This document shows, piece after piece, positions 1 to 64,000 of a stretch of DNA of 64,000 bases. This DNA is from Haplodiscus bocki (lineage: Eukaryota). The notes under the pieces were generated by a model. That model worked only from the letters and a program-made list of their open reading frames with translations, was not told the origin of the DNA and ran no database searches. Where the stretch lies: NCBI GenBank assembly GCA_965655095.1, contig OZ296651.1:45880001-45944000 (forward strand), in the 5' to 3' direction. Within the stretch, counting starts at the first letter, position 1. Each line of letters begins with the position of its first letter. Made by a program: the position numbers and the translations under genes.

Positions 1-3000
1 GTTGTTTTTACCATGTGCACTGTGCCGAGGACCATTGAGTTTTCTATCGCTTGGAACTCGTGACCTCTTATTGTTCGATGGGCGACTCCCTAAACAAATT
101 CACTGCTTTAATAAGTCAGTTACCCGCCTGGCGCCAAGTTGTCAAAAGTATTGTGGTTAGTCGTGCACCCAACGCGTTCCTCGTTGTTCCGGTTTAGTTT
201 CTTCCCTGTCGTGATTTTAAACTCCGAATGCATTTAGAAGGGAATATCTGACAATATACTGGCGAGATCTTTAGTTCACACCCAGGAACACCGGTAATAT
301 CAAATTGGTAAAAAAAATCTATTTCTGGGGAGGAACTCACTTACAAATTGCTTGTTTCTTAAACAGGTTCGGTGGTAGTGCCGACAGTTTTCCCTGTCAG
401 AATTTTGAACATCGATCTTACCCATACAAAATTTATTTCAGTGTTGAAATTAAGACGGCCTAAACCATAATCGCAGTACTTTAGTTCAAATAGACAATAC
501 AGATAGAAAAGTTTTACAAGAAGTACAGATTAACGCAAAACTGATGAATTCTGCTTAAAGTCTGAAAATCACTTTTTGGCATGTGTAGATAAGTTTTTGG
601 AAACCAATAACCCCGTTAACGTGATTTGAAATTGACAAAGTGAGGCATAAGTCTCAACGGAGTCAAAAGCTACGTTTTTCATTCTCTTCAACTGAAATTT
701 TTCGCTTCATAAGCGTCACATTGTACATAGTGAATGTGTATGGGCAGCCGAGCTTTTTTATGTTGTTAGGTATCCAAAAAGTCTCCACCAAACGAAAATA
801 CGGCCAGTTAGTGTACGAAAAACATGAAAAACTGTTTTGAATCAACTCACTTTTCTTGGGCGGAAAGATTACAAAGTTCTGAAAGCTTTCCCTAACTCTA
901 ATTAAAATGTCGCAAATAACTGTATTTTGCTTGACTGTGGCGATTATGAACGAATTGATGTTGTTCTCTATGGAAAATGTTTTCTCGCGTTTCATGCCAA
1001 ATTTCGAAAGTCCCAGATATTGCGGTAAAAGTTGGTCATCTTTTTCCAACGTTCTACATTCTTCTTTGGTCCTGATCCTTTTTTAAATTGTACTTCTGCA
1101 GCAAATAGGCCCTCTTACATAAAACCACCGAAACACGCATGAAAATCACTTTGCCTGAAAATCACATTTCAACCTTATTTACTGAATTCAGAATATAATT
1201 GGTCAAGGTCAGGTTATCTTTGAGCTGCGTTATCTGACTCATTTCTTTCGTCGGGTTTTGAACTATCCCTGATCATCCTTCTGTTTATCTATTTTTGTGG
1301 ATGAATTTGGACCTGTGCTAGAAACTGCTAAAACTTGGAAAATAGGCCAACGTATTGAGCCATTAATCTCGGCTTTTCTGAATCGTTTCGTTCCTCCGAG
1401 CCAACGATGGTAGCTTTTTCTGTGAATTCCTTACCCTCTGCAAGGCATCTTGTTTTCAATAGTTCCCTGGTTTTTTCTTCCTGCTCAACTAGGCCAATAT
1501 TTAGACTGAAGTTTTCAACTGTTTTTCTGTTCAATGAAAGTCCATAGAATAAATTTCTATCCGAAGGCGTTTTTCCAGATAACTGAAGGCCCCGCACTTT
1601 CGAGAAACGCGATTTCATTGGATGAGGTGTTGGACGCTTTAGAATACGCGCTGTACAAGTGACAGAGAGTAAAAATGCTGGATGTTATGCTGGTGCCGAA
1701 TTGCTGTCGACGAACAATGTTGGTACCGTCTATGGATTCAAAATGCTGTGGGAAAGACACAGTTGAATTTTTACAACAGTTGTAACAGGGCTTTTCAGTG
1801 CTGAAATAGTTTTTATACATCTTGAGGGTTGACAAAATTGAGACTAAAAATACATCTGGACACGGAACAGGGTCATCGCTTCCTTCACAAAATAAACATT
1901 GACCGGAAGCGGATAAGTCTCGCCAGCAATGACAACTGAAAACGCAGCGCATGGTGTATTTTTCATTAAAAGAATCCTTAATAATGCCAAAGGAGGCCAC
2001 TGTTTTAGTGGACCTTTGAGAAAAACTTGAAAATTGAGCCTACTAGAAATGATTTAAGTCTTTTTTTTTACCTATGTTTGTTTAAAGTACCACGATCATC
2101 GATTCCCTCGAAATTGTGTTTCTCACTCAATATTTTGTATCTGTGATCGGATATCGCCTTTTCAAAACTTTGCAATTCCTTTTTTCGAAGTATGCGTGGG
2201 ATCTGATGTCATTTCGCGGGTTCCAAACGTGCTGAGGTGCTCATGATCTCTCCCAACGATGAGTTTACTGCTCAATTCCGAACCGTCACGCAAGAAGTTG
2301 TTTTTACCATGTGCACTGTGCCGAGGACCATTGAGTTTTCTATCGCTTGGAACTCGTGACCTCTTATTGTTCGATGGGCGACTCCCTAAACAAATTCACT
2401 GCTTTAATAAGTCAGTTACCCGCCTGGCGCCAAGTTGTCAAAAGTATTGTGGTTAGTCGTGCACCCAACGCGTTCCTCGTTGTTCCGGTTTAGTTTCTTC
2501 CCTGTCGTGATTTTAAACTCCGAATGCATTTAGAAGGGAATATCTGACAATATACTGGCGAGATCTTTAGTTCACACCCAGGAACACCGGTAATATCAAA
2601 TTGGTAAAAAAAATCTATTTCTGGGGAGGAACTCACTTACAAATTGCTTGTTTCTTAAACAGGTTCGGTGGTAGTGCCGACAGTTTTCCCTGTCAGAATT
2701 TTGAACATCGATCTTACCCATACAAAATTTATTTCAGTGTTGAAATTAAGACGGCCTAAACCATAATCGCAGTACTTTAGTTCAAATAGACAATACAGAT
2801 AGAAAAGTTTTACAAGAAGTACAGATTAACGCAAAACTGATGAGTTTTGCTTAAAGTCTGACAATCACTTTTTGGCATGTGTAGATAAGTTTTTGGAAAC
2901 CAATAACCCCGTTAACGTGTTTTGAAATTGACAAAGTGAGGCATAAGTCTCAACGGAGTCAAAAGCTATGTTTTTCATTCACTTCAACTGAAATTTGTCG

Positions 3001-6000
3001 CTTCATAAGCGTCACATTGTACATAGTGAAGGTGTATGGGCAGCCGAGCTTTTTAATGTTGTTAGGTATCCAAAAAGTCTCCACCAAACGAAAATACGGC
3101 CAGTTAGTGTACGAAAAACATGAAAAACTGTTTTGAATCAACTCACTTTTCTTGGGCGGAAAGATTACAAAGTTCTGAAAGTTTTCCCTAACTCTAATTA
3201 AAATGTCGCAAATTACTGTATTTTGCTTGACTGTGGCGATTATGAACGAATTGATGTTGTTTTCTATGGAAAATGCTTTTTCGCGTTTCATGCCAATTTT
3301 CGAAAGTCCCAGATATTGCGGTAAAAGTTGGTCATCTTTTTTTTCCAACGTTCTACATTCTTCTTTGGTCCTGATCCTTTTTTGAGCTGTATTTCTGCAG
3401 CAAATAGGCCCTCTTACGTAAAACCACCGAAACACGCATGAAAATCACTTTGCCTGAAAATCACATTTCAACCTTATTTACTGAATTCAGAATATAATTG
3501 GTCAAGGTCAGGTTATCTTTGAGCTGCGTTATCTGACTCATTTCTTTTGTCGGGTTTTGAACTATCCCTGATCATCCTCCTGTTTATCTATTTTTGTGGA
3601 TGAAATTGGACCTGTGCTAAAAACTGCTAAAACTTGGAAAGTAGGCCAACGTATTGAGCCCTTAATCTAGGCTTTTCTGAATCGTTTCGTTCCTCTGAGC
3701 CAACGATGGTGGCTGTTTCTGTGAATTCCTTTCCCTCTGCAAAGCATCTTGTTTTCAATTGTTCCTGGTTTTTTTCCCTGCTCAACTAGGCCAATTCTTA
3801 GACTGAAGTTTTCAACTGATTCCTACTGTTTTCCGTTCAATGAAAGTCCATGGAAAAAATTTTTGTCCGAAGGCGTTTTTCCAGATAACCGATGGCACCG
3901 CACTTTTGAGAAACGCGATTTCATTGGATGAGGAGTTGGACGCTTTAGGATACGCGCTGTACAAGTGACAAAGAGTAATAATGCTGGATGTTATGCTGGT
4001 GCCGAATTCCTGTCGACAAACATTCTTGGTACCGTCTTTGGATTCAAAATGCAGTGAGGAAGATACAGTTGATCTTTTACAACATAAAATAAAACAGTGC
4101 TAATTTAGTTGCTACATCTTGGGCGATGACAAAGTTGAGACTAAAAATACATCTGGACACGGAACAGGGTCATCGCATCCTGCACGCAATGAACATTGAC
4201 CGGAAGCGCATAAATCTCGCAAGCAATAACAACTGCAAACGAAGCGCTTGCCTTATTGTTGATTAAAAGAATCCTTAATAATGCCAAAGGAGGCCACTTT
4301 CGTAGTTGACCTTTTAGAAAAACTTGAAGTTTGAGCCTACTAGAGATGATTTTAGCTTTTTTTGAGGTTTACCTATATGTGTTTCAAGTACCAGGATCAT
4401 CGATTTCTCACTCAATTTTTTGTATCTTTGATCGGATATATCTTTTCAAAACTTTACATTGCCTTTGGTCCGAGTTTGCATGGGATTTGATCTCATTTGG
4501 AGAGTTCCGAACCTGCTCAGGTGCTCTTGATCTCTCCCAACGATGAGTTTACTGCTCAATTTCGAACCGTCACGCTAGAAGTTGTTTTTACCATGTGCAC
4601 TGTGCCGAGGACCATTGAGTTTTCTATCGCTTGGAACTCGTGACCTCTTATTGTTCGATGGGCGACTCCCTAAACAAATTCACTGCTTTAATAAGTCAGT
4701 TACCCGCCTGGCGCCAAGTTGTCAAAAGTATTGTGGTTAGTCGTGCACCCAACGCGTTCTTCGTTGTTCCGGTTTAGTTTCTTCCCTGTCGTGATTTTAA
4801 ACTCCGAATGCATTTAGAAGGGAATATCTGACAATATACTGGCGAGATCTTTAGTTCACACCCAGGAACACCGGTAATATCAAATTGGTAAAAAAAAATC
4901 TATTTCTGGGGAGGAACTCACTTACAAATTGCTTGTTTCTTAAACAGGTTCGGTGGTAGTGCCGATTGTTTTCCCTGTCAGAATTTTGAACATCGATCTT
5001 ACGCATACAAAATTTATTTCAGTGTTGAAATTAAGACGGCCTAAACCATAATCGCAGTACTTTAGTTCAAATAGACAATACAGATAGAAAAGTTTTACAA
5101 GAAGTACAGATTAACGCAAAACTGATGAGTTTTGCTTAAAGTCTGACAATCACTTTTTGGCATGTGTAGATAAGTTTTTGGAAACCAATAACCCCGTTAA
5201 CGTGTTTTGAAATTGACAAAGTGAGGCATAAGTCTCAACGGAGTCAAAAGCTATGTTTTTCATTCACTTCAACTGAAATTTGTCGCTTCATAAGCGTCAC
5301 ATTGTACATAGTGAAGGTGTATGGGCAGCCGAGCTTTTTAATGTTGTTAGGTATCCAAAAAGTCTCCACCAAACGAAAATACGGCCAGTTAGTGTACGAA
5401 AAACATGAAAAACTGTTTTGAATCAACTCACTTTTCTTGGGCGGAAAGATTACAAAGTTCTGAAAGTTTTCCCTAACTCTAATTAAAATGTCGCAAATTA
5501 CTGTATTTTGCTTGACTGTGGCGATTATGAACGAATTGATGTTGTTTTCTATGGAAAATGCTTTTTCGCGTTTCATGCCAATTTTCGAAAGTCCCAGATA
5601 TTGCGGTAAAAGTTGGTCATCTTTTTTTTCCAACGTTCTACATTCTTCTTTGGTCCTGATCCTTTTTTAAGCTGTACTTCTGCAGCAAATAGGCCCTCTT
5701 ACGTAAAACCACCGAAACACGCATGAAAATCACTTTGCCTGAAAATCACATTTCAACCTTATTTACTGAATTCAGAATATAATTGGTCAAGGTCAGGTTA
5801 TCTTTGAGCTGCGTTATCTGACTCATTTCTTTTGTCGGGTTTTGAACTATCCCTGATCATCCTCCTGTTTATCTATTTTTGTGGATGAAATTGGACCTGT
5901 GCTAAAAACTGCTAAAACTTGGAAAGTAGGCCAACGTATTGAGCCCTTAATCTAGGCTTTTCTGAATCGTTTCGTTCCTCTGAGCCAACGATGGTGGCTG

Positions 6001-9000
6001 TTTCTGTGAATTCCTTTCCCTCTGCAAAGCATCTTGTTTTCAATTGTTCCTGGTTTTTTTCCCTGCTCAACTAGGCCAATTCTTAGACTGAAGTTTTCAA
6101 CTGATTCCTACTGTTTTCCGTTCAATGAAAGTCCATGGAAAAAATTTTTGTCCGAAGGCGTTTTTCCAGATAACCGATGGCACCGCACTTTTGAGAAACG
6201 CGATTTCATTGGATGAGGAGTTGGACGCTTTAGGATACGCGCTGTACAAGTGACAAAGAGTAATAATGCTGGATGTTATGCTGGTGCCGAATTCCTGTCG
6301 ACAAACATTCTTGGTACCGTCTTTGGATTCAAAATGCAGTGAGGAAGATACAGTTGATCTTTTACAACATAAAATAAAACAGTGCTAATTTAGTTGCTAC
6401 ATCTTGGGGGATGACAAAGTTGAGACTAAAAATACATCTGGACACGGAACAGGGTCATCGCATCCTGCACGCAATGAACATTGACCGGAAGCGCATAAAT
6501 CTCGCAAGCAATAACAACTGCAAACGAAGCGCTTGCCTTATTGTTGATTAAAAGAATCCTTAATAATGCCAAAGGAGGCCACTTTCGTAGTTGACCTTTT
6601 AGAAAAACTTGAAGTTTGAGCCTACTAGAGATGATTTTAGCTTTTTTTGAGGTTTACCTATATGTGTTTCAAGTACCAGGATCATCGATTTCTCACTCAA
6701 TTTTTTGTATCTTTGATCGGATATATCTTTTCAAAACTTTACATTGCCTTTGGTCCGAGTTTGCATGGGATTTGATCTCATTTGGAGAGTTCCGAACCTG
6801 CTCAGGTGCTCTTGATCTCCCCCAACGATGAGTTTACTGCTCAATTTCGAACCGTCACGCTAGAAGTTGTTTATACCATGTGCACTGTGCCGAGGACCAT
6901 TGAGTTTTCTATCGCTTTAAACTCGCGATCATTTATTGTTCGATGGGCGACTCCCTAAACAAATTCACTACCTTAGAAAGTCAGTTACCGGCTTGGCGCC
7001 AAGATGTCAAAAGTATTGTGGTTAGTCGTGCACCCAACGCGTTCTTCGTTGTTCCGGTTTAGTTTCTTCCCTGTCGTGATTTTAAACTCCGAATGTATTT
7101 AGAAGGGAATATCTGACAATATACTGGCGAGATCTTTAGTTCACACCCAGGAACACCGGTAATATCAAATTGGTAAAAAAAAATCTATTTCTGGGGAGGA
7201 ACTCACTTACAAATTGCTTGTTTCTTAAACAGGTTCGGTGGTAGTGCCGACAGTTTTCCCTGTCAGAATTTTGAACATCGATCTTACCCATACAAAATTT
7301 ATTTCAGTGTTGAAATTAAGACGACCGAAACCATAATCGCAGTACTTTAGTTCAAATAGACAATACAGATAGAAAAGTTTTACAAGAAGTACAGATTAAC
7401 GCAAAACTGATGAGTTTTGCTTAAAGTCTGAAAATCACTTTTTGGCATGTGTAGATAAGTTTTTGGAAACCAATAACCCCGGTAACGTGTTTTGAAATTG
7501 ACAAAGTGAGGCATAAGTCTCAACGGAGTGAAAAGCTATGTTTTTCATTCACTTCAACTGAAGTTTGTCGCTGCATAAGGGTCACATTGTACATAGTGAA
7601 CGTGTATGGGCAGCCGAGCTTTTTAATGTTGTTAGGTATCCAAAAAGTCTCCACCAAACGAAAATAGGGCCAGTTAGTGTACGAAAAACATGAAAAACTG
7701 TTTTGAATCAACTCACTTTTCTTGGGCGGAAAGATTACAAAGTTCTGAAAGTTTTCCCTAACTCTAATTAAAATGTCGCAAATAACTGTATTTTGCTTGA
7801 CTGTGGCGATTATGAACGAATTGATGTTGTTTTCTATGGAAAATGCTTTTTCGCGTTTCATGCCAATTTTCGAAAGTCCCAGTTATTGCGGTAAAAGTTG
7901 GTCATCTCTTTTTTCCAACGTTCTACATTCTTCTTTGGTCCTGATCCTTTTTTAACCTGTACTTCTGCAGCAAATAGGCCCTCTTACGTAAAACCACCGA
8001 AACACGCATGAAAATCACTTTGCCTGAAAATCACATTTCAACCTTATTTACTGAATTCAGAATATAATTGGTCAAGGTCAGGTTATCTTTGAGCTGCGTT
8101 ATCTGACTCATTTCTTTTGTCGGGTTTTGAACTATCTCTGATCATCCTTCTGTTTATCTATTTTTGTGGATGAAATTGGACCTGTGCTAAAAACTGCTGA
8201 AAGTTGGAATTTGGGCAACGTATTGAGCCCTTAATCTAGGCTTTTCTGAATCGTTTCGTTCCTCTGAGCCAACGATGGTGGCTGTTTCTGTGAATTCCTT
8301 TCCCTCTGCAAAGCATCTTGTTTTCAATTGTTCCTGGTTTTTTTCCCTGCTCAACTAGGCCAATTCTTAGACTGAAGTTTTCAACTGATTCCTACTGTTT
8401 TCCGTTCAATGAAAGTCCATGGAAAAAATTTTTGTCCGAAGGCGTTTTTCCAGATAACCGATGGCACCGCACTTTTGAGAAACGCGATTTCATTGGATGA
8501 GGAGTTGGACGCTTTAGGATACGCGCTGTACAAGTGACAAAGAGTAATAATGCTGGATGTTATGCTGGTGCCGAATTCCTGTCGACAAACAATCTTGGTA
8601 CCGTCTTTGGATTCAAAATGCAGTGAGGAAGATACAGTTGATCTTTTACAACATAAAATAAAACAGTGCTAATTTAGTTGCTACATCTTGGGGGATGACA
8701 AAGTTGAGACTAAAAATACATCTGGACACGGAACAGGGTCATCGCATCCTGCACGCAATGAACATTGACCGGAAGCGCATAAATCTCGCAAGCAATAACA
8801 ACTGCAAACGAAGCGCTTGCGTTATTGTTGATTAAAAGAATCCTTAATAATGCCAAAGGAGGCCACTTTTGTAGTTGACCTTTTAGAAAAACTTGAAGTT
8901 TGAGCCTACTAGAGATGATTTTAGCTTTTTTTGAGGTTTACCTATATGTGTTTCAAGTACCAGGATCATCGATTTCTCACTCAATTTTTTGTATCTTTGA

Positions 9001-12000
9001 TCGGATATATCTTTTCAAAACTTTACATTGCCTTTGGTCCGAGTATGCATGGGATTTGATCTCATTTGGAGAGTTCCGAACCTGCTCAGGTGCTCTTGAT
9101 CTCTCCCAACGATGAGTTTACTGCTCAATTTCGAACCGTCACGCTAAAAGTTGTTTATACCATGTGCACTGTGCCGAGGACCATTGAGTTTTCTATCGCT
9201 TTAAACTCGCGATCATTTATTGTTCGATGGGCGACTCCCTAAACAAATTCACTACCTTAGAAAGTCAGTTACCGGCTTGGCGCCAAGATGTCAAAAGTAT
9301 TGTGGTTAGTCGTGCACCCAACGCGTTCTTCGTTGTTCCGGTTTAGTTTCTTCCCTGTCGTGATTTTAAACTCCGAATGTATTTAGAAGGGAATATCTGA
9401 CAATATACTGGCGAGATCTTTAGTTCACACCCAGGAACACCGGTAATATCAAATTGGTAAAAAAAATCTATTTCTGGGGAGGAACTCACTTACAAATTGC
9501 TTGTTTCTTAAACAGGTTCGGTGGTAGTGCCGACTGTTTTCCCTGTCAGAATTTTGAACATCGATCTTACGCATACAAAATTTATTTCAGTGTTGAAATT
9601 AAGACGGCCTAAACCATAATCGCAGTACTTTAATTCAAATAGACAATACAGATAGAAAAGTTTTACAAGAAGTACAGATTAACGCAAAACTGATGAGTTT
9701 TGCTTAAAGTCTGAAAATCACTTTTTGGCATGTGTAGATAAGTTTTTGGAAACCAATAACCCCGGTAACGTGTTTTGAAATTGACAAAGTGAGGCATAAG
9801 TCTCAACGGAGTGAAAAGCTATGTTTTTCATTCACTTCAACTGAAGTTTGTCGCTGCATAAGCGTCACATTGTACATAGTGAACGTGTATGGGCAGCCGA
9901 GCATTTTAATGTTGTTAGGTATCCAAAAAGTCTCCACCAAACGAAAATACGGCCAGTTAGTGTACGAAAAACATGAAAAACTGTTTTGAATCAACTCACT
10001 TTTCTTGGGCGGAAAGATTACAAAGTTCTGAAAGTTTTCCCTAACTCTAATTAAAATGTCGCAAATAACTGTATTTTGCTTGACTGTGGCGATTATGAAC
10101 GAATTGATGTTGTTTTCTATGGAAAATGCTTTTTCGCGTTTCATGCCAATTTTCGAAAGTCCCAGTTATTGCGGTAAAAGTTGGTCATCTTTTTTTTCCA
10201 ACGTTCTACATTCTTCTTTGGTCCTGATCCTTTTTTAAATTGTACTTCTGCAGCAAATAGGCCCTCTTACATAAAACCACCGAAACACGCATGAAAATCA
10301 CTTTGCCTGAAAATCACATTTCAACCTTATTTACTGAATTCAGAATATAATTGGTCAAGGTCAGGTTATCTTTGAGCTGCGTTATCTGACTCATTTCTTT
10401 CGTCGGGTTTTGAACTATCCCTGATCATCCTTCTGTTTATCTATTTTTGTGGATGAATTTGGACCTGTGCTAGAAACTGCTAAAACTTGGAAAGTAGGCC
10501 AACGTGTTGAGCCCTTAATCTAGGCTTTTCTGAATCGTTTCGTTCCTCTGAGCCAACGATGGTGGCTGTTTCTGTGAATTCCTTTCCCTCTGCAAAGCAT
10601 CTTGTTTTCAATTGTTCCTGGTTTTTTTCCCTGCTCAACTAGGCCAATTCTTAGACTGAAGTTTTCAACTGATTCCTACTGTTTTCCGTTCAATGAAAGT
10701 CCATGGAAAAAATTTTTGTCCGAAGGCGTTTTTCCAGATAACCGATGGCACCGCACTTTTGAGAAACGCGATTTCATTGGATGAGGAGTTGGACGCTTTA
10801 GGATACGCGCTGTACAAGTGACAAAGAGTAATAATGCTGGATGTTATGCTGGTGCCGAATTCCTGTCGACAAACATTCTTGGTACCGTCTTTGGATTCAA
10901 AATGCAGTGAGGAAGATACAGTTGATCTTTTACAACATAAAATAAAACAGTGCTAATTTAGTTGCTACATCTTGGGGGATGACAAAGTTGAGACTAAAAA
11001 TACATCTGGACACGGAACAGGGTCATCGCATCCTGCACGCAATGAACATTGACCGGAAGCGCATAAATCTCGCAAGCAATAACAACTGCAAACGAAGCGC
11101 TTGCGTTATTGTTGATTAAAAGAATCCTTAATAATGCCAAAGGAGGCCACTTTTGTAGTTGACCTTTTAGAAAAACTTGAAGTTTGAGCCTACTAGAGAT
11201 GATTTTAGCTTTTTTTGAGGTTTACCTATATGTGTTTCAAGTACCAGGATCATCGATTTCTCACTCAATTTTTTGTATCTTTGATCGGATATATCTTTTC
11301 AAAACTTTACATTGCCTTTGGTCCGAGTATGCATGGGATTTGATCTCATTTGGAGAGTTCCGAACCTGCTCAGGTGCTCTTGATCTCTCCCAACGATGAG
11401 TTTACTGCTCAATTTCGAACCGTCACGCTAGAAGTTGTTTATACCATGTGCACTGTGCCGAGGACCATTGAGTTTTCTATCGCTTTAAACTCGCGATCAT
11501 TTATTGTTCGATGGGCGACTCCCTAAACAAATTCACTACCTTAGAAAGTCAGTTACCGGCTTGGCGCCAAGATGTCAAAAGTATTGTGGTTAGTCGTGCA
11601 CCCAACGCGTTCTTCGTTGTTCCGGTTTAGTTTCTTCCCTGTCGTGATTTTAAACTCCGAATGTTTTTAGAAGGGAATATCTGACAATATACTGGCGAGA
11701 TCTTTAGTTCACACCCAGGAACACCGGTAATATCAAATTGGTAAAAAAAATCTATTTCTGGGGAGGAACTCACTTACAAATTGCTTGTTTCTTAAACAGG
11801 TTCGGTGGTAGTGCCGACTGTTTTCCCTGTCAGAATTTTGAACATCGATCTTACGCATACAAAATTTATTTCAGTGTTGAAATTAAGACGGCCTAAACCA
11901 TAATCGCAGTACTTTAGTTCAAATAGACAATACAGATAGAAAAGTTTTACAAGAAGTACAGATTAACGCAAAACTGATGAGTTTTGCTTAAAGTCTGAAA

Positions 12001-15000
12001 ATCACTTTTTGGCATGTGTAGATAAGTTTTTGGAAACCAATAACCCCGGTAACGTGTTTTGAAATTGACAAAGTGAGGCATAAGTCTCAACGGAGTGAAA
12101 AGCTATGTTTTTCATTCACTTCAACTGAAGTTTGTCGCTGCATAAGCGTCACATTGTACATAGTGAACGTGTATGGGCAGCCGAGCATTTTAATGTTGTT
12201 AGGTATCCAAAAAGTCTCCACCAAACGAAAATACGGCCAGTTAGTGTACGAAAAACATGAAAAACTGTTTTGAATCAACTCACTTTTCTTGGGCGGAAAG
12301 ATTACAAAGTTCTGAAAGTTTTCCCTAACTCTAATTAAAATGTCGCAAATAACTGTATTTTGCTTGACTGTGGGGATTATGAACGAATTGATGTTGTTTT
12401 CTATTGAAAATGCTTTTTCGCGTTTCATGCCAATTTTCGAAAGTCCCAGATATTGCGGTAAAAGTTGGTCATCTTTTTTTTCCAACGTTCTACATTCTTC
12501 TTTGGTCCTGATCCTTTTTTAACCTGTACTTCTGCAGCAAATAGGCCCTCTTACGTAAAACCACCGAAAACGCATGAAAATCACATTGCTTGAAGATCAT
12601 TCTCGACTTAATTTACAAAATTCAGAATATCTTTGGTGAAGGTCATGTTGTCGTAGACCTGCCTTATCTGACTCATTTCTCTCGTCAGGTTTTGAACTAT
12701 TACTGATCATCCTTCTGTTTATCTATTTGTGTGGATGAAATTGGACCTGTGCTAAAAACTGCTAAAACTTGGAAAGTAGGCCAACGTATTGAGCCCTTAA
12801 TCTAGGCTTTTCTGAATCGTTTCGTTCCTCTGAGCCGACGATGGTGGCTGTTTCTGTGAATTCCTTTCCCTCTGCAAAGCATCTTGTTTTCAATTGTTCC
12901 TGGTTTTTTTCCCTGCTCAACTAGGCCAATTCTTAGACTGAAGTTTTCAACTGATTCCTACTGTTTTCCGTTCAATGAAAGTCCATGGAAAAAATTTTTG
13001 TCCGAAGGCGTTTTTCCAGATAACCGATGGCACCGCACTTTTGAGAAACGCGATTTCATTGGATGAGGAGTTGGACGCTTTAGGATACGCGCTGTACAAG
13101 TGACAAAGAGTAATAATGCTGGATGTTATGCTGGTGCCGAATTCCTGTCGACAAACAATCTTGGTACCGTCTTTGGATTCAAAATGCAGTGAGGAAGATA
13201 CAGTTGATCTTTTACAACATAAAATAAAACAGTGCTAATTTAGTTGCTACATCTTGGGGGATGACAAAGTTGAGACTAAAAATACATCTGGACACGGAAC
13301 AGGGTCATCGCATCCTGCACGCAATGAACATTGACCGGAAGCGCATAAATCTCGCAAGCAATAACAACTACAAACGAAGCGCTTGCGTTATTGTTGATCA
13401 AAAGAATCCTTAATAATGCCAAAGGAGGCCACTTTTGTAGTTGACCTTTTAGAAAAACTTGAAATTTGAGCCTACTGGAGATGATTTTAGCTTTTTTTGA
13501 GGTTTACCTATATGTGTTTCAAGTACCAGGATCATCGATTTCTCACTCAATTTTTTGTATCTTTGATCGGATATATCTTTTCAAAACTTTACATTGCCTT
13601 TGGTCCGAGTATGAATGGGATTTGATCTCATTTGGAGAGTTCCGAACCTGCCCAGGTGCTCTTGATCTCCCCCAACGATGAGTTTACTGCTCAATTTCGA
13701 ACCGTCACGCTAGAAGTTGTTTGTACCATGTGCACTGTGCCGAGGGCCATTGAGTTTTCTATCGCTTTAAACTCGCGATCATTTATTGTTCGATGGGCGA
13801 CTCCCTAAACAAATTCACTACCTTAGAAAGTCAGTTACCGGCTTCCGGCCAAGATGTCAAAAGTATTGTGGTTAGTCGTGCACCCAACGCGTTCTTCGTT
13901 GTTCCGGTTTAGTTTCTTCCCTGTCGTGATTTTAAACTCCGAATGTATTTAGAAGGGAATATCTGACAATATACTGGCGAGATCTTTAGTTCACACCCAG
14001 AAACACCGGTAATATCAAATTGGTAAAAAAAAATCTTTCTGGGGAGGAACTCACTGACAAATTGCTTGTTTCTTAAACAGGTTCGGTGGTAGTGCCGACT
14101 GTTTTCCCTGTCAGATTTTTGAACATCGATCTTACCCATACAAAATTTATTTCAGTGTTGAAATTAAGACGGCCTAAACCATAATCGCAGTACTTTAGTT
14201 CAAATAGACAATACAGATAGAAAAGTTTTACAAGAAGTACAGATTAACGCAAAACTGATGAGTTTTGCTTAAAGTCTGAAAATCACTTTTTGGCATGTGT
14301 AGATAAGTTTTTGGAAACCAATAACCCCGGTAACGTGTTTTGAAATTGACAAAGTGAGGCATAAGTCTCAACGGAGTGAAAAGCTATGTTTTTCATTCAC
14401 TTCAACTGAAGTTTGTCGCTGCATAAGCGTCACATTGTACATAGTGAACGTGTATGGGCAGCCGAGCATTTTAATGTTGTTAGGTATCCAAAAAGTCTCC
14501 ACCAAACGAAAATACGGCCAGTTAGTGTACGAAAAACACGAAAAACTGTTTTGAATCAACTCACTTTTCTTGGGCGGAAAGATTACAAAGTTCTGAAAGT
14601 TTTCCCTAACTCTAATTAAAATGTCGCAAATAACTGTATTTTGCTTGACTGTGGCGATTATGAACGAATTGATGTTGTTTTCTATGGAAAATGCTTTTTC
14701 GCGTTTCATGCCAATTTTCGAAAGTCCCAGATATTGCGGTAAAAGTTGGGCATCTTTTTTTTCCAACGTTCTACATTCTTCTTTGGTCCTGATCCTTTTT
14801 TAACCTGTACTTCTGCAGCAAATAGGCCCTCTTACGTAAAACCACCGAAACACGCATGAAAATCACTTTGCCTGAAAATCACATTTCAACCTTATTTACT
14901 GAATTCAGAATATAATTGGTCAAGGTCAGGTTATCTTTGAGCTGCGTTATCTGACTCATTTCTTTTGTCGGGTTTTGAACTATCCCTGATCATCCTTCTG

Positions 15001-15800
15001 TTTATCTATTTTTGTGGATGAAATTGGACCTGTGCTAAAAACTGCTAAAACTTGGAAAGTAGGCCAACGTATTGAGCCCTTAATCTAGGCTTTTCTGAAT
15101 CGTTTCGTTCCTCTGAGCCAACGATGGTGGCTGTTTCTGTGAATTCCTTTCCCTCTGCAAAGCATCTTGTTTTCAATTGTTCCTGGTTTTTTTCCCTGCT
15201 CAACTAGGCCAATTCTTAGACTGAAGTTTTCAACTGATTCCTACTGTTTTCCGTTCAATGAAAGTCCATGGAATAATTTTTTGTCCGAAGGCGTTTTTCC
15301 AGATAACCGATGGCACCGCACTTTTGAGAAACGCGATTTCATTGGATGAGGAGTTGGACGCTTTAGGATACGCGCTGTACAAGTGACAAAGAGTAATAAT
15401 GCTGGATGTTATGCTGGTGCCGAATTCCTGTCGACAAACAATCTTGGTACCGTCTTTGGATTCAAAATGGAGTGAGGAAGATACAGTTGATCTTTTACAA
15501 CATAAAATAAAACAGTGCTAATTTAGTTGCTACATCTTGGGGGATGACAAAGTTGAGACTAAAAATACATCTGTACACGGAACAGGGTCATCGCATCCTG
15601 CACGCAATGAACATTGACCGGAAGCGCATAAATCTCGCAAGCAATAACAACTGCAAACGAAGCGCTTGCCTTGTTGTTGATTAAAAGAATCCTTAATAAT
15701 GCCAAAGGAGGCCACTTTTGTAGTTGACCTTTTAGAAAAACTTGAAGTTTGAGCCTACTAGAGATGATTTTAGCTTTTTTTGAGGTTTACCTATATGTGT
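1..15800. repeat. Macrosatellite subfamily A (~2284 bp units, lacking a ~150-bp segment present in B units)
   Basis: Seven units of 2282-2296 bp. The junction GAACATCGAT|CTTAC (e.g. ~416) lies where B units carry ~150 extra bp (16406-16555). Unit 1 is more diverged over ~1400-2260. Confidence 0.95.
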
Positions 15801-18800
15801 TTCAAGTACCAGAATCATCGATTTCTCACTCATTTTTTTGAAACTTTGATCGATTATATCTTTTCAAAACTTTGCATTGCCTTCTCTCCAAATATGTGTT
15901 GGATTTGATCTCATTTCGCGTGTTCCGAACCTGCTCAGCTGCTCTTGATCTCTCCCAACGATGAGTTTACTGCTCAATTTCGAACCGTCACGCTAGAAGT
16001 TGTTTTTACCATGTGCACTGTGCCGAGGACCATTGAGTTTTCTATCGCTTGGAACTCGTGACCTCTTATTGTTCGATGGGCGACTCCCTAAATAAATTCA
16101 CTGCTTTAATAAGTCAGTTACCGGCCTGGCGCCAAGTTTTCAAAAGTATTGTGGTTAGTCGTTCAGCCAACGCATTCTTCGTTGTTCCCGTTTAGTTTCT
16201 CCAGTATTGTGATTTTAAACTTCGAATGTCATTGAGAGATTGTCTCACAATATACAGCTGAGATCTTTAGCTCATACCCCAGGGACACAGGTAATGAAAT
16301 TGGTCAAAAAAATTGTTTCTGGGGAGGAACGCAATTGCAAATTGTTTTTTAACAGGTTGGGTGGTAGTGCCGAATGTTATCCCTGTCACGCTTTTGACCA
16401 TCAATTTTTTTTGAGGGAATATCTGGTAATACACTGTGGAGGTCGTCAGCTCTCACGCTAGGAGCACAGATAATAACCGACGAGTAGGCAAACGGTCAAT
16501 GTTGGGCGCCATTTTGTTTTGAAATGAAACTGTGTAGACGTGCGTGTAGTTTATACTTACACATGCAGATTTTGCTCCAGTTGTGGAATCAAGACGGCTT
16601 AAACCCTAATGGTAGTACTTTAGTTCACATAGACGAAACAAATATGACGTAAGGAAAGTTTTACGAAAATCATAGAGAAACGCAAAACTGAGGAATTTTG
16701 CTCAACGTCTGAAAATCACCTTTTGGCAAACGTGTAATTAAATCGTTGACAACCAATGACTCCGGTAACGTGATCTGAAAATGACAAAGTTAGTCATTAG
16801 TCTCAGCGGAGTCAAAAGTTTTGTTTTTCATTCACCTAAACTGGAATTTGTCGCTTCTTAGGCGTCACATTGTACATAGTGAACGTGTATGGGCAGCCGA
16901 ATTTTTCAATGCTGTTGTTAGGTGTCCATAAAGTCTCCACCAAACGGAAATAAGGCCACTTAGTGTCGAAAAACATGAAAAACTGTTTTGAATCAACCTA
17001 ATTTTCGAAGGCAAAGAAATTAGAGTTTTGAAAGTTTTCCCTAACTCTATTACACTGTCGCAAGTATTTGTTTTGCTTGAATTTTGCGATTATGAACGAA
17101 TTGATGATTTTCCATATGAAAAATGCTCTTTCATAGACTTTTAAACCAAAACTCGAAAGTCCCAGATTTTGTAACAAAAGTTGGTGATCATTTTTTCCCA
17201 CGTTCTCCATTCTCCTTTGGTCCTGATCCTTTTTAATCTGTACTTTTGCAGCAAATAGGAGCTCTTACGTGAAACCACCGCGACACGCTTGAAAATCACA
17301 TTGCTTGAAGATCATTCTCGACTTTATTTACTGAATTCAGAATATAATTGGTCAAGGTCAGGTTATCTTTGAGCTGCGTTATCTGACTCATTTCTTTTGT
17401 CGGGTTTTGAACTATCCCTGATCATCCTTCTGTTTATCTATTTTTGTGGATGAAATTGGACCTGTGCTAAAAACTGCTAAAACTTGGAAAGTAGGCCAAC
17501 GTATTGAGCCCTTAATCTAGGCTTTTCTGAATCGTTTCGTTCCTCTGAGCCAACGATGGTGGCTGTTTCTGTGAATTCCTTTCCCTCTGCAAAGCATCTT
17601 GTTTTCAATTGTTCCTGGTTTTTTTCCCTGCTCAACTAGGCCAATTCTTAGACTGAAGTTTTCAACTGATTCCTACTGTTTTCCGTTCAATGAAAGTCCA
17701 TGGAATAATTTTTTGTCCGAAGGCGTTTTTCCAGATAACCGATGGCACCGCACTTTTGAGAAACGCGATTTCATTGGATGAGGAGTTGGACGCTTTAGGA
17801 TACGCGCTGTACAAGTGACAAAGAGTAATAATGCTGGATGTTATGCTGGTGCCGAATTCCTGTCGACAAACAATCTTGGTACCGTCTTTGGATTCAAAAT
17901 GGAGTGAGGAAGATACAGTTGATCTTTTACAACATAAAATAAAACAGTGCTAATTTAGTTGCTACATCTTGGGGGATGACAAAGTTGAGACTAAAAATAC
18001 ATCTGTACACGGAACAGGGTCATCGCATCCTGCACGCAATGAACATTGACCGGAAGCGCATAAATCTCGCAAGCAATAACAACTGCAAACGAAGCGCTTG
18101 CCTTGTTGTTGATTAAAAGAATCCTTAATAATGCCAAAGGAGGCCACTTTTGTAGTTGACCTTTTAGAAAAACTTGAAGTTTGAGCCTACTAGAGATGAT
18201 TTTAGCTTTTTTTGAGGTTTACCTATATGTGTTTCAAGTACCAGAATCATCGATTTCTCACTCATTTTTTTGAAACTTTGATCGATTATATCTTTTCAAA
18301 ACTTTGCATTGCCTTCTCTCCAAATATGTGTTGGATTTGATCTCATTTCGCGTGTTCCGAACCTGCTCAGCTGCTCTTGATCTCTCCCAACGATGAGTTT
18401 ACTGCTCAATTTCGAACCGTCACGCTAGAAGTTGTTTTTACCATGTGCACTGTGCCGAGGACCATTGAGTTTTCTATCGCTTGGAACTCGTGACCTCTTA
18501 TTGTTCGATGGGCGACTCCCTAAATAAATTCACTGCTTTAATAAGTCAGTTACCGGCCTGGCGCCAAGTTTTCAAAAGTATTGTGGTTAGTCGTTCAGCC
18601 AACGCATTCTTCGTTGTTCCCGTTTAGTTTCTCCAGTATTGTGATTTTAAACTTCGAATGTCATTGAGAGATTGTCTCACAATATACAGCTGAGATCTTT
18701 AGCTCATACCCCAGGGACACAGGTAATGAAATTGGTCAAAAAAATTGTTTCTGGGGAGGAACGCAATTGCAAATTGTTTTTTAACAGGTTGGGTGGTAGT

Positions 18801-20878
18801 GCCGAATGTTATCCCTGTCACGCTTTTGACCATCAATTTTTTTTGAGGGAATATCTGGTAATACACTGTGGAGGTCGTCAGCTCTCACGCTAGGAGCACA
18901 GATAATAACCGACGAGTAGGCAAACGGTCAATGTTGGGCGCCATTTTGTTTTGAAATGAAACTGTGTAGACGTGCGTGTAGTTTATACTTACACATGCAG
19001 ATTTTGCTCCAGTTGTGGAATCAAGACGGCTTAAACCCTAATGGTAGTACTTTAGTTCACATAGACGAAACAAATATGACGTAAGGAAAGTTTTACGAAA
19101 ATCATAGAGAAACGCAAAACTGAGGAATTTTGCTCAACGTCTGAAAATCACCTTTTGGCAAACGTGTAATTAAATCGTTGACAACCAATGACTCCGGTAA
19201 CGTGATCTGAAAATGACAAAGTTAGTCATTAGTCTCAGCGGAGTCAAAAGTTTTGTTTTTCATTCACCTAAACTGGAATTTGTCGCTTCTTAGGCGTCAC
19301 ATTGTACATAGTGAACGTGTATGGGCAGCCGAATTTTTCAATGCTGTTGTTAGGTGTCCATAAAGTCTCCACCAAACGGAAATAAGGCCACTTAGTGTCG
19401 AAAAACATGAAAAACTGTTTTGAATCAACCTAATTTTCGAAGCCAAAGAAATTAGAGTTTTGAAAGTTTTCCCTAACTCTATTACACTGTCGCAAGTATT
19501 TGTTTTGCTTGAATTTTGCGATTATGAACGAATTGATGATTTTCCATATGAAAAATGCTCTTTCATAGACTTTTAAACCAAAACTCGAAAGTCCCAGATT
19601 TTGTGACAAAAGTTGGTGATCATTTTTTCCCACGTTCTCCATTCTCCTTTGGTCCTGATCCTTTTTAATCTGTACTTTTGCAGCAAATAGGAGCTCTTAC
19701 GTGAAACCACCGCGACACGCTTGAAAATCACATTGCTTGAAGATCATTCTCGACTTTATTTACAAAATTCAGAATATCTTTGGTCAAGGTCATGTTGTCG
19801 TAGACCTGCCTTATCTGACTCATTTCTCTCGTCAGGTTTTGAACTATTACTGATCATCCGTCTGTTTATCTATTTGTGTGGATGAAATTGGACCTGTGCT
19901 AAAACTGCTAAAACTTGGAAAATAGGCCAACATATTGAGCCATTAATCTAGGCTTTTCTGAATCGTTTCGTTCCTCTGAGCCCACATTGGTGTGTGTGTG
20001 TGAATTCCTTTCCCTCTGCAAAGCATCTTGTTTTCAACTGTTCTCTGGTTTCTTCGTCTTGCTCAACTAGGCCAATTTATAGACTGAATTTTTCAACTGA
20101 TTCCTACTGTTATCCGTTCAATGAAAGTCCATAGAATAAGTTTTGGTCCGAAGGCGTTTTTCCAGATAACTAATGGCCACGCATTTTTGAGAAGCGCGAT
20201 TTTTTGGATGACGAGTTGAACGCTTAGGAATACGTGCTATACAATGGAGAGAGTAATAATGCTGGATGTTATGCTGGTGCCGAATTCCTGTCGACAAACA
20301 ATCTTGGTACCGTCTTTGGATTCAAAATGCAGTGAGGAAGATACAGTTGATCTTTTACAACATAAAATAAAACAGGGCTTTTCAGTGCTAATTTAGTTGC
20401 TTCATCTTGGGAGATGACAAAGCTGAGACTAAAAATACATCTGGACACGGACCAGGGTCATCGTATCCTGCACGCAATGAACATTGACCGGAAGCGCATA
20501 AATCTCGCAAGCAATAACAACTGCAAACGAAGCGCTTGCCTTATTGTTGATTAAAAGAATCCTTAATAATGCCAAAGGAGGCCACTTTTGTAGTGGACCT
20601 TTTAGAAAAATTTGAAGTTTGAGCCTACTAGAGATGATTTTAGCTTTTTTTGAGGTTTACCTATGTGTGTTTCAAGTACCAGAATCATCGATTTCTCACT
20701 CAATTTTTTGAAACTTTGATCGATTATATCTTTTCAAAACTTTGCATTGCCTTCTTTCCAAATATGCGTTGGATTTGATCTCATTTCGCGTGTTCCGAAC
20801 CTGCTCAGCTGCTCTTGATCTCTCCCAACGATGAGTTTACTGCTCAATTTCGAACCGTCACGCTAGAAGTTGTTTTTA
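15800..20878. repeat. A/B mosaic units at the subfamily boundary
   Basis: Diagnostic sites switch A->B at ~15796-15812, B->A at ~17324-17331 (shared TTATTTAC) and A->B again at ~18228-18244. ORFs 15167/17599, 15530/17962 and 16240/18672 are identical at an offset of 2432. Confidence 0.9.
16501..16517 (-). other. tRNA-Lys(CUU)-type primer binding site next to an LTR-end-like CA (in full-length B units)
   Basis: The + strand GTTGGGCGCCA equals the 3' 11 nt of eukaryotic tRNA-Lys(CUU) including CCA. The minus strand reads ...AAACA-AAA-TGGCGCCCAAC, the usual LTR-end / short spacer / PBS layout. It overlaps a YY1-like CAAAATGGCG. Confidence 0.5.
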
Positions 20879-23800
20879 CCATGTGCACTGTGCCGAGGAC
20901 CTTTGAGTTTTCTATCGCTTGGAACTCGTGACCTCTTATTGTTCGATGGGCGACTCCCTAAATAAATTCACTGCTTTAGTAAGTCAGTTACCGGCCTGGC
21001 GCCAAGTTTTCAAAAGTATTGTGGTTAGTCGTTCAGCCAAGGCATTCTTCATTGTTCCCGTTTAGTTTCTCCAGTATTGTGATTTTAAACTTCGAATGCC
21101 ATTGAGAGATTGTCTCACAATATACAGCTGAGATCTTTAGCTCATACCCCAGGGACACAGATAATGAAATTGGTCAAAAAAATTGTTTCTGTGGAGGAAC
21201 GCAATTGCAAATTGTTTTTTAACAGGTTGGGTGGTAGTGCGGAATGTTATCCCATTTTGTTTTGAAATGAAACTGTGTAGACGTGCGTGTAGTTGATACT
21301 TACCCATGCAGATTTTGCTCCAGTTGTGGAATCAAGACGGGTTAAACCCTAATGGTAGTACTTTAGTTCACATAGACAAAACAAATATGACGTAAGGAAA
21401 GTTTACGAAAATCATAGAGAAACGCAAAACTGAGGAATTTTGCTCAACGTCTGAAAATCACCTTTTGGCAAATGTGTAATTAAATCGTTGACAACCAATG
21501 ACTCCGGTAACGTGATCTGAAAATGACAAAGTTAGTCATTAGTCTCAGCGGAGTCAAAAGTTTTGTTTTTCATTCACCTAAACTGGAATTTGTCGCTTCT
21601 TAGGCGTCACATTGTACATAGTGAACGTGTATGGGCAGCCGAATTTTTCAATGCTGTTGTTACGTGTCCATAAAGTCTCCACCAAACGGAAATAAGGCCA
21701 CTTAGTGTCGAAAAACATGAAAAACTGTTTTGAATCAAACTAATTTTCGAAGCCAAAGAAATTAGAGTTTTGAAAGTTTTCCCTAACTCTATTACACTGT
21801 CGCAAATATTTGTTTTGCTTGAATTTTGCGATTATGAACGAATTGATGATTTTCCATATGAAAAATGCTATCTCATAGACTTTTAAACCAAAACTCGAAA
21901 GTCCCAGATTTTGTGACAAAAGTTGGTGATCATTTTTTCCCACGTTCTCCATTCTCCTTTGGTCCTGATCCTTTTTAATCTGTACTTTTGCAGCAAATAG
22001 GAGCTCTTACGTGAAACCACCGCGACACGCTTGAAAATCACATTGCTTCAAGATCATTCTCGACTGTATTTACAAAATAAAGAATTTCCTTGGTCAAGGT
22101 CAGGTTGTCGCAGACCTGCGTTATCTGACTCATTTCTCTCGTCTGGTTTTGTACTCTCCCTGATCATGCTTCTGTTTATCCATTTGTGTGGATGAGATTG
22201 GACCTGTGCTAAAACTGCTGAAACTTGGAAAAAAGGCCAACATATTGAGCCATTAATCTAGGCTTTTCTGAATCGTTTCGTTCCTCTGAGCCCACATTGG
22301 TGTGTGTTTGTGTTATTTTCTTTCCCTCTGCAAAGCATCTTGTTTCAACTGTTCCCTGGTTTCTTCGTCCTGCTCAACAAGGCCAATATATAGACTGAAA
22401 TATTCAACTGATTCCTACTGTTTTCCGTTCAATGAAATCCATAGAATAAATTTTGGTCCGAAGGCGTTTTTCCAGATAACTAATGGCCACGCAATTTTGA
22501 GAAGCGCGTTTTTTTGGATGACGAGTTGAACGCTTTGGAATACGCGCTGTACAATGGAGAGAGTAATCATGCTGGATATTATGCTGATGCCGAATTGCTG
22601 TCGCGAACAATGTTGGTATTGTCTATGTATTGAAAATGCATTGAGGAAGATACAGTTGAATTTTTACAGCAATTGTAACAGGGCTTTTCACTGCTAAAAT
22701 AGTTATTACATCTTGGGGGATGACAAAGTTGAGACTAAAATTACATCTGGACACGGAACAGTGTCATCGCATCCTTCACACAATAAACAATGACCGGAAG
22801 CGGATAATTCTCCGGAGGAATAACTGGAAACGCAGCGCAGGCGCTATTTTCGATCGAAAGAATCCTTAATAATGCCAAGTGAGGCCACTTTCGTAGTGGA
22901 CCTTTTAGAAAAACTTGAAGTTTGAGCCTACTAGAAATGATTTTAGCTTTTTTTTTGAGGTTTACCTATGTGTGTTTCAAGTACCAGAATCATCGATTTC
23001 TCAATCAATTTTTTGAAACTTTGATTTATTATATCTTTTCAAAACTTTGCATTGCCTTCTTTCCCAATATGCGTTGGATTTGATCTCATTTCGCGTGTTT
23101 CGAACCTGCTCAGCTGCTCTTGATCTCTCCCAACGATGAGTTTACTGCTCAATTTCGAACCGTCACGCGAGAAGTTGTTTTTACCATGTGCACTGTGCCG
23201 AGGAGCATTGAGTTTTCTATCGCTTGGAACTCGTGACCTCTTATTGTTCGATGGGCGACTCCCTAAATAAATTCACTGCTTTAATAAGTCAGTTACCGGC
23301 CTGGCGCCAAGTTTTCAAAAGTATTGTGGTTAGTCGTTCAGCCAACGCATTCTTCGTTGTTCCCGTTTAGTTTCTCCAGTATTGTGATTTTAAACTTCGA
23401 ATGTCATTGAGAGATTGTCTCACAATATAGAGCTGAGATCTTTAGCTCATACCCCAGGGACACAGGTAATGAAATTGGTCAAAAAAATTGTTTCTGGGGA
23501 GGAACGCAATTGCAAATTGTTTTTTAACAGGTTGGGTGGTAGTGCCGAATGTTATCCCTGTCACGCTTTTGACCATCAATTTTTTTTGAGGGAATATCTG
23601 GTAATACACTGTGGAGGTCGTCAGCTCTCACGCTAGGAGCACAGATAATAACCGACGAGTAGGCAAACGGTCAATGTTGGGCGCCATTTTGTTTTGAAAT
23701 GAAACTGTGTAGACGTGCGTGTAGTTTATACTTACACATGCAGATTTTGCTCCAGTTGTGGAATCAAGACGGCTTAAACCCTAATGGTAGTACTTTAGTT

Positions 23801-26800
23801 CACATAGACGAAACAAATATGACGTAAGGAAAGTTTTACGAAAATCATAGAGAAACGCAAAACTGAGGAATTTTGCTCAACGTCTGAAAATCACCTTTTG
23901 GCAAATGTGTAATTAAATCGTTGACAACCAATGACTCCGGTAACGTGATCTGAAAATGACAAAGTTAGTCATTAGTCTCAGCGGAGTCAAAAGTTTTGTT
24001 TTTCATTCACCTAAACTGGAATTTGTCGCTTCTTAGGCGTCACATTGTACATAGTGAACGTGTATGGGCAGCCGAATTTTTCAATGCTGTTGTTAGGTGT
24101 CCATAAAGTCTCCACCAAACGGAAATAAGGCCACTTAGTGTCGAAAAACATGAAAAACTGTTTTGAATCAACCTAATTTTCGAAGCCAAAGAAATTAGAG
24201 TTTTGAAAGTTTTCCCTAACTCTATTACACTGTCGCAAGTATTTGTTTTGCTTGAATTTTGCGATTATGAACGAATTGATGATTTTCCATACGAAAAATG
24301 CTCTTTCATAGACTTTTAAACCAAAACTCGAAAGTCCCAGATTTTGTGACAAAAGTTGGTGATCAGTTTTTCCCACGTTCTCCATTCTCCTTTGGTCCTG
24401 ATCCTTTTTAATCTGTACTTTTGCAGCAAATAGGAGCTCTTACGTGAAACAACCGCGACACGCTTGAAAATCACATTGCTTGAAGATCATTCTCGACTTT
24501 ATTTACAAAATTCAGAATATCTTTGGTGAAGGTCATGTTGTCGTAGACCTGCCTTATCTGACTCATTTCTCTCGTCAGGTTTTGAACTATTACTGATCAT
24601 CCTTCTGTTTATCTATTTGTGTGGATGAAATTGGACCTGTGCTAAAACTGCTAAAACTTGGAAAATAGGCCAACATATTGAGCCATTAATCTAGGCTTTT
24701 CTGAATCGTTTCGTTACTCTGAGCCCACATTGGTGTGTGTGTGTGAATTCCTTTCCCTCTGCAAAGCATCTTGTTTTCAACTGTTCTCTGGTTTCTTCGT
24801 CTTGCTCAACTAGGCCAATTTATAGACTGAATTTTTCAACTGATTCCTACTGTTATCCGTTCAATGAAAGTCGATAGAATAAATTTTGGTCCGAAGGCGT
24901 TTTTCCAGATAACTAATGGCCACGCATTTTTGAGAAGCGCGATTTCTTAGATGACGAGTTGAACGCTTAGGAATACGCGCTATACAATGGAGAGAGTAAT
25001 CATGCTGGATATTATGCTAATGCCGAATTGCTGTCGCGAACAATGTTGGTATTGTCTATGTATTGAAAATGCATTGAGGAAGATACAGTTGAATTTTTAC
25101 AACAATTGTAACAGAGCTTTTCACTGCTAAAATAGTTATTACATCTTGGGGGATGACAAAGTTGAGACTAAAATTACATCTGGACACGGAACAGTGTCAT
25201 CGCATCCTTCACACAATAAACAATGACCGGAAGCGGATAATTCTCCGGAGGAATAACTGGAAACGCAGCGCAGGCGCTATTTTCGATCGAAAGAATCCTT
25301 AATAATGCCAAGTGAGGCCACTTTCGTAGTGGACTTTTTAGAAAAACTTGAAGTTTGAGCCTACTAGAAATGATTTTAGCTTTTTTTGAGGTTAACCTAT
25401 GTGTGTTTCAAGTACCAGAATCATCGATTTCTCACTCAATTTTTTGAAACTTTGATAGATTATATCTTTTCAAAACTTTGCATTGCCTTCTTTCCAAATA
25501 TGCGTTGGATTTGATCTCATTTCGCGTGTTCCGAACCTGCTCAGCTGCTCTTGATCTCTCCCAACGATGAGTTTACTGCTCAATTTCGAACCGTCACGCT
25601 AGAAGTTGTTTTTACCATGTGCACTGTGCCGAGGAATATTGAGTTTTCTATCGCTTTAAACTCGCGATCATTTATTGTTCGATGGTCGACTCCCTAAACA
25701 AATTCACTACCTTAGAAAGTCAGTTACCGGCTTGGCGCCAAGATGTCAAAAGTATTGTGGTTAGTCGTTCACCCAACGCATTCTTCGTTGTTCCATTTTA
25801 GTTTCTTCCGTGTTGTGATTTTAAACTTCGAATGTCTTTATAAGGAAATGTCTCACAAGATACTGGGGAGATCTTTAGCTGACACCCCAGGAACAGAAGT
25901 ATTATCAAATTGTCAAAAAACCTATTTCTCGGGAGTAACTCGCTTAAAATTTGTATTTTAAACTGGTTTGCTAGTAGTGCTGACTGTTTTCCCTGTCAGG
26001 AGTTTGAACGTCGACTTTTTTGAGGGATTGTCTGGTAATATACTGTGGAGATCTTCAGCTCTCACGCTAGGAGCACAGATAATAACCGACGAGTAGGCAA
26101 ACGGTCAATGTTGGGCGCCATTTTGTTTTGAAATGAAACTGTGTAGACGTGCGTGTAGTTGATACTTACACATGCAGATTTTGCTCCAGTTGTGGAATCA
26201 AGACGGCTTAAACCCTAATGGTAGTACTTTAGTTCACATAGACAATACAAAAATGACTAAGGAAAGTTTTACGAAAATCATAGAGAAACGCAATACTGAG
26301 GATTTTTGCTCAACGCCTGAAAAACACTTTTTGGCAAATGTGTAATTAAATCGTTGACAACCAATGACTCCGGTAACGTGATCTGAAATTAACAAAGTCA
26401 GTCATAAGTCTCAGCGGAGTCAAAAGTTTTGTTTTTGATTCACTTAAACTGGAATTTGTCGCGTCTTAGGCGTCACATTGTACATAGTGAACGTGTATGG
26501 GCAGCCGAATTTTTCAATACTGTTGTTAGGTGTCCATAAAGTCTCCACCAAACGGAAATAATGCCAGTTAGTGTACGAAAAACAAGAAAAACTTTTTTTG
26601 AATCAACCTGTTTTTCGAAGTCGCAGAAATTAGAGTTTTGAAAGTTTTCCCTAACTCTATTACACTGTCGCAAATACTGTGTTTTGCTTGAGTGTTGCGA
26701 TTATGAACGAATAAAAGGTTTTCTGTATTAAAATGCTCTTTTGTGGCCTTTTAAACCAAAACTCGAAAGTCCCAGATTTTGTGACAAAAGTTGGTGATCA

Positions 26801-29800
26801 TTTTTTCCCACGTTCTCCATTCTCCTTTGGTCCTGATCCTTTTTAATCTGTACTTTTGCAGCAAATAGGAGCTCTTACGTGAAACAACCGCGACACGCTT
26901 GAAAATCACATTGCTTGAAGATCATTCTCGACTTTATTTACAAAATTCAGAATATCTTCGGTGAAGGTCATGTTGTCGTAGACCTGCCTTATCTGACTCA
27001 TTTCTCTCGTCAGGTTTTGAACTATTACTGATCATCCTTCTGTTTATCTATTTGTGTGGATGAAATTGGACCTGTGCTAAAACTGCTAAAACTTGGAAAA
27101 TAGGCCAACATATTGAGCCATTAATCTAGGCTTTTCTGAATCGTTTCGTTCCTCTGAGCCCACATTGGTGTGTGTGTGTGTGTGAATTCCTTTCCCTCTG
27201 CAAAGCATCTTGTTTTCAACTGTTCTCTGGTTTCTTCGTCTTGCTCAACTAGGCCAATTTATAGACTGAATTTTTCAACTGATTCCTACTGTTATCCGTT
27301 CAATGAAAGTCCATAGAATAAATTTTGGTCCGAAGGCGTTTTTACAGATAACTAATGGCCACGCATTTTTGAGAAGCGCGATTTTTTGGATGACGAGTTG
27401 AACGCTTAGGAATACGCGCTATACAATGGAGAGAGTAATCATGCTGGATATTATGCTAATGCCGAATTGCTGTCGCGAACAATGTTGGTATTGTCTATGT
27501 ATTGAAAATGCATTGAGGAAGATACAGTTGAATTTTTACAACAATTGTAACAGAGCTTTTCACTGCTAAAATAGTTATTACATCTTGGGGGATGACAAAG
27601 TTGAGACTAAAATTACATCTGGACACGGAACAGTGTCATCGCATCCTTCACACAATAAACAATGACCGGAAGCGGATAATTCTCCGGAGGAATAACTGGA
27701 AACGCAGCGCAGGCGCTATTTTCGATCGAAAGAATCCTTAATAATGCCAAGTGAGGCCACTTTCGTAGTGGACCTTTTAGAAAAACTTGAAGTTTGAGCC
27801 TACTAGAAATGATTTTAGCTTTTTTTTGAGGTTTACCTATGTGTGTTTCAAGTACCAGAATCATCGATTTCTCAATCAATTTTTTGAAACTTTGATTTAT
27901 TATATCTTTTCAAAACTTTGCATTGCCTTCTTTCCCAATATGCGTTGGATTTGATCTCATTTCGCGTGTTCCGAACCTGCTCAGCTGCTCTTGATCTCTC
28001 CCAACGATGAGTTTACTGCTCAATTTCGAACCGTCACGCGAGAAGTTGTTTTTACCATGTGCACTGTGCCGAGGACCATTGAGTTTTCTATCGCTTGGAA
28101 CTCGTGACCTCTTATTGTTCGATGGGCGACTCCCTAAATAAATTCACTGCTTTAATAAGTCAGTTACCGGCCTGGCGCCAAGTTTTCAAAAGTATTGTGG
28201 TTAGTCGTTCAGCCAACGCATTCTTCGTTGTTCCCGTTTAGTTTCTCCAGTATTGTGATTTTAAACTTCGAATGTCATTGAGAGATTGTCTCACAATATA
28301 CAGCTGAGATCTTTAGCTCATACCCCAGGGACACAGGTAATGAAATTGGTCAAAAAAATTGTTTCTGGGGAGGAACGCAATTGCAAATTGTTTTTTAACA
28401 GGTTGGGTGGTAGTGCGGAATGTTATCCCATTTTGTTTTGAAATGAAACTGTGTAGACGTGCGTGTAGTTGATACTTACCCATGCAGATTTTGCTCCAGT
28501 TGTGGAATCAAGACGGGTTAAACCCTAATGGTAGTACTTTAGTTCACATAGACAAAACAAATATGACGTAAGGAAAGTTTACGAAAATCATAGAGAAACG
28601 CAAAACTGAGGAATTTTGCTCAACGTCTGAAAATCACCTTTTGGCAAATGTGTAATTAAATCGTTGACAACCAATGACTCCGGTAACGTGATCTGAAAAT
28701 GACAAAGTTAGTCATAAGTCTCAGCGGAGTCAAAAGTTTTGTTTTTCATTCACCTAAACTGGAATTTGTCGCTTCTTAGGCGTCACATTGTACATAGTGA
28801 ACGTGTATGGGCAGCCGAATTTTTCAATGCTGTTGTTAGGTGTCCATAAAGTCTCCACCAAACGGAAATAAGGCCACTTAGTGTCGAAAAACATGAAAAA
28901 CTGTTTTGAATCAAACTAATTTTCGAAGCCAAAGAAATTAGAGTTTTGAAAGTTTTCCCTAACTCTATTACACTGTCGCAAATATTTTTGCTTGAATTTT
29001 GCGATTATGAACGAATTGATGATTTTCCATATGAAAAATGCTATCTCATAGACTTTTAAACCAAAACTCGAAAGTCCCAGATTTTGTGACAAAAGTTGGT
29101 GATCATTTTTTCCCACGTTCTCCATTCTCCTTTGGTCCTGATCCTTTTTAATCTGTACTTTTGCAGCAAATAGGAGCTCTTACGTGAAACCACCGCGACA
29201 CGCTTGAAAATCACATTGCTTGAAGATCATTCTCGACTTAATTTACAAAATTCAGAATATCTTTGGTGAAGGTCATGTTGTCGTAGACCTGCCTTATCTG
29301 ACTCATTTCTCTCGTCAGGTTTTGAACTATTACTGATCATCCTTCTGTTTATCTATTTGTGTGGATGAAATTGGACCTGTGCTAAAACTGCTAAAACTTG
29401 GAAAATAGGCCAACATATTGAGCCATTAATCTAGGCTTTTCTGAATCGTTTCGTTCCTCTGAGCCCACATTGGTGTGTGTGTGTGTGTGAATTCCTTTCC
29501 CTCTGCAAAGCATCTTGTTTTCAACTGTTCTCTGGTTTCTTCGTCTTGCTCAACTAGGCCAATTTATAGACTGAATTTTTCAACTGATTCCTACTGTTAT
29601 CCGTTCAATGAAAGTCCATAGAATAAATTTTGGTCCGAAGGCGTTTTTCCAGATAACTAATGGCCACGCAATTTTGAGAAGCCCGATTTTTTGGATGACG
29701 AGTTGAACGCTTTGGAATACGCGCTATACAATGGAGAGAGTAATCATGCTGGATATTATGCTAATGCCGAATTGCTGTCGCGAACAATGTTGGTATTGTC

Positions 29801-32800
29801 TATGTATTGAAAATGCATTGAGGAAGATACAGTTGAATTTTTACAACAATTGTAACAGAGCTTTTCACTGCTAAAATAGTTATTACATCTTGGGGGATGA
29901 CAAAGTTGAGACTAAAATTACATCTGGACACGGAACAGTGTCATCGCATCCTTCACACAATAAACAATGACCGGAAGCGGATAATTCTCCGGAGGAATAA
30001 CTGGAAACGCAGCGCAGGCGCTATTTTCGATCGAAAGAATCCTTAATAATGCCAAGTGAGGCCACTTTCGTAGTGGACCTTTTAGAAAAACTTGAAGTTT
30101 GAGCCTACTAGAAATGATTTTAGCTTTTTTTTGAGGTTTACCTTTGTGTGTTTCAAGTACCAGAATCATCGATTTCTCAATCAATTTTTTGAAACTTTGA
30201 TTTATTATATCTTTTCAAAACTTTGCATTGCCTTCTTTCCCAATATGCGTTGGATTTGATCTCATTTCGCGTGTTCCGAACCTGCTCAGCTGCTCTTGAT
30301 CTCTCCCAACGATGAGTTTACTGCTCAATTTCGAACCGTCACGCGAGAAGTTGTTTTTACCATGTGCACTGTGCCGAGGACCATTGAGTTTTCTATCGCT
30401 TGGAACTCGTGACCTCTTATTGTTCGATGGGCGACTCCCTAAATAAATTCACTGCTTTAATAAGTCAGTTACCGGCCTGGCGCCAAGTTTTCAAAAGTAT
30501 TGTGGTTAGTCGTTCAGCCAACGCATTCTTCGTTGTTCCCGTTTAGTTTCTCCAGTATTGTGATTTTAAACTTCGAATGTCATTGAGAGATTGTCTCACA
30601 ATATACAGCTGAGATCTTTAGCTCATACCCCAGGGACACAGGTAATGAAATTGGTCAAAAAAATTGTTTCTGGGGAGGAACGCAATTGCAAATTGTTTTT
30701 TAACAGGTTGGGTGGTAGTGCCGAATGTTATCCCTGTCACGCTTTTGACCATCAATTTTTTTTGAGGGAATATCTGGTAATACACTGTGGAGGTCGTCAG
30801 CTCTCACGCTAGGAGCACAGATAATAACCGACGAGTAGGCAAACGGTCAATGTTGGGCGCCATTTTGTTTTGAAATGAAACTGTGTAGACGTGCGTGTAG
30901 TTTATACTTACACATGCAGATTTTGCTCCAGTTGTGGAATCAAGACGGCTTAAACCCTAATGGTAGTACTTTAGTTCACATAGACGAAACAAATATGACG
31001 TAAGGAAAGTTTTACGAAAATCATAGAGAAACGCAAAACTGAGGAATTTTGCTCAACGTCTGAAAATCACCTTTTGGCAAATGTGTAATTAAATCGTTGA
31101 CAACCATTGACTCCGGTAACGTGATCTGAAAATGACAAAGTTAGTCATTAGTCTCAGCGGAGTCAAAAGTTTTGTTTTTCATTCACCTAAACTGGAATTT
31201 GTCGCTTCTTAGGCGTCACATTGTACATAGTGAACGTGTATGGGCAGCCGAATTTTTCAATGCTGTTGTTACGTGTCCATAAAGTCTCCACCAAACGGAA
31301 ATAAGGCCACTTAGTGTCGAAAAACATGAAAAACTGTTTTGAATCAAACTAATTTTCGAAGCCAAAGAAATTAGAGTTTTGAAAGTTTTCCCTAACTCTA
31401 TTACACTGTCGCAAATATTTGTTTTGCTTGAATTTTGCGATTATGAACGAATTGATGATTTTCCATATGAAAAATGCTATCTCATAGACTTTTAAACCAA
31501 AACTCGAAAGTCCCAGATTTTGTGACAAAAGTTGGTGATCATTTTTTCCCACGTTCTCCATTCTCCTTTGGTCCTGATCCTTTTTAATCTGTACTTTTGC
31601 AGCAAATAGGAGCTCTTACGTGAAACCACCGCGACACGCTTGAAAATCACATTGCTTGAAGATCATTCTCGACTTAATTTACAAAATTCAGAATATCTTT
31701 GGTGAAGGTCATGTTGTCGTAGACCTGCCTTATCTGACTCATTTCTCTCGTCAGGTTTTGAACTATTACTGATCATCCGTCTGTTTATCTATTTGTGTGG
31801 ATGAAATTGGACCTGTGCTAAAACTGCTAAAACTTGGAAAATAGGCCAACATATTGAGCCATTAATCTAGGCTTTTCTGAATCGTTTCGTTCCTCTGAGC
31901 CCACATTGGTGTGTGTGTGTGTGTGAATTCCTTTCCCTCTGCAAAGCATCTTGTTTTCAACTGTTCTCTGGTTTCTTCGTCTTGCTCAACTAGGCCAATT
32001 TATAGACTGAATTTTTCAACTGATTCCTACTGTTATCCGTTCAATGAAAGTCGATAGAATAAATTTTGGTCCGAAGGCGTTTTTCCAGATAACTAATGGC
32101 CACGCATTTTTGAGAAGCGCGATTTCTTAGATGACGAGTTGAACGCTTAGGAATACGCGCTATACAATGGAGAGAGTAATCATGCTGGATATTATGCTAA
32201 TGCCGAATTGCTGTCGCGAACAATGTTGGTATTGTCTATGTATTGAAAATGCATTGAGGAAGATACAGTTGAATTTTTACAACAATTGTAACAGAGCTTT
32301 TCACTGCTAAAATAGTTATTACATCTTGGGGGATGACAAAGTTGAGACTAAAATTACATCTGGACACGGAACAGTGTCATCGCATCCTTCACACAATAAA
32401 CAATGACCGGAAGTGGATAATTCTCCGGAGGAATAACTGGAAACGCAGCGCAGGCGCTATTTTCGATCGAAAGAATCCTTAATAATGCCAAGTGAGGCCA
32501 CTTTCGTAGTGGACTTTTTAGAAAAACTTGAAGTTTGAGCCTACTAGAAATGATTTTAGCTTTTCTTGAGGTTTACCTATGTGTGTTTCAAGTACCAGAA
32601 TCATCGATTTCTCACTCAATTTTTTGAAACTTTGATAGATTATATCTTTTCAAAACTTTGCATTGCCTTCTTTCCAAATATGCGTTGGATTTGATCTCAT
32701 TTCGCGTGTTCCGAACCTGCTCAGCTGCTCTTGATCTCTCCCAACGATGAGTTTACTGCTCAATTTCGAACCGTCACGCTAGAAGTTGTTTATACCATGT

Positions 32801-35233
32801 GCACTGTGCCGAGGACCATTGAGTTTTCTATCGCTTTAAACTCGCGATCATTTATTGTTCGATGGTCGACTCCCTAAACAAATTCACTACCTTAGAAAGT
32901 CAGTTACCGGCTTGGCGCCAAGATGTCAAAAGTATTGTGGTTAGTCGTTCACCCAACGCATTCTTCGTTGTTCCGGTTTAGTTTCTTCCGTGTTGTGATT
33001 TTAAACTTCGAATGTCTTTATAAGGAAATGTCTCACAATATACTGGGGAGATCTTTAGCTGACACCCCAGGAACAGAAGTATTATCAAATTGTCAAAAAA
33101 CCTATTTCTCGGGAGTAACTCGCTTAAAATTTGTATTTTAAACTGGTTTGCTAGTAGTGCTGACTGTTTTCCCTGTCAGGAGTCTGAACGTCGACTTTTT
33201 TGAGGGATTGTCTGGTAATATACTGTGGAGATCTTCAGCTCTCACGCTAGGAGCACAGATAATAACCGACGAGTAGGCAAAAGGTCAATGTTGGTCGCCA
33301 TTTTGTTTTGAAATGAAACTGTGTAGACGTGCGTGTAGTTGATACTTACACATGCAGATTTTGCTCCAGTTGTGGAATCAAGACGGCTTAAACCCTAATG
33401 GTAGTACTTTAGTTCACATAGACAATACAAAAATGACTAAGGAAAGTTTTACGAAAATCATAGAGAAACGCAATACTGAGGATTTTTGCTCAACGCCTGA
33501 AAAACACTTTTTGGCAAATGTGTAATTAAATCGTTGACAACCAATGACTCCGGTAACGTGATCTGAAATTAACAAAGTCAGTCATAAGTCTCAGCGGAGT
33601 CAAAAGTTTTGTTTTTGATTCACTTAAACTGGAATTTGTCGCGTCTTAGGCGTCACATTGTACATAGTGAACGTGTATGGGCAGCCGAATTTTTCAATAC
33701 TGTTGTTAGGTGTCCATAAAGTCTCCACCAAACGGAAATAATGCCAGTTAGTGTACGAAAAACAAGAAAAACTTTTTTTTGAATCAACCTGTTTTTCGAA
33801 GTCGCAGAAATTAGAGTTTTGAAAGTTTTCCCTAACTCTATTACACTGTCGCAAATACTGTGTTTTGCTTGAGTGTTGCGATTATGAACGAATAAAAGGT
33901 TTTCTGTATTAAAATGCTCTTTTGTGGCCTTTTAAACCAAAACTCGAAAGTCCCAGATTTTGTGACAAAAGTTGGTGATCATTTTTTCCCACGTTCTCCA
34001 TTCTCCTTTGGTCCTGATCCTTTTTAATCTGTACTTTTGCAGCAAATAGGAGCTCTTACGTGAAACAACCGCGACACGCCTGAAAATCACATTGCTTGAA
34101 GATCATTCTCGACTTTATTTACAAAATTCAGAATATCTTTGGTGAAGGTCATGTTGTCGTAGACCTGCCTTATCTGACTCATTTCTCTCGTCAGGTTTTG
34201 AACTATTACTGATCATCCTTCTGTTTATCTATTTGTGTGGATGAAATTGGACCTGTGCTAAAACTGCTAAAACTTGGAAAATAGGCCAACATATTGAGCC
34301 ATTAATCTAGGCTTTTCTGAATCGTTTCGTTCCTCTGAGCCCACATTGGTGTGTGTGTGTGTGAATTCCTTTCCCTCTGCAAAGCATCTTGTTTTCAACT
34401 GTTCTCTGGTTTCTTCGTCTTGCTCAACTAGGCCAATTTATAGACTGAATTTTTCAACTGATTCCTACTGTTATCCGTTCAATGAAAGTCCATAGAATAA
34501 ATTTTGGTCCGAAGGCGTTTTTCCAGATAACTAATGGCCACGCAATTTTGAGAAGCCCGATTTTTTGGATGACGAGTTGAACGCTTTGGAATACGCGCTA
34601 TACAATGGAGAGAGTAATCATGCTGGATATTATGCTAATGCCGAATTGCTGTCGCGAACAATGTTGGTATTGTCTATGTATTGAAAATGCATTGAGGAAG
34701 ATACAGTTGAATTTTTACAACAATTGTAACAGAGCTTTTCACTGCTAAAATAGTTATTACATCTTGGGGGATGACAAAGTTGAGACTAAAATTACATCTG
34801 GACACGGAACAGTGTCATCGCATCCTTCACACAATAAACAATGACCGGAAGCGGATAATTCTCCGGAGGAATAACTGGAAACGCAGCGCAGGCGCTTTTT
34901 TCGATCGAAAGAATCCTTAATAATGCCAAGTGAGGCCACTTTCGTAGTGGACCTTTTAGAAAAACTTGAAGTTTGAGCCTACTAGAAATGATTTTAGCTT
35001 TTTTTTGAGGTTTACCTCTGTGTGTTTCAAGTACCAGGATCATCGATTTCTCACTCAATTTTTTGTATCTTTGATCGGATATATCCTTTCAAAACTTTCC
35101 ATTGCCTTTGGTCCGAGTATGCATGGGATTTGATCTCATTTCGGGAGTTCCGAACCTGCTCAGGTGCTCTTGATCTCTCCCACCGATGAGTTTACTGCTC
35201 AATTTCGAACCGTCACGCTAGAAGTTGTTTATA
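20879..35233. repeat. Trimeric higher-order repeat (~7.18 kb x 2): 2305 + ~2433 + ~2440 bp units
   Basis: Unit lengths are 2305, 2431, 2440, then 2305, 2435, 2439. The same 127-bp deletion occurs at ~21253 and ~28429. ORF variants repeat at 7176-7180 bp (23415/30591; 25743/32923). Confidence 0.88.
27168..27184. repeat. (GT)n microsatellite within B1/B2 units, n=6-8
   Basis: (GT)6 at ~19990 and ~24733, (GT)8 at ~27168, ~29473 and ~31909, (GT)7 at ~34349. Confidence 0.9.
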
Positions 35234-38200
35234 CCATGTGCACTGTGCCGAGAACCATTGAGTTTTCTATCGCTTTAAACTCGCGATCATTTATTGTTCG
35301 ATGGGCGACTCCCTAAACAAATTCACTACCTTAGAAAGTCAGTTACCGGCTTGGCGCCAAGATGTCAAAAGTATTGTGGTTAGTCGTTCACCCAAGGCAT
35401 TCTTCGTTGTTCCGGTTTAGTTTCTTCCGTGTTGTGATTTTAAACTTCGAATGTCTTTATAAGGAAATGTCTCACAATATACTGGGGAGATCTTTAGCTC
35501 ACACCCCAGGAACAGAAGTATTATCAAATTGTCAAAAAACCTATTTCTGGGGAGGAACTCGCTTAAAATTTGTATTTTAAACTGGTTTGCTAGTAGTGCT
35601 GACTGTTTTCCCTGTCAGGAGTTTGAACGTCGAATTTTTTGAGGGATTGTCTAGTAATATACTGTGGAGACCTTCAGCTTTCACGCTAGGAGCACAGATA
35701 TTAATCGACGAGTAGGCAAACGGTCAAAGTTGGGCGCCATTTTGTTTTGAAATGAAACTGTGTAGACGTGCGTGTAGTTGATACTTACACATGCAGATTT
35801 TGCTCCAGTTGTGGAATCAAGACGGCTTAAACCCTAATGGTAGTACTTTAGTTCACATAGACAATACAAATATGACGTAAGGAAAGTTTTACGAAAATCA
35901 TAGAGAAACGCAAAACTGAGGAATTTTGCTCAACGTCTGAAAATCACCTTTTGGCAAATGTGTAATTAAATCGTTGACAACCATTGACTCCGGTAACGTG
36001 ATCTGAAATTGAAAAAGTGAGTCTTAAGTCTCAGCGGAGTCAAAAGTTTTGTTTTTCATTCACTTAAACTGGAATTTGTCGATTCTTAGGCGTCACATTG
36101 TACATAGTGAACGTGTATGGGCAGCCGAATTTTTCAATGCTGTTGTTAGGTGTCCATAAAGTCTCCAGCAAACGGAAATAAGGCCAGTTGGTGTATGAAA
36201 AACATGAAAAACTGTTTTGAATCAACCTAATTTTCGAAGCCAAAGAAATTAGAGTTTTGAAAGTTTTCCCTAACTCTGTCACACTGTCGCAAATAACTGT
36301 TTTGCTTGAATGTTGCGATTATGTACGAATTGATGATTTTCCTTATGAAAAATGCTCTTTCATAGACTTTTAAACCAAAACTCGAAAATCCCAGATTTTG
36401 TGACAAAAGTTGGTGATCATTTTTCCCACGTTCTCCATTCTTCTTTGGTCCTGATCCTTTTTAATCTGTACTTTTGCAGCAAATAGGAGCTCTTACGTGA
36501 AACCACCGCGACACGCTTGAAAATCACATTGCTTCAAGATCATTCTCGACTGTATTTACAAAATAAAGAATTTCCTTGGTCAAGGTCAGGTTGTCGCAGA
36601 CCTGCGTTATCTGACTCATTTCTCTCGTCTGGTTTTGTACTCTCCCTGATCATGCTTCTGTTTATCCATTTGTGTGGATGAGATTGGACCTGTGCTAAAA
36701 CTGCTGAAACTTGGAAAAAAGGCCAACATATTGAGCCATTAATCTAGGCTTTTCTGAATCGTTTCGTTCCTCTGAGCCCACATTGGTGTGTGTTTGTGTT
36801 ATTTTCTTTCCCTCTGCAAAGCATCTTGTTTCAACTGTTCCCTGGTTTCTTTGTCCTGCTCAACAAGGCCAATATATAGACTGAATTATTCAACTGATTC
36901 CTACTGTTTTCCGTTCAATGAAAGTCGATAGAATAAATTTTGGTCCGAAGGCGTTTTTCCAGATAACTAATGGCCACGCAATTTTGAGAAGCGCGTTTTT
37001 TTGGATGACGAGTTGAACGCTTTGGAATACGCGCTGTACAATGGAGAGAGTAATCATGCTGGATATTATGCTGATGCCGAATTGCTGTCGCGAACAATGT
37101 TGGTATTGTCTATGTATTGAAAATGCATTGAGGAAGATACAGTTGAATTTTTACAACAATTGTAACAGGGCTTTTCACTGCTAAAATAGTTATTACATCT
37201 TGGGGGATGACAAAGTTGAGACTAAAATTACATCTGGACACGGAACAGGGTCATCGCATCCTTCACACAATAAACAATGACCGGAAGCGGATAAGTCTCC
37301 GGAGGAATAACTGGGAACGCAGCGCATGCCCTATTTTCGATCGAAAGAATCCTTAATAATGCCAAGTGAGGCCACTTTCGTAGTGGACCTTTTAGAAAAA
37401 CTTGAAGTTTGAGCCTACTAGAAATGATTTTAGCTTTCTTTTTGAGGTTTACCTTTGTGTGTTTCAAGTACCAGGATCATCGATTTCTCACTCAATTTTT
37501 TGTATCTTTGATCGGATATATCTTCTCAAAACTTTCCATTGCCTTTGTTCCAAGTATGCGTGGGATTTGATCTCATTTCGAGAGTTCCGAACCTGCTCAG
37601 GTGCTCTTGATCTCTCCCAACGATGAGTTTACTGCTCAATTTCGAACCGTCACGCTAGAAGTTGTTTATACCATGTGCACTGTGCCGAGGACCATTGAGT
37701 TTTCTATCGCTTTAAACTCGCGCTCATTTATTGTTCGATGCGCGACTCCCTAAACAAATTCACTACCTTAGAAAGTCAGTTACCGGCTTGGCGCCAAGAT
37801 GTCAAAAGTATTGTGGTTAGTCGTTCACCCAACGCATTCTTCGTTGTTCCGGTTTAGTTTCTTCCGTGTTGTGATTTTAAACTTCGAATGTCTTTATAAG
37901 GAAATGTCTCACAATATACTGGGGAGATCTTTAGCTCACACCCCAGGAACAGAAGTATTATCAAGTTGTCAAAAAACCTATTTCTGGGGAGGAACTCGCT
38001 TAAAATTTGTATTTTAAACTGGTTTGCTAGTAGTGCTGACTGTTTTCCCTGTCAGGAGTTTGAACGTCGAATTTTTTGAGGGATTGTTTGGTAATATACT
38101 GTGGAGACCTTCAGCTTTCACGCTAGGAGCACAGATATTAACCGACGAGTAGGCAAACGGTCAATGTTGGGCGCCATTTTGTTTTGAAATGAAACTGTGT

Positions 38201-41200
38201 AGACGTGCGTGTAGTTGATACTTACACATGCAGATTTTGCTCCAGTTGTGGAATCAAGACGGCTTAAACCCTAATGGTAGTACTTTAGTTCACATAGACA
38301 ATACAAATATGACGTAAGGAAAGTTTTACGAAAATCATAGAGAAACGCAAAACTGAGGAATTTTGCTCAAAGTCTGAAAATCACCTTTTGGCAAATGTGT
38401 AATTAAATCGTTGACAACCATTGACTCCGGTAACGTGATCTGAAATTGAAAAAGTGAGTCATAAGTCTCAGCGGAGTCAAAAGTTTTGTTTTTCATTCAC
38501 TTAAACTGGAATTTGTCGATTCTTAGGCGTCACATTGTACATAGTGAACGTGTATCGGCAGCCGAATTTTTCAATGCTGTTGTTAGGTGTCCATAAAGTC
38601 TCCACCAAACGGAAATAATGCCAGTTAGTGTATGAAAAACATGAAAAACTGTTTTGACTCAACCTAATTTTCGAAGCCAAAAAAATTAGAGTTTTGAAAG
38701 TTTCCCCTAACTCTATCACACTGTCGCAAATAACTGTTTTGCTTGAATGTTGCGATTATGAACGAATTGATGATTTTCCTTATGAAAAATGCTCTTTCAT
38801 AGACTTTTAAACTAAAACTCGAAAGTCCCAGATTTTGTGACAAAAGTTGGTGATCATTTTTCCCACGTTCTCCATTCTTCTTTGGTCCTGATCCTTTTTA
38901 ATCTGTACTTTTGCAGCAAATAGGAGCTCTTACGTGAAACCACCGCGACACGCTTGAAAATCACATTGCTTCAAGATCATTCTCGACTGTATTTACAAAA
39001 TAAAGAATTTCCTTGGTCAAGGTCAGGTTGTCGCAGACCTGCGTTATCTGACTCATTTCTCTCGTCTGGTTTTGTACTCTCCCTGATCATGCTTCTGTTT
39101 ATCCATTTGTGTGGATGAGATTGGACCTGTGCTAAAACTGCTGAAACTTGGAAAAAAGGCCAACATATTGAGCCATTAATCTAGGCTTTTCTGAATCGTT
39201 TCGTTCCTCTGAGCCCACATTGGTGTGTGTTTGTGTTATTTTCTTTCCCTCTGCAAAGCATCTTGTTTCAACTGTTCCCTGGTTTCTTTGTCCTGCTCAA
39301 CAAGGCCAATATATAGACTGAATTATTCAACTGATTCCTACTGTTTTCCGTTCAATGAAAGTCGATAGAATAAATTTTGGTCCGAAGGAGTTTTTCCAGA
39401 TAACTAATGGCCACGCAATTTTGAGAAGCGCGTTTTTTTGGATGACGAGTTGAACGCTTTGGAATACGCGCTGTACAATGGAGAGAGTAATCATGCTGGA
39501 TATTATGCTGATGCCGAATTCCTGTCGCGAACAATGTTGGTATTGTCTATGTATTGAAAATGCATTGAGGAAGATACAGTTGAATTTTTACAACAATTGT
39601 AACAGGGCTTTTCACTACTAAAATAGTTATTACATCTTGGGGGATGACAAAGTTGAGACTAAAATTACATCTGGACACGGAACAGGGTCATCGCATCCTT
39701 CACACAATAAACAATGACCGGAAGCGGATAAGTCTCCGGAGGAATAACTGGGAACGCAGCGCATGCCCTATTTTCGATCGAAAGAATCCTTAATAATGCC
39801 AAGTGAGGCCACTTTCGTAGTGGACCTTTTAGAAAAACTTGAAATTTGAGCCTACTAGAAATGATTTTAGCTTTCTTTTTGAGGTTTACCTTTGTGTGTT
39901 TCAAGTACCAGGATCATCGATTTCTCACTCAATTTTTTGTATCTTTGATCGGATATATCCTTTCAAAACTTTCCATTGCCTTTGGTCCGAGTATGCATGA
40001 GATTTGATCTCATTTCGAGAGTTCCGAACCTGCTCAGGTGCTCTTGATCTCTCCCAACGATGAGTTTACTGCTCAATTTCGAACCGTCACGCTAGAAGTT
40101 GTTTATACCATGTGCACTGTGCCGAGGACCATTGAGTTTTCTATCGCTTTAAACTCGCGATCATTTATTGTTCGATGGGCGACTCCCTAAACAAATTCAC
40201 TACCTTAGAAAGTCAGTTACCGGCTTGGCGCCAAGATGTCAAAAGTATTGTGGTTAGTCGTTCACCCAACGCATTCTTCGTTGTTCCGGTTTAGTTTCTT
40301 CCGTGTTGTGATTTTAAACTTCGAATGTCTTTATAAGGAAATGTCTCACAATATACTGGGGAGATCTTTAGCTCACACCCCAGGAACAGAAGTATTATCA
40401 AATTGTCAAAAAACCTATTTCTGGGGAGGAACTCGCTTAAAATTTGTATTTTAAACTGGTTTGCTAGTAGTGCTGACTGTTTTCCCTGTCAGGAGTTTGA
40501 ACGTCGAATTTTTTGAGGGATTGTCTAGTAATATACTGTGGAGACCTTCAGCTTTCACGCTAGGAGCACAGATATTAATCGACGAGTAGGCAAACGGTCA
40601 AAGTTGGGCGCCATTTTGTTTTGAAATGAAACTGTGTAGACGTGCGTGTAGTTGATACTTACACATGCAGATTTTGCTCCAGTTGTGGAATCAAGACGGC
40701 TTAAACCCTAATGGTAGTACTTTAGTTCACATAGACAATACAAATATGACGTAAGGAAAGTTTTACGAAAATCATAGAGAAACGCAAAACTGAGGAATTT
40801 TGCTCAACGTCTGAAAATCACCTTTTGGCAAATGTTTAATTAAATCGTTGACAACCATTGACTCCGGTAACGTGATCTGAAATTGAAAAAGTGAGTCATA
40901 AGTCTCAGCGGAGTCAAAAGTTTTGTTTTTCATTCACTTAAAACTGGAATTTGTCGATTCTTAGGCGTCACATTGTACATAGTGAACGTGTATGGGCAGC
41001 CGAATTTTTCAATGCTGTTGTTAGGTGTCCATAAAGTCTCCACCAAACGGAAATAAGGCCAGTTAGTGTATGAAAAACATGAAAAACTGTTTTGAATCAA
41101 CCTAATTTTCGAAGCCAAAGAAATTAGAGTTTTGAAAGTTTTCCCTAACTCTATCACACTGTCGCAAATAACTGTTTTGCTGGAATGTTGCGATTATGAA

Positions 41201-44200
41201 CGAATTGATGATTTTCCTTATGAAAAATGCTCTTTCGTAGACTTTTAAACCAAAACTCGAAAGTCCCAGATTTTGTGACAAAAGTTGGTGATCATTTTTC
41301 CGACGTTCTCCATTCTTCTTTGGTCCTGATCCTTTTTAATCTGTACTTTTGCAGCAAATAGGAGCTCTTACGTGAAACCACCGCGACACGCTTGAAAATC
41401 ACATTGCTTCAAGATCATTCTCGACTGTATTTACAAAATAAAGAATTTCCTTGGTCAAGGTCAGGTTGTCGCAGACCTGCGTTATCTGACTCATTTCTCT
41501 CGTCTGGTTTTGTACTCTCCCTGATCATGCTTCTGTTTATCCATTTGTGTGGATGAGATTGGACCTGTGCTAAAACTGCTGAAACTTGGAAAAAAGGCCA
41601 ACATATTGAGCCATTAATCTAGGCTTTTCTGAATCGTTTCGTTCCTCTGAGCCCACATTGGTGTGTGTTTGTGTTATTTTCTTTCCCTCTGCAAAGCATC
41701 TTGTTTCAACTGTTCCCTGGTTTCTTTGTCCTGCTCAACAAGGCCAATATATAGACTGAATTATTCAACTGATTCCTACTGTTTTCCGTTCAATGAAAGT
41801 CGATAGAATAAATTTTGGTCCGAAGGCGTTTTTCCAGATAACTAATGGCCACGCAATTTTGAGAAGCGCGTTTTTTTGGATGACGAGTTGAACGCTTTGG
41901 AATACGCGCTGTACAATGGAGAGAGTAATCATGCTGGATATTATGCTGATGCCGAATTGCTGTCGCGAACAATGTTGGTATTGTCTATGTATTGAAAATG
42001 CATTGAGGAAGATACAGTTGAATTTTTACAACAATTGTAACAGGGATTTTCACTGCTAAAATAGTTATTACATCTTGGGGGATGACAAAGTTGAGACTAA
42101 AATTACATCTGGACACGGAACAGGGTCATCGCATCCTTCACACAATAAACAACGACCGGAAGCGGATAAGTCTCCGGAGGAATAACTGGGAACGCAGCGC
42201 ATGCCCTATTTTCGATCGAAAGAATCCTTAATAATGCCAAGTGAGGCCACTTTCGTAGTGGACCTTTTAGAAAAACTTGAAGTTTGAGCCTACTAGAAAT
42301 GATTTTAGCTTTTTTTGAGGTTTACCTTTGTGTGTTTCAAGTACCAGGATCATCGATTTCTCACTCAATTTTTTGTATCTTTGATCGGATATATCCTTTC
42401 AAAACTTTCCATTGCCTTTGGTCCGAGTATGCATGAGATTTGATCTCATTTCGAGAGTTCCGAACCTGCTCAGGTGCTCTTGATCTCTCCCAACGATGAG
42501 TTTACTGCTCAATTTCGAACCGTCACGCTAGAAGTTGTTTATACCATGTGCACTGTGCCGAGGACCATTGAGTTTTCTATCGCTTTAAACTCGCGATCAT
42601 TTATTGTTCGATGGGTGACTCCCTAAACAAATTCACTACCTTAGAAAGTCAGTTACCGGCTTGGCGCCAAGATGTCAAAAGTATTGCGGTTAGTCGTTCA
42701 CCCAACGCATTCTTCGTTGTTCCGGTTTAGTTTCTTCCGTGTTGTGATTTTAAACTTCGAATGTCTTTATAAGGAAATGTCTCACAATATACTGGGGAGA
42801 TCTTTAGCTCACACCCCAGGAACAGAAGTATTATCAAATTGTCAAAAAACCTATTTCTGGGGAGGAACTCGCTTAAAATTTGTATTTTAAACTGGTTTGC
42901 TAGTAGTGCTGACTGTTTTCCCTGTCAGGAGTTTGAACGTCGAATTTTTTGAGGGATTGTCTGGTAATATACTGTGGAGACCTTCAGCTTTCACGCTAGG
43001 AGCACAGATATTAACCGACGAGTAGGCAAACGGTCAATGTTGGGCGCCATTTTGTTTTGAAATGAAACTGTGTAGACGTGCGTGTAGTTGATACTTACAC
43101 ATGCAGATTTTGCTCCAGTTGTGGAATCAAGACGGCTGAAACCCTAATGGTAGTACTTTAGTTCACATAGACAATACAAATATGACGTAAGGAAAGTTTT
43201 ACGAAAATCATAGAGAAACGCAAAACTGAGGAATTTTGCTCAACGTCTGAAAATCACCTTTTGGTAAATGTGTAATTAAATCGTTGACAACCATTGACTC
43301 CGGTAACGTGATCTGAAATTGAAAAAGTGAGTCATAAGTCTCAGCGGAGTCAAAAGTTTTGTTTTTCATTCACTTAAACTGGAATTTGTCGATTCTTAGG
43401 CGTCACATTGTACATAGTGAACGTGTATGGGCAGCCGAATTTTTCAATGCTGTTGTTAGGTGTCCATAAAGTCTCCACCAAACGGAAATAAGGCCAGTTA
43501 GTGTATGAAAAACATGAAAAACTGTTTTGAATCAACCTAATTTTCGAAGCCAAAGAAATTAGAGTTTTGAAAGTTTTCCCTAACTCTATCACACTGTCGC
43601 AAATAACTGTTTTGCTGGAATGTTGCGATTATGAACGAATTGATGATTTTCCTTATGAAAAATGCTCTTTCGTAGACTTTTAAACCAAAACTCGAAAGTC
43701 CCAGATTTTGTGACAAAAGTTGGTGATCATTTTTCCCACGTTCTCCATTCTTCTTTGGTCCTGATCCTTTTTAATCTGTACTTTTGCAGCAAATAGGAGC
43801 TCTTACGTGAAACCACCGCGACACGCTTGAAAATCACATTGCTTCAAGATCATTCTCGACTGTATTTACAAAATAAAGAATTTCCTTGGTCAAGGTCAGG
43901 TTGTCGCAGACCTGCGTTATCTGACTCATTTCTCTCGTCTGGTTTTGTACTCTCCCTGATCATGCTTCTGTTTATCCATTTGTGTGGATGAGATTGGACC
44001 TGTGCTAAAACTGCTGAAACTTGGAAAAAAGGACAACATATTGAGCCATTAATCTAGGCTTATCTGAATCGTTTCGTTCCTCTGAGCCCACATTGGTGTG
44101 TGTTTGTGTTATTTTCTTTCCCTCTGCAAAGCATCTTGTTTCAACTGTTCCCTGGTTTCTTCGTCCTGCTCAACAAGGCCAATATATAGACTGAATTATT

Positions 44201-47200
44201 CAACTGATTCCTACTGTTTTCCGTTCAATGAAAGTCGATAGAATAAATTTTGGTCCGAAGGCGTTTTTCCAGATAACTAATGGCCACGCAATTTTGAGAA
44301 GCGCGTTTTTTTGGATGACGAGTTGAACGCTTTGGAATACGCGCTGTACAATGGAGAGAGTAATCATGCTGGATATTATGCTGATGCCGAATTGCTGTCG
44401 CGAACAATGTTGGTATTGTCTATGTATTGAAAATCCATTGAGGAAGATACACTTGAATTTTTACAACAATTGTAACGAGGCTTTTCACTGCTAAAATAGT
44501 TATTACATCTTGGGGGATGACAAAGTTGAGACTAAAATTACATCTGGACACGGAACAGTGTCATCGCATCCTTCACACAATAAACAATGACCGGAAGCGG
44601 ATAATTCTCCGGAGGAATAACTGGAAACGCAGCGCATGCCCTATTTTCGATCGAAAGAATCCTTAATAATGCCAAGTGAGGCCACTTTCGTAGTGGACCT
44701 TTTAGAAAAACTTGAAGTTTGAGCCTACTAGAAATGATTTTAGCTTTTTTTTTGAGGTTTACCTTTGTGTGTTTCAAGTACCAGGATCATCGATTTCTCA
44801 CTCAATTTTTTGTATCTTTGATCGGATATTTCTTTTCAAAACTTTCCATTGCCTTTGGTCCGAGTATGCATGGGATTTGATCTCATTTCGAGAGTTCCGA
44901 ACCTGCTCAGGTGCTCTTGATCTCTCCCAACGATGAGTTTACTGCTCAATTTCGAACCGTCACGCTAGAAGTTGTTTATACCATGTGCACTGTGCCGAGG
45001 ACCATTGAGTTTTCTATCGCTTTAAACTCGCGATCATTTATTGTTCGATGGGCGACTCCCTAAACAAATTCACTACCTTAGAAAGTCAGTTACCGGCTTG
45101 GCGCCAAGACGTCAAAAGTATTGTGGTTAGTCGTTCACCCAACGCATTCTTCGTTGTTCCGGTTTAGTTTCTTCCGTGTTGTGATTTTAAACTTCGAATG
45201 TCTTTATAAGGAAATGTCTCACAATATACTGGGGAGATCTTTAGCTCACACCCCAGGAACAGAAGTATTATCAAGTTGTCAAAAAACCTATTTCTGGGGA
45301 GGAACTCGCTCAAAATTTGTATTTTAAACTGGTTTGCTAGTAGTGCTGACTGTTTTCCCTGTCAGGAGTTTGAACGTCGAATTTTTTGAGGGATTGTCTG
45401 GTAATATACTGTGGAGACCTTCAGCTTTCACGCTAGGAGCACAGATATTAACCGACGAGTAGGCAAACGGTCAATGTTGGGCGCCATTTTGTTTTGAAAT
45501 GAAACTGTGTAGACGTGCGTGTAGTTGATACTTACACATGCAGATTTTGCTCCAGTTGTGGAATCAAGACGGCTTAAACCCTAATGGTAGTACTTTAGTT
45601 CACATAGACAATACAAATATGACGTAAGGAAAGTTCTAACGAAAATCATAGAGAAACGCAAAACTGAGTAATTTTGCTCAACGTCTGAAAATCACCTTTT
45701 GGCAAATGTGTAATTAAATCGTTGACAACCATTGACTCCGGTAACGTGATCTGAAATTGAAAAAGTGAGTCATAAGTCTCAGCGGAGTCAAAAGTTTTGT
45801 TTTTCATTCACTTAAACTGGAATTTGTCGATTCTTAGGCGTCACATTGTACATAGTGAACGTGTATGGGCAGCCGAATTTTTCAATGCTGTTGTTAGGTG
45901 TCCATAAAGTCTCCACCAAACGGAAATAAGGCCAGTTAGTGTATGAAAAACATGAAAAACTGTTTTGAATCAACCTAATTTTCGAAGCCAAAGAAATTAG
46001 AGTTTTGAAAGTTTTCCCTAACTCTATCACACTGTCGCAAATAACTGTTTTGCTGGAATGTTGCGATTATGAACGAATTGATGATTTTCCTTATGAAAAA
46101 TGCTCTTTCATAGACTTTTAAACTAAAACTCGAAAGTCCCAGATTTTGTGACAAAAGTTGGTGATCATTTTTCCCACGTTCTCCATTCTTCTTTGGTCCT
46201 GATCCTTTTTAATCTGTACTTTTGCAGCAAATAGGAGCTCTTACGTGAAACCACCGCGACACGCTTGAAAATCACATTGCTTCAAGATCATTCTCGACTG
46301 TATTTACAAAATAAAGAATTTCCTTGGTCAAGGTCAGGTTGTCGCAGACCTGCGTTATCTGACTCATTTCTCTCGTCTGGTTTTGTACTCTCCCTGATCA
46401 TGCTTCTGTTTATCCATTTGTGTGGATGAGATTGGACCTGTGCTAAAACTGCTGAAACTTGGAAAAAAGGCCAACATATTGAGCCATTAATCTAGGCTTA
46501 TCTGAATCGTTTCGTTCCTCTGAGCCCACATTGGTGTGTGTTTGTGTTATTTTCTTTCCCTCTGCAAAGCATCTTGTTTCAACTGTTCCCTGGTTTCTTC
46601 GTCCTGCTCAACAAGGCCAATATATAGACTGAATTATTCAACTGATTCCTACTGTTTTCCGTTCAATGAAAGTCGATAGAATAAATTTTGGTCCGAAGGC
46701 GTTTTTCCAGATAACTAATGGCCACGCAATTTTGAGAAGCGCGTTTTTTTGGATGACGAGTTGAACGCTTTGGAATACGCGCTGTACAATGGAGAGAGTA
46801 ATCATGCTGGATATTATGCTGATGCCGAATTGCTGTCGCGAACAATGTTGGTATTGTCTATGTATTGAAAATCCATTGAGGAAGATACACTTGAATTTTT
46901 ACAACAATTGTAACGAGGCTTTTCACTGCTAAAATAGTTATTACATCTTGGGGGATGACAAAGTTGAGACTAAAATTACATCTGGACACGGAACAGTGTC
47001 ATCGCATCCTTCACACAATAAACAATGACCGGAAGCGGATAATTCTCCGGAGGAATAACTGGAAACGCAGCGCATGCCCTATTTTCGATCGAAAGAATCC
47101 TTAATAATGCCAAGTGAGGCCACTTTCGTAGTGGACCTTTTAGAAAAACTTGAAGTTTGAGCCTACTAGAAATGATTTTAGCTTTTTTTTTGAGGTTTAC

Positions 47201-50200
47201 CTTTGTGTGTTTCAAGTACCAGGATCATCGATTTCTCACTCAATTTTTTGTATCTTTGATCGGATATTTCTTTTCAAAACTTTCCATTGCCTTTGGTCCG
47301 AGTATGCATGGGATTTGATCTCATTTCGAGAGTTCCGAACCTGCTCAGGTGCTCTTGATCTCTCCCAACGATGAGTTTACTGCTCAATTTCGAACCGTCA
47401 CGCTAGAAGTTGTTTATACCATGTGCACTGTGCCGAGGACCATTGAGTTTTCTATCGGTTTAAACTCGCGATCATTTATTGTTCGATGGGCGACTCCCTA
47501 AACAAATTCACTACCTTAGAAAGTCAGTTACCGGCTTGGCGCCAAGATGTCAAAAGTATTGTGGTTAGTCGTTCACCCAACGCATTCTTCGTTGTTCCGG
47601 TTTAGTTTCTTCCGTGTTGTGATTTTAAACTTCGAATGTCTTTATAAGGAAATGTCTCACAATATACTGGGGAGATCTTTAGCTCACACCCCAGGAACAG
47701 AAGTATTATCAAGTTGTCAAAAAACCTATTTCTGGGGAGGAACTCGCTCAAAATTTGTATTTTAAACTGGTTTGCTAGTAGTGCTGACTGTTTTCCCTGT
47801 CAGGAGTTTGAACGTCGAATTTTTTGAGGGATTGTCTGGTAATATACTGTGGAGACCTTCAGCTTTCACGCTAGGAGCACAGATATTAACCGACGAGTAG
47901 GCAAACGGTCAATGTTGGGCGCCATTTTGTTTTGAAATGAAACTGTGTAGACGTGCGTGTAGTTGATACTTACACATGCAGATTTTGCTCCAGTTGTGGA
48001 ATCAAGACGGCTTAAACCCTAATGGTAGTACTTTAGTTCACATAGACAATACAAATATGACGTAAGGAAAGTTCTAACGAAAATCATAGAGAAACGCAAA
48101 ACTGAGTAATTTTGCTCAACGTCTGAAAATCACCTTTTGGCAAATGTGTAATTAAATCGTTGACAACCATTGACTCCGGTAACGTGATCTGAAATTGAAA
48201 AAGTGAGTCATAAGTCTCAGCGGAGTCAAAAGTTTTGTTTTTCATTCACTTAAAACTGGAATTTGTCGATTCTTAGGCGTCACATTGTACATAGTGAACG
48301 TGTATGGGCAGCCGAATTTTTCAATGCTGTTGTTAGGTGTCCATAAAGTCTCCACCAAACGGAAATAAGGCCAGTTAGTGTATGAAAAACATGAAAAACT
48401 GTTTTGAATCAACCTAATTTTCGAAGCCAAAGAAATTAGAGTTTTGAAAGTTTTCCCTAACTCTATCACACTGTCGCAAATAACTGTTTTGCTGGAATGT
48501 TGCGATTATGAACGAATTGATGATTTTCCTTATGAAAAATGCTCTTTCATAGACTTTTAAACTAAAACTCGAAAGTCCCAGATTTTGTGACAAAAGTTGG
48601 TGATCATTTTTCCCACGTTCTCCATTCTTCTTTGGTCCTGATCCTTTTTAATCTGTACTTTTGCAGCAAATAGGAGCTCTTACGTGAAACCACCGCGACA
48701 CGCTTGAAAATCACATTGCTTCAAGATCATTCTCGACTGTATTTACAAAATAAAGAATTTCCTTGGTCAAGGTCAGGTTGTCGCAGACCTGCGTTATCTG
48801 ACTCATTTCTCTCGTCTGGTTTTGTACTCTCCCTGATCATGCTTCTGTTTATCCATTTGTGTGGATGAGATTGGACCTGTGCTAAAACTGCTGAAACTTG
48901 GAAAAAAGGCCAACATATTGAGCCATTAATCTAGGCTTTTCTGAATCGTTTCGTTCCTCTGAGCCCACATTGGTGTGTGTTTGTGTTATTTTCTTTCCCT
49001 CTGCAAAGCATCTTGTTTCAACTGTTCCCTGGTTTCTTTGTCCTGCTCAACAAGGCCAATATATAGACTGAATTTTCCAACTGATTCCTACTGTTTTCCG
49101 TTAAATGAATGTCCATGGAATAAGTTTTGGTCCGAAGGTGTTTTTCCAGATAACTAATGGCCACGCAATTTTGAGAAGCGCGATTTTTTGGATGACGAGT
49201 TGAACGCTTTGGAATACGCGCTGTGCAATGGAGAGAGTAATCATGCTGGATATTATGCTAATGCCGAATTGCTGTCGCAAACAATGTTGGTATTGTCTAT
49301 GTATTGAAAATGCATTGAGGAAGATACAGTTGAATTTTTACAACAATTGTAACAGGGCTTTTCACTGCTAAAATAGTTATTACATCTTGGGGGATGACAA
49401 AGTTGAGACTAAAATTACATCTGGACACGGAACAGTGTCATCGCATCCTTCACACAATAAACAATGACCGGAAGCGGATAATTCTCCGGAGGAATAACTG
49501 GAAACGCAGCGCAGGCGCTATTTTCGATCGAAAGAATCCTTAATAATGCCAAGTGAGGCCACTTTCGTAGTGGACCTTTTAGAAAAACTTGAAGTTTGAG
49601 CCTACTAGAAATGATTTTAGCTTTTTTTTGAAGTTTACCTTTGTGTGTTTCAAGTACCAGGATCATCGATTTCTCACTCAATTTTTTGTATCTTTGATCG
49701 GATATTTCTTTTCAAAACTTTCCATTGCCTTTGGTCCGAGTATGCATGGGATTTGATCTCATTTCGAGAGTTCCGAACCTGCTCAGGTGCTCTTGATCTC
49801 TCCCAACGATGAGTGTACTGCTCAATTTCGAACCGTCACGCTAGAAGTTGTTTGTACCATGTGCACTGTGCCGAGGACCATTGAGTTTTCTATCGCTTTA
49901 AATTGGCGATCATTTATTGTTCGATGGGCGACTGCCTAAACAAATGCACTACCTTAGAAAGTCAGTTACCGGCTTGGCGCCAAGATGTCAAAAGTATTGT
50001 GGTTAGTCGTTCACCCAACGCATTCTTCGTTGTTCCGGTTTAGTTTCTTCCGTGTTGTGATTTTAAACTTCGAATGTCTTTATAAGGAAATGTCTCACAA
50101 TATACTGGGGAGATCTTTAGCTCACACCCCAGGAACAGAAGTATTATCAAATTGTCAAAAAACCTATTTCTGGGGAGGAACTCGCTTAAAATTTGTATTT

Positions 50201-50830
50201 TAAACTGGTTTGCTAGTAGTGCTGACTGTTTTCCCTGTCAGGAGTTTGAACGTCGAATTTTTTGAGGGATTGTCTGGTAATATACTGTGGAGACCTTCAG
50301 CTTTCACGCTAGGAGCACAGATATTAACCGACGAGTAGGCAAACGGTCAATGTTGGGCGCCATTTTGTTTTGAAATGAAACTGTGTAGACGTGCGTGTAG
50401 TTGATACTTACACATGCAGATTCTGCTCCAGTTGTGGAATCAAGACGGCTTAAACCCTAATGGTAGTACTTTAGTTCACATAGACAATACAAATATGACG
50501 TAAGGAAAGTTCTAACGAAAATCATAGAGAAACGCAAAACTGAGTAATTTTGCTCAACGTCTGAAAATCACCTTTTGGCAAATGTGTAATTAAATCGTTG
50601 ACAACCAATGACTCCGGTAACGTGATCTGAAATTGACAAATTGAGTCATAAGTCTCAGCGGAGTCAAAAGTTTGTTTTTCATTCACTTAAACTGGAATTT
50701 GTCGCTTCTTAGGCGTCACATTGTACATAGTGAACGTGTATGGGCAGCCGAATTTTTCAATGCTGTTGTTAGGTGTCCATAAAGTCTCCACCAAACGAAA
50801 ATAAGGCCAGTTAGTGTATGAAAAACATGA
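35234..50830. repeat. Macrosatellite subfamily B3 (homogeneous ~2437 bp units)
   Basis: Six full units of 2436-2438 bp sharing variants such as GTGTGTGTTTGTGTTATTTTC, CAAAATAAAGAATTTCC and TTTCTGGGGAGGAACTCGC. Confidence 0.92.
41880..42750 (+). mobile_element. Heavily decayed Ty3/Gypsy integrase-like relic inside the repeat unit (example copy; present in every unit)
   Basis: Frameshifted hand translation gives motifs in integrase order: HAGYY..Y*KC.EEDTVEF (41930-42030), GHRILHT..NNW..CQ (42121-42240), DF..GLP..KY..IID.FTQF (42301-42371), LISPNDEFTAQF (42483), FSIA..DG (42573-42615), THSS..FSFFRVV (42702-42746). These resemble HHCC, DF.tGLP..KY.lv.vD.ftK, SDNG.EF, FS.AYHPQ.DG and HSS.G.SPF.VV. 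Many stops and frameshifts; no HMM was run. Confidence 0.45.
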
Positions 50831-50949
50831 AAAACTGTTTTGAATCAACCTGTTTTTCGAAGTCGCAGAAATTAGAGTTTTGAAAGTTTTCCCTAACTCT
50901 ATTACACTGTCGCAAATACTGTGTTTTGCTTGAGTGTTGCGATTATGAA

Positions 50950-51560
50950 CGAATAAAAGATTTTCTGTATTAAAATGCTCTTTTGTGGCCTTTTATACCA
51001 AATTTCGAAATTCCCAGATTTTGCGGCAAAAGTTGGTCATCATTTTTTCCGACGTTCTACTTTCTTCTTTGGTCCTGATCGTTTTTTTTTTCTGTACTTT
51101 TGCAGCAAATAGGCGCTCTTACGTGAAAACACCGCGACACGCTAGAAAATCACATTGTTTGGAAATCACATATCGACCTTATTTACCAAATTCGGAATAT
51201 GATTGGTCAAGGTCAGGTTGTCGTAGACCTGCGTTATCTGACTCATTTCGCTCGTCAGGTTTTGTACTATCCCTGATCATCGTTTTGTTTATCCTATTGT
51301 GCGGGTGAAGTTGGACCTGTGCTAATAATTGCTAAACCTTGTAAAATAGGCCAACGTTTTAAGCCAATGTTCCAGGCTAATCCGAATTGGTTCCTTTTTT
51401 GAACCAACCTTGATGTCTACTTTTTTGATTCCTTTCCCACTGCAAGGAATGTTTTTTGCAACCACTTTCACGTTGTTCTTTCCCTTTCTTCCTTCTCAAC
51501 GAGGCAAATAGTTGGACTGCAGTTTCCTAATGATTCGTAGTGTATTCAGTTAGTTGAAAG
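50950..51560. repeat. Degenerate terminal partial unit (right array boundary)
   Basis: Similarity to the unit decays progressively (e.g. TTCCTTTCCCACTGCAAGG at ~51430, TGATTCGTAGTGTATTCAGTTAGTTGAAAGTC at ~51531) and is lost after ~51560. Confidence 0.85.
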
Positions 51561-52176
51561 TCGAATGATTTCCTGATGTACCATTGAATGTTACAGCAAT
51601 TAGTTAGATAGCATTTTTCTAGTAGGGAAGTGTTCAATACAACTGCTGCTGGAGCTATATAAAGAGAATAAAGTTTCATGCTGCAAACAAATGAAAAGGC
51701 GCCTATGCTTCAACAGTAGCCCGTCTTGGTGTCCAGAACATCCCTGAGAGACGTTTTGGTGACAGAATAGTTGATAGCTAATGTTTTTTGGAATATTTTA
51801 GGTGCGTTTCACGAAAACCTGTCGCTCAAGTTGTTGAGTTTTTAATTCTTGTACTAAAGCTGTAACCCAATGTGGCAGTGAAGTCTTGTGATAGGTTTTT
51901 TAGCTGAACATTAAAATAGGAGTTTCCGGCGAGCTTCCCTAATTTGAAATTTCGCCACTGAACCGTAGCATTTTTTTGGTTCGAAGTTTTTTTGGGTGGC
52001 TATAGAGGCAATGTATTGATGTATACGATTTCGTGTAGAGTATACGTCTTGTTTTTTGACACCATATACACATTTTGCTGCAAAAGTTAGTTTTGACTGA
52101 TAATGCTGGACTTTGAGCGAACTGCTCTTTTCTGCGATCAGAACTTCTCAAGAAAAAGAAAATATGCATTTTGAAG

Positions 52177-52328
52177 GTCTTCACCTCGATGAAAGAGGAA
52201 AAGTTTGAAAAACAAAGTTGCTGAGTTAGACGTCCTAAACTTGGCGAGCCCAAGAATAGCATGGTCGTTCCTGAAGAGCCTGTGATTCCAAAGTTCTCAA
52301 CTCGAAATCTTTCCGTCTCGCATACAAG
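52177..52328 (+). CDS. Possible upstream LARP1 exon (uncertain 5' boundary, in-frame TGA at 52222)
   Basis: The frame ...VRRPKLGEPKNSMVVPEEPVIPKFSTRNLSVSHT ends AG|GTTTAT at phase 2, compatible with the phase-2 acceptor at 52545. The best acceptor TTTTGAAG| at 52176 puts a TGA in frame. Confidence 0.3.
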
Positions 52329-52545
52329 GTTTATTTAACAACTTCCGTTGAAATCAATGCATTGTGTCTCAAAACATGAGTGTTCTCCCATCCGATAATT
52401 GTACCAATATCGTTACGCTATGCAGGAGAAAACATGTAGTAAAGTATGTTCAGTTGTTATACGTCCAAAACTCTTTGTCAACTTCTAAAGTTGACCTATA
52501 CACTACTGAAGTTGTGAGTGGAATTAAATATTTTGATTGTTACAG

Positions 52546-52834
52546 CTCAGCAAAATCAGAGATAAGGTCTGAGAGCGGCTGCTCTCAAAGTGATGATTTT
52601 GGAGACGCCGAAGTGAACAAACTGTTAATTGTGACGCAATCAAAACAAACTGCTCCAAAGTTATCTGCTGCTCAGCAACCGTCGTATGTGAAAAAACATA
52701 TGGGCTATGACCGCTCCAGTAGTGGCCAGTATCACTCGCGTGCGAAGGTCATGAGTGCATGGGCCGAAGTTATCAACGATGGGCTCTACTTCTACGAACA
52801 GAATCTCAGATCAGTGGATGATTATCATCACTAC
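52546..52834 (+). CDS. LARP1: Internal coding exon of a La-related protein 1 (LARP1) homolog
   Basis: Translates SAKSEIRSESGCSQSDDFGDAEVNKLLIVTQ...KKHMGYDRSSSGQYHSRAKVMSAWAEVINDGLYFYEQNL, matching the conserved LARP1 segment DD.DVNKILIVTQ...HPGGDRTG.HTSRAKMS.ELAKVINDGLFYYEQDL. Acceptor TTGTTACAG| ends at 52545 (phase 2) and donor |GTTAGT starts at 52835 (phase 0). The rest of ORF 52364-53074 is likely intronic read-through. Confidence 0.9.
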
Positions 52835-53066
52835 GTTAGTGACGTTTTCATTATCCGAGTTTTTCCATATACAGTGAAACGTCGCTTGTCCTCACTGATC
52901 GAGTGGTCAATGAGAGCGTCAATGAGAAGCATAAATATGCTGTTTTTCCGGATATTTAATCGCACATTGTTTATAAACTCGCTATTGCGCAGTCTAGTTT
53001 TTGCCATAGAGTGGAAAACTTTGTTTTATCGCCCACTTGGTTGTCGAGAAAACTGCATGAAACGGA

Positions 53067-53119
53067 CCAAGTGAACAATCTCCCCCCTAACTGCTGCCAG
53101 GGGGAGATAATTCACTAGG
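53067..53119. other. Imperfect inverted repeat / hairpin (~20 bp stem)
   Basis: CCAAGTGAACAATCTCCCCC ... GGGGGAGATAATTCACTAGG, 17 of 20 positions complementary. Confidence 0.7.
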
Positions 53120-53613
53120 TTACTTTAAGCAATCAATGCTAGAGAAACCAATTTTCGTATTGGAGATGTTCAACCAAGAGTATTATTTGTTACTTTTGAC
53201 GGCAGGGACGTATTTTTGAGATTACCGAGGGCATTCATACAGACGATTTTGTGGTGTTCTAATCACCGGTTTTAATACTGATCAGCTACATATGGCTAAT
53301 AAAGTCTGGTGTGCAGATTGTTCATTTGGGGGGTCACATGGTACCATGAATAATTTGATGAGCGTCACATCGTTTTTGAAACCCATTGAGTCAGCGTGCT
53401 TTTTACTCTCAATTTGTGCCTATTTTTCCCCGATCTTTTGCAACTATCAAAATGTACAAAGTTTTTTTGAAAAAATCTAAGTGGCCTTTGCTCTAATTTT
53501 CCGCTTTGCAGTCACATTGGGCTGTTTCCGCTCAATGAGGAACAACTTTAATTTAACTGTAAAGCGAATCAACAACTGTTATACCGTTTCTTTCTACTGT
53601 TATAAAAAGAATT

Positions 53614-54340
53614 GAACATAAGGCTGTGAAAAATAAATGGAAGTTAGTTGTTCCTAGATTACGGGCTACTAAGACTATTCTCGATAATTTAATTGATACA
53701 GGTTCCTGTAATTGTTTGTCTTTATGATATTAATTAATTCAAAACACCATTCTGCAATTGAAATACTTCAAATTTGGTTTTTGTGAAACCCTTGAAATTT
53801 CCATTTTCGACCAAATTTTTTTGTTTCTGAATTTTTGACGCTTAAGAGAAGATTATTTTTAAGATTTTCGTGGGTTAGTACATGTATTGTTGTCTCGAGA
53901 GGAGCCTGAAATGCTTAGAAAATTCAAATTTCTCTTCCATCAAAAGAAAATCGACAATTTGACGTCAAAAATCGCTATAGCTCATATTTAAACATCGATC
54001 CCAAAAATTTTATGCTCAAAAGTTGATAAACTATGTGATGTTTTTGAGAAAAAGTAAAATTTTCAGTACGATAACTTTAGTGAATATTTTGCCTCATAAG
54101 TTGAACTTAAAATTCCAAAAATAATCTTTCGCAAAATATCAAAAAGACAGATAATAACAACTATCGTCTCAAATAGCAATTTCAAACTTGCTGAATTTTG
54201 GTTCGATTTTTTTCCCAACAAAAACTATTGTAACCTATAAGAAATTCTGAGAAACTCATACTTTCACAGTTTTGCTGTGCCTCCTTCCGTAGAGTATACG
54301 ATTTTGCGGTGCTCTATTTTTTCATCACAGCCTTATATTC
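53614..54340. mobile_element. MITE-like non-coding element with terminal inverted repeats
   Basis: Left GAACATAAGGCTGTGA (53614-53629) versus the reverse complement of right TCACAGCCTTATATTC (54325-54340), GAATATAAGGCTGTGA: 15/16. The interior is AT-rich, has no ORF and is ~727 bp. Confidence 0.45.
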
Positions 54341-55049
54341 GATATCTTCATCACAGCACTGATTATCTAAACTGTATAATTTACTGATTTACTTCAAGTT
54401 CTTGTTACTTGTTTAATCAGCAGTATTCTTGGTAGCTTGTCCGCCTTAAAGTTAGTTATTTTTGTTCGTTTAGTTTACACTAGTATTTACACTTCTACTG
54501 GAGCAACTTGCGAAGCACAGCTTCGGGTTTGTTCAAAGCTGTGACAAACAGAAATGATGTTTTTAAATCTTTCATTTGAAGTTCCCTAAATTTGCTGCTG
54601 TGAGTTGAGTTGAAAGAATTTGAGCAAAAATTGATAATCTGTTGGTTTCTGATGTTTCATTTATGAAATTTCCGCGGTTTTCTTGACAAGGTTTTTTTTC
54701 GAACATTAGCAAAGGTTTCCACGGCTGAAGAAAAAATTTACGAGGAAGCATAGATGTCGTATAATTTTTTTTTTCTACCTCAAAAATTTTCATTTTAGAG
54801 AATCTTTTTTCTGAAAAACGTCTCTTTTCTAATCCAGGTTTTCTTGAAAGCTAGCAAGTTATAGAAACGTTCGAAGGAGGCTGCTTTACGCGTTTCGTTT
54901 TTGTGCGGATATGATTCAAAAGTGACAAAAAACACCTAAAGTGCTGCTTTTAGTCCATTTTTGGAACGGGTTTTTTAAAATACCCTCAAATCCTTTCTTT
55001 TACAGCTGAAACGACAGCTTACTATAGATAGATTCATTTAAGCTTAGCT

Positions 55050-56420
55050 TTTTTAAACATCTTGTTTGAAGGGAAGAATGTGTATAGGAAACCGGCCTAT
55101 GCTTGGTTTTTCTATATTGTCCAAGACTTGCCTTTTGTGACAAGAGAGTCTAGCTTTTGTATCAGAGAGTCTAGCTATTTAGTGAAAACTATTTAAAAAT
55201 GGCCTTTTTAAGACATGTAGCAAGTAGTTGTTCGTTTTCGCATTCTAAACAGTGCTATTTTTGCAAACATATGACCTGAATAATGAACAAGAGCCTAAAC
55301 AGTCATGTTTTAGATATCAATGTCTTATTAATATGAAACACTGTTCGTGGTGTTTTCATTCCCGCGTTGTTTAATGTTGAAATAGTAAACATGGGGCTGC
55401 AAATTGGCATAAATTAAAAAGGCTTGAATGACAGAATTAATGTTTGAGTATGAGGCACTGTAACAAGTACTTGTGTCAATTTGATGTTTTCGGACATAAC
55501 AAACTCCTGATTGATCGCCAGTGCAGTTGTTTTAAAAGTGTCAATGACATCTCCGATCATATTTTGAAGTGTCTCTGGGTACATTTCGTGTCAATTACTG
55601 TTTTTGATCTCTACGGACAAGTCCATGTATTGCGAAGTTCCGCTTCGTACCTTTCTTGAAAATGCCGACCATTCATTTCGTCCAAAGTTTTTTCAATTTC
55701 AAAGTGTCGAAAAGTTGCAAACTTTTCAAAGCGTCAAAGCTGACCAGTAAACCATGGTAAGCTCCGAAATTTTCGATGTTTTGATTGGTCTGCATTTTTT
55801 GACGCCTTCTCAAATTTTAAACATTCTGACTGAAAGGAAGAATGTTTATTGGAAACTCACTTATGCTTAAACATCATTTTCAATTCCAAAACTTACATTT
55901 TGTTACTTCATCAGAGAGTCTAGTGGTGTTGTAGAAGGGACCTTTCTGAGACATTTGGCAGGAAGTTGTTTATTTTCGCGTTGTAGAAGGTGCCAATTTT
56001 GTAAAAATATGGTATGAAAAAAATGAACAGCAGCCTCCTAAAAACACATGTTTGACATATGAAAGCCTTCATTGTCTTCAATATGCAACACTGTGAGTAA
56101 ATAATTTTCGTGTACTGTTTTCCGCGTTGTTTACTGTTCAGATCATAAACATTGAACAACAAAAAGGCGTAACCTGAATGCCTCGGTTGAAATATCGATT
56201 TTTTCAGTATGAGTCACTTTGACAAGTGCTTGTCTCTGTTTGATTTCTCGAACAAACTTTCGATTGACAGCCGGTGTAGTAATTCTAAAAGCGTCAGTCA
56301 CATCTCCGATCATGTTTTCAAACTTCTTCTGAAGTTGATGCGTAGTTTTTATTTTTGAACTTTACTCACAAATCGGAATATGTTGCGAAGTTCTGGCTCG
56401 CCTGTGTGTTCAACCTGTTA
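55050..56420. repeat. Old diverged tandem duplication, ~760 bp period
   Basis: TTTTAAACATCTTGTTTGAAGGGAAGAATG (55051) vs TTTTAAACATTCTGACTGAAAGGAAGAATG (55815); TCAGAGAGTCTAG in both; ACATCTCCGATCAT (55547/56299); TTGCGAAGTTC in both. Confidence 0.8.
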
Positions 56421-57439
56421 TTTCTTTTCTTTTGCACAATCGAACAAGCGAAGTGAATTGCGCACGGCTTGTGTTTTCTGTGTATCTTCAACTCCGTGAA
56501 AAATATACGTTCCCGCCGGCACAGCATGCGTTCTTGCTAGTCTTGAAAGTTGTTCACGCAACTTCGCGGCCTTTCAAAAGCTTGTTCACGTTGCTAATAA
56601 TACTATGCTCCTTTTGAATGAAATAAATGACAGCGGTACATTTCAGATTTCTAAGGATTATCTTGTTAATTCGGAAGGCGGATGTGTTTGTTTTTCGTCA
56701 CAGCTGATTGCATTGAAGGCTACCTGTCGAATGACGTCCCTTCGGCAAGAATTCGTTTTTTTTTGGTGCCTGAAAGTTTTGTGGAGTGGAATTTATTTGA
56801 CTTTTGTATTTTTCTAACGAGTTTTTTGTACTGGAGTTTGAAAGATAAACAAACTTGCGTCGTCCGTTATAAGTGTTTTTCTGAATAAATGCTAGTTGGC
56901 TTGGTCCCACCGGGTGTTGGTTCAGCTACTTCCGGCGTGTAGTTTTGGATGAACAGCCAAGATGGCCATTTTTTCAACTTTTGTCGCTATCTATCTTTAC
57001 GTGTGTTTGACCTTCCGAGGTTTTTTTTACCATGTAGTTCGTTAAACTGCTTTTCTCGAACACTTTTGATGGAATTGGGTCAATACGGTGCTGATTAAAC
57101 AACTCAAAGGTTAAAAATTCTGTCAAGTTGCTTGGATAGTCTGTTCTGTAAGTTTGTTGTGAATACTCTTGCCTTAAAATTGAGAATAATCAAGACATTT
57201 TTCTAATGTTTCTTATAGGTGTCGTTTTTTCATGACTTTTGGTCCTATTTGGTCCATATCGTGCTGATTCCTCTATTTGCAACCGAGACGTTTTGCGCAA
57301 TTGTTAATATAGTTTTCTGATAACCTCGCTTCTCGTAATTTCGGACGAACGGCGGTAACGGTCTGTTTCAACTTTTTTCTGAAGTATATTGATTTAATTT
57401 TGAAATTTTGCAAATGGTTTTGATTATGCCGTTCGAGTT

Positions 57440-58600
57440 TTTCTTGAACTACTGCTCGGATTAAGTCCATCGATTACTCATACAGGGTGCTGACTTTTTC
57501 TGACCGGCAGACTTATCGGTTTCTTTTCAAACCTGGTTGGGAAATATTTAACTTCTGTTGGAAAATTCAATTGTTTCTCGTCGTTCGGATGGCTTAAAAA
57601 TTTTTCATCTGATTTGTGGGTGGTCGAAAGGGGGTATATCTGGCTTCAATACAACTTTTCGTGATCTGAACTTTTTGTTTTGTTGCCGGGGCTATTTGTT
57701 TTAATACTTTCTTCGTGACAAAAGGTAATCAACTTTTTTTTCGAATTTCCAATTCGCTTCTAATTGTCGTTTATCGAAGGTAGTTTTTTCAAGACTGTTG
57801 CTCAGATTTTGTCGATTCATGACTGAATTGACAGATTGTTGCCCGGAAGAGCAGTGGAGGGGCTGCTATGTTCTTATTCTTGCTTCTTTGACAAAATGTC
57901 TTTGCTTGTGAATGGCGATTTTAAGTTGTTTAAACCTCCATCCTTTGTCAGAATAGTGTTTTCTTGTTGAAAAATTTCCCTTGCTTTCCGCAGATCTAGT
58001 TTTTATCCTATTTCGCGTACTTAGGTGTTTTTTGAAGTGGCAGAGTTCGTCTGTTCCGTTTTCATTTTAGAAAAAGTTGTTACTTTTTCTCGAAAAACTA
58101 AGGTTTTGTTGGTCTTTTTACTATATTTGTCTCGAGATTTGATGTGTAATTCGTCGAGAGTGTTCGCGGAGTTTGATACTAATAGATGTCAGTTTCTAAG
58201 CTTTTTTGATCAGCCGACAATTGAACGTTTCATTCACTAGCAGCTTGTTTTCCGTTAGTTTGGAATATAAAGCAAGTCTTGCGTTGAAACTGAAAAATTT
58301 GATGGCTTTCGTTCGGTGTACCACTTACGCTTGTTAGATTTTGATACCAAGTTACAGGAGTCGTTGTTTTTACCCCTGTGTTACGCTTGCGATAAACAAG
58401 TGTCTGGGAGTCAGGACAAGCTCCTTGTTTTCGACGGTACGTGAATGCAATTTTCTGTGCTATTTCATGCCGCAATTTGAATTTAACTCATCGGTGCGGC
58501 ACGGACTTTCAACATGATTGTCTTCGCTTCAATTCATTCAGGAGCTTTTTCAATTCGCTTGTGATCGCTGGCGATTATTTTTACGAAAAATCTTGACATG
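57440..58600 (-). mobile_element. Decayed LTR-retrotransposon (Gypsy-like) integrase 3' region
   Basis: Minus-strand fragments SDH..IEK/KLLNELKRR, QKIAFTYRRKQGACPDSQTLVYRKRNT..WYQNLT resemble the integrase core end (ER..R..R....SP..L.YGR.PNT). Multiple stops and frameshifts; recognised by eye only. Confidence 0.35.
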
Positions 58601-58619
58601 TAACTGAGAAATCGATAAA

Positions 58620-60360
58620 CTTGCAGTGTTCATTAAAACTGTTTTTCTCAGTGACGAGTGGTCCGATTGGGTCCCTCTGGCGTTGAATCAACTTTTGATA
58701 GCTCAAAGTTTCTGGGATCGTTGGAGTAACTTGGATAGTCTAGTCTAAGATTTTTTGGGAAAGGTCATTGGGTTTGTCAAAAAAATCTACGATGTTTTTT
58801 CTCGCGTTAGTTGTTGAAACTGTTTTCAGTGAGTTGGTCGGATTGGCTCCGTCTAGCAGTCTTTTAAGTACTCACAGTTTTTAGAGTTGGTGCTGTAACT
58901 TGGATGGTCTTTTTTGCTATTTTTCGGGATAGATCTCACTGGTAATTGAAAATTGGACTTGAAAATTTTTTTTGATGGTTTTGTTTTAAATTCTTTTTTC
59001 CCGTTGACTGGTGGTCCGATTGAGTTCATCTGACTCTTATCCAACCGCACAGTGCTGAGAGATACTACAGAGTAGCGTTATACTTTTTGGGATTCTTTTT
59101 GCGAAGAATCTCGTTTTTCAAAATTTATAGGTGTTTTTCTCGCGTTGTTCGGTGATAAAGTTCTTCTCTTTGACAATTAGTGGGGTGAATCCCATCAAGC
59201 GCTTACCCAACTACTCGGAGACTATAGAGTTTGCGGTGTATATTGAATGGTACAGTTCATAGTTTTTTGTGCGTGAAAATCTTAACACAATTGAAAAATT
59301 GATTACTATTCTACTGCATTGTTCGTTCAAGCTCTTCCTAATAATTGGTGGCCGAATGACGTCTGTCTTCAGCATTGTCACTAACTTTCTGTCAATTTGA
59401 CCAATTTTTAGAAATATCAACCGAAGATGTGGTTGCTCCGTTGTTCCTCAAAGTTTATTCTCAAGGATTATTGGTGCGATTGGCTCCATCCAGTGTTGAG
59501 TCGACACTCTGTTCTAGAATGTCTGCGAAGTTGTTCGGAGCTTCTCTTCTCCGTTTTGGTCGCGAAAATTTTGCAATCGAACAATCATAGATGCTTTTAT
59601 TTTGCTGTTCGATGAAGTTGTTTTTCTCAATGACTACTCGTTGAATGGGTCCATCCAGCGCTGTGCCAGTCACTTGCGTCGTACAGTCTCTGTCGAGTAG
59701 CGCGTAACGCCCAGTTTTGAATTGTTTAATGGTAAAAGCTCGACGTGACCTGATATTATGAAAAATCGAAGATGCTGTGCTTTTGTTCTTTAAAAATGAT
59801 TTTCTTTTGACTAGTTGTCGATTTGACTCGTTCTGTTGCTGATTCATCTATCTGCGGTCTCGACTGTCGGCGTAGTTGCTGGAGAAACAGTTTTTACATT
59901 TTATTGCCGAAAGTTTTGAATTGTTATTGAGAATCAATTGTTTTCGTTGTCGTAGTTCAAGAGTGCTACGTAGTTCATCCAGTGCTATTTCATGCGTTTG
60001 GGGCCTATCTTTTCTGTGGGGTAGCGTGGAGGAAGTGTCAACGACAACTGAGTAAAATTTGAGTTCGAATGGGATTCCGCTTTCGCAGTATTTTTGATTT
60101 TTCTTGATAACTGGTTTCGGAAGTGTTTGCGAAGCCCAGCTTCGCCTCTTTGCAATGATGATGGTCCAAAGATGGGTTCAAAACTATATGATGTCGATTT
60201 TAGTGAATTTCGAACATTGTTCTTCTATTAAACTACTATTAAATTCTTTCATCATAAGTCTAATCGAGAGCCTACTTTGTTTAGATTGGTTTAAGTGGAG
60301 CGGTTCTCGACATTTTATTTCTTTTTATGGAAATGATGGGCCCAACATTACTCCAAAAGC
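58620..60360. repeat. Highly diverged ~170-177 bp tandem repeat (~10 copies)
   Basis: A (G/T)TGGTCCGATTGG-like anchor occurs at 58658, 58834, 59011, 59180, 59348, 59471, 59638, 59814, ~59998, 60161 and 60336. GTAACTTGGAT(A/G)GTC occurs at ~58727 and ~58896; TGTTTTTCTCGCGTT at ~58793 and ~59132. Confidence 0.7.
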
Positions 60361-60908
60361 ATATGTTATCGATGTTAGTCATGTTTCGAAAAGGTCTCTT
60401 CAGCTAGCAATTCAATTTCTTCCATCCACGGTTGAATCAAGAGCCTAATGTTTGTATATCAATTCAAATGGTGCCGTTTTTTCAAATAAGTCTTTTATTT
60501 TTCATAGTATTGTTTTACTGAAATCGGTAGTTCTACTGAAATCGGCTTGTCAGTTTCTTAAAAAATTGTTCATTTCGATAGTTTAACGATATCAAACATT
60601 AGTAAAAGTTTTTTAACGAGCCATTAATTTTCTAGTTCCCCCTGTCGTATGCAAAAGACTTTTACTCCAGATTTTATAAAACAAAGATTGGTTGAACACG
60701 GAAAATTTGCAGATCTATCGATGTGTGATTAACCGATTTTGACTGTAATCGAAAGTAGAGAACCAAGATGGTCTCGAAAAATTTTGTGCTAACTTATGGT
60801 CACCTAAGTGTGATATAATAACTTCGCAAAAGGCTGTGAGGATAACCGAGGTTTCATTGTTTTTGTCCAAGTTTTGGCCAGTTGTGGAACTGTGAAATTT
60901 TAATGCAG

Positions 60909-61241
60909 CTGGCTGTGAATAGTGCAACTGCTTTGATGGCGTCGCAAGTGTCCGACATTGTGCACTTGCATCATCCGTACTACATGTACAATTTCCTGTC
61001 CAAAAGTTGCGGCATAAACGGACAGGATTCATTGTCGACGTCCTCTTCGTGTTTGCTCCAACGAACACAAGCGCTCATCGGCGACTATATGGATCAATCT
61101 TTCATTTCCAAGAAAGAGGTTGATTTGAGTCCTCGTGGGGGCGCCAAACTTTTCCGCAACAATTCTAACTACATGTACATGAGTAACAATGCTAGGATTG
61201 CCCAGCAGCAGTATGTAAACAATCTCAATTTGTCCTATCAG
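60909..61241 (+). CDS. Probable coding exon, candidate next LARP1 exon (GC-AG donor)
   Basis: Open frame LAVNSATAL...QSFISKKEVDLSPRGG...NLSYQ, higher in GC than its flanks. Acceptor TTTTAATGCAG| is phase 0, matching the phase-0 donor of the LARP1 exon. Donor is CAG|GCAAGT at 61242 (alternative CA|GTATGT at 61211). FISKKEVDLSP loosely resembles LARP1 MISREQFDTLTP. Confidence 0.5.
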
Positions 61242-63129
61242 GCAAGTTATTTATCACTCATTGGATGCGCCTGACAATTCAACTCAACTGAAAGATCTTT
61301 CCTTTGTCCAATACACAGCAGCGTCAAAGCAACGAAATGCGAGCTGCATGCATTCAGCATTCCGTTTGCATCGCGCTTAGCTGTCGCTTCAAGTCGTTTA
61401 AAGTCACGATGTTGTTGTTTTGCTTATTGAAACGAAGTTTTTTGAAATAAATAGGATATCAGACCACGTTGATACCAAATTTTTGTTTACTAGTTTGATG
61501 GACACTTTTCTCTACTTTCCCATTGTGCCTTTGAAGTTAACAAGCAACTGATTGTAGATGAAATATTTATTCATTGTGACTAGTTATTAGTGATTGACAA
61601 TGTTAGAGGCGTAGAAATTGAACAAACTAATATTAGCCCTCCATAAATTTTCAAATCCTCTTCATTCAATCCCCTCATCAAATCAGTGACTTTAGAAATG
61701 AAATATTTTATTTTTAGTTTTGCGTAGAGCTTGAGTGTATTATTGTTTGCTACATTTTTGCTATTATTACAGTAGTGTGGTAAAAGAAGGGAACTTTTAT
61801 TTTGTAATAAGGATTGGAATGATACATACAGTTGCGTAGTTCTCAGAAATCACATGATATGATCGGGAAAAAAGTTTGAAATTTTATCTAGTTTACAATG
61901 GTGCTTATTTGAAGCCTCTGGGATCATTATTATTGAAGTTAGGAGATTTCGTATTTATGTGTATTAATTTAGGCGTTTGATTTTGCTATACAACTTTCGA
62001 TGTTCTAAGTGCCTTCTACTCAATTTTTTTACATAATACATAACTGTCAAGATGACCCTCACCTACCGATTACACCTGCAAGTGTGCAGCTTCCTGTCAT
62101 GCTGGAGTGGGTTATTTGAACTATTTGGTTTATTTGCTATTTTTTCGTTCTAGCTGATATGCTAAGCGGCGTGTGCAGTCATACGTCTACCTTATTGTGT
62201 AAGAAAGGCTCAGAAGTTTATACTGCTATTAGGTCTGTAATTTTGCTTTGCTTAGCCGCGCAGACAAAGTGTTTGTGTGATTCCTACTACCTAGGACTTG
62301 GTGAGCAAGAAATGTACAAAATAAGCGATGAGTTATTTGATATATATATACGGAAATGGCAGTCAATTGAGAAGTGGAAATGTGCACAGGAAAGGGAGTT
62401 ATTCTTGGAGGACCTAATTTTCAGGGCTGAGATTTGACCAAAGTAGATCCTTAAGTTGCAGCAGCAAGAATTATATTTAAACTAGGATTATTATTGGAAA
62501 CTTTTAATCATTCAAACTTTCTTAACTTTATAAATACTCGCTCGTGAATTATATTCGAAGAATCTTGATTTATCAGAATATTCCTCGTAATATACGAACT
62601 CCAAGATATCCATTTGAAATGTAATTTCAATTAGGAAGTCAGAGAATCCAATTATTCACCGTTAGCAATCTTCAGAAGATTCAAATTACTGGAATTATTT
62701 AGAGAAGTTTGTTTCACTGAATAGTTCAAAGTTTCAGCGAAATCGCAGCAATAAAAATTTATGTAAATGATACTTATCGATTTGATCCACACTTTTGATT
62801 ATCACATTATAAACGAGACCATAATATTTATTTCATATTAGTCCACTAATCTTTTCAATGATTCGAAAATAATTAATAGTTATAACAACTGGGTTGAGGT
62901 AATCATATTTTAGGCTTTCGGTTAGGATGAATGTTTACATTCGTTTTTTCTAGCTCTGGCTTCTGCCTTTTGTTTCTTTCGATATTTAGTTCGTTTTTAT
63001 TTCATCTTCAATTGGGTTTAGCTAACACTTCGGTAACGTGCGTTGCATCAGTTAAACTAGTCATTTTTCTTGAGTACTTTGCATTCGAGCCACGACTAAA
63101 GTCAAGCAGTGTTACCGATTGGGATATCT

Positions 63130-63590
63130 GCTTTTATCTACGACTGTGGTAACTTGCATGGAGCAGTTAACGAAGTCAAGGTTCTTAAGACCCTCTCTTG
63201 TCAAGCGTAATTGGCTGACGAGTGCAATGCATGCATTTTATCTTTAGATTCAGTTAAGTTGTAAGTTTTGGCCTGTTATCTACGACTCTGGGACCATGCA
63301 TTGAGCAGTTAACCGAGTCAAGCTTCTTCGGGTCCTCTTTTTCAAGCATAATCTGCTGATGAAGTTTTCGCATGAATTTTAGCGTTTTATTCCAGACTCA
63401 GTAACTTGCATAATATAGCAACTGAGCGGAAGATCTTGATTGTCAGTTTTTTCCATAAATGGAATAAGCCTCGGATTTATTGGATGGCTCTGAACTGTTT
63501 TAGTTTTTTAATTTTCATCTGAGACTCAGTTACAACTTGCATTTCGCGGTTACTAAGTTTTCTCTCCTAGCTCCCCTTTGTCTCAGGCGC
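63130..63590. repeat. Diverged ~110-140 bp tandem repeat (3-4 copies)
   Basis: TATCTACGACTGTGGTAACTTGCATGGAGCAGTTAACGAAGTCAAG (63136) vs TATCTACGACTCTGGGACCATGCATTGAGCAGTTAACCGAGTCAAG (63276). Weaker AGACTCAGT(TAC)AACTTGCAT copies occur at ~63393 and ~63522. Confidence 0.7.
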
Positions 63591-63789
63591 GGTTTTTCCT
63601 TCGCTACGTTACTGAGAGGTTATCCATATTTTGTCATAGAATTTTCGAAAAACCAGTAGACTATCAATTTTGTGGATTTTTGGGGAAAATCGAAGAATTT
63701 GGCTGGCGAGATCAACTTTTCTTTAACCGATCGAGAGTTTAACTTAGGGATACGGAATTTGAGCGGAGCATTTCTGTGGGTTTTTAGTA

Positions 63790-64000
63790 GGGTGAAGCCC
63801 CTCCAAATTGTTCCGATTGTCCAGTTGGTGTGATAGGGGTGTTGATGACGAGGATTTGGAGCTGAGACAAGATTTGAGTTTGTCTTGAAATAAGTTCGAT
63901 GAATCGAGAAGGAATTGCGACTTCCGATGAATCCAGAAGGATTTGCGGCTCAAAGAAGATTGGATGTTGTTTTAGAATAATTTCAATGAATTGAAAAGGA
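63790..64000 (-). mobile_element. Decayed retrotransposon integrase core fragment
   Basis: The minus strand reads CCC TAT CAC (A) CCA ACT GGA CAA TCG GAA CAA TTT = PYH.PTGQSEQF, resembling PYHPQ.NGQ.ERF, preceded by ..SQF..SNLFQD. It contains a 28-bp tandem duplication at ~63897-63951. Confidence 0.4.

What the first reader, a model, noticed from the sequence alone, without database searches (positions are those of the whole stretch)
1..52834. A >51-kb macrosatellite abutting, and probably inside an intron of, a LARP1 gene
Seen: the array ends ~1 kb upstream of an internal LARP1 exon that starts in phase 2. No La-motif exon (QIEYYFS-type) or start exon is visible between 51.6 and 52.5 kb. Established: this LARP1 segment lies C-terminal to the La motif. 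Inference: either the upstream exons lie beyond the array, making it a giant intronic, transcribed and copy-number-variable macrosatellite in a conserved translation regulator, or this LARP1 copy was truncated by the array.
Basis: partly seen in the sequence, partly recalled or inferred. Interest (0 to 1): 0.7.

Follow-up and report, generated by a model that had tools for sequence, protein, structure and literature searches.

The report
Giant repeat-filled intron in LARP1
A 104-kb block of about 43 head-to-tail copies of a 2.4-kb non-coding unit sits inside one intron of this animal's only LARP1 gene, making that intron 134 kb where a related species has 400 bp; this is a clear but ordinary case of repeat DNA enlarging an intron.

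Summary
Window 1-51462 is the right half of a gap-free tandem array of about 103.7 kb (C4:45,827,750-45,931,462) built from a 2.28-2.46 kb unit. The array ends 1,083 bp before LARP1 exon 52546-52834.

The "giant intron" reading holds at the DNA level. The La-motif exon and a 173-bp acidic exon lie upstream of the array on the same strand. The DM15 exons lie downstream. The splice phases match, and LARP1 is single-copy in this genome.

In a related species the same two exons are 400 bp apart; here they are 134,239 bp apart. The flanking exons differ mostly at synonymous sites (57 versus 11 codons), so both halves of the gene are under purifying selection.

The unit has no protein, RNA-family or transposon match and occurs at no other locus. 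Its block-wise homogenisation fits unequal exchange. The intron also holds a young 20-kb LTR element.

Copy-number variation is only hinted at: a second assembly differs inside the array.

This scan had already noted many locus-specific macrosatellites elsewhere in this genome. I rate this a new member of a known kind, of modest interest.

The parts
1..51462 (.). Right half of the tandem array: about 21.8 units of 2.28-2.44 kb, head to tail. The whole array is C4:45,827,750-45,931,462, about 103.7 kb and about 43 units.
   Evidence: The units fall into locally homogenised blocks. The last unit is truncated at unit position 1961.
51463..52545 (+). Single-copy 3' tail of the giant intron (1,083 bp), ending in the acceptor ttgattgttacag.
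   Evidence: unique in the genome. The same array-to-exon junction is present in a second assembly.
52546..52834 (+). LARP1 mid exon (289 bp). It takes 1 base to complete a codon and ends in phase 0.
   Evidence: Human LARP1 residues 637-690. 85 of 96 residues are identical to the related species, with 46 synonymous codon differences. Single copy in the genome.
52835..60908 (+). Next LARP1 intron (8,074 bp; 565 bp in the related species). It contains a dispersed repeat of about 240 bp at 53060-53300.
60909..61241 (+). LARP1 exon (333 bp, phase 0 to phase 0) followed by a GC-AG intron (CAG|GCAAGT).
   Evidence: Alignment with the related species shows indels in multiples of 3, and the acceptor and GC donor are conserved.
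61242..64000 (+). Start of the following LARP1 intron, with a conserved non-coding block at 61335-61399.
   Evidence: The next exons lie right of the window at C4:45,945,423 and onward. The DM15 exons are at 45,950,616 and 45,958,706.

Best explanation
The array is a locus-specific, non-coding macrosatellite that arose and grew inside one intron of the genome's only LARP1 gene. That intron runs from C4:45,798,307 to 45,932,545, which is 134,239 bp; 77% of it is array, and it also holds a young 20-kb LTR retroelement and other dispersed repeats.

Growth was most likely by unequal exchange or replication slippage between neighbouring units. This inference rests on the block-wise homogenisation, a 3-unit higher-order repeat and the older, decayed copies at both edges.

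The gene stays intact, and I infer that it is expressed as one long pre-mRNA from which the array is removed by ordinary cis-splicing between the donor AT|GTACGT and the acceptor at 52546. On this reading the array has no function of its own. Its main effect is a cost: about 134 kb of extra transcription per mRNA, roughly 35-65 minutes at the 2-4 kb/min usually quoted for RNA polymerase II (my own knowledge, not tested here).
For: - **Array anatomy:**
- **Exons on both sides, same strand:** the La motif is at C4:45,796,703 (Pfam La 67.7 bits; human LARP1 residues 412-571, E 6e-25). The LARP1_HEAT/DM15 exons occur only at C4:45,950,616 and 45,958,706. The mid exon is single-copy.
- **Splice phases fit:** the La exon ends in phase 0. 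The 173-bp acidic exon runs from phase 0 to phase 2. The mid exon needs 2 bases from the preceding exon.
- **Related-species contig L028:** it has the same exons in the same order, and the orthologous intron is 400 bp.
- **Purifying selection on the flanking exons:** 57 synonymous versus 11 non-synonymous codon differences.
- **Unit is non-coding and locus-specific:** no Pfam match, no Rfam match, no similarity to the neighbouring retroelement's pol, no real internal repeats, and no other locus in 1.5 Gb apart from a 270-bp module in a satellite on C5.
Against:
- The left array junction is seen in one assembly only.
- A second assembly differs inside the array, so the exact size is uncertain.
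- Sense-strand poly(A) signals are not depleted in the units (61 versus 55), so the sequence itself shows no sign of selection for read-through.
Confidence: 0.82

Rival explanations
1. The array has split LARP1 into two transcription units. The upstream part (N-terminus, La module, acidic exon) ends before or inside the array. The downstream part (mid region plus DM15) is expressed from a promoter in or after the array. If earlier notes are right that this is an acoel worm, a spliced leader could be joined at the 52546 acceptor. The product would be a LARP1 lacking the La module, starting at the in-frame Met in KKHMGYDR.
For: About 30% of genes in the acoel S. roscoffensis are SL trans-spliced (PMC9911081). 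Earlier notes of this scan call this genome an acoel; I did not check that.
Against: The donor and acceptor phases of the two flanking exons are still matched and conserved with the related species. The mid exon has no start-codon context at its acceptor. The 1,083-bp spacer is not conserved and has no recognisable first exon. Both halves are under purifying selection, as expected for one essential protein.
Confidence: 0.07
2. Assembly artefact: the array is misplaced in this intron, or its length is substantially wrong through collapse or expansion of near-identical units.
For: - In a second assembly (ERZ26859043, ctg87704) the last three full units are all of the type of the reference's last full unit (m31), whereas the reference has three units that differ by 1-2%.
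- That contig has about 146 kb on the array side, yet the La ORF is recorded only on another contig.
- The youngest block is 98-99% identical between units, which makes it hard to assemble.
Against: - There are no N gaps.
- Units differ by 1-16% in an orderly block pattern that HiFi-type reads can resolve.
- The right junction (array, unique spacer, exon) is reproduced in the second assembly, with only 0.12% difference in the unique part.
- The left flank is reproduced at 99.97% up to C4:45,807,707.
- The unit occurs nowhere else, so it has no other place to belong.
Confidence: 0.06
3. The array is functional. It could act as a built-in transcriptional delay on LARP1, as a regulatory or insulator block, or as a source of repeat-derived non-coding or small RNAs.
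For: Only circumstantial. It is tolerated in an essential single-copy gene. Consensus 5' splice-site hexamers are fewer on the sense strand than on the antisense strand (19 versus 60 over 32 non-independent copies).
Against: The related species manages with a 400-bp intron. Units drift up to 16% apart with indel variants. No conserved ORF, RNA family or structure was found. This genome has many comparable arrays at unrelated loci.
Confidence: 0.05

Closest known systems
Satellite-DNA-containing gigantic introns of the Drosophila Y-linked fertility genes kl-3 and kl-5 (Fingerhut, Moran & Yamashita 2019, PMC6508621)
   Same: A tandem repeat array lies inside an intron of an intact protein-coding gene and makes up most of the locus. 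In those genes the repeats are transcribed together with the exons and then spliced out.
   Different: In Drosophila the repeats are megabases of simple 5-10-bp satellites in testis-specific Y-linked genes, with dedicated RNA-binding proteins. Here the repeat is 104 kb of a complex 2.4-kb unit in an autosomal-type, single-copy housekeeping translation regulator, and transcription is untested.
Locus-specific macrosatellites (D4Z4/DXZ4-type arrays of kb-sized units)
   Same: The unit is kb-sized, arranged head to tail at a single locus over about a hundred kb, with local homogenisation and higher-order repeats.
   Different: The classical examples are mostly intergenic or carry a gene in each unit. 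This unit has no ORF or RNA match and lies wholly within an intron. Its polymorphism is not shown.
Other macrosatellites noted by this scan in the same genome (hAT-, LINE-, SET-gene- and tRNA-derived arrays)
   Same: Same genome, similar sizes (40-90 kb), each at one locus, and each interpreted as growing by unequal exchange.
   Different: Those units derive from a recognisable transposon or gene fragment. This unit has no recognisable source, and it interrupts a conserved gene's intron.

Membership tests
LARP1 (La-related protein 1) gene | La motif | tested here: met
   Pfam PF05383 scores 67.7 bits at C4:45,796,703-855. Human LARP1 residues 412-492 match with E 6e-25.
LARP1 (La-related protein 1) gene | C-terminal DM15 / LARP1_HEAT region | tested here: met
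   PF21071 scores 115 and 85 bits at C4:45,958,706 and 45,950,616, on the + strand. These are the only hits in the genome.
LARP1 (La-related protein 1) gene | Conserved mid-region motif (…SRAK…VINDGL.FYEQ.L) between the La module and DM15 | tested here: met
   Window 52547-52834 matches human LARP1 residues 637-690.
LARP1 (La-related protein 1) gene | One continuous reading frame across the array-bearing intron | tested here: met
   The splice phases match (AT|GT … AG|C gives ATC) and are identical in the related species. The joined protein was deliberately not built or searched.
Macrosatellite | Head-to-tail array of units of 1 kb or more, spanning tens to hundreds of kb | tested here: met
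   About 43 units of 2.28-3.13 kb over 103.7 kb.
Macrosatellite | Copy-number polymorphism between individuals or haplotypes | tested here: inconclusive
   A second assembly differs in unit make-up at the right end and in contig geometry. Assembler error is not excluded, and no reads were available.
Satellite-containing gigantic intron (Drosophila Y type) | Repeat array lies within an intron of an intact gene | tested here: met
Satellite-containing gigantic intron (Drosophila Y type) | Array is co-transcribed with the exons and spliced out | not testable with these tools
Satellite-containing gigantic intron (Drosophila Y type) | Megabase-scale simple-sequence satellites | tested here: not met
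   The unit is 2.4 kb of complex sequence and the intron is 134 kb.
   Ten open stretches gave no Pfam hit. tblastn of the neighbouring element's 1592-aa pol against all units gave E >= 0.05. Frames broken by stops were not read through.

The most novel reading that the evidence does not exclude
The giant array-filled intron is not passive. One possibility is that it works as a copy-number-tunable transcriptional delay on the sole LARP1 gene. Another is that its far-downstream acceptor at 52546 is also used for spliced-leader trans-splicing of transcripts that start in or after the array, giving a La-less, DM15-only LARP1 isoform.
Probability: 0.07. Interest if true: 0.6.

Novelty: new member of a known kind. 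Interest (0 to 1): 0.33.

Why it matters
This is a clean, datable example of a single intron of an essential, single-copy translation regulator growing about 335-fold (400 bp to 134 kb), mainly through one locus-specific macrosatellite, while the coding sequence stays under purifying selection.

It gives a natural test case for three questions: how an animal with mostly short introns transcribes and splices across a long repeat, whether copy number varies and affects LARP1 output, and how macrosatellites arise from sequence that is not a transposon. None of this challenges current understanding.

Tried and rejected
- **TRF:** blind to this array because the period exceeds 500 bp. I used k-mer offsets and BLAST instead.
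- **Rfam:** no match at the gathering threshold over the window, and none at the E-value threshold on 60.7-61.6 kb.
- **Pfam on ten open stretches of a unit:** nothing. The phage DNA search also found nothing.
not supported.
- **Internal reiteration of the unit:** only chance-level repeats.
two in-frame stops in the frame that leads to the 52328 donor. A 52226/52230-52328 exon would need phase 1 or 2, which does not fit the phase-0 La donor. It is not conserved in the related species. The real intermediate exon is C4:45,798,134-306.
- **Walking along the second assembly's contigs with the look-up of encoding contigs:** failed. That collection's gene calls read TGA as a sense codon and choose their start codons unpredictably. 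Proteins read through a stop were not submitted.
- **Similarity between the relative's 400-bp intron and any part of this intron:** none, because neutral sites are saturated.
- **CpG depletion as a mark of germline methylation or transcription:** uninformative. Observed/expected is 0.8-1.1 everywhere.
- **Poly(A)-signal strand bias:** none.
- **Spliced protein:** not assembled or searched as a whole. Exons were searched one by one by reference.
- **Large representative-protein search, structure prediction and fold search:** not needed.

Full report
**Where the window lies.** The window is G000:C4:45,880,001-45,944,000, + strand, in a 1.5-Gb animal genome. Earlier notes of this scan call the animal an acoel worm. 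I did not check that.

**The array.** K-mer offsets peak at 2438/2437 and 2284/2285 bp. Repeated 20-mers cover 85-100% of each 2-kb bin from 2 to 50 kb and 0% after 52 kb. BLAST of one unit (30001-32438) shows about 22 head-to-tail copies, all in + orientation, from 1 to 51462. TRF reported nothing because its longest period is 500 bp.

I fetched 100 kb to the left of the window. The array continues to C4:45,828,346 by direct similarity. It reaches about 45,827,750 once the 0.5-kb flank that recurs inside the older composite units is counted. The total is about 103.7 kb and about 43 units, with no N.
- The left 27 kb holds rearranged variants of 3.13 kb and other sizes.
- The remaining 76 kb holds 31.8 regular units.
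- An all-against-all identity matrix of those units shows four locally homogenised blocks: units 1-9, units 10-17 (a 2.28-kb deletion variant), units 18-25 (with a 3-unit, 7.18-kb higher-order repeat), and units 26-31 (98-99% identical).
- Identity falls to 84-86% between distant blocks.
- The truncated last unit is the most diverged of its block, and the leftmost copies are only 70-74% like the reference unit.

This is the classical signature of growth and turnover by unequal exchange.

**What the unit is.**
- It has no Rfam family.
- It has no Pfam match in its ten longest open stretches.
- It shows no similarity to the pol of the retroelement in the same intron (E >= 0.05).
- It has no real internal direct or inverted repeats.
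- It occurs nowhere else in the genome. The one exception is a 270-bp module (unit positions 275-537) shared at 65-70% with a satellite of about 660 bp at C5:68.07 Mb.

**The gene.**
- *Mid exon.* The exon at 52546-52834 has the acceptor ttacag|C and the donor TAC|GTTAGT. It aligns to human LARP1 residues 637-690.
- *DM15.* Family searches of the whole genome place the LARP1_HEAT/DM15 region only at C4:45,950,616 and 45,958,706, on the + strand.
- *La motif.* A La motif lies at C4:45,796,703, on the + strand. It aligns to human LARP1 residues 412-571.
- *Copy number.* The mid exon is single-copy, so there is one LARP1 gene and its parts lie on both sides of the array.

**The comparative test.** A word search with the La exon found a 78%-identical ORF on a 293-kb ENA contig of a related species (locus L028). 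Aligning L028 to the 194-kb region gives 14 conserved blocks in the same order. These include the La exon, an exon encoding …DVEELEFMFDEEMAAPPKINTFSAN, and then the window's mid exon.

Fine alignment and phase bookkeeping give the following model.
- La exon: C4:45,796,702-45,797,476, with a phase-0 donor CAG|GTAC conserved in both species.
- Acidic exon: 45,798,134-45,798,306, 173 bp, phase 0 to phase 2, donor AT|GTACGT.
- Mid exon: window 52546, which supplies the third base of the split codon (ATC).
- In the related species these last two exons are 400 bp apart. Here they are 134,239 bp apart.

The two flanking exons differ from the relative by 57 synonymous and 11 non-synonymous codons. Both sides are therefore under purifying selection.

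A further coding exon lies at window 60909-61241, followed by a conserved GC-AG intron.

I did not build or search the joined protein.

**Content of the intron.**
- 567 bp of unique sequence.
- A 20-kb LTR retroelement at 45,798,874-45,818,919, with gag and pol frames and LTRs 99.6% identical over 1.9 kb, so it is young.
- 8.8 kb of dispersed repeats.
- The array, which makes up 77% of the intron.
- 1,083 bp of unique sequence.

**Second assembly (ENA ERZ26859043).**
- Contig ctg79093 matches the La side at 99.97% over 20.9 kb.
- Contig ctg87704 (338 kb) carries the array-spacer-exon junction. Its unique part differs from the reference by 0.12%.
- Its last three full units are all of the type of the reference's last full unit (m31), whereas the reference has three distinguishable units there.
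- About 146 kb of that contig lies on the array side, yet the La ORF is recorded only on the other contig.
- This hints at a longer or differently arranged array on another haplotype, or at assembler error. I could not decide between these.

**What is not shown.** Transcription of the array and splicing across it are therefore inferences. Sequence proxies were uninformative: the strand bias of poly(A) signals and CpG depletion.

**Comparison with what is known.** The closest described system is the set of satellite-filled gigantic introns in the Drosophila Y-linked genes kl-3 and kl-5 (PMC6508621). The present case differs in unit type, scale and kind of gene. The scan had already recorded many locus-specific macrosatellites in this genome.

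**Verdict.** I rate it a new member of a known kind, of modest interest.

**Handling of restricted material.** No human contig was met, no N was filled, and no consensus of the retroelement was built.

Noticed in passing
C4:45,798,874-45,818,919 (left of the window; loci L010-L012): A young LTR retroelement of about 20 kb sits in the same LARP1 intron, only 567 bp after the donor. Its LTRs are 2.4-2.5 kb and 99.6% identical over 1.9 kb. It has an open stretch of 489 aa and a pol-like stretch of 1592 aa.
   Followed up: partly
window 61236-61247: The intron after exon 60909-61241 uses a GC donor (CAG|GCAAGT). The donor is conserved in the related species.
   Followed up: partly
window 61335-61399 and C4:45,947,972-45,948,060 (L019:3972-4060): Two short intronic blocks are about 80% conserved with the related species but show no coding signature and no Rfam match. 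They could be splicing regulatory elements, micro-exons or small RNAs.
   Followed up: partly
window 53060-53300: A dispersed repeat of about 240 bp, with 40 or more copies at 79-84% identity on many chromosomes. It is SINE- or MITE-like.
   Followed up: no
C5:68,068,000-68,078,000 (L033): Another tandem repeat, with a unit of about 650-670 bp and higher-order periods of 1342 and 1983 bp. It shares a 270-bp module (65-70% identity) with positions 275-537 of the LARP1 array unit.
   Followed up: partly
window 20521-37312 (units 20-25 of the matrix): A three-unit higher-order repeat of about 7.18 kb. Units three apart are 97-99% identical (99% for two of the three pairs), while neighbours are 93-97% identical. 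Units of 2.30 kb and 2.44 kb are interspersed: units 20 and 23 are 2.30 kb and the rest 2.44 kb.
   Followed up: yes
L028, L029, L032 (ENA contigs): The ORF calls stored for these eukaryotic contigs read TGA as tryptophan and run through introns. Proteins P0001 and P0121 are therefore artefactual read-throughs, not gene models.
   Followed up: yes
C4:45,780,001-45,974,000: CpG observed/expected is about 0.8-1.1 in exons, introns, array and flanks alike. There is no sign of germline CpG depletion in this gene body.
   Followed up: partly
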